In this document: positions 1-64,000 of the stretch, piece after piece
Layout: each line of letters starts with the position of its first letter
How positions within the stretch are numbered: the stretch's first letter is position 1
NCBI RefSeq assembly: GCF_964213995.1
Contig: NC_135825.1
Location: 12,090,001-12,154,000 of the forward strand
Length of the DNA stretch: 64,000 nt
DNA from: Mustelus asterias
Taxonomy: Eukaryota
Direction: 5' to 3'
Translations under genes and position numbers: made by a program
Notes under the pieces: generated by a model
The model's database searches: none
The model's input: the letters and a program-made list of their open reading frames with translations, nothing else
What the model was told of the DNA's origin: nothing

Positions 1-515
1 GAAGTCAGTTCCTCTATTGCAGACATACATGCTGTCAGAATGTATATATATCAGCTCGGCGTGGAAACTTATCAGGGTGACTGACCACATAAACCACAGC
101 AGTCAACTCAGCTGCTTGAGCATTCATCCCACTTGATAGTTTTACAGCTAACTCAACAAGAGCTATTCCATTGTCAACCTCGACATCATTCCTCCACAAT
201 AGAGGATCCAGCAACAAGAAATTCAAAGGCCATTTTGTGTCTGTCCTCTGCACAGGTATGTCAGATATATACCAGATCGAGCAGGCTTCACGAATCCTCC
301 TCCCTTTTGTTTTGGCAGAAATGGTTCCTTGGGATCACTTGTTGTCACTATTTGACACTCATGAGGCTCACCGCTGTAATTTAGATTGTCAGCTAAGAAA
401 CTGGGCAATTTAGTCCGTTTGGCTGCAATATCTTGACCTTGAAGCATTAAAGCCCAATGTGCTATGCAGATTGGACTGATCGTAACAACTGAATGGGAAT
501 ATGTGGCAAAGGAAC
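1..515 (-). mobile_element. Degenerate endogenous retrovirus pol fragment (connection/RNase H region)
   Basis: Minus-strand translation with frameshifts gives WALMLQGQDI, (D/A)GSSIV, NAQAAELTAV and ADIY/SDSMYV, the retroviral RNase H motifs in the correct order. Confidence 0.7.
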
Positions 516-519
516 TGAG

Positions 520-1905
520 AGACTATGTTGACTACAGCCCTTCACACCCCACATCCTGTAAGGACTCCATCCCATTCTCTCAGTTCCTTCGCCTCCGCCA
601 CATCTGTTCAGATGACGCCACTCCCCAAAATAGCGCTGCCAATAAGTCTTCCTTCTTCCTCAATCGTGTTTTTCCATCGACTGTGGTTGACAGGGCTCTC
701 AACCGTGTCCAGCCCATCCCCCGGGCCACTGCTCTCACCCCCTCCCCTCCCTCCCAGAACCAGGATAGGGTCCCCCTTGTCCTCACTTTTCACCCCACTA
801 GTCTCTGCATTCAAAGGACCATCCTCCGCCATTTCCAACAATTCCAGCATGATGCCACTACCCAACACATCTTCCCCTCACACCAGCCCACCCCGTCAGC
901 ATTCCGCAGGGACCACTCTCTCCTGGACACCCTGGTCCACTCCTCCATCACACCCAACACCTCACTCGCTGCCCACGGCGACATGCCATGCAATCATAGA
1001 AGGTGCAACACCTGCCCCTTTACCTCCTCCCTGCTCACTGTCCCAGGTCCTTAACACCCCTTTCCTCTGAAGCAGCGCTTCACATGCACCTCCTCCAATC
1101 TGCTCCATTGCATTCGCTGCTCCCAATGCGGTCTACTCTACATTGGAGAGACCAAACGCAGACTGGGTGACCGCTTTGCTGAACACCTTCAGTCCGTCTG
1201 CAAGTCGGACCCTGACCTTCCTGTCGCTTGCCTCTTCAACACACCGCCCTGCTCTCCTGTCCACATGTCCGTCCTTGGCCTTTGGCAATGTTCCAGCGAA
1301 CCCCAACGCAAACTGAAGGAACAGCAGCTCATCTTCCGATTGGGCACTTTACAGCCTTCCGGACTGAACATTGAGTTCAACAACTTCAGAGCATGAACTC
1401 TCCCCTCCACCTTCACTCCTTCCCTATTTGCTTTATTCCATTTCATTTCGTCTCATTCATCCATTTTATCATCCTTCTTTTTCACTTCTATTTTTCCACT
1501 GCTCCATTCCAGCTCTCCTTCTTTCCCCGTCCACCCCCCTCTCACCCCTTTCAGTGAAACTGCCACATTCCTCAGGCTGTCCTTTAACAATCTGTGCCTC
1601 TGTTCTGCCATTCTCGCATTCTGATCACTTAATGGACACTCTTCGCACTTTCTCAGCCTTCTGTACCCTCATTTACATTCCCTTTGTCCCATTCCACACC
1701 CCCTCACTTCCACCCCCACCCCCCTAACCCACCCCAATAGTCTCAATCTCTGCTGCTTCTCTTTTCTCTTCGCTCTGATGAAGTGTCATCGAGACTTGAA
1801 ACATTGGCTCTATTCTCTCCCCACAGATGCTGTCAGACCTGCTGCGATTTTCCAGAATTTTCTGTTTTTGTCTCAGATTCCAGCATCCGCAGTATTTTGC
1901 TTTTA
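520..1905 (+). mobile_element. Penelope-like retroelement, 5'-truncated (RT C-terminus, GIY-YIG endonuclease, pLTR)
   Basis: DYSPSHPTSCKDSIPFSQFLRLRHICS, CNHRRCNTC, and after a stop HCIRCSQCGLLYIGETKRRLGDRFAEHL. The 3' end has CTGATGA...GAAAC at 1775-1802. Confidence 0.85.
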
Positions 1906-1909
1906 TCTT

Positions 1910-2520
1910 GCTTGTGGAGTCTGTTTCATCGTTGTTTGGGGATTACTGTTTTTCATGTCAATGGAGTTAATTTATTTAACTCTCTGCCATCAATTGTCAG
2001 TCTCCAAGAACCGTCCGGTTTCCTAACTGGCCAAATTGGTGAATTGTTTGTGGAAGCTACAGGTCGGAAAGCTCCCTGTTGTAGCAGACTCGTGGTTACT
2101 TTTGTAATCTCACCTCCAGCTTGTTTAAGGGAAGCCGCACTGCCTTTGAGGTTTTGGCTCAGAGCCCTCGACGATTATTTCTCCTCTCATTCGACCACAG
2201 TCACACTTACGCATCGCAAATGCAGCTGCATGTTCAGCAATCATCTCTTGTTCTGTTCCATCATCAACATATCGGCAGGTTTAAACCAAAATTCCCCAAC
2301 TCTACAAACCCTGTCTGCATAAGTCCCTGTGGATATCTGTATTGGCGTTTCATTCACATCAGCCATCGACCAGATACAACAATGCGACAGGTCAAAAGAC
2401 AGATTACATCTGCTAATAGAATTAGAACCCAAAATGTGCTCTGCCATTCGGGGAAGAGGTGTGTCAGAGGGATTCTCTCTCGCTCCCATTCTGCTGTGGA
2501 AATTCAAAAATCAACACCCG
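1910..2520 (-). mobile_element. Degenerate ERV pol fragment (protease C-terminus and RT N-terminus), class III/spuma-like
   Basis: Reverse complement of about 1963-2068 reads RPVASTNNSPIWPVRKPDGSWRLTIDGRELNKLTP. AEHILGSN near 2425-2445 resembles the protease ILGxD motif. Confidence 0.75.
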
Positions 2521-2736
2521 TGCTTCATTTATGCCCCAAGTAATCAAGAATCTCAGTTACGGTACAAAATATGCTGTTCTGAGAAAGTAAACTCCACCAT
2601 AAACAGCGGGGGTGAAACTGGTTTTAATTTCCCTTGAAGTCAGTGAGTAACTTCTTCTTTGGCAAACACTTGTTAAGTTGATACTGTGCAAATATTTTAT
2701 GCAGAGAATACTTCAGGGAAGGAAATCCACCACCCT

Positions 2737-4162
2737 TACTTATTTCCGTTATTTAAGAAGGGTAGGAAGGATAACCTGGGTAATTATAGGCCGGTGAGCT
2801 TGACGTCCGTGGTGGGGAAGTTGTTGGAGAAGATTCTTTGAGATAGGATGTATGCGCATTTAGAAAGGAATCAACTCATTAACGATAGTCAGCATGGTTT
2901 TGTGAGAGGGAGGTCATGCCTCACTAACCTGGTGGAGCTTTTTGAAGACGTGACCAGAATGGTTGACGAGGGAAGGGCCGTGGATGTCGTTTATATGGAC
3001 TTTCGTAAAGCATTTGACAAAGTCCCTCATGGTAGGCTGGTGAAAAAGGTTGGATCTTATGGGATAAAGGGGGAGGTGGCTAGATGGGTGGAGAACTGGC
3101 TTGGTCACAGAAGACAGAGGGTGGTAGTGGAAGGGTCTTTTTCCGGCTGGAGGCGTGTGACTATTGGTGTTCCGCAGGGCTCTGTATTGGGACCTCTGCT
3201 GTTTGTGATTTATATAAACGATCTGGAAGAAGGTGTAACTGGGGTGATCAGTAAGTTTGTGGACGACACAAAATTGGCAGGATTTGCAGATAGTGAGGAG
3301 CATTGTCAGAAGCTACAGAAGGATATCGATAGGCTGGAAATTTGGGCAAAGAAATGGCAGATGGAGTTCAATCCTGATGAATGTGAAGTGATGCATTTTG
3401 GTAGAAATAATGTAGGGAGGAGCTATACGATAAATGGCAGAACCATAAAGGGTGTAGATACGCAGAGGGACCTGGGTGTGCAAGTCCACAGATCCATGAA
3501 GGTGACGTCACAGGTGGAGAAGGTGGTGAAGAAGGCATATGGCATGCTTGCCTTTATAGGACGGGGCATAGAGTATAAAAGTTGGGGTCTGATGTTGCAG
3601 ATGTATAGAATGTTGGTTCGGCCGCATTTGGAATACTGCGTCCAGTTCTGGTCGCCACACTACCAGAAGGACGTGGAGGCTTTGGAGAGAGTACAGAGGA
3701 GGTTTACCAGGATGTTGCCTGCTATGGAGGGGCTTAGTTATGAGGAGAGATTGGGTAAACTGGGGTTGTTCTCCCTGGAAAGACGGAGGATGAGGGGAGA
3801 CTTAATAGAGGTGTATAAAATTATGAAAGGCATAGGTAGGTTGAACGGTGGGAAGCTTTTCCCCAGGTCGGTGGTGACGTTCACGAGGGGTCATAGGTTC
3901 AAGGTGAAGCGGGGGAGGTTTAACACAGATATCAGAAGGACATATTTTACACAGAGGGTGGTGGGGGCCTGGAATGCGCTGCCAGGCAAGGTGGTGGAGG
4001 CGGACACACTGGGAACGTTTAATACTTATCTAGACAGCCATATGAATGGAGGGGGAATGGAGGGATACAAAAGAATAGTTTGGACCAGGGAGCGGCACGG
4101 GCTTGGAGGGCCGAAGGGCCTGTTCCTGTGCTGTATTGTTCTTTGTTCTTTGTTCTTGTTCT
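2737..4162 (+). mobile_element. CR1 LINE, 5'-truncated, RT ORF2 portion open (ORF 2848-4206)
   Basis: QHGFVRGRSCLTNL, YMDFRKAFDKVPH, GVPQGSVLGP, KFVDD, HLEYCVQFWSP; (TGTTCTT)n 3' tail. Confidence 0.95.
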
Positions 4163-4305
4163 TACCTGGTCTAGCCTCTATTGATTCCAGATCTACAGTA
4201 ACATGAATGACCTGTTTTGCTATTTGGGCAATTAGGGGATGGGTAACAAATACTGCCCTTGCCGGCGATACCCACACCCCATGGAAACATTTTAAAACGC
4301 TATTC

Positions 4306-4636
4306 ATAGAATCATAGAATCTCTACAGTGCAGAAGGAGGCCATTTTGCCCATCGAGTATGCACCGCCCACAATCTCACCCAGATCCTATCCCTGTAATC
4401 CCATATATCTACCCTGCTAGTACCCCTGGCACTAAGGGGCAATTTTCCATGGCCAATCAACCTGACCCACACATCTTTGGAGTGTGGGAGGAAACCAGAG
4501 CACCCAGAGGAAACCCACGCAGACATGGGGAGAATGTGCAAACTCCACACAGACAGTAACCCGAGGCCGGAATTGAACTCAGCTCCCCGGCACTGTGAGG
4601 CAGCAGTGCTAACCACTGTGCCACCTTGTCGCCCCA
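4306..4636 (-). mobile_element. tRNA-derived SINE (HE1/V-SINE-like) with CR1-type tail
   Basis: Reverse complement starts GGGCG..GGTGGCACAGTGGTTAGCACTGCTGCCTCACAG and ends (ATTCTATG)n. Related copies at about 7030-7160(-), 12090-12350(-), 18963-19295(+), 24905-25070(+), 34090-34420(+), 41488-41803(-), 50420-50570(-), 54162-54492(+), 60100-60268(+). Confidence 0.85.
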
Positions 4637-6159
4637 TTCATTGGGTTGCTTGTAATCTACAACTTTGTAATAAGCAAGTAAAGCAAGTAAAGATTGGTTC
4701 CACTTATATCCTTCATCACTTGACCTCTTGAAAGATAACGTTCATGATTCAGACGGTGAAGTTTCAGTTGCGAGGTTTTCAGGAAGTGTTTTCTGATCAG
4801 GTTAATGTGATTGTCTCTGGTGTTTCATGGGGTGGTTATGGATATTATAATAGCTGTAAAGAGAAACCCAACAAAGCAGGAGATGTGATCAATTTCCATT
4901 TGTAACGAAATGAATTTTCATGTCCAGTTCTATCAAGTTATGTTGTAATTGCTACTTTTTTCCTCCACAGTCAAGTGATTGTAACATCAGTCAAAATGAA
5001 ATGCAATTGGAAATAACTTCTCCTGCATTTGAGAATATTTCCATGTAATTAAACACCCCTCTCCACAGATATTGACTGGCAGGATTTACAACAGCTTCAC
5101 CCAAACATGAACCTGTTGTGGGGACATCCTTCAGGGGTGTAAAGGTGAGTACAGCTCTGGGGGTAGAGGCACAAGGCCAGGCAGTGGCTTGGCAATACCC
5201 CTGGCATACCCTTGGCACATGTTGGCAAAGCCAGGTTGGCACCATGCCAATCAGGCAGTGCTGCTTGGCTGTGCCAAGCTCTGTCAGGGGGCAGTGCTGG
5301 GGTGGACCCCAGTGAGAACCTCATGGGGAGGAGGGGGATGCGGAGGTTTTTTCATCTGGTCATAGTGCCCTTTAAACATGGCACCCCGAGCTCAGTGCCA
5401 CTGGGCGTTGCTGACGGGTTGAGTGCCGCCACCCACCCCTCCCTGCCCCACCGACAGGACAGCATGAAACACGCCCACCTGTTTCTTTTTTGATAAGATC
5501 CAGACATTTCTCACTGGAACCAAGATTCGGCCAAATTCTGGTGAAATCAGCCCCACAGTGTCTCTCTCAGTGAGTTTGGGGTTTTCCAGTTGTGTTAATC
5601 GCAGAGCTCCAGAGTAATTATAAAAAAAACAGCATTTACCATTCCTGAATAAAATTCACCATTCCTGCTCACAGGTCGGATAAATTAATTCTCTTTACAA
5701 AATATCTCAACCAGTATTTTACTGTGAAAGTTCCTGTCTTCAGAGAAAGACACTCTGCCTTCAGAGGAAATAAAGTTTCACTCTGAATACTTGTGGTTGA
5801 ATGTACTTTATCAGAGCTGCATGTTTCACACTGGGATCTTTATTCTCGATTGTCTAGTTTCACACAGTGATCAAGCTGTTGGCTAAACAGCTTTGACTCT
5901 TCGCATTCTTCACTGTAACCTTTATCGATGTAGACGTTATTTTGGCCAGTTTGGTGCTCTGGCCAAAATTTATCTCTCCATCAACATTGCCAAGAAACAG
6001 ATTATCTGGTGATAATGGGCGTGATTTTCCAGCTGCACTCGCCATGAAATCCGGAAAATCCCACCCCGAGGTCAACGGATCCTCCCATGGTCTGCCCCCC
6101 ACCCGTTACTATTCCTGTGGCGGACGGAAGGAGAAACTTCGCCAATTTTACTTTGCACT

Positions 6160-6282
6160 TTGTGGGATCTTGCTGTGCACAAATTGGCTACTGTGCTTCC
6201 TGCAGCAAATCTTCCAAAGTACATTACAGGCAGTAAGGTGCTTGGGGATGTTCTGAGGCGAAGGCACTGATAAATGCAAGCC
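6160..6282 (+). mobile_element. Deu-domain SINE fragment (SacSINE1/AmnSINE1-like)
   Basis: TGTGGGATCTTGCTGTGCACAAATTGGCT...ATAAATGCAAG. Related pieces at about 16110-16255(-), 19310-19540(+), 23820-24005(+), 51090-51235(-). Confidence 0.6.
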
Positions 6283-8179
6283 ATTTTTTCCAGTTGTTTA
6301 GTGAAGGGTTTTACAGTATTCACCGACACCGTTTGACAGCTCCACTGCGTATATGAGTGAAGGTGGAAGGACAAGTTGAGAAGACTGTGAAAGAAAAACA
6401 CATTTCAGATCCTTGGGTTTATTGATAGAGGGACAGAGTTACAAAAGCAAAGAAGTTATGCTTCACCTTTATGAAGCATTGGTTAGTCATCCATTGTGTT
6501 CAGTTCTGGGCAGGTAAATGCACTTTCTAAATACAAGTTATTGTTGTGGTGCTTTGTTTGTTCTCATTGTATTGACAAAGTTATAGTTGCTCATATTATC
6601 ATTGCATTTTATTTGTTTGTAACATTTAGAGTATAACGTGCCGCGTATCAATCCTCATGAACATACAGATACAGTGAAACTGCTGTTTCAGTTTTAACAG
6701 ATAACTGCTCAAATTGTACATCCATTTAAAATGGTTGAATGAGAATCTCAGACTAAAACAAGTTGTATCTGTTTGAAAAAAAAACTCTGTGATGACAATG
6801 AGTAAAGCTACACGCACTTAGAAACAACAGCAAGAATTTGAATAGTATTACATGTGATATACTACACAGAAACAGGCCATTCAGTCCATCTATTTATATA
6901 ATCCTCAGGAGCCCACTCTCATTCTATCTACAGCTTATCTTTCTCATAGAATCCCGACAGTGCAGAAGGAGGCTGGGATTGGTGTCTATAATTCTGCTTC
7001 CTCATTCTAATCAGGAGATTGTTGTGAAGGACCCCGAGGAAACCCACGCAGACACGGGGAGAACGTGCAGTCTCCACACAGACAGTGACCCAAGGCCAGA
7101 ATCGAACCCGAGTCCCTGGCGCTGTGAGGCAGCAGTGCTAACCACTGTGCCACCGTGCACCCTCACCTTTCTGTTTCCTTTTCTCTCACAAAATCACCTC
7201 CTCCACTCTTAAAAGCATCAAAACTATTTGCCTCAGTCTCTTGTGGCAGAAAGCTCCACAGTCTATCATCATTCTCTGAGTAATGTTATTGCTCTTTATT
7301 CCCCTGTCGGATGTATTACTAACTATCTTGTGTTAATCGTCTCCCAAAAATGGGAGTATTTTCTTCGCAGGTATCCAATCCAACCTATTCAGCATTATAA
7401 AGACCCCTGTCATGTCTCCACTAAATCTTCCCTTTTCTGATGAAAACTACCCTACCTGTCTAATCTTTCCCTGTGGCTGCACCATCCCCATTCTAAAACA
7501 TCCTTGTCAATCTTTTTTTGTACTTTCTCCAGTGTTTCTTTGTCATTTTTACAGTCTGGACACCAGAGTTGTGCAAGGTGCTGTGAGTGCAGTCTAACTA
7601 AGGTTGTACATAACCTGGCTCCTTTTGAATTTGATCCCACCAGAATGAAATCTCAATGCTTTGTCAACACTTTAATTGTTTTGCTGACCAGTTGTATGGC
7701 TCCTAATTATTTGTTAACCTGTATCTCTAGATTTTCTTGCCCTTCTAACTCATTTCAGAAGCTTATTGTCGAAGGTAGAGATTGTTTATTATTTCAAAGT
7801 GCATCATCTTGCATTTATCTAGAGGAAATTTTATTTGTTACTTACCTGCCCAGTCGGCAAGTTTTCTAATCGATTTCTGTATTATGTTATACTCTGCCTC
7901 AGTGACAGCCACACACTCAATTTTGGCAGAACTTGCACATTTTCATAGGGTTACTTATTCCCAAGTCCAATTATTTATGTACATGATAATTAACAGTGAT
8001 TTCCATCCTGATTCTTGTGGGATATCACTTTCTATCTTCTTCCAATCTGAATAACTGTTCTTTTCTCAATTCCCCCCACTCTCTGATTTTTATTTTTTCC
8101 ACCAATTTGCTGTGTTTTCAGCTTTTAGTTGAAAGGCAGCGGCGTTGTGGTATTGTCCCTGGACTAGTAATCCAGAGAC

Positions 8180-10190
8180 CCTTATCCTGAAAACATGACC
8201 CCGAGTTCTGGATTCCCTCACCAATGAGAACATTCTTTCCGAATCTACCTTGTCTCACCCTGTTAGAATTTTATAAGTTTCTATGAGATTCCCTCTCACT
8301 CTTCTAAACTCCAATGGATACAATCCGAACTGACTTTGTGTCTCCTCTTCCGACAGGAGTCAGCCTGGTAAACCTTTGTTGTACTCTCTCTATCACAAGC
8401 GCATCCTTCCTCAGATAAGGAAACCAGCACTGCACACAATGCTCCAGGTGTTGCCTCACCAACGCCCTAGACAATTGCAGCAAAGTATTCACATTCCGAT
8501 ATTCAAATCCTCTTGCTTTGAAGGCCAACATACCATTTGCCTTCTTTACTGCCTGCTGTACCTGCGCGCTCACTTTCAGTGACTGATGCACGAGGACGCC
8601 AAGGTAGCGCTGAGTATCCGCCTCTCTCAATTTACACCCATGTGAATAATAAGCTGCCTTCCTGTTATAATCCAGGTCAGAAACTCCAAGGTATTTTATG
8701 AGGTCGGCTTGGACAATAAGTTTTGGATTTGAATTTGGCGAGGGTAACATGAGATGTTTCACTTCAAGTATGATTCAAATGACTCCCAAGGGAGCTTTTA
8801 TCAAACAAAGTTTATTTAAGAATACAGTTAACACATAGAAAGAAAATTAGCAATAACTTTTACCAATTACAAACAAGAAAAATAAACAACCGTGATATTG
8901 TATCAATCTGAACAATTAAATGCACTGTTCCAATACAACAAACCTCCTTCAAAACATGCACCTGCCACAAGTTTAGCACAGAAAATGACAATGTTCACTT
9001 GATGCTGGAACTTAGTCCTTTGGTTGGATTCTGCAACTTTCTTGACACAGCACGGACAAGCTTGAAGCTAGTACAGCTTCTCAAAACACCAGGGAGAGAG
9101 AGAGAGAGAGAACGCTGCAGCCAGTCTGAAGTAAAACACCTTCTCAACCAAGACTGAAAGTGAATCCTTGGATTTCTCTGTGGAGGAACCATTTGACTTT
9201 TAACTGTCAATGAATCTTCCCACAACACTTCAAAAGATCGTAAAATGCCAGAAAATGCATTAGACCCAGAGTCAAAATAAACAACACCTCATTTAATCTA
9301 TTTAGGCAGCAAAAAAGGACTTCTAAGCAGGCAGCTGGTGCCACAACAAAAACAAAAGGCCGGCTTACAAACTGCAGAGAACATGATTTTTTAAAAATCA
9401 TTTCTTAAAGGTACAGTAGCGTCACATTGCTATTATTGCTACCAAAATGGATAATCTCACATTTACCCACATTATACTGCATCTGCCATGCATATGCCCA
9501 CTCAGCCTGTCCAAATTACACTGAAGCATGTCTGCATCCTCCTCACAGCTCACCCTCCCACCCAACTTTGAATCATTTGCACACTTGGAGATAATACATT
9601 TAGTTCCCTCTTCCAAATCATTATTATATAACGTGAATAGTTGGGATTCTCACACAGATCCCTGTGGTACCCCACTAATCACTGCCTGCCAATTGGAAAA
9701 ACATCCATTTATGGCAACTCTTTGTTTCCTATCTGCTCACCAGCTTTCTATCCATCATAAGACACAACCCTCAATCCCATGTGCCTTAACTTTACATAGT
9801 AGTCAGTGATGTGAGACCTTGTCGAAGCCCTTGTGAAAGTCCAAATAAACCACATCTACCAGTTCTCCTTTGTCAACTCTACTAGTTCCACCATCAAATA
9901 ATTCCAATAGATTTGTCAAGTATGATTTCCACTTTGTAAATCCATGCTGACTTTGTCTAATTATACCACTGTCTTCCAAACGCTGAGCTGTGAAATGCTG
10001 AGCTATGAAATGGACTCTCGCAGCTTCCCCAGCACTGACATTAGGCTCAGTGGCCTATAGTTCGCTGTTTTCTCTCTACCTCCCTTTTTGCGGGCTTGCA
10101 TTAGCTACCCTCCAATCTGTAGGAACCAGTCCAGAGTCCAAATAATTTTGGGAAACGTCCACCAATGGATCTATTATTTCCAGGGAATCC
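8180..10190 (-). mobile_element. Degenerate CR1 LINE split by a solo LTR
   Basis: RYLGVLVHQSLKVSAQVQQAVKKANGML (ORF 8304-8762) and ISKCANDSKLGG (ORF 9422-9616); the CR1 sequence resumes after the LTR. Confidence 0.8.
8663..9426 (-). mobile_element. Solo LTR (ERV-like), 764 bp
   Basis: TG...CA termini, imperfect 4-bp TSD ttcc/ttgc, cleanly interrupts a CR1, minus-strand AATAAA near 8811; homologous to about 42580-43499. Confidence 0.65.
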
Positions 10191-10386
10191 AAACCGGGAG
10201 CTCATTGTTAACTGATTAAATATGACAATAAAACCAAATTGGCAGCAGCAGTAAAACTGGAGGGAACAACTCAGAGAGTACAGACGAATTGACAAAATAA
10301 GTCTGTGGACAGTTCATCGCAGATGAAATTTAATTGCAAAGTAAGAAGGAATAATATTCATCGCGTGCTCTACATGAATACTATTC

Positions 10387-10662
10387 CTAATGAGTTATGT
10401 TAGTATAAATTGCCATTTCAGATTCATCAAAGTTTGTGTGTTGTTCTTTGGGAGCTATCATTGAATCTTGACACATCCTCATTGTTAAACAACTGCCTCG
10501 ACCTCTCACCTCTTCAGGCTTTTGAATCTGCAGTGTTGCATATGTGACTCCATCCTCATTGTTAATGAACCGGACATTTAGCTCGCTGTGTGTTTCTGCT
10601 GAGTTCCCTCGATTGTGCTTTACACTGGCATACACAATGCTCCCTTCTACAACTGCCAATTG
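10387..10662 (-). CDS. Gene A exon 9 (last coding exon): cytoplasmic tail with ITIMs IVYASV and VTYATL, plus AIYTNI
   Basis: Acceptor ttattttttatattgcag|CAA in phase 0, matching exon 8; 91 aa open to TAG; two I/V-x-Y-x-x-L/V motifs. Confidence 0.85.
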   Translation of the reverse strand, partial: QLAVVEGSIVYASVKHNRGNSAETHSELNVRFINNEDGVTYATLQIQKPEEVRGRGSCLTMRMCQDSMIAPKEQHTNFDESEMAIYTNITH

Positions 10663-11009
10663 CTGCAATATAAAAAATAAAGATCCAGATTATTTCCATT
10701 TAACTTGAATGGTGATTTGTGGAGAAATCGATTTCTAGATCATTGCAAATCAGTTTACAAGTGATCACAACATGAGATAATCTATCTCCAGCGGTGAAAC
10801 ACATCATTTGTCCCAACTCCACATAAACCTGTCCAGTTAATCTCATCAAAATAATGTTCAAATCCTTTCCTTCCCATGTGCTTATCCAGCTTCTGTTTGA
10901 ATGTATTTCAGCTGTTTGCCTCAACTGTTCCCTGTGGTGGAAAATTCCACATTCTGAACATTCTGGGTAAAGATGTTTCTCTTGAATTTGCTGTTAGATT
11001 AACCTTTTT

Positions 11010-11340
11010 TATTGGCACATGGGATGTGGGCGTCGCTGGCTGGGCCAACATTTGTTGCCCATCCCTAATTGAACTGAGTGGCTTGCTCGGCCATTTCAGG
11101 GGGCATTTATGAGTCACATATAGGCCAGACCAGATATGGGCAGCAGATTTCCTAAGGGAAATGTCCCTAAAGGACGAGATGAGTTTTTACAACAATCGGC
11201 AATAGTTTCACGATTATCATTAGACTTTTAATTCCAGATTTTTATTGAGTTCTGCTGTGGTGGGATTTGGACCCAGATCCCCAGAGGATGATCCTGGGTC
11301 TCTGGATTACTAACCCAGTGACAATACCACTGCACCACAA
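11010..11340 (-). mobile_element. Second tRNA-derived SINE family
   Basis: Shares blocks (GTAATCCAGAG...TCTGGAATTA...GGTCTGGCCTA...GGGATGGGCAA) with copies at about 25080-25445(+), 45370-45810(+) and 60277-60642(+). Confidence 0.6.
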
Positions 11341-11780
11341 TCTGTTATTAATGACTATCCACTATTTATGGTCACTGCTTTTGGTCTTGCCTGCAAGTGG
11401 AAACATCTTTGTTATCTCCACCTGAATCTTGAAGATCTCAATCAGATCATGAATCAGAGAAGAGAGGCCCAGCATGCTGAATCTCGCCTTAAATTTTTAA
11501 TTTTCCAAGGCAAAATGTGAAAAGGAATTTTGCTGCCATCCAGCGAAATTGTACCTCGCGCCCTTGACAGACCAGATTAAGCTTTTAGGGTTTTAACTCG
11601 GCCTTATTCACCCTTTAGCAAGGAAGTCTGCCTCCCACATGGTGGCGTACTGGTACATGGTATGCACCATTATATCTTTGCGTATCTTACATATAATTCA
11701 TACACCAATCACAAGTCAACATTTGTTCAGAACTCATTGATATCCAATTACAGCGAATAGTTCTGACTACTTCATTTATG

Positions 11781-12009
11781 ATGTGGAGATGCCGGCGTTG
11801 GACTGGGGTAAACACAGTAAGAAGTCTCACAACACCAGGTTAAAGTCCGACAGGTTTATTTGGTAGCACAAGCCACTAGCTTTCGGAACGCTGCCCCTTC
11901 ATCAGGTGAGTGATCACCTGATGAAGGGGCAGCGCTCCGAAGGCTAGTGGCTTGTGATACCAAATAAACCTTTTGGACTTTAATCTGGTGTTGTGAGACT
12001 TCTTACTGA
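11781..12009. mobile_element. Palindromic Penelope pLTR mini-insertion with 12-bp TSD
   Basis: Inverted arms of about 95 bp (11815-11909 and 11914-12008); TSD ACTTCATTTATG at 11769-11780 and 12010-12021; same sequence as the termini of the Penelope element at 46443-47385. Confidence 0.85.
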
Positions 12010-13386
12010 ACTTCATTTATGTCAGGTGAATATAGTTAACCAGTTATAGCCTTATATTTAAAGTTTTAAATTTACTTATTTATTAGTCACAAGTAAGGCT
12101 TACATGAACACTGCAATAAAGTTACCGCAAAATTCCCCTAGTCGCCACAGTCTGGCGCCTGTTCGGGTCAACGCACATCTGACCAGCACGTCTTTCAGAA
12201 TGTGAGAGGAAACCAGAGCACCTGGAGGAAACCCACCCAGATACGGGGAGAATGTGCAAATTCCACACAGGCAGTGACCCAAGCCAGGGATAGAACCTGG
12301 GTCCCTGGTGCTTGAAGCAGCAGTGCTAACCATTGTGCTACTGTGCTGCCCCCTATATGCTGGTCTAATTATAATGATTCATTACTAATCAGGCTCGCCT
12401 ACATGACTACACAATCCAAACATCCACACCTGCTTGCTATGGCTTGTGATTATCAGAGTTCTCCCCCTCTGTCTCTTGGGCAGCTTGTGTGTGCTGCCCA
12501 TCTGTAAGTGTGGGAGCTGCACTGAAACATCTTCACAGCAGTTTCGCAGTGAACTTGTAATTAATTCAAGGGGAACACTACTGCATTCAATGATGCTCAT
12601 CCCTTTAGAATGATAGCATCTTTCATATTCCTATCTCACAGTAGAACCAGCAGCGATCCTAAATTAGAATTTGCAACATCCACATTTAACACAAAGAAGT
12701 ATATTTATTTGGAGCTTCAGCATAGTAAAATGCCCCAAGACCAATGGCAGCTTAACCAGGTACAAACTGAAACTACATCAAGGAAGAAGATATGAGTGAA
12801 GGTGACTAAAATCTTTCAAAGGTTTAAGGCAATGCCTTAAAGGGATAATGAAGTGATGAATTAGTCAGAGAGAATTCCAGAGCTTAGGGACACGATGGGT
12901 GAAGTTACAGCAAGGCCAAGCTCTCATCACAGAACAGGTGGACTCATTGGCGTTTGATAGCATTTTCTTATTCTTAAGTTTTGTTCTGTTTTGGCAGTAA
13001 TACTTGAGACATTACAGGAATATACGAGAGTGTAAACTGAAAAATGTCATCAAATCCAAAGTTGGGATGAAATGATTAACGAGGTCTCATTTCTGATGGT
13101 AAAGCTATCCAATGAGATTAAAGATTGGAGCCAATCCAAGGTGTGGTTCAGTCAAACAGCTTCAATACATTTAAGACAAATCTACAGAAGCAAATGTGAG
13201 TGAAAGGAACAGAAGCTTATAGTGGTCGGGTTAGATAAAGAGGGATGGGAGGAGGCTTGTGTTGAGCATCAAATCCAGCATGGACCAGTTGGCCTGAATG
13301 GCCTGTTTCAGTCCTGTCAATTCTATATCATCCAGGTTTGAAAATTTCCAGACATTAGTCAGAGAACTCATACTTCATCTCCTCAC

Positions 13387-13439
13387 CTGATTGTCATTAA
13401 GATTATCGTTATCTCTTCCGTGGCTTATGTCATTTGTAT
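13387..13439 (-). CDS. Gene A exon 8: juxtamembrane cytoplasmic (D)TNDISHGRDNDNLNDNQ
   Basis: Strong acceptor cattttcatttttcag|AT and donor CAG|gtgagg; 53 nt, phase 1 to 0, exactly bridging the TM exon and the ITIM exon. Confidence 0.75.
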
Positions 13440-13766
13440 CTGAAAAATGAAAATGTTAACATTGAAAAGGCTTTAATTGGAATGGTAGATATGCTTAGAA
13501 TGTCTAAACTGAACATGTGTTGCAGGGTACATGGCCCCACATTGATTAGCATTGAAAGAAAGGCAAATGGGTTGTTATCTTTTGCTGCAGAGGGGTTTGT
13601 GTATAAAATGGGGAATTGGTGAGGCCACACCTGGAGTGCTGTTTGTAGGTTTTGGGCTCCAGGTAGGACATACCCACCCTTGGTTCACTGCGCTAATTCC
13701 CGATACGGAAATTGTGTTATGAGGAAAGATTGAGTAGACCAGGTGTAATAACTCGAGGCAACTCAA

Positions 13767-14013
13767 TGTGGTAAGTTACAAACTAAAGGATTTATTGATT
13801 GAGAAGAACTCAATACAATGAAGGGTTTAATGGCACAACGATACAGGCCGACTCCTAACAATGTCCTGGCTTCAACAATAGCCTCCAGCCCCCGGGCTGC
13901 ATGCCCTCGCTTCCTATAGGCTCCCGATAGACTTGTGCACTTGCACTCTATTGGTTACGGCCCAGTCACATGGCCCCTGAAGGATTGCGCAATAAAGGGG
14001 CAATGGTACCACA
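13767..14013. mobile_element. Probable short solo LTR inside a degenerate CR1
   Basis: 7-bp terminal inverted repeats TGTGGTA...TACCACA; flanks tcaa/ccaa. Confidence 0.5.
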
Positions 14014-14980
14014 CCAAGCCGATATTCTCTGCTGTTCAGCAGGATGAGCGATGATCTCATTGAAAAACAAAATCTTAATTGACTTCACAGGGCAGATATT
14101 GAGAAAATGTTTCCACTGACTGGAGAATCTAGAACACAGAGTCCATAAGACCATAAGATATAGGAGCAGAATTAGTCCATTCAGCCTATCGAGTCTGCTC
14201 CACCATTCAATCATGGCTGATAAGTTTCTCAACCCCATTCTCCCTCCTTTGATCCCCTTCCCAATTAAGAATCTATCTATCTCTGCCTTAAATCTGTCAC
14301 AGTCTCAGAGCACAGCGTGGGCCCATTTACTGAGATTGGGCGAGATTACAGAAGGTTCTGTATCTTTGGAATTCTCCATCGCAGAGAGCTGTGAATGCTC
14401 CACCATTGAGTGCACTCAAGTCAGACATGGATAGATTTTTGGGAGCTTGGGGAACTAGCCTGTCACACTGAAAGATCACTGAAAGATTTCCCTCACAGAG
14501 CTAAGCAAAGAAATGACTTGGGGCGGAATTTTCCTGTCCCGCCCACATTGCGAATCGTAGCCGGCAGGAAAGAAAATTTAAAAGGTCTGTTGGCCTGGGT
14601 GGGAACTTCCAATCTTGGGCCATACACAGCCAAAAGAATCCCGCCCTTGGTCTTAAACAGACCTACATGACCCTATTGAATGGCGGAGCAGACCCGATGG
14701 GCTGAATGGCCTACTCCTGTTCCTATTTCTTATTGTCTTATGGTCTCTATCGTTCTAAACCCATGTTGAGTTTCACTTTCTCCAGAGTTCACAGGGTTAT
14801 TTGTTGTTTCCAAACAACAGCAACAACTTCAATATTCTTCCATGTTGAATACATCTATATTAAAATGTGCAGGATACCAGAATCAGAGATGTTTGTTGAT
14901 TGCAGCAAATTAGGTTCTCTTTATATTCTTCAGAAAATTATTGTAACTTAAGAAATGATTCAGGAGAAACAGAAACTCAC

Positions 14981-15069
14981 CCTTGTCGATTCGCCTCCGG
15001 TACAAAAGCAGAGAAACAGCGAACACCACAAGAATGGCCCCCAGCACCCCGAGCACAATGTAAATCAGA
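14981..15069 (-). CDS. Gene A exon 7: neutral transmembrane exon LIYIVLGVLGAILVVFAVSLLLYRRRIDK
   Basis: Acceptor ttcctattctctgtgtcacag|T, donor AAGG|gtgagt; 89 nt, phase 2 to 1; 23 uncharged residues followed by an RRR stop-transfer. Confidence 0.9.
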
Positions 15070-15114
15070 CTGTGACACAGAGAATAGGAAATGAGCAGTG
15101 TTGGACTTTACAAT

Positions 15115-15955
15115 CATAGAAAGTTTACAGCACAGAAAGTGACCACTTGGTCCATCATGTCTGTTGTGTTAAAAACCGGCCCCCCAGTGCAGTCCCATTC
15201 TCCAGCATTGTGTCCATTGCCCTGCAGATTATCCAGACATCTCTGAAATGAGTTGAGTGTTTCTGCCTCTACCACCCTTTCAGAAATCTGCAGCCCTCTG
15301 GGTGAAAACATTTTTCCTCATCTCTCCTCCCATCTTTCTACCAATTTCGTTAAATTTATGCTCCCGAGTCACTGACCTCTCTGCTAAAGTAAACTGGTCC
15401 TTCCCGCCCACTCTATCTGGGCTGCTTTTAATGTTGTCCATCTCAATCAATTCTCCCCTAAACCAAGGACAACAACCCCAGCCGACCAATGTTTTCTTCT
15501 TGGCTGCAATTTTCCAGTCCTGGCAACATCCCTGTAAGTCTCCTCTCTGATACATCCTTTTTGTCATGAGGTGACCAGAACTGCTCACAGTCCTCAAGTT
15601 GTGGCCTAACTAACATTTTATATAGTTCCAGCATAACCTTTCTGACCTTATATTCCAAACTTAAACTAATAAATGAAAGGATTCCATGTGCCTTCTTAAC
15701 CATCTTATCAACCTGTCCTGCTACCTTCAAGGACCTGTGGACACTCACTCCAAGGTTTCTCACTTCCTCTACATCTCTCAGTATCCTCCCATTTATTGTC
15801 GACAGATTTGCTTTGTTTGACCTGCTCAAATGCATCACCTCACACTTCTCTGGATTCTATTCCATTTGCCACTTTTCTGCCCACTTGACCAGTCCATTGA
15901 TATCTCCCTGCAGTCGATAGCAATCCTCCTCGCTATCGACCGCATTGGTAATTTT
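15115..15955 (-). mobile_element. Degenerate CR1 LINE fragment
   Basis: NLGVSVHRSLKVAGQVDKMVKKAHGIL...LEDCEQFWSPH (ORF 15458-15838). Confidence 0.8.
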
Positions 15956-17520
15956 CATGTTAATTCTCCCTACCTTACGTCTCAACCATTAATATATGCC
16001 AGAGAAAGCAACCTAGCATTGAGCTTTGGAAACAGCCTTCCAGTCACAAGAACAGCCATCAACAATCATCCTTTGTTTCCTGCCACAATTGATTCTTGGC
16101 CATTTGTTCAAGGAAGTGGGTTTTGAAATTATATCGCACTTTTCATGGCCTTTGGATGGTCTAAAGAATCTTACAATCTTGGAAGTACTTTTAAACAACC
16201 ACCACTGTTGTGATATGGGAGATGTGGCAACCAATTTGCACACCGCAAAATCTCAGAAACAGCAGTGAACTTTGACCAGATCAATATTGGCCATTTCTTC
16301 AGAGATTTCCTTGTCTGCTTTCTCTGTAGATCAGAAGTGACCTGCTGCGTATTTCCAGCAGCTTTTTCATCGTTAGTTGGTATTTTTTCCTCATCACCAT
16401 TGTAACCTCTGTGTTTACATTGGACAACAATTTCTGCTCTTTCTGTGTGTCCCAACTATGTTAGGGGTAGTGGGTTTTAACAGAAAAAGAAAATACCTGG
16501 TTTGCACACGTAGATTCAAACAAACACACAACAGGTTTTATTGAAGAGTTGCTCTCTGCACTGCATCAAGTACAAAACTGACAGTAACACAGCAGCCTGA
16601 GCACGCACCCTAATGACATCACATCAAATCAACCCTTTTTAAAACTCACACCTTCATTATGAAGCAAACACAACAACATCCCGCCAAGGTTTCTGATCTG
16701 AGAGTTATTGAAAAATGATGCCCAGTCTCCCGGATCATCAGAGACTGGACATATGACCCAAGATGTGTGTCAGGACCTTGCCGATGACCCAACATGATGA
16801 CCTCCATGGGAATTGCCTCGGACGTTGGAACTTCCAACGGATAATTCTGCTGTTCCCTGGGTCCCTCTGTGAAAATCTTCAGCTCTGGGTAAGAGTCAGA
16901 CACTTCAAACAATTCCATGGGGCTTAACTGGATAGTTACCCAGGAAATGTTAGAGTGAAAGAATCAAGTTTAATTCCTGGGTAATCACAGAACTGACCCC
17001 CGAATAATCACACTGACCCCCTGGAGTCCCCCCAATCCTCTGATTAACCCCCTGACATACCAACTATCACCCCACACCCCGACTATCTCCTGTCACTTCA
17101 TCAAACTACGACCTCACCCAACTGCCATCCTACCCATCTCACACACCTATGACCTCACTCATCTGTCTTCTCACCCACCTACCACTATTGCCTCCTGCTA
17201 CCAACACATCTATCCACCTGTCTCCCGATCCATCTTTCACCCGACCCACCTGTGGTCCTACTGAGTTCCGATGGAGTTCTCCGAGGGACACTGCGCTCCA
17301 CAGTTCAGGAGAATCTGGACTTGGAAGATCAGGCAAGAAATGTGGAGCTGAGTCAAGGGTGGAAAGCTTCAAGCGGAGTGGCAATCCAACAATGATTGCT
17401 GCTCTGTGACTGGCCCAGGACAATAAATGAAATCCATCCTCGCGCCAAAGTTGTGAAAGAGGATTTAATCACTCACACAGAAGCCATGTCATTTAAACAC
17501 TAACAATAAAAACAGCGTAC

Positions 17521-17599
17521 CTTTCGGCAAATTTGTAGTTTGGAATTGAGGAATGTGTTGGCGATACTGTTAAAACGTCACAAGGATTTTCAGGTCCAA
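17521..17599 (-). CDS. Gene A exon 6: Ser/Thr/Pro-rich stalk (V)GPENPCDVLTVSPTHSSIPNYKFAE(S)
   Basis: Acceptor gtttccttgtttcag|TT, donor AG|gtacgc; 79 nt, phase 1 to 2, joining the C2 exon to the TM exon in frame; conserved and open in the paralog at 52708-52786. Confidence 0.8.
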
Positions 17600-19909
17600 C
17601 TGAAACAAGGAAACAACATTCAGATCAGCCTCATTTTCATTGTCGTGAACCGAGAGAGTCACATTGTCAAGTGGCACCTCGACCTGAGGGAGAACCACGT
17701 TGAGGGAGCACCTCTTCTTGGGATGTGGGTGTCGCTGTTTAGGCCAGCAATTATTGCCCATTCCTAAGTGCCCTTGAGAAGGTGGTCATCAGATGCCTCT
17801 TGAACCACTGCAGTCCATGTGGTGTAGGTACACCCACAGTGCTGTGAGGGAGGGAGCACCCATCGCATCTATGCCAGTCAAAGACAAACCACCTGACTAT
17901 TCTAATCCCATTTTCCAGCACGTGGCCCATAGCTTTGTGTGCCTTGGCATCACGAGTGCACATCTAAATACTTCTGAAATGTGAAGACACCAGTAAAACT
18001 TGCCTATTACTCCTGGAAGAGGGCCATGTAATCATTTACATTTAGCTGAAAGGATGCATGGATCAGCAGTTCAACCAGACAATAGCACCGTCAACAGCAG
18101 AGCGCAATCTCCGTGCTGTACAGTGATATCAACCCCTTTCTCGGAAGGAGAATTTGAACTCACAACCCATTGGTTTCAGAAATCAGGCTGCTACCAACTG
18201 AGCCCCTTCTGACACTGACATATTTGAATATTAAACATTCAAACTGGTTATAGTCCTCATTAATTCAGGACTATCGTTAGTGTTTATGTTAACACTGAGT
18301 AATTCAGTGTTTAGAACATGGAATTCTGAGATTTTGAGCAGCATTTTGTGATGATAGAATTTTCTGGCAAAGAAGGAAATTTGGTCCATTGCCCTCCATC
18401 GCTATGAAAGAATTTGCCATTTAGAATCAGAGAATCCATGCAGCGCACAAGGAGGCCATTTGGCCCATCGAGTCTACAGCGACACTCCCATTGTCGTGTC
18501 TTTTCCCCAAATCCTCCTAAATGTCTGCTCCTTTTTAGCTTCCCTTGTGAAAGCTGTTATTTATTCTGTTTCTAACGCAATCCATATCTTAATAATCATT
18601 TGCATCAATAAAATTCTCCCAATTTCTCCCGCTGTCCTTGTTGTGATGATCTTAACTGGATTCTCTCGAGTATTCACTCACTTACTACTGGAAATAATTC
18701 GTCTCAATTTATCTTATCAAAGCTTCAAATAATTTTGAATAGATTTAGCAGACTATTTCCTTCTATTCTAATGATTCTTTGCCGGTGTTAGCTGTTGGGA
18801 GCACTCTTGTATCTGCAGCCACAAGGATCTGTGTTCTCGCCCTACTCTAGGAATCAAAAATCAAAGCTGAAACTCCTGTGCAGTACTGAGGAAGTGCTGC
18901 ACTGTTGGAGGTGCTGCCTTTCGGATGGGATGTTGAACTGAGTCCCCAATCTGCCTGCTCTATGGGCGGCATGGTGGCACAGTGGTTGGCACTGTTGCCT
19001 CACAGCGCCAGAGACCCGGGTTCAAATCTGGCCTTGCGTGACTGTCTGTGTGGAATTTGCACATTCTCCCCGTGTCTGCGTGGGTTTCCTCCGGGCACTC
19101 TGGTTTCCTCCCTCAGTCCAAAGATGTGCGGGTTAGGTGGATTCGCCAAGCTAAATTGCCCCTCAGTGTCAGGGGGAACTAGCTGGGGTAAATGCATGGG
19201 ATTATGGGGATAAGGCCTGGGTGGGATTGACGTTGGCGGAGACTCGATGCGCCAAATGGTCTCCTTCTGCACTGTAAGATTCTATGGATTCTATGAAACT
19301 ATGGATGTATAAGATCGATGGCACTTGATCTCCTGAAGAAAAACAGAAGCGTTATCCGAAATCACCCGGTGATATTTATCCCTCAATCAAAAACAGGTTA
19401 TCAGTTCATTATTTTGAGTTTGCTGTGTGTAAATTGGCTGCTGTGTTTCCTGCCTCACAACAGTGACAGTGCTTCAAAAAGCATTTCATTGGTTGTAAAG
19501 CGCTTCGAGAAGTCAGATGACTGTGAAAATAAATGGAAGACATTCTTTCATTTTGTAAGTGAGACCTCTTAAGATGCTATCATTTCACATCAACTCTTCA
19601 ACTCTCTATCCTTACGATTCATCCTAAAGCAAGAGACATCAGCTAAAGATTGTTATTCACAATTTGATCTCCAAGAAATGGGAACAGGAATGGTTAATGG
19701 AGACCTTGTCAGTCAAGTTCTATTTAATATTAATGGGATTACTGCAACATTTAGACATGTTTGGGGAATATTTTATGATCCTGATATTTTCAATCAATAT
19801 TTTAATCAGTAACTTTGTTCCGAGTTGTTGAGGGACAAAGCAGAGTGAATTTTGTCAGTTGCAGTCATTCAGAGAGACATTAGGAACCGAACCAGCAACC
19901 AGCTTATTT

Positions 19910-21540
19910 AGAACTTAGAACATAGAACATAGAACAGTACAGCACAGAACAGGCCCTTCGGCCCACAATGTTGTGCCGAGCTTTATCTGAAACCAAGATC
20001 AAGCTATCCCACTCCCTATCATCCTGGTGTGCTCCATGTGCCTATCCAATAACCGCTTAAATGTTCCTAAAGTGTCTGACTCCACTATCACTGCAGGCAG
20101 TCCATTCCACACACCAACCACTCTCTGCGTAAAGAACCTACCTCTGGTATCCTTCCTGTGTCTCCCACTACGAACCCTATAGTTATGCCCCCTTGTAATA
20201 GCTCCATCCACCCGAGGAAATAGTCTTTGAACGTTCACTCGATCTATCCCCTTCATCATTTTATAAACTTCTATTAAGTCTCCCCTCAGCCTCCTCCGCT
20301 CCAGAGAGAACAGCCCTAGCTCCCTCAACCTTTCCTCATAAGACCTACCCTCCAAACCAGGCAGCATCCTGGTAAATCTCCTCTGCACTCTTTCCAGCGC
20401 TTCCACATCCTTCTTATAGTGAGGTGACCAGAACTGCACACAATATTCCAAATGTGGTCTCACCAAGGTCCTGTACAGTTGCAGCATAACCCCACGGCTC
20501 TTAAACTCCAACCCCCTGTTAATAAAAGCTAACACACTATAGGCCTTCTTCACAGCTCTATCCACTTGAGTGGCAACCTTTAGAGATCTGTGGATATGAA
20601 CCCCAAGATCTCTCTGTTCCTCCACAGTCTTCAGAACCCTACCTTTGGCCCTGTAATCCACATTTAAATCAGTCCTACCAAAATGAATCACCTCACATTT
20701 ATCAGGGTTAAACTCCATTTGCCATTTTTCAGCCCAGCTTTGCATCCTATCTATGTCTCTTTGCAGCCTACAACAGCCCTCCACCTCATCCACTACTCCA
20801 CCAATCTTGGTGTCATCAGCAAATTTACTGATCCACCCTTCAGCCCCCTCCTCTAAGTCATTAATAAAAATCACAAAGAGCAGAGGACCAAGCACTGATC
20901 CCTGCGGCACTCCGCTAGCAACCTGCCTCCAATCCGAAAATTTTCCATCCACCACCACCCTCTGTCTTCGATCAGACAGCCAGTTACCTATCCAATCGGC
21001 CAACTTTCCCTCTATCCCACACCTCCTCACTTTCATCATAAGCCGACCATGGGGGACCTTATCAAACGCCTTACTGAAATCCATGTATATGACATCAACT
21101 GCCCTACCTTCATCAACACACTTAGTTACCTCCTCAAAAAATTCTATCAAATTTGTGAGGCACGACTTGCCCTTGGCGAATCCGTGCTGACTATCCCGGA
21201 TTAATCCGCATCTTTCTAAATGGTCGTAAATCCCATCTCTAAGGACCTTTTCCATCAATTTACCAACCACCGAAGTAAGACTAACCGGTCTATAATTACC
21301 AGGGTCATTTCTATTCCCTTTCTTAAACAGAGGAACAACATTCGCCATTCTCCAGTCCTCTGGCACCATCCCCGTGGACAGAGAGGACCCAAAGATCAAA
21401 GCCAAAGGCTCTGCAATTTCATCCCTTGCCTCCCAAAGAATCCTAGGATACATTTCATCAGGCCCAGGGGACTTTTCGACCTTCAGTTTATTCAAAACTG
21501 CCAGGACATCCTCCCTCCGAACATCTATTTCCTCCTATTT
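19910..21540 (-). mobile_element. Young CR1 LINE, 5'-truncated, open 498-aa RT ORF (19999-21495), in gene A intron 5
   Basis: KSPGPDEM, NYRPVSLTS, DFSKAFDKVPH, KFADD; (TTCTATG)n tail near 19915-19935. Confidence 0.95.
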
Positions 21541-21554
21541 CAACTATCACTTAC

Positions 21555-21878
21555 CAACACTGTTGATCTGTGCCACATAACTGCAATTCTCCCCTGATCT
21601 GTTGATCACTGACACTGAAACCATTTCACTGGATTTTTCTTCCTGGTGATTTGAGGCTGTGCAGTAATATTGATGATGTTGCTGTGTGAAGGATTGACAA
21701 TGTAGATCCAGTTTATTGGTGTCAGAGATCTCTGAATCTTCAGACGGGGTCTTTTCATACCATGTGTACTGAATGGGAAGTGATCCCTGGACAGACTCAC
21801 AGGAGACGGACACTGAGCCCCCAGAACATGAGGCATTTGGTGGTGATAGAAATTTAAGTTCAGGAACAGACACGGGTT
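21555..21878 (-). CDS. Gene A exon 5: Ig C2-type domain D4 (FCRL-like)
   Basis: ttttccacag|AA ... GTTG|gtaagt; 324 nt, phase 1-1; VSCESVQGSLPIQYTW...QYYCTASN. Confidence 0.92.
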
Positions 21879-23139
21879 CTGTGGAAAAGACAATCATTAA
21901 CGGATTTTCACAGTAACTTCATTGCAGTGTTAATGTAAACCTAATTGTGACACTAATTTATAAAAGCTTTAACAATAAACTTTAAAATTTTAAACTTTAG
22001 AATTACCAAAAAATTAAATTGTTTCATAGTCCCAATATTTCTACACCTCATCCAGGGTGTGAGGCGGAAGGGGAAGTGTTAGAGAGAGAGAGAGTTGGCA
22101 GTGGGAGCTTGGCCGAATGCAGGTAGTATCTATTGATTGCTGTCATGAACAGCAGATATTCATGATAGCAGATTAGTTAGTAACAATCATTGGAGTGTGA
22201 CCTGAGATAGACTGTGGATGTTTGCTGAGATAACGGAGACTTAAATATCTTTCCAAAAATCTAATCTTGACCTGAAATCCACCTCCGCTGCCAGTTGGAA
22301 TTGGGAATTTGGCGCTCAGCCAAATCTCCATTCACAGCAGCGGGACTGGATAATTCCAGCTGCGGACGAGTTTGGTGAATTCCAGCCATTGTTTGGAGTT
22401 GTATTTAACATTTAACAGTAAGTACCGTTTAACACTTAAGTGTGAGTACTGTTTAAAGTCGAGGGCGGGGTTTTATGGCCTCGAATGAGCGAGACGGAAA
22501 ATACCGCCCAAGGTCAACACCCTTGAGTCTGCCCCACACCCGCTCCGATACCATGGCGGGCGAGGCAGTAAAATTCCGACGTACGTATCATCCAAAGGAC
22601 ATGAGCTGGGAGATAGAAGCTATCCACTGGCAGCAACTGGAATAGTTAATTGGGGAAACTGGCTTGAACTGGTCATTTTGTACTGAGTCTCTTTGTTTTT
22701 GAACATATAAATTTAGACATTCTCAGTGCAAACAGCACTGGAGTCTGCCTTCAACCGAGTGTGGACGTTTAATGAGCTGAAGGAATTTACTACAGGGGAA
22801 GAAGTGAGCTGTTGGTGAGTATCTGGGGAGTATCCCGGAAGTGGGCAAGGTCTATTATCCAGGCATTAGGAGCAAGGGTGAGGTCCTTGCCAACTTGTTC
22901 ACCAGGAGAACGGGGTTCAAGGTGCAATAAAACTGACCCCATCTCTCTGGATCATTACTCTTGGCCTCTGAATTACAATTCCTGCAACATAATCATTGTT
23001 CTAACTGCCCTCTAGCTGCCAGACTCTGCACTGCTGTGGAGCCTCGGGATATCGGAGCTGTCAATGTCTCCTCCCAGGTAAAGCACCGATCAGACATTTC
23101 AGTCGAGAGTAATAAAGATAATCACGGAGAACAATGTAC

Positions 23140-23448
23140 CGTCAGATATTTGTAGCTTTACAGGAAACATTGAAAGGAGGCCGGGCTTATCAATACCACA
23201 GCTGTACCATCCTGCATCTCCTGAATGAAGATCCTCCATAGTAACAACAAATAATGCTTGTGTCTTGTGATCTGTGATCGACATTCTCCCTCGCCGTCCA
23301 TCTGGATCGTCTGATTTTACCAAAACAGAGCACTGACGACTCCAAGTTTTCACATGTGACTGAGACAATTTGTCATAGTGACAATCTATAGTGATCGATC
23401 TTCCCAAAACTCCTGTTACATTATTTTTTGCCCACAATGCACTTGCAG
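23140..23448 (-). CDS. Gene A exon 4: Ig V-type domain D3 (CD300/pIgR-like)
   Basis: tgtcttttcag|CT ... GACG|gtacat; 309 nt, phase 1-1; GRSITIDCHY...GRMSITD...DAGWYSCG. Confidence 0.92.
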
Positions 23449-24117
23449 CTGAAAAGACAACAGGTCAAAAATTGAACTGAAAATAATTGCTTCATACAAA
23501 CAGATATATTTCAATAGGATTTACCACTGTGTTCAGAGAAATCTCTCCAATACACCTTCTAATGCAATTGGATACTTCCTTGTTTGATATCGTTGGGCAC
23601 ATTGAATATGTGCTTCCGGCGGATTGATAATTAGACAACCATATTGAGATTGTATCCCAAGCCCTTTATAAAGCAAGACCCTGAGTGGTTCCATTAATCT
23701 TTTAGTCTTGGTTGGGACCTGGTGTGTTCACCACAGGTGTGTGGGAATTCTTTATTTTCATTTTGTACAATAGAAGCACGGTTCCTTCACAGCCGGCTCC
23801 TCGAGTTATTATATTCTCAAACAGCAATTCTCAGACAGCAGATTGTCTGCTCATGATCACGTTGCTCTTAGAGGGAGCTTATTGCTCACAAATTGGTGCT
23901 GAGCTTCCTACATCACAACAATGGCTCTGAATCAGTTCCAGCATTGACCAGAACGGACTTTAAAACTGTCCTGAAGATGTGAAAAGTGCAAAATAAATGC
24001 AATTCTATTTTTATTCCAATTGCTTCGAGCAACTGATAGAACATAAACCATGAGCAATTCAGACTGATGTTAATTTAAAAATTCGTTGTACTTTTTGAAG
24101 CGAAAAGAGATATTTAC

Positions 24118-24441
24118 CAATGTTGCTGATTTGTGTTAAATAACTGCAGTCATTCTCTGAAATGTGGATCACTGACACTGTAACCATTTCACTGGATTTT
24201 TTTCCCTGGTTATTTGAGGCTGTGCAGTAATATTGATGACGTCGCTGTTTGAAGGATTGACAATGTAGATCCAGATTATTGGTGTCAGAGATCTTTGAAT
24301 CTTCAGACGGGGTCTTTTCATACCATGTGTACTGAATGGGAAGTGATCCCTGGACAGACTCACAGGAGACGGACACTGAGCCCCCAGAACATGAGGCATT
24401 TGGTGGTGATAAAAATCTAAGTTCAGGAACAGACACGGGTT
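24118..24441 (-). CDS. Gene A exon 3: Ig C2-type domain D2 (FCRL-like)
   Basis: tttctttcccacag|AA ... ATTG|gtaaat; 324 nt, phase 1-1; closely similar to D4. Confidence 0.92.
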
Positions 24442-26455
24442 CTGTGGGAAAGAAACAAACATTCAGAAACTGACTGAGCATCTAAAAATCAAACACTCTG
24501 TGAATTTCAGCTCATCAACCTCTCATTCAGGGTCAGTCATGTTGCAATCTCACCAACACATCCAGCTCTCCATTTCTCTCCACCCTCCCAGCAGCCTGAA
24601 CTACAATGTCTGCTATTATATCAGAACATCGCAGCTCTCCAGATCAAACCATGAACCAGGACCGAAAGATTTAAATTTAATGGTGAGTGGATTAGATGAG
24701 ATTTGGGGCAATGGGTTATTTCACTCGGGGGATGTTGAGGGTCTGGAACTCACTGCCTGGAAGAGTGGTCGAGGGTGGGAGAGGCGGATAACCTGATCAC
24801 ATTAAACAAAATGGATTAAACTTGAGATACTGTAACCTACAGAGCTCTGGATCAAGAACTAGATGGTGGGATTAGATTGGATTGCTTGTTCAGTCAACCC
24901 AGTGTGGCACAGTGGCACAGTGATTAGCACTGCAGCCACATAGCACCAGGGACCCGGGTTCAATTCTAGCATTGGCTGTGTGGTCAGTGTGGAGTTTGCA
25001 CGTTTTCCCCGTGTCTGCGTGGTTTTCCTCTGGGTGCTTCAGTTTCCTCCCACAACCAAAGATATGCAGATACCCATGGGGAGGTGATGGCCCAGTGGTG
25101 TTATCGCTAGCCTATAAATCCATAATCTCATCTAATGTTCTGGGGACCAGGGTTCGAATCCCGCCATGGCAGCAGTTGGAATTTGATTTCAATAAAGAAA
25201 ATCTGGAATTAAGAATCTACTGATCACCATGAAACCATTGTCAGTTATTGGAAAACCCATCTGGTTCACTCATGTCCGTTAAAGAAGGAAATCTACCATC
25301 CTTTCCTGGTCTGGCCTACATGTGATGCCAGAGCCAAAGCAATGTGGTTAATTCTTGACTGTCCTCTGAAATGGCCTCGCAAACCTCTCAGGATGGGCAA
25401 TAAATGCCACCCAGCCAGCGATGCCCATGTCCACAAATGAATAAAACAAATACTGGCACCTCCCACCAGGCACCAGGCAGTGCCAATGTGGGTGGTGCTG
25501 GCGGGGGAGTTGGCATTCTGGGGGGTGGGGCCTATTGGGGGCTCAATGAGTTGGGGGGTTTTCAGTGACACTGTGCACTGGGATCAGTGTGAGAAGGAGA
25601 GAGGAGGGGGATCAGGGCTGGCTATCTGGGTGGGGGGAGATCGGGGCTGGCCCGGGAGAGCTCTGGTAGGCCAGTGATTGGATGGTTGTGGGGGGTCGGG
25701 ATGGCCAGCGATCGGGAGGCTAGCGGTGAGGGGGCCAGTGTGCATGCGCCACTCTCCGCAGTGACAGATCGGTGTGTGTGCAGTGGCTCACTCAGCACTA
25801 TACTGCCAGCCTCTCTAGTGGGATTTGGACCCGCTCACCACATTTCAGAGTGAATCAATCTGTGTCGGAGAATCGTTCTGGTCCGTCCCTTATGTTGTCA
25901 AATGAGCCTCTTCAGACACTGGAGTTGCAACACATCAAGGAAGCTGATCAGGAAACGTGTACTCCCTGTGTTGTGGGATAGCCCGTCAGTGAGTTGCTTG
26001 TCTCTGTTCATTCCTTTGTCTTGTGGAGCTCAGGGTCTGTGTGGAGTAGGCAGTTGCTGCTATTGGTGCTATTGGTCACCTGGGTCCTCATCTGAGGCCC
26101 AAAATAAAACAGCCTGAGAACCACCCATGCTGATCTGATAGATACAATCACCAAAATGTAACCCAGAAATACACATTACCATCTCTGTTGTGAAAGTCTG
26201 TAAATACTGATATTAAAACCTTTCACACAATCAGGCGAGAAATAAGCAGTGAGGTTCCAATGCTCCTTGGCATCTTTCCCAGTCACTTCTTCAGCCTCCC
26301 CCATTGCCTCTGTCTTCTGCCCTTGCTCAGTAACCCGAGCAGCCATAGTTAGATTTCACTAATTGCACTCACTGAGCGATTAATAGACTGAAATTGATAA
26401 CCCGTCTCTCACTGGGGGGATTTGATCACACACGGATTGACACATTTAATGTTTC

Positions 26456-29400
26456 TGATGCGCGACAATTAAGCACGTGGAACCAAGGCTTCGATATTGA
26501 AGGCTTTTATTGTGTAACAATGGAACTACTAACACGAATACACCAGTTCAGACTGAAGGGGTCCTGCCGGAGCAGGGGGTCTTATACCTCGCCACCGGAG
26601 GCGGGACCCCACTGGAATGTGCCATGATAACTCTTATAACAGGTAAACACCCTAACCCAACAACATTGTACAACCCCCACAGTAACAACACCCTAGCCCA
26701 ACAGTAACATAATAACAACCCCCAGTGGTGAACCAACGATGGTTCACCACATTCACCCCTCCTTTAAGAACAAAAGGTGGCGGGGTGCAAGAAAAAACAG
26801 GTCATATAAACAGAATTCACAAGTCCAGACGGTCTGGAGGACCGCACCGACGCTGTGATCTCCTCAACACCGGTTGCGAAACCGGAGCAGGTGCTTGCGG
26901 TGGCGTTCTTTCCAAAACAACGTCTGGCTGTCCCCTCAAGGACTCCCGGGCCGGTTGGCCCTGGTGAGGCGATGGTGCAGGGGATCCTGGAACCTTTGGT
27001 GGTGGTGGTGGTGGTGATGATGGTCGCGCCGATCTCCCGAGTCTCAGGCAAGCTGTACATGGGAGTAAAAGTGTTATGCACTGGTCCCGGTGCTGACCGC
27101 GCCACGTCTGGGGAAGCAATGAGGAGTAGTGGATTCGTGACTGGGGGAATAGGAGCGACAGGAGTTGCTACGTCCCCTGCGGGCGCCAGGTCTCTAATGG
27201 AGACAGTGTCCTCTCGCCCGTCAGGATATGCCACATAGGCATACTGAGGGTTGGCGTGGAGGAGTTGGACCGGTTCGACCAAGGGGTCGGACCTGTGAGC
27301 CCTCACATGTCGCCGCAGAAGGACGGGTCCTGGGTACGTCAACCAGGCTGGCAATGAGGTTCCCGAGGACGACTTCTGAGGGAATGAGAACACCCTCTCG
27401 TGGGGAGTAGCATTGGTTGCCGTACACAGGAGGGAGCGGATAGAATGGAGTGCCTTTGGAAGGACCTCCTGCCAACGGGAGACTGGAAGGCCCCTGGATT
27501 TCAGTGCCAGTAGGACAGCCTTCCAGACTGTAGCATTCTCCCTTTCCACCTGTCCGTTACCCCTAGGGTTGTAGCTCGTGGTTCTACTAGAGGCAATCCC
27601 GAATGAGAGCAGGAATTGCCTCAACTCGTTGCTCATGAACGACGAGCCCCTGTCGCTATGAATGTAGCAGGGGTACCCGAACAGGGTAAAAAGCTCACTG
27701 AATGCCTTGATGACGGTGGCAGTCGACGTGTCCGCACAGGGGACAACAAACGGAAACCGGGAATACTCGTCTATTATGTTGAGGAAATAGACATTCCGGT
27801 CCGTTGAGGGAAGGGGGCCCTTAAAATCCACACTCAGCCTCTCAAAAGGGCGAGTGGCCTTGACCAATTGTGCCCGGTCTGGTCGATAAAAGTGTGGTTT
27901 GCATTCTGCGCAACTCCGACAGCTTCTCGTCACTGACCTGACATCCTCCACCGAGTAGGGCAGGTTGCGGGCTTTGACGAAGTGGTAGAGTCTGGTGACT
28001 CCAGGATGACACAGATCATTGTGGAGAGCCTTCAAGCGGTCCTCCTGCATGATGGCGCATGTTCCGCGCGAGAGGGCATCCGAGGGCTCATTGAGCTTCC
28101 CTGGACGATACATAATATCGTAATTATAGGTGGAGAGCTCAATTCTCCACCGCAAGATCTTATCGTTCTTGATCTTGCCCCTCTGCGTGTTGCTGAACAT
28201 AAACGCCACGGATCGTTGATCCGTGATCAGGGTGAACCGCTTCCCTGCCAGGTAATGGCGCCAGTGTCTGACTGCCTCCACAATGGCCTGAGCCTCCTTC
28301 TCCACCGCTGAGTGCCGAATTTCGGGGCCTTGAAGGGTGCGGGAAAAGAACGCGACGGGCCTGCCTGCCTGGTTTAGTGTGGCGGCTAGGGCGAAATCAG
28401 ATGCATCACTCTCCACCTGGAAAGGGATGGATTCATCCACCGCGTGCATCGTGGCTTTCGAGATGTCGCTTTTCAAAGCCTTGAAGGCCAATTGGGCCTC
28501 CGGCGTAAGTGGGAAGGTCGTGGACTTAATGAGCGGACGAGCTTTGTCCGCGTAGTTGGGGACCCACTGTGCATAATACGAAAAGAACCCGAGGCATCTC
28601 CTCAGTGCTTTCGTGCTAGCGGGCAAGGGAAGTTCAGTAAGTGGGCGCATACGGTCTGGATCAGGGCCAATGACCCCGTTTTCCACCACGTATCCGAGGA
28701 TGGCTAACCTACGCGTACGGAATACGCACTTCTCCCTGTTATAGGTCAGATTCAGGCGAGATGCAGTGCGCAGAAAGTGTTGGAGATTCATGTCGTGGTC
28801 CTGCTGGTCATGGCCGCAGATGGTGACGTTATCCAGGTACGGGAAGGTAGCCCGCAACCCGTTCTGGTCCACCATTCGGTCCATAGCACGCTGGAAGACC
28901 GAGACCCCATTGGTGACACCAAATGGAACCCTGAGGAATTGGTATAGACGACCATCCGCCTCAAAAGTCGTATATTGTCGGTCCTCTGGGCGGATGGGGA
29001 GTTGATGGTAGGCGGACTTAAGGTCTATGGTAGAAAACACTCGGTACTGCGCAATCTGATTGACCATATCAGAAATGCGCGGGAGAGGATACGCATCCAG
29101 CTGCGTATAACGATTAATGGTCTGACTATAGTCGATGACCATCCGAGGTTTGTTCCCGCTTTTGACTACCACGACCTGCGCTCTCCACGGACTAGCACTG
29201 GCCTGTATGATCCCTTCCTTGAGGAGCCGCTGAACCTCAGATCTAATAAAGATCCGGTCCTCAGCGCTGTAACGCCTACTTTTAGTAGCGATGGGCTTGC
29301 AGCCAGGTACCAGATTTTTAAAAAGGGATGGTGTAGTGATTTTCAGGGTGGATAGATTGCATGCGGGGCGCTTTGGGCAATTTGGAGGCTGCGGCTGATT

Positions 29401-31158
29401 CCCTACTGCCAGTGAAGGGAGTGGCCCACCGTACTGTAGGATCACACTCTTCATGTGGACCATAAAGTTTAGTCCGAGGAGAATTGGCGCGCAAAGGTGA
29501 GGTAACACAAGGAGCCTGTATTGCTCGTAAATTGTGCCCTGTACCTCAAGAGTTACCATACATCGTCCTTGGATCGGTACAGACCGGGACCGTGATGCCA
29601 TGGAAATTGTCTGCTTGGCAGGGAGAACCCGGAGTCCACACCTTTTAGCAGTTTCAGGGTGTATGAAACTTTCGGTGCTCCCACTGTCAAACAGACAATT
29701 CACAGTTCGACCACTAACCTTTATATCCATCATGGAATTTTCAAGTCTGTAGTGCCTGGTCTGGTCCAGGGAGATCGACGCCACCGTTGGCCCCTGGGCA
29801 TCACTGCATGCTGCCGATGTGGATGCTGAGGACCCCTGCTGGTCGCTCCTAGTCGTCGTGGACCATGATGGCCGCCCCCATGAATCGCACATGGGCGAGG
29901 GCGCCAAGCGCAGCGACTCCTGGTGGTCTTCCTCCTCCTCCGTCAGCCACGATGGCGCCGTCCTGGGATCGCACATGGTCGGACCTCGTGGGTACTGCGA
30001 CGCTGAAGGAGATTGTCTCCGTTCTGGAGGGTTACAAGCTGCACTGCCGTTTTTAGGCTTGGACCTGCAGACTTTGCCGTAGTGGCCTTTTTTACCGCAC
30101 TGGCTGCAGATTGCCGTTCTTGCCGGACACTGTTGCCGTGGATGCTTGGCCCCACCACAAAAATAGCATCGCTGGCCACCTGGAGCTGCCGCCGTCGTCG
30201 GATCGATCTGGGAGCGCGGGTTAGCGGGGCGAGGAGGGAGCTGAGCTTGCTCCAGCCACGTTGACTGCACGTGGTCCTCGGGGTACAGCGCCAAGCTCTT
30301 CGACGCCGCTTCCAGCATCACGGCCATCTCCATTGCTTGGGTCAAGTCGAGTTTCCCCTTTTCCAGCAATTTAAGCCTGATGTACGAGGACCCTACCCCT
30401 GCTACGAACGCGTCTCGGGCGAGGTCGTACATATATTGTTCGGCTGATACGTCTTTACAATCGCAACCCCTGGCAAGCTGCAGGAGCTCATTGGCGTAGT
30501 CCTCCATGGTTTCGCCCGACTGCCGACGTCGTGTAGCGAGGAGGTAACGAGCATGTATCTCGTTGGGTGGCTTCGTGTACCTTTTTTTTAGGAGCTCGAC
30601 GGCACCCGGGTAAGTGGGAGCTGCACGAATGGCGAGATAAATCGTGTCACTTACCCTTGCGTGGAGGACCTGGAGTTTATCACTGTCTGTAGTGATAGCT
30701 ACTGAGGCTGCCAGGTAGTCCTCGAAACACTTCCACCAATGGTCGAATGTGTTAGCTGCACCGACCGCACGTGGGTCCAGTGTCAGACGATCCGCTTTTA
30801 AGATCTGTTCCATACTCTCTTTTTTTTTGTACAGCTGTGAGTTTTCTGTTACACAATAAAATTGATGCGCGACAATTAAGCACGTGGAACCAAGGCTTCG
30901 ATATTGAAGGCTTTTATTGTGTAACAATGGAACTACTAACACGAATACACCAGTTCAGACTGAAGGGGTCCTGCCGGAGCAGGGGGTCTTATACCTCGCC
31001 ACCGGAGGCGGGACCCCACTGGAATGTGCCATGATAACTCTTATAACAGGTAAACACCCTAACCCAACAACATTGTACAACCCCCACAGTAACAACACCC
31101 TAGCCCAACAGTAACATAATAACAACCCCCAGTGGTGAACCAACGATGGTTCACCACA
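26456..31158 (-). mobile_element. Full-length Ty3/Gypsy LTR retrotransposon in gene A intron 2
   Basis: 296-bp LTRs at 26456-26751 and 30863-31158, identical by eye; TG..CA ends; 5-bp TSD GTTTC (26451-26455 and 31159-31163); polypurine tract at 26752-26765. Confidence 0.97.
26764..30813 (-). CDS. Gypsy single-ORF Gag-Pol polyprotein (about 1349 aa from MEQILKADRL)
   Basis: Two CCHC knuckles, protease LFDSGS, RT SPW..VVV / IDLKSAYHQ / PFG / YLDN, RNase H SDAS..EKEA..TDQ, integrase HHCC and DDE; order PR-RT-RH-IN; no stops. Confidence 0.95.
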   Translation of the reverse strand: MEQILKADRLTLDPRAVGAANTFDHWWKCFEDYLAASVAITTDSDKLQVLHARVSDTIYLAIRAAPTYPGAVELLKKRYTKPPNEIHARYLLATRRRQSGETMEDYANELLQLARGCDCKDVSAEQYMYDLARDAFVAGVGSSYIRLKLLEKGKLDLTQAMEMAVMLEAASKSLALYPEDHVQSTWLEQAQLPPRPANPRSQIDPTTAAAPGGQRCYFCGGAKHPRQQCPARTAICSQCGKKGHYGKVCRSKPKNGSAACNPPERRQSPSASQYPRGPTMCDPRTAPSWLTEEEEDHQESLRLAPSPMCDSWGRPSWSTTTRSDQQGSSASTSAACSDAQGPTVASISLDQTRHYRLENSMMDIKVSGRTVNCLFDSGSTESFIHPETAKRCGLRVLPAKQTISMASRSRSVPIQGRCMVTLEVQGTIYEQYRLLVLPHLCAPILLGLNFMVHMKSVILQYGGPLPSLAVGNQPQPPNCPKRPACNLSTLKITTPSLFKNLVPGCKPIATKSRRYSAEDRIFIRSEVQRLLKEGIIQASASPWRAQVVVVKSGNKPRMVIDYSQTINRYTQLDAYPLPRISDMVNQIAQYRVFSTIDLKSAYHQLPIRPEDRQYTTFEADGRLYQFLRVPFGVTNGVSVFQRAMDRMVDQNGLRATFPYLDNVTICGHDQQDHDMNLQHFLRTASRLNLTYNREKCVFRTRRLAILGYVVENGVIGPDPDRMRPLTELPLPASTKALRRCLGFFSYYAQWVPNYADKARPLIKSTTFPLTPEAQLAFKALKSDISKATMHAVDESIPFQVESDASDFALAATLNQAGRPVAFFSRTLQGPEIRHSAVEKEAQAIVEAVRHWRHYLAGKRFTLITDQRSVAFMFSNTQRGKIKNDKILRWRIELSTYNYDIMYRPGKLNEPSDALSRGTCAIMQEDRLKALHNDLCHPGVTRLYHFVKARNLPYSVEDVRSVTRSCRSCAECKPHFYRPDRAQLVKATRPFERLSVDFKGPLPSTDRNVYFLNIIDEYSRFPFVVPCADTSTATVIKAFSELFTLFGYPCYIHSDRGSSFMSNELRQFLLSFGIASSRTTSYNPRGNGQVERENATVWKAVLLALKSRGLPVSRWQEVLPKALHSIRSLLCTATNATPHERVFSFPQKSSSGTSLPAWLTYPGPVLLRRHVRAHRSDPLVEPVQLLHANPQYAYVAYPDGREDTVSIRDLAPAGDVATPVAPIPPVTNPLLLIASPDVARSAPGPVHNTFTPMYSLPETREIGATIITTTTTTKGSRIPCTIASPGPTGPGVLEGTARRCFGKNATASTCSGFATGVEEITASVRSSRPSGLVNSVYMTCFFLHPATFCS

Positions 31159-31189
31159 GTTTCCATGGAGATTTTTATGATCATTTGGA

Positions 31190-31710
31190 ACATTTGGAAT
31201 ATTGTGTCCAATTCTGGTCACCACACAACCAGAAGGATGTGGAGGCTTTGGAGAGAGTGCAGAAAAGGTTGACCAGGATGTTGCCTGGTATGGAGGGTAT
31301 TACCTATGAGGAGAGTTTGAATGAGCTGGGATTGTTCTCCCTGGAAAGACAGAGGCTGAGGGGCAACCTGAGAGAAGTTTATAAAATTATGAGAGGTGTG
31401 GATAGAGTGAACAGTTGGAAGCTTTTTCCCAGGGCAGAAATGACAATTAGAAGGACGCACAAGTTCAAGATAACGGGGGAAAGATTCAGTGGAGATGTGC
31501 GGGAGAACTTTTTTACACAGAGGGTGGTGGGCGCCTGGAATGCACTGCCAGGTGAGGTGGTTGAGGCACTTATATTAGCTATATTTAAGGTTTTATCTTG
31601 GTAGACGTATGAACAAGCAGGGAATAGAGGAATATAAGCATTGGTAAACGTGATCAGCGCTGGAAGGGCCTGTTCCTGTTCTGTCCTGTTCTTTGTTCTT
31701 TGTTCTTTGA
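31190..31710 (+). mobile_element. CR1 LINE 3' fragment
   Basis: HLEYCVQFWSPH...FFTQRVVGAWNALP; (TGTTCTT)n tail. Confidence 0.9.
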
Positions 31711-32353
31711 TCCCTTTAAGGGGCTTTCACCATATTGGATTATTTAATTGTTTAATTTGCCGATTTGTTAACTTTTAATCTGTCAGCTTCACCCTGAATT
31801 TTCAGTGGTTTATTTGAAAGAAGCACAAACTGACACATTGCGGATACATCTGGATGTTGGGAGTTTGACTGGCTTCCCAACATATTGTCAATTTCTGTGT
31901 ATTTAACCCCCTCTGTGCTCCCCCACCCACCCCCACAGCCCCACCATTCAGCGCTAAACCAACAAGGTACAATTACTACCAACTGGCTGCTCACTTCACT
32001 TTGTTAATGTCTGACTATTGGATTGATCTGGACTGTAAAAATCTGACAGTGTGATATTTAAGACATTTCAGAGACAGGAAAATATTCTGAGCATCGCGGG
32101 TAATGTCTTTCACAATATCCTGCAGTTAAAGGAATTGTTTGTCTGATTATGTTTGAAGTTCTTGATCAGAATGTTGGACAGGCCACGAATTGAGTTTGTG
32201 TCACAAGAGTCGGATTTCCAGATCTCTGCCCTCTAGCTGCCAGACTCTGCATTGCTGCAGAGCCTCGGGATATCGGAGCTGTCAATGTTTCCTTGTGGAT
32301 AAAACATGGATCAGACATTTCAGTAATAAAGAAAATCATTCAGAATAATGTAC

Positions 32354-32674
32354 CGTAAGATATTTGCAGCTCCACGGTTACCTTTGGATCTAAGTCAGGT
32401 ATATCAATTCCACAGCGATACCATCCTGCATCTCCTGAGCGAAGATCCTCCATCGTAACAGCAAATATTCCTTGTGCCTTGTTATCTGTGATCGACATTC
32501 TCCCTCGCCGTCCATCTGGATCATCCGTTCTCACTAAATATGAGCACTGTTCAGTCCAACCGTGACACCAATATTTCACGTTTTGTTTGTATTTCCCTTT
32601 ATAATTGCAATTTATTGTGATCGATCTTCCCACAATTCCTGTGACTTTCTTTTCTGCCCACAATGCACCTGAAA
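32354..32674 (-). CDS. Gene A exon 2: Ig V-type domain D1 (CD300/pIgR-like)
   Basis: gttgtctcctcag|TT ... TACG|gtacat; 321 nt, phase 1-1; GRSITINCNY..KYWCHGWTEQC..GRMSITDN..DAGWYRCGI, with the extra C-C' Cys pair typical of CD300/TREM/pIgR. Confidence 0.93.
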
Positions 32675-33365
32675 CTGAGGAGACAACATTTCAGCAATTG
32701 ACCAAGTAAATAACTGCTTCATACAGAGAGAAACATTTTAATAAGATTTACCACTGTGTACAGAGGAAACTCTCCAATACCTGTATTCATCATTCTCTTT
32801 CTAGTTTGTGATCAATGAAAACATGAATATAGAGCCGTGCTGTCAGTGCCAAAGTACTTCACTGACAATGATTTCTTGTTATGTACAGTGGCCATTGTTA
32901 TTGTGTCACCTTGTCACTCAAGCTTTGCACTGGCGCCTCTGAATGGGTGGATTGCAGGGTCAGGTCCCACTCCAGAGACTGGAGTATAAAATCTACATTA
33001 ACATTCCAGTGTAATACTGAGGGACAAGATGGCTCAGATTTTCCTCCCTCAGTCATGTTCAAAGAGCTCGGTGATGCCATTCAGGTGAAAGGTTCATCTG
33101 ACACCCAGGTCTGGAGGTTCCCTGTCATGGAGAAAATCCCGGGAATGGCTGGAATTTCAAAGTCCTAAGAGTGGGAGCGGGACTGGAATCAGGCTGCATA
33201 CACGATTCGTGGAGGCGAATTGTCATTAAATTCAACACCTGCCTTGATTTAAGTGAGATTTTGGATGAACAGGAGTGTGGAATCCGGTGTGTGCAGATTA
33301 GAATAGTTAAGAGAAGGTTTGAACTTGGTGGATTCTTATGGACAGCCAGGGTATGCCTTCTGGAC

Positions 33366-33468
33366 AGGAAAGTTACTCTTTGGAAGAGGAAAGTTACTCT
33401 TTGGGAGGGGAAAGTTACTCTTTGAGGGGGGAAAGTTCCTCTTTGTGGGGAGAAATTTATTCTTTGGG
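33366..33468. repeat. 21-bp minisatellite, about 5 copies (GGAAAGTTACTCTTTGGRAGR)
   Basis: Direct tandem repetition visible; ORFs show 7-aa periodicity. Confidence 0.85.
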
Positions 33469-34489
33469 ACAAACTCTGGTGAGTGGTCAGGGCCAGAGTG
33501 ATTATCTGGTTGTTTCAATTATTCTATTTATTAACCATGGCGCTGGGGCACAGAAACAGGCCTTGTGTCCAGCTCACCTCCGGGCTGAGCAGCCTGTGGA
33601 TTTGTTCCTGGGTCACCCGTCTCGATTCATTTTTTAATGCCTTTCCTGACTCAATGAACACGACCCAGGGATGAGATGAGGAGATTGTTTTCACTCAAGG
33701 TGTTGGGAATCTTTGGAATTCTCCACCGCAGAAAGCTTTAGATGTACAGTCTTGAAGGATATTAAACACAGAGATTTATACATTTTTGTGGTACTAACAT
33801 AATCGAGGGATATGGGAATAGTGCGGGAAATAAGATTTGAGGTTGGAGATCAGTCAGGATGTTGTTGAATGATGGAGCAGGCTCAAAGGGACAAATGGCC
33901 ATCTCCTGCTCTTATTTCTAATGTTCATCTTGAGGGGGAGAGGTGGCAGTATGAATCAAAAATTCCATTGCAGCCAGCATAATAGCATCAGTTTAATATG
34001 GGGCTGGTGTGAAAATTTAGATTTACTTTAAAAAGAAAATGATTACATCTTTGAAGGTCAAAGTAGACCAACCATGTACAAGTGATTGGATGGTACCATG
34101 GTGAGCCCGGCTGCCTCACAGGGCCAGTGACTTGGGTTCAATTCTGGCCTCAGGTGACTGTGTGGAGCTTGCATATTCTCCCATGTCTGCGTGGGATATC
34201 GCAGGGTGCTCCAGTTTCTACCTACAGTCCAAATATGTGCAGGTTAAGTTGATTGGCCATGCTAAATTGTCCCTTAATGTCCAAAGATGTATAGGTTAGG
34301 AAGTTAGTGAGGGAAATATGTGGTGTTACGGGGATAGGGCCTGGGTAACATGCTTAGCCGGAGAGTTGTTGCAGATGTGATGGGCCGAATGGCCTCCTTT
34401 TGTACTGTTGAGATTCTTTGAAGCAGATTTACCAACAGAGCTTCATAAAACAATATTTCATTCGTAATAATTTAAATAATACAAACAAA

Positions 34490-35150
34490 AGAAGGAAAAT
34501 GGTCTGTTGGCCTTCATAGCGGGAGGATTTGAGTACAGGGATAGGGATGTTTTGCTGCAATTGTACAGGGCATTGGTATGGCCTCACCTGGAGTATTGTG
34601 TGCAGTTTTGGTGTCCTTATCTGAGGAAGGATGTCCTTGCTATAGAGTAAGTACAGTGAAAGTTGACCAGGCTGATTCCTGGGATGACAGGTCTGCTTTA
34701 TGAAGAGGGACTAAGTCAGTTAGGATTATATTCACTGGTGTTTAGAAGAGTGAGGCGGGATCTCATAGAAATTTATAAAATTTGAACAGGGTTACAGAGG
34801 GTAGATTCAGAAAGAATGCCCTCAATGGTGAGGGAGTCCAGAACTAGGGGGTCATAGTTTGAGGATAAGGGGCAAACCATAAAGAACTGAGATGAGGAGA
34901 AACTTTTTCACCCAGAGGGTGGTGAATGTGTGGAATTCACTCCCACAGAATGTAGTTGAGGCCAAAACGTTGTCTGATTTCAAGAAAAAATTAGATAGAG
35001 CTCTTGGGGATAAAGGGATCAAGGAATATGGGAAGAAGGGGATCAGGGTATTGAATTGGATGATCAGCCATGATCAAAATGAATGGCGGAGCAGGCTCGA
35101 AGGGCCGAATGGCCTACTCCTGCTTCTAGTTTCTATTTTTCTATGTTTCT
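34490..35150 (+). mobile_element. Degenerate CR1 LINE 3' fragment
   Basis: LAFIAGGFEY, HLEYCVQFW, MRRNFFTQRVVNVWNSLP; (TTTCTAT)n tail. Confidence 0.85.
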
Positions 35151-35774
35151 AATTGCAAACTTGAGGAATATTTTCCTGGAGCCTTTGTTGCCTCTGCAGT
35201 CTTCAGAGTCAATTCAATGAGCAATAATCTGCAATGGATCACAGGCATCTCTCAACGTGAGGGAGGGACAATTGGTTACATTTAGTGTGGGGGGCAGGAA
35301 TGGGGAAAGGTGAGGAGGCAGATTTCCATAAACTACCACAGCCGCTCTGAGGATTGAACCCCTGCCATTGGAATCATTCCGCATTGCACTCCAAACAACT
35401 GAGCCAATCAAACCCTCCAGTCTCCAGGATATATTGAGCATGAAACTACATTAACAAGTTAACTTTTATTGGACTGAAATGTGTGGCTTCTGCATTTTAA
35501 TTATATTAATCATGTAGCTTTTTAACAAAAATAAATAGGTTAATTTATATTCACAATCAATAATGCCGTTTATTATTTGCTGGGTAAATATTTCTGTGGT
35601 ACAATACTATCAACAAAATAGCTACAAATATCACACAAATTCATTAATTTATTTTTGCTGAGTTTTTGTAGCTTTACATGTCTCCAAGTATTTCAATATC
35701 TCTGCGGGATAAACCATGCACGAGACTTAATCTAACACTCATCATCTCGGGATCCAGCTTTGTCCCTTACTCAC

Positions 35775-35811
35775 CAGGCAGAGAAAAGATGACAAGAATC
35801 AGAATCCACAT
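35775..35811 (-). CDS. Gene A exon 1: signal peptide MWILILVIFSLP(V)
   Basis: ATG at 35811-35809 in context ACAATGT (A at -3); donor CCTG|gtgagt; 37 nt, phase 1; continues VSGALWA in exon 2 as a hydrophobic leader. Confidence 0.88.
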
Positions 35812-35899
35812 TGTTATCTTGGCAATGTTTCGATCAGTATTTATCGTCTGTCACCCAGCTCTTTGTTGAGATGTTGAAAGGCGGATCCAATAAACTCTG

Positions 35900-36395
35900 A
35901 TACGGAAACGAAATAAGATTGAAGAAAGCAGCAAGCCAGGCCTCAGGAAATTCCACCCTTCAGAAAGCTCCAGAACGGAGGTCCCAGCTGGCCACTGCTA
36001 TCACTGGTTGTGCCAGCTCTAAAGATCCCCTTTAGCTGCTGATCTCCTTGTTCCAGCAGGCACAGCTCTATATCTGCACCTTTGGTGACCTGTGGACAGT
36101 TACTGTCCGGCTTTGACAGTGTCGCTCAGTGTGGTTGATGACATCATGGGAAATATGATTCACCCTGACACTTCCTGCACTATTGCTGAAAACAGAAAGG
36201 CCCAGAATTTGCTGAAAATACCACAGTGTGTAAACTGGCCAATGAACTGAGACAATGAAGAGATGTCAAACGAAATAAACAGGCCACAGAATGTTCAGTC
36301 TCGTAACATCATCCTCCCTGGCCCAGAATGCGAACAATTATAAACTCTGGAGTTTCCCTTTCTCCTGGATTGAATTAATGACCTGGATTTTCCAA
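35900..36395 (-). promoter_or_regulatory. Putative gene A proximal promoter with immune transcription-factor motifs
   Basis: EICE-type GGAAACGAAA 35904-35913, GGAAATTCC about 35946-35954, RUNX TGTGGT about 36130, ETS ACTTCCTG about 36170, kB consensus GGGAAACTCC (minus strand) 36349-36358. Motif matches only. Confidence 0.35.
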
Positions 36396-36611
36396 TGAGA
36401 GGAACGGCGAAGGTTAACAAACATTCACTGTTATTATGGAGTAAATGAGGTGGTAAATATCATGGCTGATATTTTTCTCATCCCCATTCTCCTGCCTTTT
36501 CCCCATAACCCCTGACCCCCTTATTAATCCAGAACCGATCTATCTCTGTCTTAGCACAGCCAATCCACCTAACCTACACATCTTTGGACACTAAGGGACA
36601 ATTTAGCAACT

Positions 36612-36787
36612 CCCCTCCCCCCCCCCTTGCCCCCAGTCCCCCCCCCCCTTTGCCCCCAAGTCCCACCCCCTTTGCCCCCAGTCCCCACCCCTTGCCCCCA
36701 GTCCTCCCCCTTTGCCCCCAGTCCCCCCCCCTTTGCCCCCAGTCCCCCCCCTTTTCCCCCAGTCCCCCCCCCCCACTTTGCCCCAGT
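36612..36787. repeat. C-rich minisatellite of about 21 bp (TTTGCCCCCAGTCCCCCCCCC)n
   Basis: About 8 imperfect units. Confidence 0.85.
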
Positions 36788-36960
36788 TCAGAGAGGATGG
36801 TGGGTGCAATTGATAGGGGGAGGAGGGTCATGAATCAGGAATGGTCCCTCCCACTTGTGAAAATTGAGGATTTGGGACTGAGTTTGACTATTGTTCAGTG
36901 AGCCAACTCCGGCACAATGAGCTGAATCAATTCCTTCTGTTCTGTAGTTTCTAGAGGGCG

Positions 36961-37969
36961 GGGGGTGATTCTCGTGATCTGCAACTTTTCCGGCCGGTCA
37001 GGCTGGGTGCTACGCGTCCTCGGCCTTTTTCTGGGATTTGCGCATGCGCCGGGAATACATGCGCTTCTCCCAGAGACGGAGAATAGTCGGAGTCCAGACC
37101 ACGCTGGAAATCGGCGGGAAGACGGGTAAGTGATTTGCAATTATCGGGAACTTGCCGGGCCCGATTGAATCTCCCACCCCACCAGGAGCACTTCATTCCG
37201 GCGGGGTTTAGAGAAGATCCCCACATTCGGGGAACTAGCGGGAGACCCCGCCGGAATGAAGGGCGCAACATCGGAGCCCCGCAGCGGGTCAGGTGCGGGG
37301 GTCAGGTGCCGCCCTGGGCATGGACACCCTGGCAGTGCCAGCCTGTGCCCCCGGCACTGCACAAGGTGCCAATTGTCCATGCCCAGAGAGTGCCTTGGCG
37401 CTGCCACTGGGCATCGGGCAATGACAAGGGGGCAAGGCCCATTGTGGGTGGAGCCGAGGGGTAATCAGTGGGGGGAGTGTCCCGCTGCCACTCTGCATGG
37501 TGATCGGTCTGGGCTGGGTGGAAGCCAGCGATCAGGGCAGGCTGTGGCGTGGGGTGGGGGGGTTCTGCTGGGGTGAGGGTGAGGGTGGTGGTGGGATCGC
37601 CACCAATGGGTGGGTGTGCTGGTCATCGGGACGCTCTGGGGCGGGGGATGGGTCAGAGCTGGCCCAGGAATTGTCTTGAGGGCCGCGATCAAGGTGTGTG
37701 GGGGGCCTGAGGGACAGCACTGTGGGGGTCCCGGGCTGGCCAGCAAACGGGGAGACTGACAGATCGGGGCCACTGCACATGCTCAGAGTTCCGGAGCTGT
37801 CAGACTCCGGCGTGAATAGGCCCCGCCCCCTGGGTGTTCAATAAGATTCCCGATTGTGACCTCGGCATTGCACAGAGTGCGGAGATTCGAGTGAGAAACT
37901 GCACTGAAAAAACAGTCGTGATCCAGAACAGTTTTCCCACAAATTCAGCACTTTTGGGAGAATCGCCCC
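36961..37969. mobile_element. Non-autonomous DNA-transposon/MITE-like element
   Basis: Terminal inverted repeats GGGGTGATTCTC...GAGAATCGCCCC; GC-rich interior resembles blocks at about 5040-5555, 25450-25880 and 49250-50190; short relatives with GGGCG(G/T)...CGCCC ends at about 6017, 14520, 22462 and 38728. Confidence 0.5.
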
Positions 37970-39247
37970 ATAGGTTTCTAATATTCACTCCCTGATGCTT
38001 CTCTCTGGGGTAACTTGTCCGCACCATGGTGGAGCTGATATGATCCCTGGTCATTCCTTCTTCACCCTGAATCATCTGATGTTCAAGAAATGTAGCAACC
38101 CCCGTGCTGTTTGCCTGTGACAAATTCTGTATCAATGCTGATCTTCTCACTGCTGCAAACATAGCTCTGCATTTGGTATCTGACACCTATTGTACATTCA
38201 CAGGGTTTCTGTCTCACACCACCCTGAGGATAGCAACACATTTTTCTTGCAGATTCAAACCATGAACATTGCAAGTTGCAGCAAACATGAAGCCACATTT
38301 ATTTCCAATGTCAATCTCTCTCTTTGCCTTTCTCATCAACCGTTAAAGAATTTGAGGAGTTAATGGAATATTGCTGTAAATTGGTGCTTATTTAGGATGG
38401 AGTCGTCACTCACAGAATTCCATACTCAATAAAAAATGATCAAACATTGGAATCATTTGGAAAATTCAGAACTCTGATTACAATCTGTTACACGTGGGTA
38501 AGAACTTCACTCTGAGTAAATCTAAAGTTAGGACTCTCACTGACCACAGCCTTGGGTGGAGAAACATGTTTATTTTTTATTATTAACTCATTCGTGGAAT
38601 CAGCAACAACAGCAATAACTTTCTCTTTATAAAGTACCTTTCACTCAGCAAAACCTCCTCCGACATTTTACAGGAATGTCATCAGACAAGTGTTGCTGCT
38701 GAGGCAAAGATTAGAGGGGGGGAGGGGGGGGCGATTCTCCCATTCCGACCCGTGAAGTTTTGGGCGCGTCGGGTTGGGAGATGTGCGTGTCGGCCATTTC
38801 GCGGGATCCCCGCGAGCGTTTACGACCCACGCGCATCTCCCAACCGGAAAAAAAATGGCACCGTTGGGACCGCGCTGAAAACCGGCCTACCACTAATTTG
38901 CATCACTTACCATGCTTTCGCATGCTATTATTGGGAGTTACTGGCTGCTTTTTACATCTCCTCCATTAGCTTTGAGAAAATGGGGGATCTTTCTTAAACC
39001 CCCCTGACTTAATGTAATTGTAACATTTAACAATTAATTAGCCATTAAACGGGCCACAGAATGTTCAGTCTCGTCACATCAGCCTCCCTGGCCCAGAATG
39101 TGAACAATTATACACTCTGGAGTTTCACTCTCTCCTGTATTGAATTATTGACCTGGATTTTCCAATGAGAGGAACGGCGAAGGTTAACAACCATTCACTG
39201 TTATTATGGAGTAAATGAGGCGGTAAAGAGGGTACGCATGTGCAATT

Positions 39248-40412
39248 AGAATCATAGAATCATAAAATCATAGAATCATGCAGCACAGAAAAGGTCCTTC
39301 AGCCAATCGAGTCCACATCGACACATTAGAAATATCTTAACCACCACCTAATGCCATCTGCCAGCACTTGGCCCCTCGCCATGAATTTTATGATGTGTCA
39401 AGTGCTCATCCAGGTAATTTTTAATGGATGTGAGGCAACCTGCCTCTACCACCCCCCCAGGCAACGCATTCCAGACCATCACCACCCTCTGGTTAAAAAC
39501 GCTTTTCCTCACATCCCCCATAAACCTTCTGCCCCTCACCTTGAACCTGTGTCCCCTTGTGACTGACCCTTCAACGAAAGGGAACAGCTGCTCCATTTCC
39601 ACTCTGTGCATGTCCCCTGTAGTCTTGTACACCTCGATCAGGTCGCCTCTCAATCTTCTCTGCTCCAACGAAAACAACCCAATCCTATCCAACCTCTCTT
39701 CATAACTTAAATTTTCTGTCCCAGGCAGCATCCTGGTAAATTTCCTCTGCACCCACTCCAGTGGAATTACATCCTTCTGATAATGAGGTGACCAGAACTG
39801 CACAATGTAGTCCTGCTGTGGCCTCACTAAAGTTCTATACAACTCCAACTTGACTTCCCTGCTTTTGTAATCTATGCCTCGACTGACAAAGGCAAGTATC
39901 CCATTTATCTTTTTCACCACCCTACTAACATGCCCTTCAATCTTCAGAGATCTGTGGACAAACACGCCAAGGTCCCTTTGTTCTACAGAACTTCCTTGTG
40001 TCCTAAAATTCATTGAGTACCTTCTGTCAAATTAATCCTTCTAAAGTGTATCAACTCACACTTTAAGGGTTAAATTCTATCTGCCACTTATCTGGCCATT
40101 TGACCATTCTATCTGTATCTTCTTGTAGCCCAAGACACTCTGCCTCGCTGCTAACCACCCGTCCAATCTTTGTGTCAGCTGCAAACGTACTAATCCTACC
40201 CCCCACAGAGTCATCTATGTCATTTATATAAGTCACAAATAATAGGGGCCCAACACAGATCCCTGCGGTACGCCACTGGACACTGGCTTCCAGTCACTAA
40301 AGCAGCCTTCTGTCATCACCCTCTGTCTCCAACATTTTGAATTCACTTTATTAAATTACCCTGTACCCAATGTGCATTTACTACTTTACAAGTCTCCCAT
40401 GTGGGATCTTGC
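39248..40412 (-). mobile_element. Degenerate CR1 LINE
   Basis: ORF 39348-40013 QRDLGVFVHRSLK...; (ATTCTATG)n tail. Confidence 0.9.
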
Positions 40413-42579
40413 CATTCTGAAATGTACAAGTTGTGGCTCTAATTCCCCAGTTTCCCCAGAGGCTGTTCTATGCTGATACCTCACTGATAGAGGCAGCATG
40501 GAAACTGATGTAAAGACATGGGCCTGAATTTTATATCCTCCAAGGTTCAAGCAGGAGCTGAATGGGGCGGACTCGCCAGTCAGTCAGTGCGAGCACCAGA
40601 GAGGATGGTGGATACAATTGACAGGGGGAGAAGGGTCATGAGGCAGGGATGGTCCCTTTCACTTGTACAGTGCTCCATGGGCAGAGGATGCCAACAATCC
40701 AGTCCTCCAACACTGGCATACAGACAGGGAAATCCCAGTTGTCCCACCATGTGACCTGTTCATTATTGGAGATTTTAAAATTTGTTCAGGAACTTAAAAA
40801 TTTGTTTTATTGTTATTTAGTTTTCATGGGAAATGAGTATTGCTGGCGAAGACAGCATTCATTCCCCATCACTAATTTCCCTTGACAAGGTGGGGGTATG
40901 CCACTGTCTTGTACAGCAGGAAATGCAGCAACACCCGTGCTGTTTGTCTGTGACAAATTCTGTATCAATGCTGATCTTCTCGCTGCTGCAAACACAGCTC
41001 TGCATTTGGTATCTGACACCTATTGTACATTCACAGGGTTTCTATCTCACACCACCCTGAGGACAGCAACACATTTTTCTTGCAGTTTCAAACCATGAAC
41101 ATTGCAAGTTGCAGCAAACATGAACCCACGTTTATTTCCAATGTCAATCTCTCTCTTTGCCTTTCTCATCAACCGTTAAAGAATTTGAGGAGTTAATGGA
41201 ATATTGCTATAAATTGGTGCTTATTTCGGATGAATCCGTCACTCACAGAATTCTATACTCAATAAAAAATGATCAAACATTGGAACCATTTGGAAAATTC
41301 AGAACTCTGAGTACACGTGGGTACTCTGTTACACGTGGGTAAGAACTTCACTCTGAGTAAATCTAAAGTTAGAACTCTCACTGACCACAGCCTTGGATGG
41401 AGAAACATGTTTATTTTTTATTATTAACTCATTTGTAGAATCAACAACAACAGCAATAACTTGTTCTTTTAAAAGGGCCTTTCACTCATAGAATTTTGCA
41501 GTGCAGATGGAGGCCATTCGGTCCATCAAGCCGACACAATGCCACCCAGATCCTATCCCTATAACTCCACATATTTACCCTGCTAATCCCCTGACACAAT
41601 GGGGCAATTTAACATGGGCAATGAATCTAACCTTCACATCTTTGCATTGTGGGATGAAACCGGAGCGCCTGGAGGAAATTCACACAGACCACGGGGAGGA
41701 CATTGTGCAAACTCCACACTGCCAGTCACCCAAGTTCGGAATTGAACCTGGGCACCTGGCACTGTGAGGCAGCAGTGCTAACCACTGTGCCACCGTACTG
41801 CCCGGTAAAACCTCCTCAGGCATTTTATGACATCAGACAAGTGCTGTTGCTGAGGCAAAGATTAGATCAAAGAGACTGGTCAGTTTTAGGGAGAGGTTGC
41901 TGGAGTTTTGCATCTAGACAATTGGAAACATTACTGTTAGCGGTGTGGTGAAGAATTGGAAATACACGAGAAGCCACGGCTGGGGGAACATAAGATTCGC
42001 AGAAACATTTGTAAAGATAGGGACTGACGAGAACATGGAGAAATTTGAATAGGAGAATGAGAATTTAATATTGAGTTTATTTGATTTTGGGAACCACTCA
42101 ATGAGCACATACACATGAGTGAAGGGCACCCGACAGGTGTCACAACAATATGTCATGTGAGATATGGAATAACACTCTTTAAATTTATCACCTGGACAGA
42201 TATGCGCTGAAACTCATTAAAGGGGCTTTTGCCGAGCAAAGTCACGACATACAAACACACAAATTAGGAACAGGAGGAGGCCATTCAGCCCCTCATGCCT
42301 AATCTGTCATTCAATGATATCATGGCTGATCTGATTGTGACCTCAGCTTTATATCCCACTGACCCTGATAATCATTGACTTCCTTGTTAGTCTAGAATCT
42401 TCCAAGCCTCATCTGAAAAATATTTATTGACTCTGCCTCCACCACTCTCTGGGAAAGAGAGTTCCAATAATTCACAACCCTCTGAGAGAAAATAAATCTT
42501 CTCATCTCTGTCTTCAATGGGAGAAACCTTATATTTAAATGGTGTTGGTGAGTTGTAGCGTCTCTCAGCATCCACCCTG

Positions 42580-43499
42580 TCGTGTCCTCCATTAAGGGAC
42601 CAGACCAGACACTCCAAGGTGTTTCATAAAGTTAGCCGAGACCCAAACTTTTAGATTTGATTTTGGAATTAGGGTGAGCATAAGGTGTTTTACTCCAGGT
42701 ATGATTCAAGTGACCCACGAGGAAACTTTAGTCAAAACTAACTTTATTTAAGAAACAGTTAGAATAGAGCAAAAAAGAATTAGCATAACTTTTACCAAGT
42801 AAAATACTTAAACATGACAAAGTATAATTTTTACAAGCTAGCTATCGCTATTGTTCCAATTTAGCACATCCCCCAGTCAGACATAAATCCCATCTTGAGA
42901 AACAGTTCGCAAAGAAAGCAAATATGCTTCATGAACACTTGGTTTCCAGCCTTTTAATACCTCTCGACAAACATCAGGACAGCACTTTCTAGAGAAGGAT
43001 ATATTCCAAACAACAGAACTTCAGAGAAGTAAACCTAATCTGTGGCAACTCCCAGTCTTCAGACTTCAGAATTGGAAATGGATTCCTCACTCTGCAGCTT
43101 CCAAAACATCACCTTCTCAGTGAAAGAGACTTGCTTCCTGGCAAATTCCAGTCTCCAACTTCAGAGAGGGAAACTGAAAGGCACGACTCTCTAACAACTC
43201 AAAGCAGAATTTGACTTGATCTTTCTGTGTAAACCTAGCTCCACCTAGTGATACGACTGTACCTATCACTTAACCTAATCAAGCCCTACTCTGCAAAACC
43301 CCAGGGGCCCACTGAAAATCAAACAGAAAAACATTAGTCCAGATTAAAACAAACATCCTTGCAATTAGGAGCAATTATGCTGCTGCAGTAACAACACACT
43401 GCTGCTGGACAAAGCGGCATGGATAACAAAAAGAATCTGCGAAAACAGACCTGCATAAGAAACGTAACAATACATTCCTTAATTCACAATATTTTCACA
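42580..43499 (-). mobile_element. Solo LTR related to 8663-9426
   Basis: Shared blocks ACTCCAAGGT...GTATGATTCAA.TGAC...TTTATTTAAGAA; ends in CA; left boundary approximate. Confidence 0.55.
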
Positions 43500-46442
43500 T
43501 GAGCCAATCCTCTATCCATGCATGAATATTCCCTACAAAACCATCTTGCGTATTAACCTTTTGTATGGTACCTTATCAAATGCCTTTTGAAAATCCAAAT
43601 ATACAACATCGACTGGTTCTCCTCTATCTACTCTGATTGATACCTCTTCAAATAACTCTAGTAAATTTGCCATTCATGACTTTCCCTTCATGAACCCAAT
43701 CTGACTCTGCCTGATCACATTATAACTTTCCAAAGGCCCTGATATTCTTTCCTTAATAATTGATTCTGACATTTATCCAACAACTAAATTTAAACTAATC
43801 CAGGGAATTTCCCATTCTGAGGTTATACAGGCACATTGTTCCATCCTGGGAAAGTGGAATATATCATTGGAGCGACTGGTATCCAGTGCATGGAAAAATC
43901 ATGTTGCCAATTCCTTCCAGAATTTGTTCATCTTTAAATTGACAAAGATTAAGATAAGAATATGAAACAAGAAATGTAGACATTTAATCAGCAAACAGAT
44001 CAATTATTCTCCAGATGTCGATATACAACCTGAAGGTCACAGCCACTGTTTGGATTTTGATTCCTCCACTAAATTTTTGATCCAAATCATGTTGGTTGGT
44101 TTTTGTTTTTTTATTAGTGTCACAAGTCGGCTTACATTAACACTGCAATGAAATTACTGAGAAAATCCCCCAGTCGCCACACTCCGGCGCCAGTTCGGGT
44201 CACTGAGCGAGAATTCAGCATGGCCAATGCACCCGAACCAACACAACTTTCAGACTTCATTTAATAATGAAAAAACATACTATTATGTAGATTTGTTAAA
44301 AGAAATGTTCAAAGCTGGATGAGGATTGAATATTTGACCAGGATGCAAAATTGCTTCGATGTAGATGGAATCCCAGAATCTTCATTTTCCCACTTTGGTC
44401 CAACTGTGAGAATTGGATTCATTGAGTGACTGGAAAAGAAAATCATCAGATTCATTGAGATTGGGAGAACAATGCATCAATTGACATTTCAGTCTTGAAC
44501 AGAATTCTGGAAATGGCAACAATTTGGGGCAGTTTCGAGATCACATTGATCGCCCTTTGCATGTGCGCTGGGAAACACTCGTTTGGATCCTTCATGAAGA
44601 CACGTAACCTTATTTACCCACAGAAAACCAATGTTCCCCTGCTGCTGTGATTATGGACAATTGACTGGAGAAATTGATTGCTCTGTCCATGTTTCTAAAA
44701 ATATTTTATACAGTCCAGTTGGTGCTTCCAGCAACAACATCATTGGGTCTGTGTCTCAGCCTCTTACTGCTGTCTGAATCATTTGAAATCTCTTCCAGTT
44801 CCTGTCCAGAAACAGTCAGCCCTGTTGCCTTTTTATAGCCTTTCCAATTTCCTTCCTTATTCTTTTGCTGACAGTTTAATAAGATTGGATGGTAAGATGG
44901 AAGGGTTCTTCCATGGATGGGTTACACAGGAACACAGTAACAAGAGCAGCTCATTCAGCCCCTCGAGCCTGTCACACCAACCTGCAACTCCACACAGACA
45001 CTCACCCAAGACCAAAATCGAACCTGGGTCCCTGTCTTATCTAATCCCAGCTGTGAGAATTCTAATTGGCCCAGCATCCACAGATTTTAGGATGGATTAG
45101 TTCCAGATTTCCATGACTAGCTGTGTGAAAATAATGCTTCCTAATTTTACTCCTAAGTATCTAAGCCCTCACTTTTGGGTTATGGCCCCGTGTACTCCAT
45201 CTCCCCACTGGGCAAAGAGTTTCTCTGTACCCACCATACTGAATCCCATAAAAACTTCAATCACCTATCCCAGCAACCTCCAAGTGTGAGGAAATGCAGC
45301 AAATTTGTGCAATCTCTGCACATAATTTACTCCATTCTTCCCTGTATCATTCTGATGTATTGATATTGCAGAGATGATGGTTTAGTGTCAATGTCACTGG
45401 GCTAGTAATCCAGAGGTTGATAGTAAAGTGCTGGGAACATGATTTCAACATAGTAGCTGGTGGAATATAAATGCAATGAATTCAATTTCAATTGATGAAT
45501 GAATCTGGAATTGAAAATCTGACCAATGGTGACCAGGAAGCTTGTCATCAATTGCTGTAAAAACCCATCTGGTTGGTTGGGGATGGTGATAAACGGTCAT
45601 AAATTGTCATAAATCCTCACTGATATCCGTCAGGGAAGGATATCTGTTTTCCTGATGCAGTCTGACCTCCATGTGACCCCAGACCCACCGTGATGTGTTT
45701 GATTCCTAACTGTCTTCTGAAATGGCCGAGCAAGCCACTCGGATCTGGCAATTAGGGATGGGCAACAATTCTGCCCTTGCCAGTGACGTCCACATCCCGT
45801 GAAATAGAACAAAAAGACACTGCATCCCTTCCGAGGCCAATATTTTGTTCCTGTGATTCGGACACCATCCAGAACAAACAATTCAACATTGCATTATAAA
45901 ATCCTCCAGTGATAAAGTGAAACTTCCATTTATGAGTGGAAGTTATCCTGGACAAAGTCAGCTGATCACTTCAGGATGGATGCAGCTGCAACAAGGATCA
46001 GGAACATTGACACAATCGAAAACAAACAGTCCCCTTGATCTTTCCTACATAACATCAGCAACACTTCAAAACCAAACCATATAAAATGTAAGATACTTTG
46101 GGTGGACTTTCCACCCAAGTTCCTCTGGTGGGGTGAGGGAGGGAGGAGGGCGGAGGGGGCTGGACAAGAGCAGAAGATCTCGCGAGAGCCCCCAATCATG
46201 TTATTACTTTGATGGGAAGTCTCTTTGTGATTGTCCCCAGCTCCCATCACTGACATCACAGGATTCCCAACGTTGAACAACATAATCAATTTGCATGTCA
46301 TTATCAAGACCTGGCACCTGATCAACCCCCGCTCCCCCCACACCCCCCAACCCTCACTTCCACTGTTCGATGATCCACTCACATCAGTGTGAGGGCACAC
46401 TGGTGTGCATTATGATTGATGGCCATGGCATGTACCAGGAGG

Positions 46443-47385
46443 AAGTCTCACAACACCAGGTTAAAGTCCAACAGGTTTATTTGGTAGCACAAGCCACTAA
46501 CTTTTGGAGCGCTGCCCCTTCATCAGGAGAGTGGGAGTTCTGTTCACAAACAGGGCATATAAAGAGACAAACTCAATTTACAAAATAATTGTTGGAATGG
46601 GAGTCTTTACAGATAATCAAGTCTTAAAGGTACAGACAAGGTGAGTGGAGAGAGGGTTAAGCACAGGTTAAAGTGATGTGTATTGTCTCCAGCCAGGACC
46701 ACCAGTTACACGGTACATACTCTTGCAACTCGGCCAACGTTGTCTACCTGATACGCTGCAGGAAAGGATGTTCCGAGGCATGGTACATTGGGGAGACCAT
46801 GCAGACACGATGACAACGGATGAATGAACAATGCTCAACAATCGCCAGGTAAGAGTGTTCTCTTCCTGTTGGGGAGCACTTCAGCAGTCACAGGCATTCG
46901 GCCTCTGATCTTCGGGTAAGCGCTCTCCAAGACGGCCTACATTACACACGACAGCGCAGAGTCGCTGAGCACAGACTGGTAGCCAAGTTCCGCATACAGG
47001 AGAACGGCCTCAACCGGGATCTTGGGTTCATGTCACACTATCTGTAACCCCCATGACTTGCCTGGGCTTGCAAAATCTCACTAACTGTCCTGGCTGGAGA
47101 CAATACATATCTCTTTAACCTGTGCTTAACCCTCTCTCCACTCACATTGTCTGTACCTTTAACACTTGATTACCTGTAAAATCTCACATTCCAACCATTA
47201 TTTTGTAAATTGAGTTTGTCTCTTTATATGTCCTGTTTGTGAACAGAACTCCCACCTCCCTGATGAAGGGGCAGCGCTCCGAAGACCAGTGTCTTGTGCT
47301 ACCAAATAAACCTGTCAGACTTTAAGCTAGTGTTGTGAGATTCCTTACTGTGTTTACCCCAGTCCAACGCCCTCATCTCCACAGT
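46443..47385 (+). mobile_element. Penelope-like element with inverted pLTR (GIY-YIG fragment between inverted arms of about 260 bp)
   Basis: YSCNSANVVYLIRCRKGCSEAWYIGET; arms at about 46443-46699 and 47086-47346; 13-bp TSD ATGTACCAGGAGG (46430-46442 and 47386-47398). Confidence 0.88.
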
Positions 47386-47452
47386 ATGTACCAGGAGGGC
47401 AGACCCACTGCAGATGCTCAGGTGAGTGCATCGCTCAAGTTACTATCAAGGA

Positions 47453-47925
47453 GCAGTGTCCATTCAGTGCCAGGGGTCAGTGCCAGTGACAGCGTCCATG
47501 CAGTGCCAGGGGTCAGTGCCAGGGTCAGTGTCCATGCAGTGCCAGGGGTCAGTGCCAGTGACAGCGTCCATGCAGTGCCGGGGTCAGTGCCAGGGTCAGT
47601 GTCCATGCAGTGCCAGGGGTCAGTGCCAGCGTCAGTGTCCATGCAGTGCCAGGGGTCAGTGCCAGTGACAGCGTCCATGCAGTGCCAGGGGTCAGTGCCA
47701 GGGTCAGTGTCCATGCAGTGCCAGGGGTCAGTGCCAGGGTCAGTGTCCATGCAGTGCCAGGGGTCAGTGCCAGTGACAGCGTCCATGCAGTGCCAGGGGT
47801 CAGTGCCAGGGTCAGTGTCCATTCAGTGCCAGGGGTCAGTGCCAGTGTCAGTGTCCATGCAGTGCCAGGGGTCACAACTGGGGCAGCGTCCATGCAGTGT
47901 CAGGGGTCAGTGCCAGAGGCAGTGT
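47453..47925. repeat. 36-bp minisatellite, about 13 copies (CAGTGCCAGGGGTCAGTGCCAG[T/G]G[A/T]CAG[C/T]GTCCATG)
   Basis: Direct repetition; 12-aa periodic ORFs in several frames. Confidence 0.92.
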
Positions 47926-48112
47926 CGGGGGGCAGGGCGGGGGTGTGGAGGGGGGGGGGGCGGTGCATGAGGTTGTGCAAGGGGAGGGGGGTTCCATTTT
48001 CACTTTTGTGCATCAAGTTGACTTTCAAAAATATCATTTTGATCTTGAAGAAACTGAAATTTCTGGTGGGATGGGCAGTATCCTGTCCCTTCAACATTTA
48101 TACACATATTCT

Positions 48113-48154
48113 TCACCATATTTCTTCACCGCCTCTTTTCCTGCCCCTGCCACA
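48113..48154 (-). CDS. Gene B candidate terminal exon (short basic tail CGRGRKRGGEEIW*)
   Basis: Pyrimidine-rich acceptor ttttacctttcatttccaag|TGT in phase 0, 134 nt after the TM donor. Alternatives are the next AG (GQEKRR*) or intron read-through (VRIMDFTTIILSTL*). Confidence 0.35.
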   Translation of the reverse strand, partial: CGRGRKRGGEEIW

Positions 48155-48288
48155 CTTGGAAATGAAAGGTAAAATTCCCCCCCGTGTTTAAACCTGTGGA
48201 CATTGACATCAATGCAAGTTTCTCTGCACAATATCTGTGATAATTACAAAGTGCTCAGAATGATTGTTGTAAAGTCCATAATCCTCAC

Positions 48289-48388
48289 CTGAGATTTTCT
48301 CGTGAACCATGTGACCGAAATCACACAAATCACCAGGAGGGTAAAGAGCCCCCAGCGAATCACATTCCAGATGAAGAAACTGAGCAAA
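48289..48388 (-). CDS. Gene B transmembrane exon with charged Arg (NxxR): LLSFFIWNVIRWGLFTLLVICVISVTWFTRKSQ
   Basis: Acceptor ttctgtatttcttccag|T, donor CAG|gtgagg; 100 nt; phase-2 start matches the stalk exon; hydrophobic helix containing one Arg. Confidence 0.85.
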
Positions 48389-49123
48389 CTGGAAGAAATA
48401 CAGAATGATTTGAAGGGAATGAGGCAGCTTCGTGTTTGAAACATGAATCTCCTCTTTACACTGTGACCTATTGTAGCAGCATCGCACAGACAAGGCACGT
48501 TAGCTGGAGCAATCAACTAAAGTTTCACTGATCAACTTCATGATCATTAGATACAGATCAAATGGAGCTGGTTTCATTAACTTTCCTCAGTATATCTGTA
48601 ATGCTGAGTAAAAGCTTAGAAGTAAGAATGTTATGAATTGACTGGTCATTGGGACAGAAACATTGTCTGGTGCAACATAACATTGGTGAGATATCTGTTC
48701 AGTGAGTAAGAAACTTCCAATAACATCATCCCACACTGTTCCAAAGTAGAATCATATTCCACTCAATATCAACTCTGCTCCTCTCTTCACAGATGCTACC
48801 GGACCTGCTGAGTTTTCCCAGCACTTTCTGTTTTCATCATCCCACAATTCCCTGGTGCACCTCCTGACAGGAAATTCGGAACCAGCCGGAAGCAGACGGC
48901 CTCAGTTTGGGAACAATGTATTAAACTGGGCAACTGAGAAGGGGAAGATGACAGTGAATGCAATGTTCCTGTCAGCGATACTCCAGAACACACCGGGTTA
49001 AGGGAATCTGGCATCGCTGGAGTGTGACAAGCACAACTCCATGAGATTGGGTTCACGGTGAAGTGATTAACATGAATAATGAAAACTGCACCATCTAAGG
49101 TGTGGCAAACAGAGAAAGCTCAC

Positions 49124-49142
49124 TTCTTAGTCTGAATTTCCA
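49124..49142 (-). CDS. Candidate 19-nt stalk micro-exon (V)EIQTK(N) of gene B
   Basis: Branch point CTAAC, acceptor gctgtttctgtcag|, donor AA|gtgagc; phase 1 to 2. Confidence 0.4.
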
Positions 49143-50618
49143 CTGACAGAAACAGCAACTTTGTTAGGAAGCTAACACAATACCATTATGTAAACACAGC
49201 TACCGGGTGGGATGGTGAGCCCGGGTTGGGGGACCACAGGAATGCTGATGGGGATTCAATATCTGGCAAAACCTGGAAGGCGCAGGCGACTTCATCAGAT
49301 TCACGGCCATAGTGGGCAAGAACCTGATTTACATACATTTTAATATATTTCCATATCATTAAAGACCCCCCCACTCCCCAGATATTGAGCCCTCGCTGTG
49401 TTTTCAAACCGGGGCAACGTGACATCACATTGGTGCATTTTACATCAGGTTCACCTGGACATGATGGGGAACCCCCTTCCTGGGCAAGAGGGATATGGTC
49501 AGGCAGTGGCCTGGCAATGCCCTCTGGCACTCTCCCTTGGCGCAGGTTGGCACTGCCAAGTTGGCACCATGCCACCCCAACATTGCCAACCTGGTAGTGC
49601 CAACCTGTACCAGTGGCAGTTCCGGGGTGGACCTCAGTGGGAGTCTGATGGGGGAGGGGTTATTCATTTACAAGTGAGGGTGGGCCGGAGCGGACAGGGG
49701 AGCTGGAGCAGCCGTTTGTGGGAAGGGGCTGGGTTTGTCGGCAATGGCTGTGTGGGTGGAGGGTTGGAGGGAAGGGCTCCAATGTTCGGGGGGAAGGGGG
49801 GTGGTGCCAGCACTGACTGCTGGAGGGGGGGAAAGGTCTGATATTCGGGGGAGGGGTTTGGTGTCAGCACTGACTGCTGAGGGGTGATGTGGGGGGAGAA
49901 TTGCTGGCTCATAATAGGAGGATGCCCCGACTCTGACCGGGGTGTGGTGGGATTTGGGGGGAGCCCCTGAGAGCTCTGTGGTGGGTGGGGGGGAGGTTAC
50001 ATTTAGTTTTGATTGGGCCGCCATGTTTGTGCACTGTCAGCTTACTGCAGCCAGGATTTGCTGGTGTATCGAGGCCCCGCCCCCTACATGACGATGTGAA
50101 GCACGCCCAGCTGTTTTTTTTGTGACAGAGTGTGGTAAGTTCTGGAGAGAAAGACAACCTGCTTCGAGCCAGAACCAACAGTTTTCAGTAAGATTTCCCT
50201 AATATTGTGTTTTATGTTTACGGGGGCTGTTTACAGATTCAGCTTTATTCTGGAGGCAGTCGGTGTATCAGTAAAACATTCAGTTCAGATGCTGGGAGAG
50301 CAGGATAATGGCTCATTTTAGCCATGGAGGGGGGAAGCTAAGCAAAAAATGACTGTTGTTTCCGGTGAGAAAACCGACAGGTGTCTCTCCAGAGAAACAG
50401 GTTAGATTTCTGTGCAGATCTTTGACTGAGAGAGGAAACCGGAGCACACGGAGGAAACTCACGTAGGTTCAGAGAATGTGCAGACTCCAGGCAGACAGTC
50501 ACCCAAGGCCAGAATTGAACTTGGATCCCTCGTGCTGCGAGGCAGCACTGCTAACCACAGTGCCTCTGTGTCACCTGTTGTCATCCTATTGTTAGATCAA
50601 AATCCAGGAATTTCTTAC

Positions 50619-50712
50619 CACTCACTTTTCGTCCATGCCACACCAATCTGACCTGTGTCACACAACTGCAGTTCTCCCCTGATCTGATGATCACTGACAC
50701 TGGAACCATTTC
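50619..50712 (-). pseudogene. Relic 3' end of a C2 Ig exon at the duplication breakpoint
   Basis: Translates EMVPVSVIIRSGENCSCVTQV versus D4 EMVSVSVINRSGENCSYVAQI; abuts a CR1 fragment at 50713; possible donor gtaag at 50618. Confidence 0.8.
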
Positions 50713-52707
50713 TGGGACCTGTGGACATTCACTCCAAGGATTTTCAAATCCTCCACATACCCCAGTATCCTCCCATTTATTATCTCACCATTTGCTTTGT
50801 TTGACCTGCTCAAATGCATCACCTCACACTTCTCTGGGTTGAATTCCATTTGCCACTTTTCTGCCCACCTGACCAGTCCATTGATATCTTCCTGCAACCG
50901 ATAGCAATCCTCCTCGCTATCTACTGCATTAGTAATTTTCATTACATTCCATCTAAATCATTAATATATGCCAGAAAAAACAGGGGACCGAGCACTGAGC
51001 ATTGGAAACAGCCTTCCAGTCACAAAAACAGCCATCAACAATCATCCTTTGTTTCCTGCCACAATTAATTCTTGGCCATTTGTTTACGGAAGTGGGTTTT
51101 GAAATTATACAGCACTTTTCATGGCCTTTGGATGGCCTAAAGAATTTTATAATCTGGGAAGTATTTTTAAACAACCGCCACTGTTGTGATATGGGAGATG
51201 TGGCAACCAATTTGCACACAGCAAAATCTCAGAAACAGCAGTGAACTTTGACCAGATCAATATTGGCCATTTCTTCAGAGATCTCCTTGTCTGCTTTTTC
51301 TGTAGATAAGAAGTGACCTGCTGCGTATTTCCAGCAGCTTTTTCATCATTTTGATGTTTAGTTGGTATTTTTTCCTCATCACCATTGTAACCTCCGTGTT
51401 TACATTGGACAACAATTTCTGCTCTTTCTGTGTGTCCCAACTATGTTAGGGGTAGTGGGTTTTAACAGAAAAAGAAAATACTTGGTTTGCACACGTAGAT
51501 TCAAGCAAGCACAAACCAGGTTTTATTGATGAGCTGCTCTCTGCACTGCATCAAGTACAAAACTGACAGTCACACAGCAGCCTGAGCACGCACCCTAATG
51601 ACATCACATCAAATCAACCCATTTTAAAACTCACACCTTCATGATGAAGCGAACACAACAACATCCCGCCAAGGTTTCTGATCTGAGAGTTATTGAAAAA
51701 TGATGCCCAGTCTCCCCGATCGTCAGAGACTGGACATATGACCCAAGATGTGTGTCAGGACCCTGCAGATGACCCAACATGATGATCTCCATGGGAATTG
51801 CCTGGGACATTGGAACTTCCAACGGACAGTTCTGCTGTACCCTGGGTCCCTCTGTGAAAATCTTCAGCTCTGGGTAAGAGTCAGACACTTCAAACAATTC
51901 CATGGGGCTTAACTGGATAGTTACCCAGGAAATGTTAGACTGAAAGAATCAAGTTTAATTCCTGGGTAATCACAGAACTGACCCCCGAATAATCACACTG
52001 ACCCCCTGGAGTCCCCCCAATCCTCTGATTAACCCCCTGACACACCAACTATCACCCCACACTCCGCCAATTCCACCTGATCTTGTGACTATGCCACAAC
52101 CTGAGCCAATCCGATTATTCCCTCTGACTACCCTTTGCACCCACCACTTGATTACCCAATGTCCAAATCTGATTAGCCCCCAAACCAGGCTACCCCTGCC
52201 AACCTGACCCAATTGCCACACTATTCATCTACCACCTCATCAACCTACAACCTCACCCACCTGCAACCCTACCCTCCTGTCACTTCATCAACAGACTACC
52301 TCACCCAACTGCCACTCTACCCACCTCACACGCTTGTGACCTCACTCATCTGTTTTCTCACCCACCTACCATCCTTGCCTCCGACTAGCAACACATCTAT
52401 ACACCTGTCTCCCTATCCATCTTTCACCCGACCCACCTGTGCTCCTACAGAGTTCCGATGGAGTTCTCCGAGGGACACTGCGCTCCACAGTTCTGGAGAA
52501 TCTGGAGTCGGAAGATCAGGCAAGAAATGTGGAGCTGAGTCGAGGGTGGAAAGCTTCAAGCGGAGTGGCAATCCAACAATGATTGCTGCTCTGTGACTGG
52601 CCCAGGACAATAAATGACATCCATTCTCACGCCAAAGTTGTTAAAGAGGATTTAATCACTCACACAGAAGCCATGTCATTTAAACACTAACAATAAAAAC
52701 AGCGTAC

Positions 52708-52786
52708 CTTTCAGCAAATTTGGAGTTTGGAATTGAGGAATGTGTTGGCGATACTGTTAAAATTTCACAAGAATTTTCAGGTCCGA
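52708..52786 (-). CDS. Gene B stalk exon (V)GPENSCEILTVSPTHSSIPNSKFAE(S)
   Basis: Splice sites intact; 79 nt; 4 amino-acid differences from the gene A stalk. Confidence 0.75.
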
Positions 52787-55106
52787 CTGAAAGAAGGAAA
52801 CAACATTCAGATCAGCCTCATTTTCATTGTCGTTAACTGAGAGAGTCACATTGTCAAGTGGCACCTCAACCTGAGGGAGAACCACGTTGAGGGAGCGCCT
52901 CTTCTTGGGATGTGGGTGTCGCTGTTTAGGCCAGCAATTATTGCCCATCCCTAATTGCCCTTGAGAAGGTGGTCATGAGATGCCTCTTGAACCGATGCAG
53001 TCCATGTGGTGTAGGTACATCCACTGTGCAGTGAGGGAGGGAGCACCCATCGCATCTGCGCCAGTCAAAAACAAACCACCTGACTATTCCAAACCCAGTT
53101 TCCAGCACTTGGCCCATAGCTCTGTGTGCCTTGGCATCACGAGTGCACATCTAAATAATTCTTAAATGTTATGAGGGTCTGTAAGACACCAGGAAAACTT
53201 GCCTATTCCTCCTGGAAGAGGGCCATGAAATCATTTACATTTAGCTCAAAGGATGCATGGATCAGCAGTTCAACCAGACAATAGCACCGTCAACAGCAGA
53301 GCGCAATCTCCGTGCTGTACAGTGATATCAACCCCTTTCTCGGAAGGAGAATTTGAACTCACAATCCATTGGTTTCAGAAATCAGGCTGCTACCAACTGA
53401 GCCCCTTCTGACACTGACATATTTGAATATTAAACATTCAAACTGGTTATAGTCCTCATTAATTCAGGACTATCGTTAGTGTTTATGTTAACACTGAGTA
53501 ATTCAGTGTTTAGAACATGGAATTCTGAGATTTTGAGCAGCATTTTGTGATGATAGAATTTTTCGGCAAAGAAGGAAATTTGGTCCATTGCCCTCCATCG
53601 CTATGAAAGAATTTGCCATTTAGAATCAGAGAATCCATGCAGCGCACAAGGAGGCCATTTGGCCCATCGAGTCTACAACGACACTCCCATTGTTGTGTCT
53701 TTTCCCCAAATCCTCCTAAATGTCTGCTCCTTTTTTGCTTCCCTTGTGAAAGCTGTTATTGATTCTGTTTCTAACGCAATCCATATCTTAACAATCATTT
53801 GCATCAATAAAATTCTCCCAATTTCTCCCGCTGTCCTTGTTGTGATGATCTTAACTGGATTCTCTCGAGTATTCACTCACTTACTACTGGAAATAATTAG
53901 TCTCAATTTATCTTATCAAAGCTTCAAATAATTTTGAATAGATTTAGCAGACTATTTCCTTCTATTCTAATGATTCTTTGCCGGTGTTAGCTGTTGGGAG
54001 CACTCTTGTATCTGCAGCCACAAGGATCTGTGTTCTCGCCCTACTCTAGGAATCAAAAATCAAAGCTGAAACTCCTGTGCAGTACTGAGGAAGTGCTGCA
54101 CTGTTGGAGGTGCTGCCTTTCGGATGGGATGTTGAACTGAGTCCCCAATCTGCCTGCTCTATGGGCGGCATGGTGGCACAGTGGTTGGCACTGTTGCCTC
54201 ACAGCGCCAGAGACCCGGGTTCAAATCTGGCCTTGCGTGACTGTCTGTGTGGAATTTGCACATTCTCCCCGTGTCTGCGTGGGTTTCCTCCGGGCACTCT
54301 GGTTTCCTCCCTCAGTCCAAAGATGTGCGGGTAGGTGGATTCGCCAAGCTAAATTGCCCCTTAGTGTCAGGGGGAACTAGCTGGGGTAAATGCATGGGAT
54401 TATGGGGATAAGGCCTGGGTGGGATTGACGTTGGCAGAGACTCGATGCGTCAAATGGTCTCCTTCTGCACTGTAAGATTCTATGGATTCTATGAAACTAT
54501 GGATGTATAAGATCGATGGCACTTGATCTCCTGAAGAAAAACAGAAGCGTTATCCGAAATCACCCGGCGATATTTATCCCTCAATCAAAAACAGGTTATC
54601 AGTTCATTATTTTGAGTTTGCTGTGTGTAAATTGGCTGCTGTGTTTCCTGCCTCACAACAGTGACAGTGCTTCAAAAAGCATTTCATTGGTTGTAAAGCG
54701 CTTCGAGAAGTCAGATGACTGTGAAAATAAATGGAAGACATTCTTTCATTTTGTAAGTGAGACCTCTTAAGATGCTATCATTTCACATCAACTCTTCAAC
54801 TCTCTATCCTTACGATTCATCCTAAAGCAAGAGACATCAGCTAAAGATTGTTATTCACAATTTGATCTCCAAGAAATGGGAACAGGAATGGTTAATGGAG
54901 ACCTTGTCAGTCAAGTTCTATTTAATATTAATGGGATTACTGCAACATTTAGACATGTTTGGGGAATATTTTATGATCCTGATATTTTCAATCAATATTT
55001 TAATCAGTAACTTTGTTCCGAGTTGTTGAGGGACAAAGCAGAGTGAATTTTGTCAGTTGCAGTCATTCAGAGAGACATTAGGAACCGAACCAGCAACCAG
55101 CTTATT

Positions 55107-56737
55107 TAGAACTTAGAACATAGAACATAGAACAGTACAGCACAGAACAGGCCCTTCGGCCCACAATGTTGTGCCGAGCTTTATCTGAAACCAAGATCAA
55201 GCTATCCCACTCCCTATCATCCTGGTGTGCTCCATGTGCCTAACCAATAACCGCTTAAATGTTCCTAAAGTGTCTGACTCCACTATCACTGCAGGCAGTC
55301 CATTCCACACACCAACCACTCTCTGCGTAAAGAACCTACCTCTGGTATCCTTCCTGTGTCTCCCACTACGAACCCTATAGTTATGCCCCCTTGTAATAGC
55401 TCCATCCACCCGAGGAAATAGTCTTTGAACGTTCACTCGATCTATCCCCTTCATCATTTTATAAACTTCTATTAAGTCTCCCCTCAGCCTCCTCTGCTCC
55501 AGAGAGAACAGCCCTAGCTCCCTCAACCTTTCCTCATAAGACCTACCCTCCAAACCAGGCAGCATCCTGGTAAATCTCCTCTGCACCCTTTCCAGCGCTT
55601 CCACATCCTTCTTATGTGAGGTGACCAGAACTGCACACAATATTCCAAATGTGGTCTCACCAAGGTCCTGTACAGTTGCAGCATAACCCCACGGCTCTTA
55701 AACTCCAACCCCCTGTTAATAAAAGCTAACACACTATAGGCCTTCTTCACAGCTCTATCCACTTGAGTGGCAACCTTTAGAGATCTGTGGATATGAACCC
55801 CAAGATCTCTCTGTTCCTCCACAGTCTTCAGAACCCTACCTTTGGCCCTGTAATCCACATTTAAATTAGTCCTACCAAAATGAATCACCTCACATTTATC
55901 AGGGTTAAACTCCATTTGCCATTTTTCAGCCCAGCTTTGCATCCTATCTATGTCTCTTTGCAGCCTACAACAGCCCTCCACCTCATCCACTACTCCACCA
56001 ATCTTGGTGTCATCAGCAAATTTACTGATCCACCCTTCAGCCCCCTCCTCTAAGTCATTAATAAAAATCACAAAGAGCAGAGGACCAAGCACTGATCCCT
56101 GCGGCACTCCGCTAGCAACCTGCCTCCAATCCGAAAATTTTCCATCCACCACCACCCTCTGTCTTCGATCAGACAGCCAGTTACCTATCCAATCGGCCAA
56201 CTTTCCCTCTATCCCACACCTCCTCACTTTCATCATAAGCCGACCATGGGGGACCTTATCAAACGCCTTACTGAAATCCATGTATATGACATCAACTGCC
56301 CTACCTTCATCTACACACTTAGTTACCTCCTCAAAAAATTATATCAAATTTGTGAGGCACGACTTGCCCTTGACGAATCCGTGCTGACTATCCCGGATTA
56401 ATCCGCATCTTTCTAAATGGTCGTAAATCCCATCTCTTAGGACCTTTTCCATCAATTTACCAACCACCGAAGTAAGACTAACCGGTCTATAATTACCAGG
56501 GTCATTTCTATTCCCTTTCTTAAACAGAGGAACAACATTCGCCATTCTCCAGTCCTCTGGCACCATCCCCGTGGACAGAGAGGACCCAAAGATCAAAGCC
56601 AAAGGCTCTGCAATTTCATCCCTTGCCTCCCAAAGAATCCTAGGATACATTTCATCAGGCCCAGGGGACTTTTCGACCTTCAGTTTATTCAAAACTGCCA
56701 GGACATCCTCCCTCCGAACATCTATTTCCTCCTATTT
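55107..56737 (-). mobile_element. Duplicated CR1 LINE, disrupted (stop near 56340, frameshift near 55616)
   Basis: Same element and site as 19910-21540; ORF split into 56339-56692, 55523-56281 and 55197-55640. Confidence 0.95.
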
Positions 56738-56751
56738 CAACTATCACTTAC

Positions 56752-57075
56752 CAACGCTGTTGATCTGTGCCACATAACTGCAATTCTCCCCTGATCTGTT
56801 GATCACTGACACTGAAACCATTTCACTGGATTTTTCTTCCTGGTGATTTGAGGCTGTGCAGTAATATTGATGATGTTGCTGTGTGAAGGATTGACAATGT
56901 AGATCCAGTTTATTGGTGTCAGAGATCTCTGAATCTTCAGACGGGGTCTTTTCATGCCATGTGTACTGAATGGGAAGTGATCCCTGGACAGACTCACAGG
57001 AGACGGACACTGAGCCCCCAGAACATGAGGCATTTGGTGGTGATAAAAATTTAAGTTCAGGAACAGACACGGGTT
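56752..57075 (-). CDS. Gene B Ig C2 domain D4
   Basis: Same splice sites as gene A exon 5; one amino-acid change (TWYEK to TWHEK). Confidence 0.9.
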
Positions 57076-58336
57076 CTGTGGAAAAGACAATCATTAACGG
57101 ATTTTCACAGTAACTTCATTGCAGTGTTAATGTAAACCTAATTGTGACACTAATTTATAAAAGCTTTAACAATAAACTTTAAAATTTTAAACTTTAGAAT
57201 GACCAAAAAATTAAATCGTTTCATAGTCCCAATATTTCTACACCTCATCCAGGGTGTGAGGCGGAAGGGGAAGTGTTAGAGAGAGAGAGAGTTGGCAGTG
57301 GGAGCTTGGCCGAATGCAGGTAGTATCTATTGATTGCTGTCATGAACAGCAGATATTCATGATAGCAGATTAGTTAGTAACAATCATTGGAGTGTGACCT
57401 GAGATAGACTGTGGATGTTTGCTGAGATAACGGAGACTTAAATATCTTTCCAAAAATCTAATCTTGACCTGAAATCCACCTCCGCTGCCAGTTGGAATTG
57501 GGAATTTGGCGCTCAGCCAAATCTCCATTCACAGCAGCGGGACTGGATAATTCCAGCTGCGGACGAGTTTGGTGAATTCCAGCCATTGTTTGGAGTTGTA
57601 TTTAACATTTAACAGTAAGTACCGTTTAACACTTAAGTGTGAGTACTGTTTAAAGTCGAGGGCGGGGTTTTATGGCCTCGAATGAGCGAGACGGAAAATA
57701 CCGCCCAAGGTCAACACCCTTGAGTCTGCCCCACACCCGCTCCGATACCATGGCGGGCGAGGCAGTAAAATTCCGACGTACGTATCATCCAAAGGACATG
57801 AGCTGGGAGATAGAAGCTATCCACTGGCAGCAACTGGAATAGTTAATTGGGGAAACTGGCTTGAACTGGTCTTTTTGTACTGAGTCCCTTTGTTTTTGAA
57901 CATATAAATTTAGACATTCTCAGTGCAAACAGCACTGGAGTCTGCCTTCAACCGAGTATGGACGTTTAATGAGCTGAAGGAATTTACTACAGGGGAAGAA
58001 GTGAGCTGTTGGTGAGTATCTGGGGAGTATCCCGGAAGTGGGCAAGGTCTATTATCCAGGCATTGGGAGCAAGGGTGAGGTCCTTGCCAACTTGTTCACC
58101 AGGAGAACGGGGTTCAAGGTGCAATAAATCTGACCCCATCTCTCTGGATCATTACTCTTGGCCTCTGAATTACAATTCCTGCAACATAATCATTGTTCTA
58201 ACTGCCCTCTAGCTGCCAGACTCTGCACTGCTGCGGAGCCTCGGGATATCGGAGCTGTCAATGTCTCCTCCCAGGTAAAGCACCGATCAGACATTTCAGT
58301 CGAGAGTAATAAAGATAATCACGGAGAACAATGTAC

Positions 58337-58645
58337 CGTCAGATATTTGTAGCTTTACAGGAAACATTGAAAGGAAGCCGGGCTTATCAATACCACAGCT
58401 GTACCATCCTGCATCTCCTGAATGAAGATCCTCCATAGTAACAACAAATAATGCTTGTGTCTTGTGATCTGTGATCGACATTCTCCCTCGCCGTCCATCT
58501 GGATCGTCTGATTTTACCAAAACAGAGCACTGACGACTCCAAGTTTTCACATGTGACTGAGACAATTTGTCATAGTGACAATCTATAGTGATCGATCTTC
58601 CCAAAACTCCTGTTACATTATTTTTTGCCCACAATGCACTTGCAG
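58337..58645 (-). CDS. Gene B Ig V domain D3
   Basis: Same splice sites as gene A exon 4; one amino-acid change (PGLLS to PGFLS). Confidence 0.9.
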
Positions 58646-59314
58646 CTGAAAAGACAACAGGTCAAAAATTGAACTGAAAATAATTGCTTCATACAACCAG
58701 ATATATTTCAATAGGATTTACCACTGTGTTCAGAGAAATCTCTCCAATACACCTTCTAATGTAATTGGATACTTCCTTGTTTGATATCGTTGGGCACATT
58801 GAATATGTGCTTCCGGCGGATTGATAATTAGACAACCATATTGAGATTGTATCCCAAGCCCTTTATAAAGCAAGACCCTGAGTGGTTCCATTAATCTTTT
58901 AGTCCTGGTTGGGACCTGTTGTGTTCACCACAGGTGTGTGGGAATTCTTTATTTTCATTTTGTACAATAGAAGCACGGTTCCTTCACAGCCGGCTCCTCG
59001 AGTTATTATATTCTCAAACAGCAATTCTCAGACAGCAGATTGTCTGCTCATGATCACGTTGCTCTTAGAGGGAGCTTATTGCTCACAAATTGGTGCTGAG
59101 CTTCCTACATCACAACAATGGCTCTGAATCAGTTCCAGCATTGACCAGAACGGACTTTAAAACTGTCCTGAAGATGTGAAAAGTGCAAAATAAATGCAAT
59201 TCTATTTTTATTCCAATTGCTTCGAGCAGCTGATAGAACATAAACCATGAGCAATTCAGACTGATGTTAATTTAAAAATTTGTTGTACTTTTTGAAGCGA
59301 AAAGAGATATTTAC

Positions 59315-59638
59315 CAATGTTGCTGATTTGTGTTAAATAACTGCAGTCATTCTCTGAAATGTGGATCACTGACACTGTAACCATTTCACTGGATTTTTTT
59401 CCCTGGTTATTTGAGGCTGTGCAGTAATATTGATGACGTCGCTGTTTGAAGGATTGACAATGTAGATCCAGATTATTGGTGTCAGAGATCTTTGAATCTT
59501 CAGACGGGGTCTTTTCATACCATGTGTACTGAATGGGAAGTGATCCCTGGACAGACTCACAGGAGACGGACACTGAGCCCCCAGAACATGAGGCATTTGG
59601 TGGTGATAAAAATCTAAGTTCAGGAACAGACACGGGTT
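59315..59638 (-). CDS. Gene B Ig C2 domain D2
   Basis: Same splice sites and same translation as gene A exon 3. Confidence 0.9.
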
Positions 59639-61652
59639 CTGTGGGAAAGAAACAAACATTCAGAAACTGACTGAGCATCTAAAAATCAAACACTCTGTGA
59701 ATTTCAGCTCATCAACCTCTCATTCAGGGTCAGTCATGTTGCAATCTCACCAACACATCCAGCTCTCCATTTCTCTCCATCCTCCAAGCAGCCTGAACTA
59801 CAATGTCTGCTATTATATCAGAACATCGCAGCTCTCCAGATCAAACCATGAACCAGGACCGAAAGATTTAAATTTAATGGTGAGTGGATTAGATGAGATT
59901 TGGGGCAATGGGTTATTTCACTCGGGGGATGTTGAGGGTCTGGAACTCACTGCCTGGAAGAGTGGTCGAGGGTGGGAGAGGCGGATAACCTGATCACATT
60001 AAACAAAATGGATTAAACTTGAGATGCTGTAACCTACAGAGCTCTGGATCAAGAACTAGATGGTGGGATTAGATTGGATTGCTTGTTCAGTCAACCCAGT
60101 GTGGCACAGTGGCACAGTGATTAGCACTGCAGCCTCACAGCGCCAGGGACCCGGATTCAATTCCAGCATTGGCTGTGTGGTCAGTGTGGAGTTTGCACGT
60201 TTTCCCCGTGTCTGCGTGGTTTTCCTCTGGGTGCTTCAGTTTCCTCCCACAACCAAAGATATGCAGATACCCATGGGGAGGTGATGGCCCAGTGGTGTTA
60301 TCGCTAGCCTATAAATCCATAATCTCATCTAATGTTCTGGGGACCAGGGTTCGAATCCCGCCATGGCAGCAGTTGGAATTTGATTTCAATAAAGAAAATC
60401 TGGAATTAAGAATCTACTGATCACCATGAAACCATTGTCAGTTATTGGAAAACCCATCTGGTTCACTCATGTCCGTTAAAGAAGGAAATCTACCATCCTT
60501 TCCTGGTCTGGCCTACATGTGATGCCAGAGCCAAAGCAATGTGGTTAATTCTTGACTGTCCTCTGAAATGGCCTCGCAAACCTCTCAGGATGGGCAATAA
60601 ATGCCACCCAGCCAGCGATGCCCATGTCCACAAATGAATAAAACAAATACTGGCACCTCCCACCAGGCACCAGGCAGTGCCAATGTGGGTGGTGCTGGCG
60701 GGGGAGTTGGCATTCTGGGGGGTGGGGCCTATTGGGGGCTCAATGTGTTGGGGGGTTTTCAGTGACACTGTGCACTGGGATCAGTGTGAGAAGGAGAGAG
60801 GAGGGGGACCAGGGCTGGCTATCTGGGTGGGGGGAGATCGGGGCTGGCCCGGGAGAGCTCTGGTAGGCCAGTGATTGGATGGTTGTGGGGGGTCGGGATG
60901 GCCAGCGATCGGGAGGCTAGCGGTGAGGGGGCCACTGTGCATGCGCCACTCTCCGCAGTGACAGATCGGTGTGTGTGCAGTGGCTCACTCAGCACTATAC
61001 TGCCAGCCTCTCTAGTGGGATTTGGACCCGCTCACCACATTTCAGAGTGAATCAATCTGTGTCGGAGAATCGTTCTGGTCCGTCCCTTATGTTGTCAAAT
61101 GAGCCTCTTCAGACACTGGAGTTGCAACACATCAAGGAAGCTGATCAGGAAACGTGTACTCGCTGTGTTGTGGGATAGCCCGTCAGTGAGTTGCTTGTCT
61201 CTGTTCATTCCTTTGTCTTGTGGAGCTCAGGGTCTGTGTGGAGGAGGCAGTTGCTGCTATTGGTGCTATTGGTCACCTGGGTCCTCATCTGAGGCCCAAA
61301 ATAAAACAGCCTGAGAACCACCCATGCTGATCTGATAGATACAATCACCAAAATGTAACCCAGAAATACACATTACCATCTCTGTTGTGAAAGTCTGTAA
61401 ATACTGATATTAAAACCTTTCACACAATCAGGCTAGAAATAAGCAGTGAGGTTCCAATGCTCCTTGGTATCTTTCCCAGTCACTTCTTCAGCCTCCCCCA
61501 TTGCCTCTGTCTTCTGCCCTTGCTCAGTAACCCGAGCAGCCATTGTTAGATTCCACTAATTGCACTCACTGAGCGATTAATAGACTGAAATTGATAACCC
61601 GTCTCTCACTGGGGGGATTTGATCACACACGGATTGACACATTTAATGTTTC

Positions 61653-64000
61653 TGATGCGTGACAATTAAGCACGTGGAACCAAGGCTTCGATATTGAAGG
61701 CTTTTATTGTGTAACAATGGAACTACTAACACGAATACACCAGTTCAGACTGAAGGGGTCCTGCCGGAGCAGGGGGTCTTATACCTCGCCACCGGAGGCG
61801 GGACCCCACTGGAATGTGCCATGATAACTCTTATAACAGGTAAACACCCTAACCCAACAACATTGTACAACCCCCACAGTAACAACACCCTAGCCCAACA
61901 GTAACATAATAACAACCCCCAGTGGTGAACCAACGATGGTTCACCACATTCACCCCTCCTTTAAGAACAAAAGGTGGCGGGGTGCAAGAAAAAACAGGTC
62001 ATATAAACAGAATTCACAAGTCCAGACGGTCTGGAGGACCGCACCGACGCTGTGATCTCCTCAACACCGGTTGCGAAACCGGAGCAGGTGCTTGCGGTGG
62101 CGTTCTTTCCAAAACAACGTCTGGCTGTCCCCTCAAGGACTCCCGGGCCGGTTGGCCCTGGTGAGGCGATGGTGCAGGGGATCCTGGAACCTTTGGTGGT
62201 GGTGGTGGTGGTGATGATGGTCGCGCCGATCTCCCGAGTCTCAGGCAAGCTGTACATGGGAGTAAAAGTGTTATGCACTGGTCCCGGTGCTGACCGCGCC
62301 ACGTCTCGGGAAGCAATGAGGAGTAGTGGATTCGTGACTGGGGGAATAGGAGCGACAGGAGTTGCTACGTCCCCTGCGGGCGCCAGGTCTCTAATGGAGA
62401 CAGTGTCCTCTCGCCCGTCAGGATATGCCACATAGGCATACTGAGGGTTGGCGTGGAGGAGTTGGACCGGTTCGACCAAGGGGTCGGACCTGCGAGCCCT
62501 CACATGTCGCCGCAGAAGGACGGGTCCTGGGTACGTCAACCAGGCTGGCAATGAGGTTCCCGAGGACATCCTCTCGTGGGGAGTAGCATTGGTTGCCGTA
62601 CACAGGAGGGAGCGGATAGAATGGAGTGCCTTTGGAAGGACCTCCTGCCAACGGGAGACTGGAAGGCCCCTGGATTTCAGTGCCAGTAGGACAGCCTTCC
62701 AGACTGTAGCATTCTCCCTTTCCACCTGTCCGTTACCCCTAGGGTTGTAGCTCGTGGTTCTACTAGAGGCAATCCCGAATGAGAGCAGGAATTGCCTCAA
62801 GTCGTTGCTCATGAACGACGAGCCCCTGTCGCTATGAATGTAGCAGGGGTACCCGAACAGGGTAAAAAGCTCACTGAATGCCTTGATGACGGTGGCAGTC
62901 GACGTGTCCGCACAGGGGACAACAAACGGAAACCGGGAATACTCGTCTATTATGTTGAGGAAATAGACATTCCGGTCCGTTGAGGGAAGGGGGCCCTTAA
63001 AATCCACACTCAGCCTCTCAAAAGGGCGAGTGGCCTTGACCAATTGTGCCCGGTCTGGTCGATAAAAGTGTGGTTTGCATTCTGCGCAAATCCGACAGCT
63101 TCTCGTCACTGACCTGACATCCTCCACCGAGTAGGGCAGGTTGCGGGCTTTGACGAAGTGGTAGAGTCTGGTGACTCCAGGATGACACAGATCATTGTGG
63201 AGAGCCTTCAAGCGGTCCTCCTGCATGATGGCGCATGTTCCGCGCGAGAGGGCATCCGAGGACTCATTGAGCTTCCCTGGACGATACATAATATCGTAAT
63301 TATAGGTGGAGAGCTCAATTCTCCACCGCAAGATCTTATCGTTCTTGATCTTGCCCCTCTGCGTGTTGCTGAACATAAACGCCACGGATCGTTGATCCGT
63401 GATCAGGGTGAACCGCTTCCCTGCCAGGTAATGGCGCCAGTGTCTGACTGCCTCCACAATGGCCTGAGCCTCCTTCTCCACCGCTGAGTGCCGAATTTCG
63501 GGGCCTTGAAGGGTGCGGGAAAAGAACGCGACGGGCCTGCCTGCCTGGTTTAGTGTGGCGGCTAGGGCGAAATCAGATGCATCACTCTCCACCTGGAAAG
63601 GGATGGATTCATCCACTGCGTGCATCGTGGCTTTCGAGATGTCGCTTTTCAAAGCCTTGAAGGCCAATTGGGCCTCCGGCGTAAGTGGGAAGGTCGTGGA
63701 CTTAATGAGCGGACGAGCTTTGTCCGCGTAGTTGGGGACCCACTGTGCATAATACGAAAAGAACCCGAGGCATCTCCTCAGTGCTTTCGTGCTAGCGGGC
63801 AAGGGAAGTTCAGTAAGTGGGCGCATACGGTCTGGATCAGGGCCAATGACCCCGTTTTCCACCACGTATCCGAGGATGGCTAACCTACGCGTACGGAATA
63901 CGCACTTCTCCCTGTTATAGGTCAGATTCAGGCGAGATGCAGTGCGCAGAAAGTGTTGGAGATTCGTGTCGTGGTCCTGCTGGTCATGGCCGCAGATGGT
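61653..64000 (-). mobile_element. Duplicated Gypsy element (3' LTR 61653-61948 plus IN/RH/RT, cut by the window end)
   Basis: Same left flank (..TAATGTTTC|TGATG) as the 26456 copy; ORF 61961-63865; 21-bp in-frame deletion in integrase. Confidence 0.97.

What the first reader, a model, noticed from the sequence alone, without database searches (positions are those of the whole stretch)
10387..64000. Paired inhibitory/activating Ig-superfamily immune receptors with an almost identical ectodomain in a cartilaginous fish
Seen: gene A assembles in frame as SP-V-C2-V-C2-stalk-neutral TM-ITIM tail (603 aa). About 35.2 kb upstream, gene B has the same D2, D3 and D4 exons (only 2 amino-acid differences) and a similar stalk. 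Its TM exon is unrelated, contains WNVIRWGL, and has no copy of the ITIM exons. Established: the same ectodomain with opposite signalling ends is the hallmark of paired receptors (KIR, LILR/PIR, CD300, SIRP, Siglec-5/14), often maintained by gene conversion under pathogen pressure. Modular CD300/pIgR-related receptors (MDIRs) are known from skate. Inference: this is a very young inhibitory/activating pair of an MDIR-like family. I cannot tell from sequence alone whether this pair has been described.
Basis: partly seen in the sequence, partly recalled or inferred. Interest (0 to 1): 0.93.

Follow-up and report, generated by a model that had tools for sequence, protein, structure and literature searches.

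The report
Young paired MDIR receptor genes, shark
Two neighbouring shark genes have almost the same outer, ligand-binding part but opposite signalling ends, one inhibitory and one probably activating, and they are new members of an immune receptor family already known from skates.

Summary
Gene A (minus strand, 35811 to 10387) assembles in phase from nine exons to 603 codons: leader, V, C2, V, C2, stalk, uncharged TM, and a tail with two canonical ITIMs. About 35.2 kb upstream, exons D2-D4 recur with 4 nucleotide and 2 amino-acid differences.

The family is MDIR. Skate MDIR5, MDIR2 and MDIR3 are strong hits, and MDIR5 has gene B's exact layout. The window most likely comes from Mustelus asterias.

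The copies have two divergence strata, about 7% around the stalk and about 0.6% across the Ig exons, introns and transposons. A truncated C2 exon lies at the breakpoint. B is therefore a chimera of an A-type front and an older activating gene's end.

No RNA was available, so B's D4>stalk>TM join is inferred from paralogues and other species. The one NCBI model that reaches B's 3' region uses other exons and has no TM. The literal NxxR motif is not conserved in the family.

This is a new member of a known kind. First-stage notes, unchecked, report similar paired loci elsewhere in this genome.

The parts
35775..35811 (-). Gene A leader exon (ATG at 35811, 12 codons plus 1 base, GT donor)
   Evidence: Its 12 codons match the first 12 residues of M. 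asterias XP_078098046.1 at 11 of 12.
32354..32668 (-). Gene A D1, V-set exon (315 nt, phase 1-1). An in-frame alternative acceptor 6 nt upstream would add Val-Ser.
   Evidence: Pfam V-set 1.1e-11. Best PDB matches are pIgR at 5.4e-44 and CD300f/CLM-1 at 3e-19.
24118..24441 (-). Gene A D2, C2-type Ig exon (324 nt)
   Evidence: Pfam Ig_3 2.9e-7. PDB FCRL5 9e-42 over 6 stretches and CD22 d6-d7 1.8e-5.
23140..23448 (-). Gene A D3, V-set exon (309 nt)
   Evidence: Pfam V-set 2.7e-10.
21555..21878 (-). Gene A D4, C2-type Ig exon (324 nt)
   Evidence: Pfam Ig_3 7.2e-7.
17521..17599 (-). Gene A stalk exon (79 nt, phase 1 in, phase 2 out)
   Evidence: The same stalk>TM join is in the M. asterias paralogue models XP_078098061.1 and XP_078098058.1.
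14981..15069 (-). Gene A TM exon, with no charged residue in the membrane span
   Evidence: It is 100% identical over 30 aa to the TM of XP_078098058.1. 18 of 266 family proteins match it.
13387..13439 (-). Gene A small cytoplasmic exon (53 nt), which brings the frame to phase 0
   Evidence: It is one of only 2 phase-compatible candidates in 10669-14980. It matches the paralogue models at 89-94% over 18 aa.
10387..10668 (-). Gene A last exon: two canonical ITIMs (IVYASV, VTYATL), one ITIM-like motif (AIYTNI), stop at 10389-10387. AATAAA begins at 10334.
   Evidence: 19 of 266 family proteins match it.
59315..59638 (-). Gene B D2 exon, identical to A's
58337..58645 (-). Gene B D3 exon, 1 difference (Leu>Phe)
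56752..57075 (-). Gene B D4 exon, 3 differences (Tyr>His plus 2 synonymous)
52708..52786 (-). Gene B stalk exon (79 nt). Six nucleotide and 4 amino-acid differences from A's. AG/GT sites are intact.
   Evidence: It is closer to the stalk of paralogue XP_078098061.1 (69%) than A's stalk is (63%).
48289..48388 (-). Gene B TM exon with Arg in the outer third of the span (…IWNVIRWGL…), ending in phase 0 at a GT donor
   Evidence: 43 of 266 family proteins match it. It is 86% identical to the TM of M. asterias XP_078098258.1.
44382..44429 (-). Gene B terminal coding exon (15 codons, no tyrosine, plus stop). AATAAA or ATTAAA begins at 44265.
   Evidence: It is the top of 516 candidates. 0 of 500 shuffles reach its score with the C-termini of XP_078098258.1 and S. 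canicula XP_038676045.1.
50641..50718 (-). Truncated 3' end of an older C2 exon, joined directly to a cut LINE fragment. This is the outer breakpoint of the A-like segment in B.
   Evidence: Contigs from two samples span 50501-50816 with 0 differences.
15731..18050 (.). Older stratum of the duplication, partner 50715-53250, about 7% different
   Evidence: 173 differing columns.
18100..28824 (.). Young stratum, partner 53300-64000 (window end): 64 substitutions, two 1-nt indels and one 21-nt deletion in 10725 bp. It includes a LINE and an LTR retrotransposon.
49124..49142 (-). It is in phase and has AG/GT, but has no homology support.
   Evidence: No family protein matches it.
52437..52501 (-). 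First of two rival 3' exons used by the NCBI model XP_078098046.1. Canonical sites.
   Evidence: Only 1 of 266 proteins matches it.
49186..49323 (-). Terminal exon of XP_078098046.1. It matches at 100% over 46 aa and has no TM.
   Evidence: Only 1 of 266 proteins matches it.

Best explanation
The window holds two tandem genes of the MDIR family, a cartilaginous-fish family of modular receptors. These combine CD300/pIgR-type V domains with FCRL/CD22-type C2 domains. The source is most likely the starry smooth-hound, Mustelus asterias.

Gene A is a complete V-C2-V-C2 receptor with an uncharged TM and ITIMs. When its tyrosines are phosphorylated it should recruit SH2 phosphatases and damp signalling (inferred from the motifs).

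Gene B carries the same D2-D4 exons. It then splices, by inference, through its own stalk exon to an Arg-bearing TM exon and a 15-residue tail without tyrosine. That is the family's activating form. It should signal through an acidic-TM ITAM adaptor whose identity is unknown.

B is a chimera made in two steps:
1. An A-like segment was joined, without homology, into the last C2 exon of an older activating gene. This is the older event, with about 7% divergence.
2. Everything upstream of the D4-stalk intron was later replaced or re-duplicated as one block, transposons included. This is the recent event, with about 0.6% divergence. Unequal crossing-over in the tandem array is the most likely cause.
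For: Shown by the sequence:
- All exon borders, phases and the 603-codon total for A.
- Two amino-acid differences in D2-D4.
- Two divergence strata with a step near 18.05/53.25 kb.
- A truncated C2 exon joined to a cut LINE at 50713-50718.

Family:
- V exons resemble pIgR and CD300. C2 exons resemble FCRL5 and CD22.
- MDIR5 scores 5.4e-139 and 4e-157, MDIR3 6.7e-183, MDIR2 1.4e-71.
- The MDIR5 protein (GenBank ABC86800.1) has the layout SP-V-C2-V-C2-stalk-Arg TM-16 aa tail.

Joins, by analogy:
- M. asterias XP_078098258.1 has the same stalk-end/TM junction residues and the same TM>tail join.
- XP_078098061.1 and XP_078098058.1 have A's stalk>TM>small exon>ITIM joins.
- The Heptranchias perlo proteins XP_067863711.1 (Arg TM) and XP_067863712.1 (ITIM) share a near-identical stalk.
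- The Arg TM occurs in 53 of 266 fetched proteins, typically with about 16 residues after it.
- B's tail exon is the top of 516 candidates, with 0 of 500 shuffles reaching its score.

Reality of the locus: DNA contigs of three samples cover 29-30 of 30 bins of 48000-53000. Listed contigs of two samples cross the breakpoint without a difference.
Against: - No RNA. None of the 21 listed runs is on record as RNA. Of the four laid, three cover introns and intergenic DNA evenly as genomic DNA would, and X21 lay on repeats only. None shows a 52708>48388 or 48289>44429 joint.
- The only public model that reaches B's 3' region (XP_078098046.1, 1254 aa) chains several cassettes and ends in two other exons without a TM.
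- No separate public model of A or B appeared among 76, 120 and 4 listed hits.
- B's stalk is no better conserved than its flanks (6 of 79 nt differ), so selection on it is not shown.
- At 0.6% divergence, intact Ig exons say little about function.
- B's V1 and leader are outside the window.
- All three samples' contigs differ from the window at two TM codons.
- A 2014 survey found no FcR-gamma chain in sharks (PMC4016189, passages).
Confidence: 0.62

Rival explanations
1. The B cassette does not make a membrane-bound activating receptor. Its Ig exons are used as in NCBI's XP_078098046.1. There, cassettes of neighbouring units are chained (D4 spliced to the next V exon, which is in phase) and the product ends in a short non-TM tail. 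That would give a multi-domain soluble protein, or a giant receptor.
For: - The last 46 residues of XP_078098046.1 match 49326-49189 at 100%, and its two 3' exons have canonical splice sites.
- All Ig exons are phase 1-1, so chaining keeps the frame.
- A 12-domain paralogue model exists (XP_078098058.1, 1400 aa).
- Unchecked first-stage notes describe 12- to 21-domain genes nearby.
Against: - Only 1 of 266 family proteins matches those two exons, against 43 for the Arg-TM exon.
- The chained model runs through D1-type V exons. In gene A this exon type directly follows its own leader exon with ATG and donor.
- The cassette layout V-C2-V-C2 plus Arg TM is that of skate MDIR5.
- XP_078098058.1 repeats only D3-type V plus C2 inside, not D1-type, so it is a different kind of expansion.
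Confidence: 0.2
2. B is a recent, unexpressed or decaying duplicate. The chimera exists in the DNA but has no function, and its intact frames only reflect its youth.
For: - The Ig part differs by 0.6%, too little time for decay.
- Stalk divergence equals that of the flanking non-coding DNA.
- There is no expression evidence.
Against: - The older part has had time to decay (about 7%), yet it keeps an open stalk exon with both splice sites.
- The TM and tail exons are open, with canonical sites, and close to an annotated paralogue: 86% identity in the TM, and an alignment score of 52 for the tail against 23 for the next candidate.
Confidence: 0.12
3. The second ectodomain copy is an assembly artefact, such as a haplotype placed in tandem.
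For: The young stratum is 99.4% alike, and no reads were laid on 53.3-64 kb.
Against: - There is no N between the copies.
- The two copies have different downstream sequence from 15731/50715 on.
- B-specific sequence and its breakpoint are held by contigs of separate samples.
- The 7% stratum cannot be allelic.
- The public model shows at least one further B-type cassette.
Confidence: 0.03

Closest known systems
Modular domain immune-type receptors (MDIR2, MDIR3, MDIR5) of the clearnose skate; GenBank ABC86796.1, ABC86797.1, ABC86800.1
   Same: - The same two domain kinds in alternating order.
- MDIR5 is SP-V-C2-V-C2-stalk-Arg TM-short tail, as in B. MDIR2 and MDIR3 have an uncharged TM with ITIM tails, as in A.
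- 51-67% identity per exon by tblastn. E-values run from 1e-71 to 1e-183.
- PMC3031540 (passages) describes them as multigene families of activating and inhibitory receptors.
   Different: - Different lineage: a shark against a skate.
- Here the two forms share an almost identical ectodomain and sit 35 kb apart, and the breakpoint of the tail swap is still readable.
- I could not read the original paper (Cannon et al. 2006, not held). I therefore cannot say whether such near-identical pairs were reported there.
Heptranchias perlo XP_067863711.1 (Arg TM) and XP_067863712.1 (ITIM tail)
   Same: An activating and an inhibitory family member share a near-identical stalk and then diverge into the same two TM types.
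   Different: - They are predicted models from another shark order.
- Their domain numbers differ (four against two Ig domains).
- Their genomic spacing was not examined.
Mammalian paired receptors such as CD300A/CD300C
   Same: - CD300-type V domain.
- One ITIM partner and one partner with a charged TM residue and a short tail (PMC12447643, abstract only; otherwise established knowledge).
   Different: - Mammalian CD300 proteins have a single V domain and no C2 domains.
- No orthology is implied.
- Ligands here are unknown.
Xenopus FcR-like receptors (XFL) with TM1 (NxxR) and TM2 modules
   Same: - Ig-domain exons are joined combinatorially with two alternative TM modules.
- Pairs have like ectodomains.
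- An Arg lies near the outer end of the activating TM.
- The NxxR TM was shown to associate with FcR-gamma (PMC2413239, passages).
   Different: - In the shark and ray family only the Arg and its flanking Trp residues recur. The Asn is present in 2 of 56 instances.
- Sequence homology to TM1 was not tested.
- XFL has no CD300/pIgR-type V domains.
Hybrid KIR and LILR genes made by unequal crossing-over (recalled, not from a call)
   Same: Tandem, highly similar units. A recombinant gene takes its ectodomain from one parent and its tail from another.
   Different: The mechanism here is inferred from two divergence strata within one window. The reciprocal or parental arrangement was not seen.

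Membership tests
MDIR (modular domain immune-type receptors) | Significant sequence similarity to the named skate MDIR proteins | tested here: met
   - A family query finds MDIR5 at 5.4e-139 and MDIR2 at 1.4e-71.
- A second query finds MDIR3 at 6.7e-183 and MDIR5 at 4e-157.
- MDIR5 and MDIR2 match the window's V and C2 exons at 1e-23 to 1e-37.
MDIR (modular domain immune-type receptors) | V domains of the CD300/pIgR/TREM kind | tested here: met
   D1 against PDB: pIgR 5.4e-44, CLM-1 3e-19, CMRF35-H 1.1e-15, NKp44 1.9e-7, TREM2 about 1e-4. Pfam V-set for D1 and D3.
MDIR (modular domain immune-type receptors) | Members come as activating forms (charged TM, short tail) and inhibitory forms (ITIM tail) | tested here: met
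   Exon content of A and B. Of 266 fetched proteins, 53 have the Arg TM and 70 have at least 2 ITIM-like motifs near the C-terminus.
MDIR (modular domain immune-type receptors) | Transcribed as such in immune tissues | not testable with these tools
   No RNA run was listed. The laid runs gave no splice joints.
Paired receptor (working definition) | Highly similar ectodomains in two separate genes | tested here: inconclusive
   D2-D4 differ by 2 of 318 residues. B's V1 is outside the window. Whether B is a separate transcription unit is inferred, not shown.
Paired receptor (working definition) | One partner has ITIMs. The other has a charged TM residue and no signalling motif of its own. | tested here: met
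   At exon level only. No ITIM exon copy lies near B.
Paired receptor (working definition) | Opposite signalling: phosphatase recruitment against adaptor association | not testable with these tools
   Needs experiments.
LRC/FcR-type TM1 (NxxR, FcR-gamma-coupled) | NxxR motif at the outer end of the TM, conserved in the family | tested here: not met
   B reads N-V-I-R literally. Across the family the position is K, D, S, T, E, Q, M and others, and Asn occurs in 2 of 56 instances. Only the Arg between two Trp residues recurs.
LRC/FcR-type TM1 (NxxR, FcR-gamma-coupled) | Sequence homology to the TM of FcR-gamma-associated receptors, and an FcR-gamma gene in the species | not tested
The TM exon gave 0 PDB hits at E up to 10. 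PMC4016189 reports that no gamma chain was found in sharks in 2014.
Polymeric Ig receptor | Ectodomain made of tandem pIgR-type V domains only | tested here: not met
   V exons alternate with FCRL/CD22-type C2 exons. NCBI's name 'polymeric immunoglobulin receptor-like' reflects V-domain similarity only.
FCRL | Ectodomain of FcR/FCRL-type C2 domains only | tested here: not met
   D2 and D4 resemble FCRL5 domains (9e-42 summed over six stretches), but D1 and D3 are V-set.

The most novel reading that the evidence does not exclude
The array behaves like a KIR-type, copy-number-variable haplotype system in a shark. Unequal crossing-over between roughly 35-kb tandem units repeatedly places one ligand-binding cassette on inhibitory or activating ends. 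Individuals would then differ in how many activating and inhibitory versions of the same ectodomain they carry.

Hints:
- At least one further near-identical cassette is present in the public model.
- An unchecked note places a second NVIR TM about 20.9 kb beyond the window.
- One of three samples holds only a 1.4-2.2% diverged version of B-specific DNA.
Probability: 0.2. Interest if true: 0.65.

Novelty: new member of a known kind. Interest (0 to 1): 0.4.

Why it matters
It is a readable example of how an activating partner of an inhibitory immune receptor arises. The ligand-binding exons are kept, the signalling end is swapped by duplication, and both the breakpoint and two age layers are still visible.

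It also places the skate MDIR family in a carcharhiniform shark, apparently as part of a large cluster.

It qualifies statements in the literature that cartilaginous fish lack pIgR- and FcR-like receptors (PMC4016189 and PMC13337447, passages). Receptors built from pIgR/CD300-type V and FCRL-type C2 domains are abundant in NCBI's elasmobranch and chimaera annotations. Whether any of them binds immunoglobulin is open.

The pair gives one ectodomain to use as a probe for ligands.

Tried and rejected
RNA evidence. The look-up of sequencing runs listed no RNA run. The one small run of the same species label (X21) lay only on repeats in 3 of 30 bins. Expression and splice joints therefore stay untested.

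A findings look-up beyond base 64000 was rejected as out of range.

Original MDIR papers. PMC3701310 and PMC2823954 are not held. What I say of MDIR rests on passages of PMC3031540 and on the deposited proteins.

Prior description. Searches found no paper on this family in Mustelus and none on such a near-identical pair in sharks. Subscription journals are mostly not covered.

A's small cytoplasmic exon. tblastn found nothing clear. A splice and phase enumeration left two candidates, and paralogue models later confirmed one of them.

Other negatives. NCBIfam gave nothing. The TM exon gave no PDB hit.

Rejected readings:
- Exon-targeted gene conversion, because introns and transposons are as alike as the exons.
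- Homology to the NxxR TM1 type, because the Asn is not conserved.
- The 19-nt micro-exon as the main route, because it has no homology support. It stays possible.

Unresolved. Whether the last cassette of XP_078098046.1 is B itself. Its D3 differs from the window's B at one residue, while the cassette before it is identical.

I did not ask for supplementary files.

Full report
WHAT IS THERE

The window has no N. It contains a direct duplication: 17087-28824 aligns with 52274-64000 (the window's end) at 98.63% over 11750 columns, and 15731-17081 aligns with 50715-52066 at 92.7%.

Every segment with homology to the receptor family lies on the minus strand. There are seven full Ig exons: four in copy A and three in copy B. 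There are also two different TM exons, one ITIM exon, two stalk exons and one truncated C2 remnant (tblastn of 266 fetched proteins at E<1e-4).

GENE A

Exon borders read from the sequence are canonical and in phase.
- Leader: 35811..35775.
- Four Ig exons, each phase 1-1: 32668..32354, 24441..24118, 23448..23140, 21878..21555.
- Stalk: 17599..17521, ending in phase 2.
- TM: 15069..14981, uncharged.
- Last exon: 10668..10390, plus stop.

A's TM exon ends in phase 1 and the last exon starts in phase 0, so one more exon is needed. An enumeration of phase-compatible exons with good splice sites in 10669-14980 left 2 candidates. One of them, 13439..13387, matches the corresponding piece of two M. 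asterias paralogue models at 89-94%.

I computed this by arithmetic and built no joined sequence.

The tail holds two canonical ITIMs and a third motif with Ala at position -2. AATAAA follows 53 nt after the stop.

GENE B

D2, D3 and D4 recur at 59638..59315, 58645..58337 and 57075..56752. They carry 0, 1 and 3 nucleotide differences. Two of these change an amino acid (Leu>Phe, Tyr>His).

B's stalk exon, 52786..52708, keeps both splice sites and differs from A's at 6 of 79 nt and 4 residues.

Exon 48388..48289 has a strong acceptor and is in phase with the stalk. It encodes a hydrophobic span with an Arg in its outer third, and it ends in phase 0 at a GT donor.

I found one at 44429..44385: a pyrimidine-rich acceptor, 15 codons without tyrosine, a stop, and a poly(A) hexamer 117 nt further on. 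The support is as follows.
- Among 516 AG-preceded short open frames in 36000-48288 it is the best match to the C-termini of four family proteins.
- None of 500 shuffles reaches its score with M. asterias XP_078098258.1 or with S. canicula XP_038676045.1.
- 36 of 500 shuffles reach it with each of the two more distant Heptranchias proteins.

No ITIM exon copy lies near B.

WHICH FAMILY

The V exons are Pfam V-set. They are closest to pIgR, CD300f/CLM-1 and CD300a among solved structures. The C2 exons are closest to FCRL5 and CD22.

A phmmer scan with D3 found 1455 proteins at E up to 1e-3. The best is XP_078098046.1 of Mustelus asterias. Its Ig cassettes are identical or nearly so to the window's exons, and its last 46 residues match 49326-49189 at 100%. 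The window therefore most likely comes from that species, a houndshark of the Carcharhiniformes.

Searches with two natural family members returned the named skate proteins MDIR5, MDIR2 and MDIR3 among the top hits. They also returned dozens of NCBI models from sharks, rays and Callorhinchus. These are named 'polymeric immunoglobulin receptor-like', 'Fc receptor-like protein 5', 'CMRF35-like molecule' or 'uncharacterized'.
- MDIR5 reads leader, V, C2, V, C2, stalk, Arg TM, and 16 further residues. This is B's predicted layout.
- MDIR2 and MDIR3 have uncharged TMs and ITIM tails, which is A's type.
- PMC3031540 (passages) describes skate and zebrafish MDIRs as multigene families of activating and inhibitory receptors related to CD300, TREM, FCAR and pIgR.

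These are therefore MDIR-family genes, not pIgR or FCRL proper.

HOW GOOD IS THE CASE THAT B IS AN ACTIVATING RECEPTOR?

For:
- The Arg-TM type occurs in 53 of 266 fetched proteins, usually with about 16 residues after it. 43 of them match B's exon.
- M. asterias XP_078098258.1 shows the same junction residues from stalk to TM and the same TM>tail join.
- The Heptranchias models XP_067863711.1 and XP_067863712.1 share one stalk and then take the two TM types.

Against:
- No RNA was to be had. None of the 21 listed runs is on record as RNA.
- Of the four runs I laid on 48000-53000, three cover introns and intergenic DNA evenly, so they are genomic. The fourth lies on repeats only. None of the listed joints is a splice.
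- XP_078098046.1 chains several cassettes. It ends in exons 52501..52437 and 49323..49186, which have canonical sites but match no other family protein.
- Neither A nor B appears as a separate public model among the hits listed.

The D4>stalk>TM join in B is therefore inferred, not shown.

THE TM MOTIF

B reads N-x-x-R literally. PMC2413239 (passages) shows that NxxR TMs of Xenopus FcR-like receptors associate with FcR-gamma and resemble those of several mammalian FcR-gamma-coupled receptors.

In this family, however, the position of the Asn is variable. Of 56 TM instances, 20 have Lys, 12 have Asp and only 2 have Asn. Only the Arg flanked by Trp residues recurs.

I therefore do not file it under that TM type. 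The adaptor is unknown. A 2014 survey found no gamma chain in sharks (PMC4016189, passages).

ORIGIN

Differences between the copies fall into two strata.
- From 15731 to about 18050 there are 173 differing columns, about 7%. This part includes the stalk.
- From 18100 to 28824 there are 64 substitutions, two 1-nt indels and one 21-nt deletion in 10725 bp, about 0.6%.

The young stratum includes a LINE reverse-transcriptase ORF and a Ty3/gypsy-type LTR element. Exons (4 of 957 nt) are no more alike than non-exon DNA. So the likeness comes from a block event, not from conversion aimed at exons.

At the outer end of the homology, the LINE fragment that continues in A is cut in B. There it is joined directly to the last 70 nt or so of a C2 exon. 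Downstream of that point B has only the Arg-TM and tail exons.

B is thus an A-type front grafted onto the remains of an older activating gene, and its Ig part was later renewed. Unequal crossing-over in the D4-stalk intron between tandem units would give exactly this, and would duplicate a 35-kb unit. I could not read the neighbouring DNA to test that.

An unchecked first-stage note places another NVIR TM 20.9 kb beyond the window. That is within about 1.4 kb of where the model puts it.

IS THE COPY REAL?

- Contigs of three samples cover 29-30 of 30 bins of 48000-53000.
- Listed contigs of two samples span 50501-50816, across the breakpoint, with no difference. The best holder may be the assembly's own sample.
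- The 7% stratum and the different downstream sequences exclude a misplaced haplotype.

VERDICT

Its reading of B is the best explanation but rests on comparative evidence. The family has been known since 2006, and activating and inhibitory members are its hallmark. This is therefore a new member of a known kind. Its added value is a legible tail-swap history and a possible array polymorphism.

Noticed in passing
window 26764-30942 (-) and 61961-64000 (-): An LTR retrotransposon sits in the D1-D2 intron of A, with one open 1392-aa frame in the order protease, RT, RNase H, integrase (Ty3/gypsy type). The B copy carries a 21-nt deletion, and its frame opens at 634 aa within the window.
   Followed up: partly
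window 19999-21495 (-) and 55197-56692 (-): The D4-stalk intron holds a non-LTR reverse-transcriptase ORF. In A it is open for 498 aa. In B it is split into pieces, and a 1-nt deletion lies at the position matching 20418.
   Followed up: partly
window 23140-23448 (-) and 58337-58645 (-): The D3-type V domain has three cysteines where D1 has four. The Cys after the conserved Trp of the C strand is missing, which would leave its partner unpaired. The same is seen in the M. asterias paralogue models XP_078098061.1 and XP_078098058.1. That the four-Cys pattern is typical of CD300/pIgR V domains is recalled, not tested.
   Followed up: no
window 48289-48388: In all three DNA samples, the only contigs laid on B's TM exon differ from the window at 48305 and 48377 (Phe>Tyr and Phe>Ser). 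Both residues are those of the paralogue XP_078098258.1. These could be paralogous copies merged in the contigs or allelic variants.
   Followed up: partly
window 49556-50458 and 52470-52930: Sample S3 (run X4) holds only diverged versions of B-specific DNA. One 898-nt contig has 13 other letters plus 11 gap letters, and one 461-nt contig over the stalk has 10 other letters. Samples S1 and S2 match within 0-3 letters. This hints at strong haplotype or copy variation.
   Followed up: no
window 49186-49323 and 52437-52501: NCBI's XP_078098046.1 (1254 aa) chains a leader, V, C2, C2 and two V-C2-V-C2 cassettes, and ends in two exons that no other family protein matches. Its first cassette equals A's D1 plus B's D2-D4 with 0 mismatches. 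Its second differs at one residue each in D1 and D3.
   Followed up: partly
window 47335-47970: A tandem repeat of about 36 nt has long open frames on both strands. It lies between B's TM exon and its tail exon, that is, in B's last intron.
   Followed up: no
window 52067-52273: B holds about 200 nt that are absent from A, between the two aligned blocks of the older stratum. The region is G-rich and repetitive, and overlaps the ORF at 51970-52221.
   Followed up: no
window 38084-38647 and 40917-41488: A 93% direct repeat of about 570 nt lies in the A-B intergenic region, next to reverse-transcriptase fragments.
   Followed up: no
window 1-39000: An unchecked first-stage note (s1-892308) places a receptor of at least 21 Ig domains on a stretch overlapping 1-39000 of this window. 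I find only four Ig exons there, those of gene A.
   Followed up: partly

Follow-up and report, generated by a model that had tools for sequence, protein, structure and literature searches.

An arginine-bearing transmembrane exon in a predicted activating receptor of the MDIR family in Mustelus asterias

A 100-nucleotide exon on the minus strand of the window (the whole stretch of Mustelus asterias DNA analysed here, G000:C25:12090001-12154000, 64,000 nucleotides long) encodes a transmembrane (TM) segment with an arginine at its outer end. Judged by its sequence, the gene to which this exon belongs, hereafter gene A, is a receptor of the MDIR family. We predict that it is the activating member of a receptor pair with gene B, an inhibitory-type gene in the same window, and it probably couples to FcR-gamma or CD3-zeta. 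The spliced model of gene A, on the minus strand throughout, has the order V-C2-V-C2-stalk-TM-short tail and encodes 513 amino acids without an internal stop. Its leader and first V exon lie beyond the window (G000:C25:12162780-12162744 and G000:C25:12159642-12159322); inside it are the first C2 exon (59315..59638), the second V exon (58337..58645), the FCRL-like second C2 exon (56752..57075), a 79-nucleotide stalk exon of a type found in inhibitory genes (52708..52786), the TM exon (48289..48388) and the coding part of the last exon (44382..44429). This last exon, 15 codons and a stop, is conserved downstream of all 12 close copies of the TM exon and gives a tail with neither a signalling motif nor a tyrosine, in agreement with the short tail proposed in an earlier note on this DNA.

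The TM exon is flanked by a polypyrimidine-AG acceptor and a GT donor, runs from phase 2 to phase 0, and has a second in-frame acceptor 9 nucleotides downstream. One of its frames yields LLSFFIWNVIRWGLFTLLVICVISVTWFTRKSQ, in which the N-V-I-R codons occupy 48355..48366 (minus strand), with the asparagine codon starting at 48366 and the arginine codon at 48357; across the family the arginine is invariant and the asparagine variable. The best 19-residue Kyte-Doolittle mean is 2.06 in this frame, against 0.46 in the frame containing FAQFLHLEC, and the third frame contains stops. A rough hydropathy scan puts the arginine at the edge of the best hydrophobic segment, at its outer end. The gene A C2 exon leaves in phase 1 and alone would select the frame with stops; the stalk exon shifts phase 1 to phase 2, and the TM frame is regained. 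Intact splice sites, hydropathy and stalk phase thus agree with the earlier note that the TM segment is real in this frame. The FAQFLHLEC frame, named there as the possible alternative, is polar rather than hydrophobic, clashes with the phase-2 donors and is broken by a stop in the most diverged copy, L012. Counts of synonymous and non-synonymous codons between the window exon and L012 (1/10, 2/12 and 2/9 in the three frames) did not tell the frames apart. An arginine followed by 16 uncharged hydrophobic residues is found five times in the window's six-frame translation, and one of the five, the gene A TM, has asparagine at -3; the TM segment is therefore not a chance occurrence, although the four-letter NxxR motif carries little information of its own. 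Two candidates for extra exons, one a conserved stretch of 64 intronic nucleotides (near 49066-49128) and the other near 44690-44980, were rejected, the acceptor or the frame being lost among paralogues. The intron below the TM exon also holds a minisatellite (47421-47926) that is open in several frames.

A DNA search recovered the 12 close copies of the TM exon, all on contig C25 between 11.89 and 12.52 Mb. Every one has a phase-2 donor upstream, belonging to the 79-nucleotide stalk in four copies, to an extended C2 exon in three and to a mucin-like (Ser/Thr-rich) stalk in five. Of the 12, 9 keep the first acceptor and 11 the second, in-frame one, and no copy lacks both. Together with one diverged arginine-bearing TM exon and at least seven related uncharged TM exons, they form a cluster of about 0.8 Mb.

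For transcripts, 4 of 15 listed runs were aligned to 47960-54200. One 1314-nucleotide contig of run X3 (record 25), a run that is only guessed to be RNA, aligns to 48289-48390 and nowhere beyond, with 5 of 102 letters different; it stops exactly at the donor on one side and two bases beyond the acceptor on the other, and the same two bases end the stalk exons. The alignment is evidence that exons of this type are spliced in a relative, rather than that the window's own copy is expressed. Contigs of runs X1 and X14 span the TM exon with intron attached, and no TM-stalk joint is among the joints listed from the four runs. Two NCBI paralogue models, P0025 and P0006, have the same TM frame and tail and use the gene A tail exon. 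The models over the gene A copy itself (P0002 and P0003) omit the TM exon and fuse units; P0002, P0003 and P0006 merge successive tandem genes and omit the Arg-TM exon, so that activating members are under-annotated. In one activating paralogue (L019:1250-1420) the tail is cut to 9 residues instead of 15 by a premature stop.

Several lines of evidence place gene A in the MDIR family. A search with its C2 exon matched 141 proteins, and the 120 listed, all from cartilaginous fishes, include skate MDIR5 (65%) and MDIR3 (68%). Over the whole protein, 275 of 496 aligned residues are identical to MDIR5 (ABC86800.1; 55%) and 261 of 489 to MDIR3 (53%); the TMs of gene A and MDIR5 share 17 of 31 residues. 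MDIR1 and MDIR4 are absent among the protein matches listed. Set beside the description of the family in the accessible part of PMC3031540 and the database names, gene A has CD300/pIgR/TREM-like V domains alternating with FcR-like C2 domains, similarity to named MDIRs, and a multigene family of activating-type and inhibitory-type members around it. Its V domains exceed the Pfam V-set cut-off, and pIgR and CD300 lead the PDB matches, with TREM lower (the query was the first V domain of gene B, 100% identical to that of gene A). For the C2 domains the first PDB match is FCRL5, whose aligned domain has an identical GSLPI-x-Y stretch, and LRC chains are absent among the PDB matches for the C2 and V exons. 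The earlier note was therefore right that CD300/pIgR-like V domains and FCRL-type C2 domains (GSxPIxY) occur in one protein.

The combination of these domains with an arginine-bearing TM, in which that note saw modules kept in separate families in mammals, is not new. MDIR5 of the clearnose skate (ABC86800.1; P0068) already has the same V-C2-V-C2-stalk-TM-short tail order and a homologous TM of the form WxVxRW; on this comparison the CD300/FCRL domain mix is already known from the skate protein. As in the gene A cluster, the MDIR family is multigenic, with ITIM-bearing members such as MDIR3. Gene A differs from MDIR5 in having asparagine rather than lysine at -3; its stalk exon, which is of inhibitory type, and its almost identical inhibitory twin also set it apart. 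Searches of the openly searchable literature gave no description of this TM from a shark, and the papers on NxxR TMs that were searched name neither sharks nor MDIR.

What is conserved in the TM? A pattern with fixed W, R, W and F is present in 44 of 120 MDIR-family proteins (the best 120 of 141). Circularity was avoided by scoring all proteins with a matrix that was trained on the pattern matches and covers only positions +2 to +19. The 45 TMs found in this way all have the arginine and the tryptophan at +1; tryptophan at -4 is present in 44 and asparagine at -3 in 5. Matrix matches and later ones, with one bacterial row dropped, amount to 48 distinct chondrichthyan TMs, in which position -3 is occupied by K (19), D (11), S (8), N (7), T (2) or E (1). 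The asparagine is kept in gene A and its 11 close paralogues and occurs in both sharks and batoids. Tyrosine stands at -7 in 33 of the 48 and tyrosine or phenylalanine in 42 (gene A has Phe), whereas none has DYT before the TM. A charged residue in the helix core and an acidic residue at +12 to +19 are likewise found in 0 of 48; at +20 to +22 an acidic residue is present in 16, and gene A has none. On these counts the family signature reads [YF]x2[WY]x3RW, the arginine in it is the functional signature, and the asparagine is dispensable in the family.

The accessible text of PMC6557307 defines the LRC TM by the arginine, by a neighbouring residue that is invariant, by DYT and by an acidic residue at the C-terminal end; the invariant asparagine of NxxR is printed there as an 'invariable Asp at -2'. 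NxxR TMs are also carried by Xenopus FCRL and SLAM receptors (PMC2413239, PMC6557307); about 50 such exons are counted in Xenopus (PMC4536121), and in the Xenopus TM1 genes the TM and tail share one exon (PMC2413239). In gene A they are on separate exons, a single exon being found only in the diverged L120 paralogue. In the part of the Xenopus supplement that was searched, which holds Ig-domain alignments, no TM motif was found. Measured against the published definition, the gene A TM is not of the LRC NxxR type that the earlier note had assigned to it, and the shark family's TM shares only the arginine. The N-proximal position of that arginine stood up in all 45 TMs; the asparagine (7 of 48), the DYT, the acidic C-terminal end and the exon arrangement did not. 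Similarly, the WNxxRW form looked for in chondrichthyan proteins recurs as far as its arginine and second tryptophan are concerned, with asparagine only in those 7. A 35-column profile of 18 TMs run against 1.84 billion representative proteins gave 16 matches at E<=0.001, 14 of them family members and 2 unrelated repeats; no LRC, XFL or bony-fish TM was among the 16, in a search without a positive control and of low power, the profile being short and hydrophobic. Against the PDB, the TM profile gave a single chance match.

Gene B (10387..35811, minus strand, 603 amino acids) consists of a leader (35775-35811), first V (32354-32674), first C2 (24118-24441), second V (23140-23448), second C2 (21555-21878), stalk (17521-17599), an uncharged TM exon that also enters in phase 2 (14981-15069), an exon after the TM (13387-13439) and a last exon (10387-10662) with two matches to the ITIM pattern, IVYASV and VTYATL, all on the minus strand. 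The ectodomains of A and B are identical at 437 of 439 residues (99.5%), differing at residues 318 and 371, and we infer that the two receptors share a ligand. The segment 52274..64000, with the ectodomain exons common to both genes, is 98.6% identical to 17087-28824. An intron of both genes contains an LTR retroelement, at 26456-31158 and from 61653 upward; the first copy has a 1396-codon frame with protease/RT/integrase-like motifs recognised by eye, and it appears to be a young insertion since its 296-bp terminal repeats are identical.

Gene A looks like a recent chimera, its ectodomain coming from an inhibitory gene and its TM from an activating one, with the join at about 50713. At this junction (50649..50715, minus strand) a 64-nucleotide remnant of the last C2 exon of an activating gene abuts an inhibitory-type intron; above about 50715 the region aligns to inhibitory genes (92-99%) and below 50712 to activating genes (93-96%). 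The remnant sits within the intron that precedes the TM exon and has a GT donor. In the simplest reading, a deletion fused the 5' part of an inhibitory gene to the TM and tail of an activating one, and the fused gene was then amplified in tandem to four units; since TM exons of either type begin in phase 2, the frame would have survived the fusion. The four units (G000:C25 12138289, 12174877, 12212170 and 12249124) are in tandem, about 36-37 kb each, and could reflect real amplification or partly assembly duplication.

The outer-end arginine of the gene A TM would dock onto an FcR-gamma (or CD3-zeta) dimer at the dimer's aspartate, and gene A, as a predicted activating MDIR, would signal through these chains. 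The coupling is suggested because the position of the arginine matches that of the adaptor aspartate: in their sequences, each residue stands at the outer end of its helix. The genome contains two TCR_zetazeta TM exons above the Pfam cut-off, both with CYxLD, one FcR-gamma-like (L074:1504-1599, contig C275) and one CD3-zeta-like (L073:1504-1602, contig C17); within this one Pfam family the two names are presumptive, taken from general sequence features. An exon-wise search of the genome gave no match to the DAP10 Pfam model, which does not prove absence, and the openly searchable literature yielded nothing relevant on shark adaptors. In LRC and Xenopus XFL receptors an N-terminal TM arginine mediates FcR-gamma association (PMC2413239, PMC6557307). 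Charge rules for adaptor choice are nevertheless loose, since FcR-gamma binding of catfish IpLITR 2.6b survived neutralisation of its TM lysine (PMC4810170) and mouse LMIR8 has a TM lysine yet couples to FcR-gamma (PMC5974347). Adaptor-independent surface expression, which the earlier note would have taken as refuting its proposal, would be a weak refutation, because NxxR receptors are usually expressed at the surface without FcR-gamma (PMC6557307) and because of the catfish case (PMC4810170).

Does the arginine engage an adaptor at all? The Arg-Trp pair might do no more than anchor the helix at the membrane interface, and gene A would then engage no ITAM adaptor and make a decoy or adhesion form competing for the ligand of its inhibitory twin. 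Such a role would suit the location of the arginine at the edge of the hydrophobic segment and the motif-free tail, and the 2006 MDIR paper is said to describe MDIR5 as having neither activating nor inhibitory motifs. However, a mere anchor would tolerate lysine or loss of the arginine, and the family has an uncharged TM class that does without it, yet all 45 TMs of the short-tailed forms in sharks and rays keep it; we regard the decoy as rather improbable. Activation through DAP10 or DAP12 instead of FcR-gamma or CD3-zeta seems very improbable: the CD300-like V domains would suit it, as would the use of DAP12 by many CD300/TREM proteins and of DAP10 by the arginine-bearing NKG2D, but a central charged residue is present in none of the 48 TMs, and the exon-wise search left the DAP10 model unmatched. 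It is unlikely, too, that the window's copy is a silent or mis-assembled duplicate of an exon type that is functional in other paralogues. The near identity of the four units (about 98-100%), the leftover exon fragment with its GT donor in the intron above the TM exon and the lack of a TM-stalk joint among those listed for 47960-54200 in the four runs could be read in this way; against it, the 513-residue frame is free of internal stops and has canonical splice sites, the units are not alike at every position (L002 against L006), and all four contain the junction. Coupling to FcR-gamma or CD3-zeta is the reading that we prefer.

A different question is where the TM module came from. Possibly, though we hold this tentatively, it is truly homologous to the NxxR module of LRC, XFL and SLAM receptors, older than the split between sharks and bony fishes and spread by exon shuffling, whose asparagine later decayed in most sharks and rays; the signalling mechanism would be as above, and only the ancestry would differ. 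The tyrosine at -7 (33 of 48; 42 with phenylalanine) is consistent with this, if the spacing of the DYT tyrosine from the arginine in mammalian receptors is comparable, as are the presence of asparagine in both sharks and batoids and the fact that asparagine codons are one base change from those of Asp, Lys, Ser and Thr. In the diverged paralogue with a single V domain, one exon contains both the TM and the stop, as in Xenopus TM1 genes (PMC2413239), and the module has been reused by the LRC, FCRL and SLAM families (PMC6557307). Against common descent are the rarity of the asparagine (7 of 48), the lack of DYT and of an acid at +12 to +19 in all 48, a tryptophan at +1 that is invariant and one at -4 that is nearly so, both outside the published LRC definition, and the serine at -3 of the diverged paralogue. 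The 16 profile matches among 1.84 billion proteins, none from LRC, XFL or bony fish, count in the same direction, with little power and no positive control. Equally tentative is the further proposal that the chondrichthyan Y-x3-[N/D/K/S]-x2-R-W helix may be the oldest surviving NxxR module for FcR-gamma docking, carried on a pre-LRC CD300/FCRL mosaic and recently swapped onto an inhibitory ectodomain through the shared phase-2 junction. The bearing on LRC, FCRL and CD300 ancestry that the earlier note had seen is weaker than supposed there, since earlier publications already show the mosaic of domains as well as NxxR TMs in families other than the LRC.

Among known systems, the Xenopus XFL TM1 receptors resemble gene A in their FCRL-type C2 domains, N-proximal TM arginine and short tail, and they are intermingled with uncharged-TM ITIM forms as in the shark cluster. 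For XFL2, dependence on FcR-gamma has been shown (PMC2413239). In contrast to gene A, the XFL receptors have no described CD300-type V domains, a conserved asparagine, and TM and tail in one exon instead of two. The LRC receptors LILRA2, NKp46, FcalphaR, GPVI and OSCAR share the outer-end TM arginine, the short tail and the same predicted adaptor; they differ in their LRC-type C2 ectodomains, of which no chain was among the PDB matches for the C2 exons, and in the invariant asparagine, DYT and acidic C-terminal end, which the shark and ray family lacks. CD300/CMRF35 and pIgR are similar in their V domains and in paired activating and inhibitory forms, and some CD300 members couple to FcR-gamma (PMC5974347). 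However, CD300 has a single V domain and, in activating forms, a central lysine, unlike gene A with its four Ig domains, alternating FCRL-like C2 domains and no central lysine. The Siglec-5/14, Siglec-11/16 and CEACAM pairs, so far as the sources available describe them, parallel genes A and B in having near-identical ectodomains with activating and inhibitory ends, homogenised by recombination; their domains are unrelated, and the gene A junction still shows its leftover exon fragment.

Should the adaptor inference be true, about one-third of MDIR-family proteins (44 of the best 120 of 141), MDIR5 among them, would be activating receptors coupled to FcR-gamma or CD3-zeta, and this route would be placed in cartilaginous fish. 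The FcR-gamma-like exon of M. asterias contrasts with a 2014 survey of shark genomes, the accessible part of which reports no homologues of FcR-gamma, FCRL or pIgR (PMC4016189). The near-identical A/B pair would offer a clean system for activation versus inhibition on one ligand.

Flanking the cluster on the left are a gene for CCDC48 (EFCC1) and a pair of G-protein alpha exons on opposite strands (L091:1932-3230, L097:4272-4499, L100:3439-3660). Such genes lie on human chromosome 3 and not at the LRC, CD300 or FCRL loci. Tweety and NHERF genes serve as synteny markers of the LRC and CD300 regions. Tweety matches fall on C23, C12, C5 and two small contigs, with none on C25, whereas the LRC family is linked to Ttyh1; the NHERF marker was not found on C25 either. 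The thirteenth arginine-bearing TM, at C25:12642092 with serine at -3, belongs to the diverged single-V gene L120 (G000:C25:12635256-12642200, plus strand), whose WSVLRW TM shares one exon with the stop and has a near-identical counterpart in whale shark (P0109); it is a candidate MDIR1-like gene, MDIR1 being a receptor that we take to have a charged TM. Inhibitory-type genes with long V-C2 repeats are found at G000:C25:12025403-12081459 (plus strand, about 24 Ig exons), 11964625-12007903 and 12341716-12384592, and more diverged V and uncharged TM exons occupy the right end of the cluster (L122:7631-8089, L123, L126 and L127).

Follow-up and report, generated by a model that had tools for sequence, protein, structure and literature searches.

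A non-homologous join with a retained exon stump likely marks the origin of a predicted activating twin of an inhibitory receptor in the shark Mustelus asterias

Results

The window analysed here is a 64,000-nucleotide stretch of the 3.68-Gb genome of the smooth-hound shark Mustelus asterias (contig NC_135825.1, 12,090,001–12,154,000). Positions refer to this stretch unless given as contig positions. On its minus strand lie an inhibitory-type receptor gene, A, and an activating-type gene, B1 (Table 1). Searching the whole genome with the C2 exon gave 55 matches among 92 candidates, every one of them at 11.87–12.57 Mb of the same contig. In the 764 kb that we mapped around the window, V/C2 receptor genes are clustered, with 12 arginine-type and seven uncharged transmembrane (TM) exons among them, so by sequence motifs both activating and inhibitory members are present, as in the modular domain immune-type receptor (MDIR) multigene family. 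Compared with solved structures, the V domains were most similar to pIgR, followed by CMRF35/CD300 (E 2.8e-19), NKp44 and TREM, and they also match Pfam V-set. Identity to skate MDIR was 65% (MDIR5) and 68% (MDIR3) for C2 and 55% (MDIR5) for V. Because the V domains are closest to pIgR/CD300/TREM and the exons are 55–68% identical to skate MDIR3 and MDIR5, we assign the cluster to predicted MDIR-like paired receptors of the CD300/pIgR family.

Table 1 Features of genes A and B1, their repeat unit and the junction
Feature	Position	Strand	Remarks
A cytoplasmic exons (about 13440–13387 and from 10663), ITIM-like VYASV and VTYATL	10390..13440	-	3' end approximate
A TM exon, uncharged	14981..15069	-	phase 2 start
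Uncut CR1 fragment, A intron 6	15464..16081	-	15731 is the counterpart of the break
Repeat unit U0 (34,982 nt): A ectodomain, spacer, B1 tail	15731..50712	-	four more units to contig 12286531
A stalk exon	17521..17599	-	
A exons C2 (21878–21555), V (23448–23140) and C2 (24441–24118)	21555..24441	-	
Gypsy-type LTR retrotransposon, A intron 2	26456..31158	-	two 296-nt LTRs, 100% identical
A first V exon	32354..32674	-	
A signal-peptide exon	35775..35811	-	
B1 short cytoplasmic exon with stop	44382..44429	-	without tyrosine
B1 TM exon, P-family, W-N-V-I-R-W motif	48289..48388	-	phase 2 to 0
Stump: 94-nt end of a P-family C2 exon	50619..50712	-	4-nt deletion at 50647/8; strong phase-2 donor kept at 50618
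Junction: two bases matching neither parent	50713..50714	-	in a short stretch of parental likeness (TCC..TGAA..GGT)
CR1/LINE fragment of inhibitory-family intron 6	50715..51057	-	cut at junction
B1 stalk exon, inhibitory-family type	52708..52786	-	phase 1 to 2
B1 second C2 exon	56752..57075	-	
B1 second V exon	58337..58645	-	
B1 first C2 exon	59315..59638	-	
B1 Gypsy-type LTR retrotransposon	61653..64000, continues beyond window	-	site as in A
B1 first V and signal-peptide exons	contig 12159642 and 12162780, past window end	-	

Along the minus strand, the genes in and beside the window follow the order P, B4, B3, B2, B1, A. They are built from five units of 34,982–37,292 nt, each running from the A-type CR1 to the P-type exon and differing by 0.24–2.3%. 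Individual units have private indels of 1,793, 354 and 106 nt, and no assembly gap interrupts the array. Window positions 30000–50712 are collinear with the P-to-B4 stretch at 94.5–99%. This P-B-A order with collinear spacers is the arrangement of a hybrid gene formed by segmental duplication, whether in one step or two. As in paired receptors, the ectodomains of A and B1–B4 differ by only 0.4–0.8% over Ig exons and introns, and by motif A carries ITIM-like sequences while B has a charged TM and a short tail. Two database models, P0001 and P0002 (1,458 and 1,254 aa), fuse the array and omit the arginine TM exons, so neither of the two models covering it includes any of the four predicted activating receptors.

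Several other features of the cluster were apparent. One inhibitory gene (contig 12025403–12072362) has 14 C2 and 13 V exons in alternation, with stop codons in one V exon, and similarly long genes lie at contig 11978384–12007901 and 12341727–12375069. Head-to-head inverted pairs, inh11973 with inh12077 (contig 11.96–12.08 Mb) and P with Q (12.28–12.32 Mb), point to large inverted duplications. At three activating TM exons (contig 12454889, 12515383 and 11891316), the first acceptor AG has been lost, and a second AG 9 nt downstream in the same phase is the predicted replacement. A CR1 of 1.5 kb (20002–21534), whose open frame spans 511 codons, sits 12 nt past the C2 donor in both A and B, and near-identical copies of it (96–97%) occur in other cluster genes.

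Aligning the window with itself, we found that homology of B to A begins at 50715, the equivalent of 15731, and extends to the window end, at 92.5% over the 1,364 columns nearest the junction and 98.6% over the next 11,750. An earlier note on this DNA had placed the end of this homology near 50713/15730, inside a CR1 fragment of intron 6, and the alignment bears this out with exact coordinates. The exon order signal peptide (SP), V, C2, V, C2, stalk makes the break-bearing intron number 6. The break itself falls within a CR1/LINE reverse-transcriptase fragment (the Pfam RVT_1 hit, at E 5e-05, falls short of the curated cut-off). The tblastn match in B ends at 50709, whereas in A the same match continues uncut past the break, from 16081 to 15464 and beyond.

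Immediately after the break, the minus strand reads EMVPVSVIIRSGENCSCVTQV, the end of a C2 exon. This stump aligned to an intact C2 exon with a local score of 142, compared with 33 for the best of 1,000 dinucleotide shuffles, and together with its downstream intron (138 nt) it aligned over its whole length to three intact genes at 83–87%. The stump reported earlier is therefore real, but it measures 94 nt rather than 70–90, since the 5' splice site of the donor genes is shifted. The proposed direct joining also stands, in that CR1 abuts the C2 remnant, except that two bases between them match neither side. With at most a few bases shared by the parents at the join, it fits end-joining or microhomology-guided repair and not homologous crossing-over (NAHR). 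We also considered whether error-prone repair lay behind the substitutions beside the join. We rejected this, as the 10 and 8 private changes of B within 150 nt are matched by 12 in A and nine in act11923 in the same bins.

The junction is a genuine DNA join. It occurs in four of 27 genome matches, the four being 100% identical. Where the earlier note had asked for long reads across it, short-read contigs from runs X1 and X3 span 50501–50816 with 0 differences. These were two of seven sequencing runs and belong to one study that possibly includes the assembly's source. No bridging contig was found in X4 (same species), X5, X6 or X10 (related organism), and X9 gave no contig at all, although contigs cannot show absence, and those of X4, X6 and X10 do contain uncut forms of both parents. 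Because X4 also has contigs identical to the B-specific intron (51913–52210), its missing bridge shows neither absence nor polymorphism. Contig depth in X1 was 86 for the bridging form vs. 58 for the inhibitory type, which fits several copies but is not a measure of copy number. The evidence for the join itself is firmer than that for the number of B copies.

In all four B genes, the exons SP-V-C2-V-C2-stalk-TM-tail, with the stump skipped, give an open frame of 514 aa with canonical splice sites. The predicted protein has an A-like ectodomain and stalk, an arginine TM and a short tail, and the stalk meets both TM types in phase 2. The stump is likely skipped in splicing, since its two candidate AG acceptors are preceded by eight pyrimidines in 16 positions vs. 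10–14 of 16 at seven real acceptors. Still, its nearer acceptor and surviving donor would yield a 93-nt piece that is in frame and free of stops because of a 4-nt deletion of B's own. An indel restores the frame by chance about one time in three, so this is a lead only. We find it doubtful that the stump is alive, with junction bases having made a CAG acceptor and an alternatively spliced exon adding 31 residues to the stalk. If this were true, a single datable array would record how a paired receptor was born, repaired and amplified and how its copies evolved in concert. From its sequence, B would be expected to deliver activating signals through the TM arginine. TMs with the NxxR motif are described as associating with FcR-gamma in Xenopus (PMC2413239), but the adaptor of B is uncertain because the asparagine occurs in just three of 37 related activating TMs. 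In the intron following the B1 TM exon are a 72-nt tandem repeat and an adjoining inverted repeat (47454–47926 and 46436–47383), a stretch that varies strongly between units.

Both parent types persist in the cluster. The earlier note had suggested looking for an intact gene in which the same C2 end is followed by the NxxR TM, and we found three: P, Q and act11923 (TM at contig 12284114, 12317545 and 11923791). In each, the C2 exon is complete and is followed by the same 2.3-kb intron, with the same TM lying 2.2–2.3 kb on. These P-family genes have no stalk exon, and a predicted shifted phase-2 donor joins C2 to TM in frame. At contig 12286457, 12315270 and 11926138, they have lost the normal C2 donor along with the stalk exon and appear to splice from the shifted donor 25 nt downstream, apparently a second, older rearrangement scar placed exactly at the exon end. 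On the inhibitory side, all four A-family genes (A and three others) have the uncut CR1 and the same stalk exon. Among 94 TM-adjacent segments drawn from 120 homologues, the five best matches to the B stalk all precede an uncharged TM, including those in white shark and basking shark proteins, and the best activating segment ranked sixth of the 94. Because those five best matches are all followed by an uncharged TM, the stalk with an arginine TM in B is a derived combination, and the outgroup arrangement argues against that of B being ancestral, as the earlier note's reading had required.

The earlier note's interpretation was upheld in part. B is a derived chimera, with a 5' part of the inhibitory family and a TM and tail of the activating family, and the stump is what remains of the activating gene's last C2 exon, but the donor cannot be fixed to the present gene A. 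Over the 300 nt next to the break, B differs by 12.7% from A and by only 6.2–6.9% from three other inhibitory genes. The right-flank tree fails to resolve P as sister (55/37). For these two reasons, present-day P and A are not proven to be the exact parents. Nor does the whole ectodomain look simply inhibitory in origin, as had been supposed. The stalk and intron 6 are of inhibitory type, but the shared 5' half is closest to activating P and Q. In A, window positions 24000–36300 are mostly nearest to these two genes, and much of intron 1 is 96–99% identical to Q vs. 76–85% to inhibitory genes. For this reason gene A is itself a mosaic, and exchange of ectodomains may have run in both directions.

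Divergence around the join was strongly uneven. Between B and A it is 12.7% in the first 300 nt, 3.5–9.8% up to 2.7 kb and 0–1.3% farther out. Between B and P it is ~8% in the first 200 nt, 0% in the next 140 columns, 3.8–4.9% up to 1.25 kb and, past 2 kb, 0.8%. The first 1.2 kb of the flanks gave tree distances of similar depth on both sides (~0.068 changes per site for B-A and 0.054 for B-P), and the four B copies are near-identical across both flanks. By contrast, all five ectodomain blocks share a Gypsy element at one site, with LTR pairs 99.7–100% alike. The join is thus old (flanks 5–7% diverged), and the 99.5% identity of the A and B ectodomains reflects recent homogenisation; it is the diverged flanks set against a young shared insertion that separate the two in age. 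The near-identity to gene A was therefore not a product of the junction. The young Gypsy in five blocks speaks for later exchange, as does the tail of B2, which is P-like over ~8 kb (contig ~12167000–12175500, ending short of the join) where the tails of B1, B3 and B4 are 2–2.5% from P; this is apparently a conversion or crossover tract. The Gypsy element has a 1,396-codon open frame and older relatives elsewhere in the cluster.

Discussion

The junction likely marks the accident that gave an inhibitory receptor a predicted activating twin, in a cluster that already held paired receptors. We consider the join to be probably the boundary of a tandem duplication that set a P-type last C2 exon against the CR1 of an A-type intron 6, making the hybrid gene B. 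The direct observations are the join, the two parent types, the P-B4-B3-B2-B1-A order with collinear spacers, the four 514-aa frames and the phase-2 match. The duplicated segment would have spanned the DNA between the final C2 exon of a P-type activating gene and the CR1 in intron 6 of an A-type gene just downstream, and non-homologous or microhomology-guided repair would have sealed the join. Left without its acceptor, the stump would be skipped, and an inhibitory-family ectodomain and stalk would be spliced to an activating TM and tail. Such a swap of signalling ends is workable because stalk and TM exons meet in the same phase, 2. The new repeat could then have fed unequal crossing-over and conversion, bringing B to four copies, and those rounds of exchange may have homogenised everything but a few kb beside the join. 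B presumably signals through its TM arginine with an ITAM adaptor such as FcR-gamma, and it would bind the same ligand as A.

The main rival to a single tandem duplication is a two-step route that produces an identical end map. In this scenario, either a complete activating-inhibitory pair was duplicated or the locus already had an inhibitory gene upstream of an activating gene, and a CR1-to-C2 deletion subsequently fused the inner genes. Similar neighbours do exist. The gene inh11973 lies directly upstream of act11923, where a deletion alone would produce a join of this type. Q is followed by inh12380 on the far side of a 200-base assembly gap, and the spacer between them is similar to that between P and A. 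The closeness of the first 300 nt of the left flank of B to inhibitory genes other than A is also in keeping with two steps. Against this, the route costs one extra event, B and A fall together on one side of a 95/94 branch in an unrooted tree of the first 1.2 kb, and the spacer and neighbours of B are those of P and A. We therefore regard it as a serious but unlikely alternative.

Three further explanations fared much worse. The earlier note held that a rearrangement had replaced the Ig exons of an activating gene with those of the inhibitory gene; done in place, this would mean that one long tract of gene A overwrote them in a single event. It would also explain the A-B ectodomain identity, but the diverged flanks and the young shared Gypsy give the identity and the join different ages, and no second break occurs 5' of B, where homology continues through the promoter and spacer into the next unit. 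This continuous unit structure largely refutes replacement in place. Moreover, since an intact gene of the activating parent type, P, still stands beside the array and the four copies of B are additional to it, nothing was replaced, and we consider this reading very improbable. About equally improbable is homologous recombination between the intronic CR1 and another CR1 within an activating C2 exon. The break does sit in a CR1, a repeat abundant in the genome, but that CR1 breaks off partway through its reading frame, directly against exon sequence, the 3' part expected in such a product is missing, none of the three intact P-family exons contains a CR1, and an additional deletion would be required. 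Least credible of all is an assembly artefact, either a false join or a false haplotype duplication. Units that are 97.7–99.8% alike and five of seven runs without a bridging contig could raise that suspicion, yet short-read contigs from two samples bridge the join exactly, the four copies share substitutions and a deletion peculiar to the join, and the array is gap-free with indels specific to single units.

Hybrid genes of this kind are known. Human FCGR2C has its 5' part from the inhibitory gene and is located between its parents. It is described as a hybrid of FCGR2B and FCGR2A that arose from a segmental duplication, ascribed to non-allelic homologous recombination, and the duplicated block is said to favour further recombination and copy-number change (PMC6563257). 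As far as that account goes, the shark locus is alike in that neighbouring activating and inhibitory genes duplicated to give a hybrid and then recombined further. It differs in that the shark join links unrelated sequences, an intronic CR1 and the middle of an exon, and left an exon stump, four copies and a member of another receptor family. It is the non-homologous join with a retained exon stump that is unusual, and since the principle is known from mammals, the surprise is limited.

The tandem pair SIGLEC5/SIGLEC14 also resembles A and B, with near-identical ectodomains and structural polymorphism that includes a fusion allele. It differs from the shark locus in having been shaped by homologous conversion and deletion, and we know of no non-homologous join or exon remnant there. 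In what has been termed merohomogenization (KLRC/NKG2, KLRI, KLRB, Ly49 and PIR), conversion or recombination is described as keeping ligand-binding exons alike and signalling exons distinct (PMC3210942). The shark pair is similar to those described there in that the A and B stalks, differing at four of 26 residues, were not homogenised. However, the opposing genes in that description are old orthologues, whereas the shark junction records the birth of the partner and the homogenisation can be ordered against a young transposon.

The origin of activating twins is usually argued from trees, either as fresh birth from an inhibitory gene or as old partners kept alike by conversion. The present locus offers both routes in order and with marks at the level of single bases: an old swap of signalling ends, followed by homogenisation that postdates a young transposon. 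It does so in a little-studied receptor family, and in sharks. In the literature that we searched, which covered few subscription papers, we found neither a genomic account of how an MDIR pair originated nor a description of this locus or of any paired-receptor family in which a non-homologous join had left an exon stump. The MDIR of the clearnose skate are named in PMC3031540. Like the skate proteins P0066 and P0075, the shark receptors combine V and C2 modules, have a CD300/pIgR-like V domain and include activating (W-x-x-x-R-W TM, short tail) as well as inhibitory members.

The process may be general in the family. We built a tree of the last C2 domain and stalk from the 44 of 94 TM entries in which a C2 start was recognisable within 200 residues, all of them automated models that are perhaps fused in some cases. 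Its well-supported branches force at least eight changes between activating and inhibitory labels. Moreover, 12 of the 14 activating entries have a nearer neighbour in an inhibitory entry from their own species than in an activating entry from a different species. This suggests that mixing of ectodomains with TMs may recur across sharks and rays.

Follow-up and report, generated by a model that had tools for sequence, protein, structure and literature searches.

An old left edge and a recently homogenised interior in a five-unit array of predicted inhibitory and activating MDIR genes of the shark Mustelus asterias

Receptor genes and tandem array

The window, by which we mean the whole 64,000-nucleotide stretch of Mustelus asterias DNA analysed here (NC_135825.1, 12,090,001-12,154,000), contains an intact receptor gene with an inhibitory-type tail (gene A) and part of a second gene (gene B) in which a nearly identical ectodomain is followed by an activating-type transmembrane (TM) exon (Table 1). 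Comparing the window with itself reveals one long direct duplication, in which 15,731-17,081 matches 50,715-52,066 at 92.5% identity and 17,087-28,824 matches 52,274-64,000 at 98.6% identity. When 464 kb around the window are examined, this homology is seen to start at 15,731 and to end at 196,531, and the V2 exon recurs as five near-identical copies on the same strand, 35-37 kb apart. The array ends at 196,531 in the phase of 50,712, so that homology begins and stops in one and the same phase and the number of units, A to E, is exactly five. Mapping of exons across 664 kb shows gene A and its four partners B-E; the assembly also holds the native activating genes F, G and J and three further inhibitory genes (H, H2 and K). 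The RefSeq models P0001 and P0002 splice exons of different units together and pass over the activating TM exon, P0001 using the 3' exons of gene A up to the second ITIM. Taken at face value these automated models, which appear to fuse five genes into two long proteins, speak against the splicing predicted below for B-E, but we read them as prediction artefacts.

Table 1. Features of the array and of genes A and B. Positions are window-relative; units B to E lie mostly beyond the window.
Feature	Position	Strand	Remarks
Tandem unit A	15,731..50,712		first of five
Tandem unit B	50,713..87,300		left part, 50,713..64,000, inside the window
Tandem unit C	to 124,592
Tandem unit D	to 161,547
Tandem unit E	to 196,531
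Gene A, intact inhibitory-type MDIR	10,387..35,811	-	open frame
Gene A leader	35,775..35,811	-
Gene A V1	32,354..32,674	-
Gene A C2a	24,118..24,441	-
Gene A V2	23,140..23,448	-
Gene A C2b	21,555..21,878	-
Gene A stalk	17,521..17,599	-
Gene A neutral TM	14,981..15,069	-
Gene A cytoplasmic exon	13,387..13,439	-
Gene A ITIM exon	10,387..10,662	-	motifs IVYASV and VTYATL
Gene B C2b to C2a, span	56,752..59,638	-
Gene B leader	72,744..72,780	-	beyond the window
Gene B V1	69,322..69,642	-	beyond the window
Gene B C2a	59,315..59,638	-
Gene B V2	58,337..58,645	-
Gene B C2b	56,752..57,075	-
Gene B stalk exon	52,708..52,786	-	79 nt (phase 1 to 2); reading frame matches activating TM exon
Gene B activating-type TM exon	48,289..48,388	-	FIWNVIRWGLF, Arg in membrane segment
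Gene B last coding exon, short cytoplasmic	44,382..44,429	-	no tyrosine motif; matches P0016 tail
Non-homologous duplication junction	50,712..50,713		3' part of native activating C2 exon joined to CR1 fragment in inhibitory TM-stalk intron
Orphaned 3' remnant of activating gene's last C2 exon	50,619..50,712	-	phase-2 donor, GT at 50,618
Old stratum, unit A	15,731..18,050		left array edge; 6.1-6.6% from each of the other seven copies in the alignment
Old stratum, unit B	50,713..53,247		6.2% from A, 0-0.17% from C/D/E
Young stratum, unit B	53,248..64,000		0.6% from A
Young CR1-type LINE 3' fragment (RVT_1)	19,903..21,535	-	C2b-stalk intron of A; common to A-E
Gypsy-type LTR retrotransposon	26,456..31,158	-	296-bp LTRs; common to A-E; B copy starts at 61,653
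Activating tail block	40,950..50,712		A, C, D differ from E (tail of native F) by 2.9-3.8%

All ectodomain reading frames of A-E are open, with AG/GT splice sites intact. V1 and C2a are identical among A, B and E, whose four Ig domains differ at 2 residues only, and over the same four domains B-E differ from A at 2-4 residues. The signalling exons differ, with two ITIMs in A, whereas in B-E the A-type ectodomain and stalk are followed by an orphaned 3' piece of a C2 exon, an Arg-containing TM exon and a short tail free of tyrosine motifs. The TM type of gene B is also found in P0016 and in skate MDIR5. This layout agrees with the first-pass annotation, which had read the locus as an inhibitory/activating pair, and we predict from it that A is an inhibitory receptor and that B-E are activating receptors. 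Gene A would signal through its two ITIMs, while B-E would splice C2b, stalk and TM exon in frame and signal through an ITAM adaptor, and both kinds of receptor would be expected to bind the same ligand. A 19-nt candidate micro-exon (49,124-49,142) initially hinted at a soluble form containing a stop. We gave this candidate less weight because native F, G and J read on from C2 up to a conserved phase-2 donor whose frame matches that of the TM exon.

The MDIR (modular domain immune-type receptor) family of the clearnose skate was reportedly described by Cannon et al. in 2006. Pfam assigns the domains of the array genes to V-set and Ig_3, and among PDB structures pIgR and CD300 match them best. 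We compared the array genes pairwise with skate MDIR2, 3 and 5 (P0103, P0065 and P0076), and found V1 to be 55% and C2a 67% identical to MDIR5. The skate receptors share the V-C2-V-C2-stalk-TM layout of the array genes; MDIR5 resembles B-E in its W..xRW TM segment with Arg and its short tail, and MDIR2/3 resemble gene A in their tyrosine-motif tails. MDIRs are described as a multigene family that includes activating as well as inhibitory members (PMC3031540), and both tail types are present in this cluster as well as in other sharks and rays. Judged by pairwise similarity, the array genes are CD300/pIgR-like shark MDIRs. A limited literature search, with the founding paper outside its scope, found nothing on genomic organisation, chimeric origin or homogenisation in MDIRs.

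Two strata of divergence between units A and B

Units A and B were aligned globally (15,600-28,824 with 50,585-64,000) and a change-point fit was then applied. The fit places a step in divergence at 53,247 (support 53,228-53,282), with substitutions at 142 of 2,306 aligned sites (6.2%) on the left and at 65 of 10,753 (0.60%) on the right (Fisher p = 1e-59). The 2dLL of this break is 266, compared with a maximum of 16.9 in 1,000 permutations. Indels follow the same division: there are five in the 2.5 kb left of the break (12, 4, 9, 202 and 12 bp) and three in the 10.75 kb to the right (1, 1 and 21 bp). The 202-bp segment (52,073-52,274 in B) is mostly present in the inhibitory paralogues H, H2 and K, which makes it a deletion in copy A. 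Beyond the window, the near-identity of A with the other units extends to A-equivalent position ~40,500. No additional change point is supported within the young stratum (p = 0.41). Within the old stratum a further one is found at 51,001 (12.4% vs 5.3%, p = 0.001).

The stalk exon lies in the old stratum, and there A and B differ at four residues (P/S, D/E, V/I and Y/S). Three of these four changes arose on the A lineage and not in the activating copies, and the stalk is no peak of divergence relative to its own intron (6/79 vs 136/2,227).

It is clear that the two strata are real. The first-pass annotation had described frequent substitutions over 50713-53200 against 15730-18000, indels there including about 0.2 kb of extra sequence, four amino-acid changes in the stalk, only sporadic differences from ~53230 onward, and young CR1 and Gypsy insertions common to both copies; all of these descriptions stand after measurement, and uniform divergence, which would have contradicted them, is excluded by the step itself.

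Founding junction and old duplication

The left end of unit B is a non-homologous junction. The 231 bases around 50,712/50,713 are present in four copies in the assembly, 100% identical to one another, while the three native activating genes (F, J and G) have only the left half of this sequence and the inhibitory genes A, H, H2 and K, four in number, only the right half. No microhomology is visible at 50,712/50,713, and a search of phage sequences with the junction gave no match. Because the native activating genes lack an A-type stalk, and their last C2 exon runs on into a phase-2 donor compatible with the TM exon, the junction is the derived state. Since the stalk exon also ends in phase 2, a chimeric transcript of B-E is predicted to be in frame. 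B-E are chimeras, in which the stalk and ectodomain of A sit on the Arg-containing TM tail of a native activating gene. In the founding step, a segment of 35 kb would have been duplicated in tandem long ago, with breaks in A's TM-stalk intron and in F's last C2 exon, yielding a chimeric gene with the ectodomain and stalk of A on the Arg TM tail of F; the junction can be read directly, and the order of events is the one that the outgroups suggest. In contigs of two other organisms (X5 and X6), which cover 50,580-54,150 in pieces only, no piece bridging the junction was present among the matches listed.

To polarise sites we used the inhibitory paralogues H, H2 and K as outgroups and dropped columns gapped in any row. 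Over 15,731-18,050, A and B differ from each other by 6.2% and lie 5.6-6.6% from the outgroups (A 6.2-6.6%, B 5.6-6.0%), with 62 derived sites private to A, 48 private to B and 24 shared by both among 2,083. Over 18,051-19,902 they differ by 0.7%, at 3.2-3.8% from the outgroups, and the first 1,840 sites of the young stratum hold 39 shared derived sites with only 2 private to A and 5 private to B. The retroelements tell the same story. The CR1 fragment (in B at ~55,100-56,730) is absent from H, H2 and K, and the Gypsy insertion site is empty in neighbour F; the LTRs of the Gypsy element differ at none of 296 sites in A and at 2-3 in B-E. Since both elements are present in all five units, they spread after the old split. 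Homogenisation is thus younger than duplication by polarised sites and shared insertions alike, which upholds the earlier proposal of an old duplication with later homogenisation of the Ig exons. Polarisation gave no direction of transfer between A and B.

Mosaic blocks across the array

At the level of all five units, informative sites fall into long, mutually incompatible blocks with switches of partner from one block to the next. From 15.7 to 18.05 kb A differs from the others by 6.1-6.3%, whereas B-E differ among themselves by 0-0.17%, a range that holds over their first 9 kb. The distance between A and the others falls to 0.53-0.60% over 18.05-24.5 kb, and A and E are 0.33% apart over 24.5-31.8 kb, 28 of 30 informative sites over ~24-31.8 kb grouping AE against BCD. 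Over 31.8-40.5 kb both A-B and A-E stand at 0.14%, with C as the outlier. At 41-46.6 kb the division is BE against ACD (2.9%; 158 of 160 informative sites), and at 48.8-50.7 kb E stands 3.7-3.8% from the rest. Neighbouring informative sites agree 204 times, compared with a maximum of 139 in 10,000 shuffles. The minisatellite block at A-equivalent 46,600-47,950 was excluded from this site-pattern test and from the nearest-partner track because it is misaligned. Per 2.5 kb, the distance of A to its nearest partner drops inward as 142, 14, 15, 9, 6, 7, 8 and 2.

A second old stratum is found at the opposite, right end of the array, where E differs from the other units by 3.7%; the tail block is likewise old, at 3.7% from F. 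Unit B carries an E-type tail over ~41-48.4 kb and is near-identical to E over ~33-48 kb, which would fit a single unequal crossover of a longer haplotype with a short one that ended in the tail of F.

Preferred reading and alternative explanations

We consider it probable that unequal crossing-over shaped both strata, the old one being the left edge of a five-unit MDIR array, which was preserved, and the young one its interior, which was recopied repeatedly. Homogenisation of the interior is seen in the alignments, and as its mechanism we propose that misaligned crossovers between units expanded, and probably also contracted, the array, so that the interior was recopied, CR1 and Gypsy were carried to all units and the four chimeric copies B-E were produced. 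Since the outermost exchange reaching A would have stopped ~2.3 kb from the end of homology, the strip bearing the stalk kept its old 6%. The first-pass annotation had offered a conversion or an unequal crossover of more than 10 kb that stops just before the stalk exon. Its unequal-crossover option fits, but a single A-B event is not supported, given five units with block-wise partner switches, and neither is a boundary set by the stalk exon, given the stalk/intron comparison and the old stratum at the far end.

Units at the edges of a tandem array may keep old divergence, a point on which a limited literature search returned nothing pertinent. In a neutral toy model of unequal exchange (one lineage, copy number bounded between 2 and 6, 400 runs at each event number from 5 to 80, runs kept if they ended with at least 4 units), old edges appeared at both array ends in 31-76% of runs and the left boundary fell between stalk and C2b in a minority, 7-37%; the event number is arbitrary in these figures. 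Some points weigh against unequal crossing-over. One assembled haplotype cannot separate a long conversion from two successive crossovers, the toy model puts the boundary in the C2b-stalk intron only in that minority of runs, and the homogenised block spans the whole ectodomain and upstream region while omitting the signalling exons, as selection for pairing predicts.

The alternative that retains most weight, although we regard it as unlikely, is selected conversion of paired receptors (merohomogenisation). In this reading ectodomain sequence passes repeatedly between A and its activating partners, and selection retains tracts that leave the stalk and the signalling exons untouched. The near-perfect agreement of the Ig domains of A, B and E speaks for it, as the remaining V1 paralogues of the cluster stand 5.6-11% or more from one another, and sparing of the stalk is known from other paired families in the account cited (PMC3210942). 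The same source takes patchy tracts of a few hundred bases as the signature of conversion, and crossing-over as the origin of large, continuous chunks. The homogenised block here runs unbroken for ~22 kb through introns, young retroelements and the upstream region, in five units, rather than in patchy, short, exon-centred tracts, and by that published distinction it would be of the crossing-over type. Conversion also leaves copy number unchanged, and the gain in copy number requires unequal exchange in any case. The absence of a stalk peak and the placing of three of the four stalk changes in A also speak against selected conversion, and old edges arise neutrally in the toy model. Selection for pairing may possibly act in the array all the same.

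Assembly error, in the form of collapse, cross-polishing or false duplication behind the near-identical part, seems very improbable. It draws some plausibility from the slight differences among B-E over their first 9 kb and from the scope of our read check, in which contigs from 4 of 23 listed sequencing runs were compared with the B side (50,580-54,150) rather than with gene A's boundary, and no single contig spans the stretch; moreover, X1 is possibly the source sample itself, and the same study yielded X3. Nevertheless, a 316-base contig bridges the 50,712/50,713 junction with 0 differences in X1 and again in X3. Contig depth is a rough guide and not a copy number, but in X1 it is 49.2 for the junction type and 45.7 for the allele of A, H, H2 and K (expected 4:4), and at 53,998 it is 66.8 vs 43.7 (expected 5:3, five units against three outgroups), so that the read-depth check suggested at first pass against a collapse came out in agreement with the assembly; in X3 the junction type stands at 10.8 against 6.9. 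Each unit also carries private or block-shared variants and distinct insertions. An artefact is unlikely on these grounds.

Equally improbable is a young duplication with the diverged strip imported into A or into the founder of B-E from a third inhibitory paralogue. The cluster does hold many related genes, among which exchange is evidently frequent. However, the distances of the A and B strips to H, H2 and K, together with the 24 derived sites that A and B share, leave no assembled donor, and the tail block is old as well. Least credible of all is a step made by regional mutation rate or constraint alone, for although outgroup distances do fall across the boundary, from about 6.1% on its left to about 3.5% on its right, this 1.7-fold change compares with about 9-fold for A-B, scaling by the regional rate gives 66 expected A-B differences against the 13 seen (P about 1e-15), and A-E share young retroelements missing from the outgroups.

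Parallels and significance

The unequal crossing-over that we favour for the shark array belongs to a known process, and the array is a new, well-resolved instance of it in a new family. For activating KIR and Ly49 receptors, the cited part of PMC2213150 has an existing activating signalling domain replacing the inhibitory one, with expansion following, and B-E resemble them in that an inhibitory ectodomain gained an existing activating signalling domain and then multiplied. Unlike what is presented there, the founding event in the shark is a base-resolved non-homologous duplication junction that left a C2 exon remnant. LILRB3/LILRA6 offers a second parallel, with an inhibitory gene beside a multiplied activating partner that shares its ectodomain: LILRA6 varies in number next to a fixed LILRB3, and unequal crossover has been proposed (PMC3894450, in the portion cited). 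There the homologous region is ~4.9 kb and copy-number variation has been measured in people, whereas in the shark the unit measures 35 kb and a single haplotype carries four activating copies.

Conversion of ectodomains is reported, in the excerpts cited, for Siglec-11/16 (PMC5701461) and CD300A/C (PMC12447643), and with KLRC/PIR (PMC3210942) these pairs share with the shark array the homogenised ectodomains of opposing receptors and the sparing of stalk and signalling exons. Tracts in KLRC and Siglec-11/16 are described there as patchy, measuring between a few hundred bases and ~2 kb, and are ascribed to gene conversion, those of Siglec-11/16 being fragmented within a ~2-kb part (PMC5701461), whereas the shark tract is continuous over ~22 kb and accompanied by a gain in copy number. 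The chicken BG array, as outlined in PMC4046983, likewise consists of tandem immune genes in the same orientation with hybrids among them. These hybrids are ascribed to unequal crossing-over or deletion, and differ from B-E in lying between expression types and not within an inhibitory/activating pair.

The pattern of tail swap and homogenisation known from mammalian KIR, Ly49, LILR and Siglec thus extends to a CD300/pIgR-like family of cartilaginous fish, in an array where founding junction, outgroups and mosaic blocks are all readable. It also warns against automatically taking a boundary close to a stalk exon as a mark of selection, since the edge of an array can produce one as well. More speculatively, and at odds that we judge to be rather low, an activating receptor was born at one junction, selection keeps the ligand-binding domains identical, and crossing-over varies the 4:1 dose between individuals. 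If that were true, a copy-number dial like that of LILRA6 and KIR would operate in the oldest jawed-vertebrate lineage, answering a pathogen that uses decoys.

Exon Runs and Unit-Specific Features of the Cluster

Exon mapping of the outgroup inhibitory paralogues H, H2, and K places V2-C2 Ig-domain exon pairs in long internal runs containing approximately 5, 9, and 6 V2 exons, respectively, with many of the pairs within these genes following a period of approximately 2.6 kb (positions are collected in the table below). Ectodomain length is thus highly variable across the cluster. V1 and the skate MDIRs have an extra C-C' cysteine pair, the first member of which is missing from V2-type exons; these exons also fall short of V1 by 12 nt.

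Positions of the features discussed, relative to the window (negative values and values above 64,000 lie outside it, on G000:C25)
Feature	Position	Strand	Basis
Inhibitory paralogue H	-111,600 to -94,400		exon mapping
Inhibitory paralogue H2	-56,400 to -17,600		exon mapping
Inhibitory paralogue K	263,900 to 285,100		exon mapping
V2-type exon (example)	23,140-23,448	-
Minisatellite	47,454-47,926
Candidate micro-exon	49,124-49,142	-
Segment adjoining junction	50,715-51,001
LINE-type insertion	66,981-68,773

Among the five tandem units (A–E), B, C, and D share a LINE-type insertion of 1,793 bp without any sequence difference; A and E lack it, and it marks one branch of the array expansion. The intron that follows the activating TM exon holds a minisatellite (36-bp repeat) whose length varies among units. 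The 290 bases adjoining the non-homologous junction are 12.4% diverged between A and B, twice the value for the remainder of the old stratum, with the excess changes mainly on the A side.

The candidate micro-exon of 19 nt has plausible splice sites and is kept in the native activating genes F and J as well as in the B-type tails. Judged from sequence, its splicing together with the stalk exon would produce an early stop in B–E.

Implications for Annotation

Several annotated shark proteins of the MDIR family (P0001, P0002, P0006, P0007, P0020, and P0023) appear to fuse neighboring genes, the signs being an ectodomain that spans more than one unit or a TM segment placed in the middle of the protein. 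This pattern suggests that these clusters are systematically mis-annotated.
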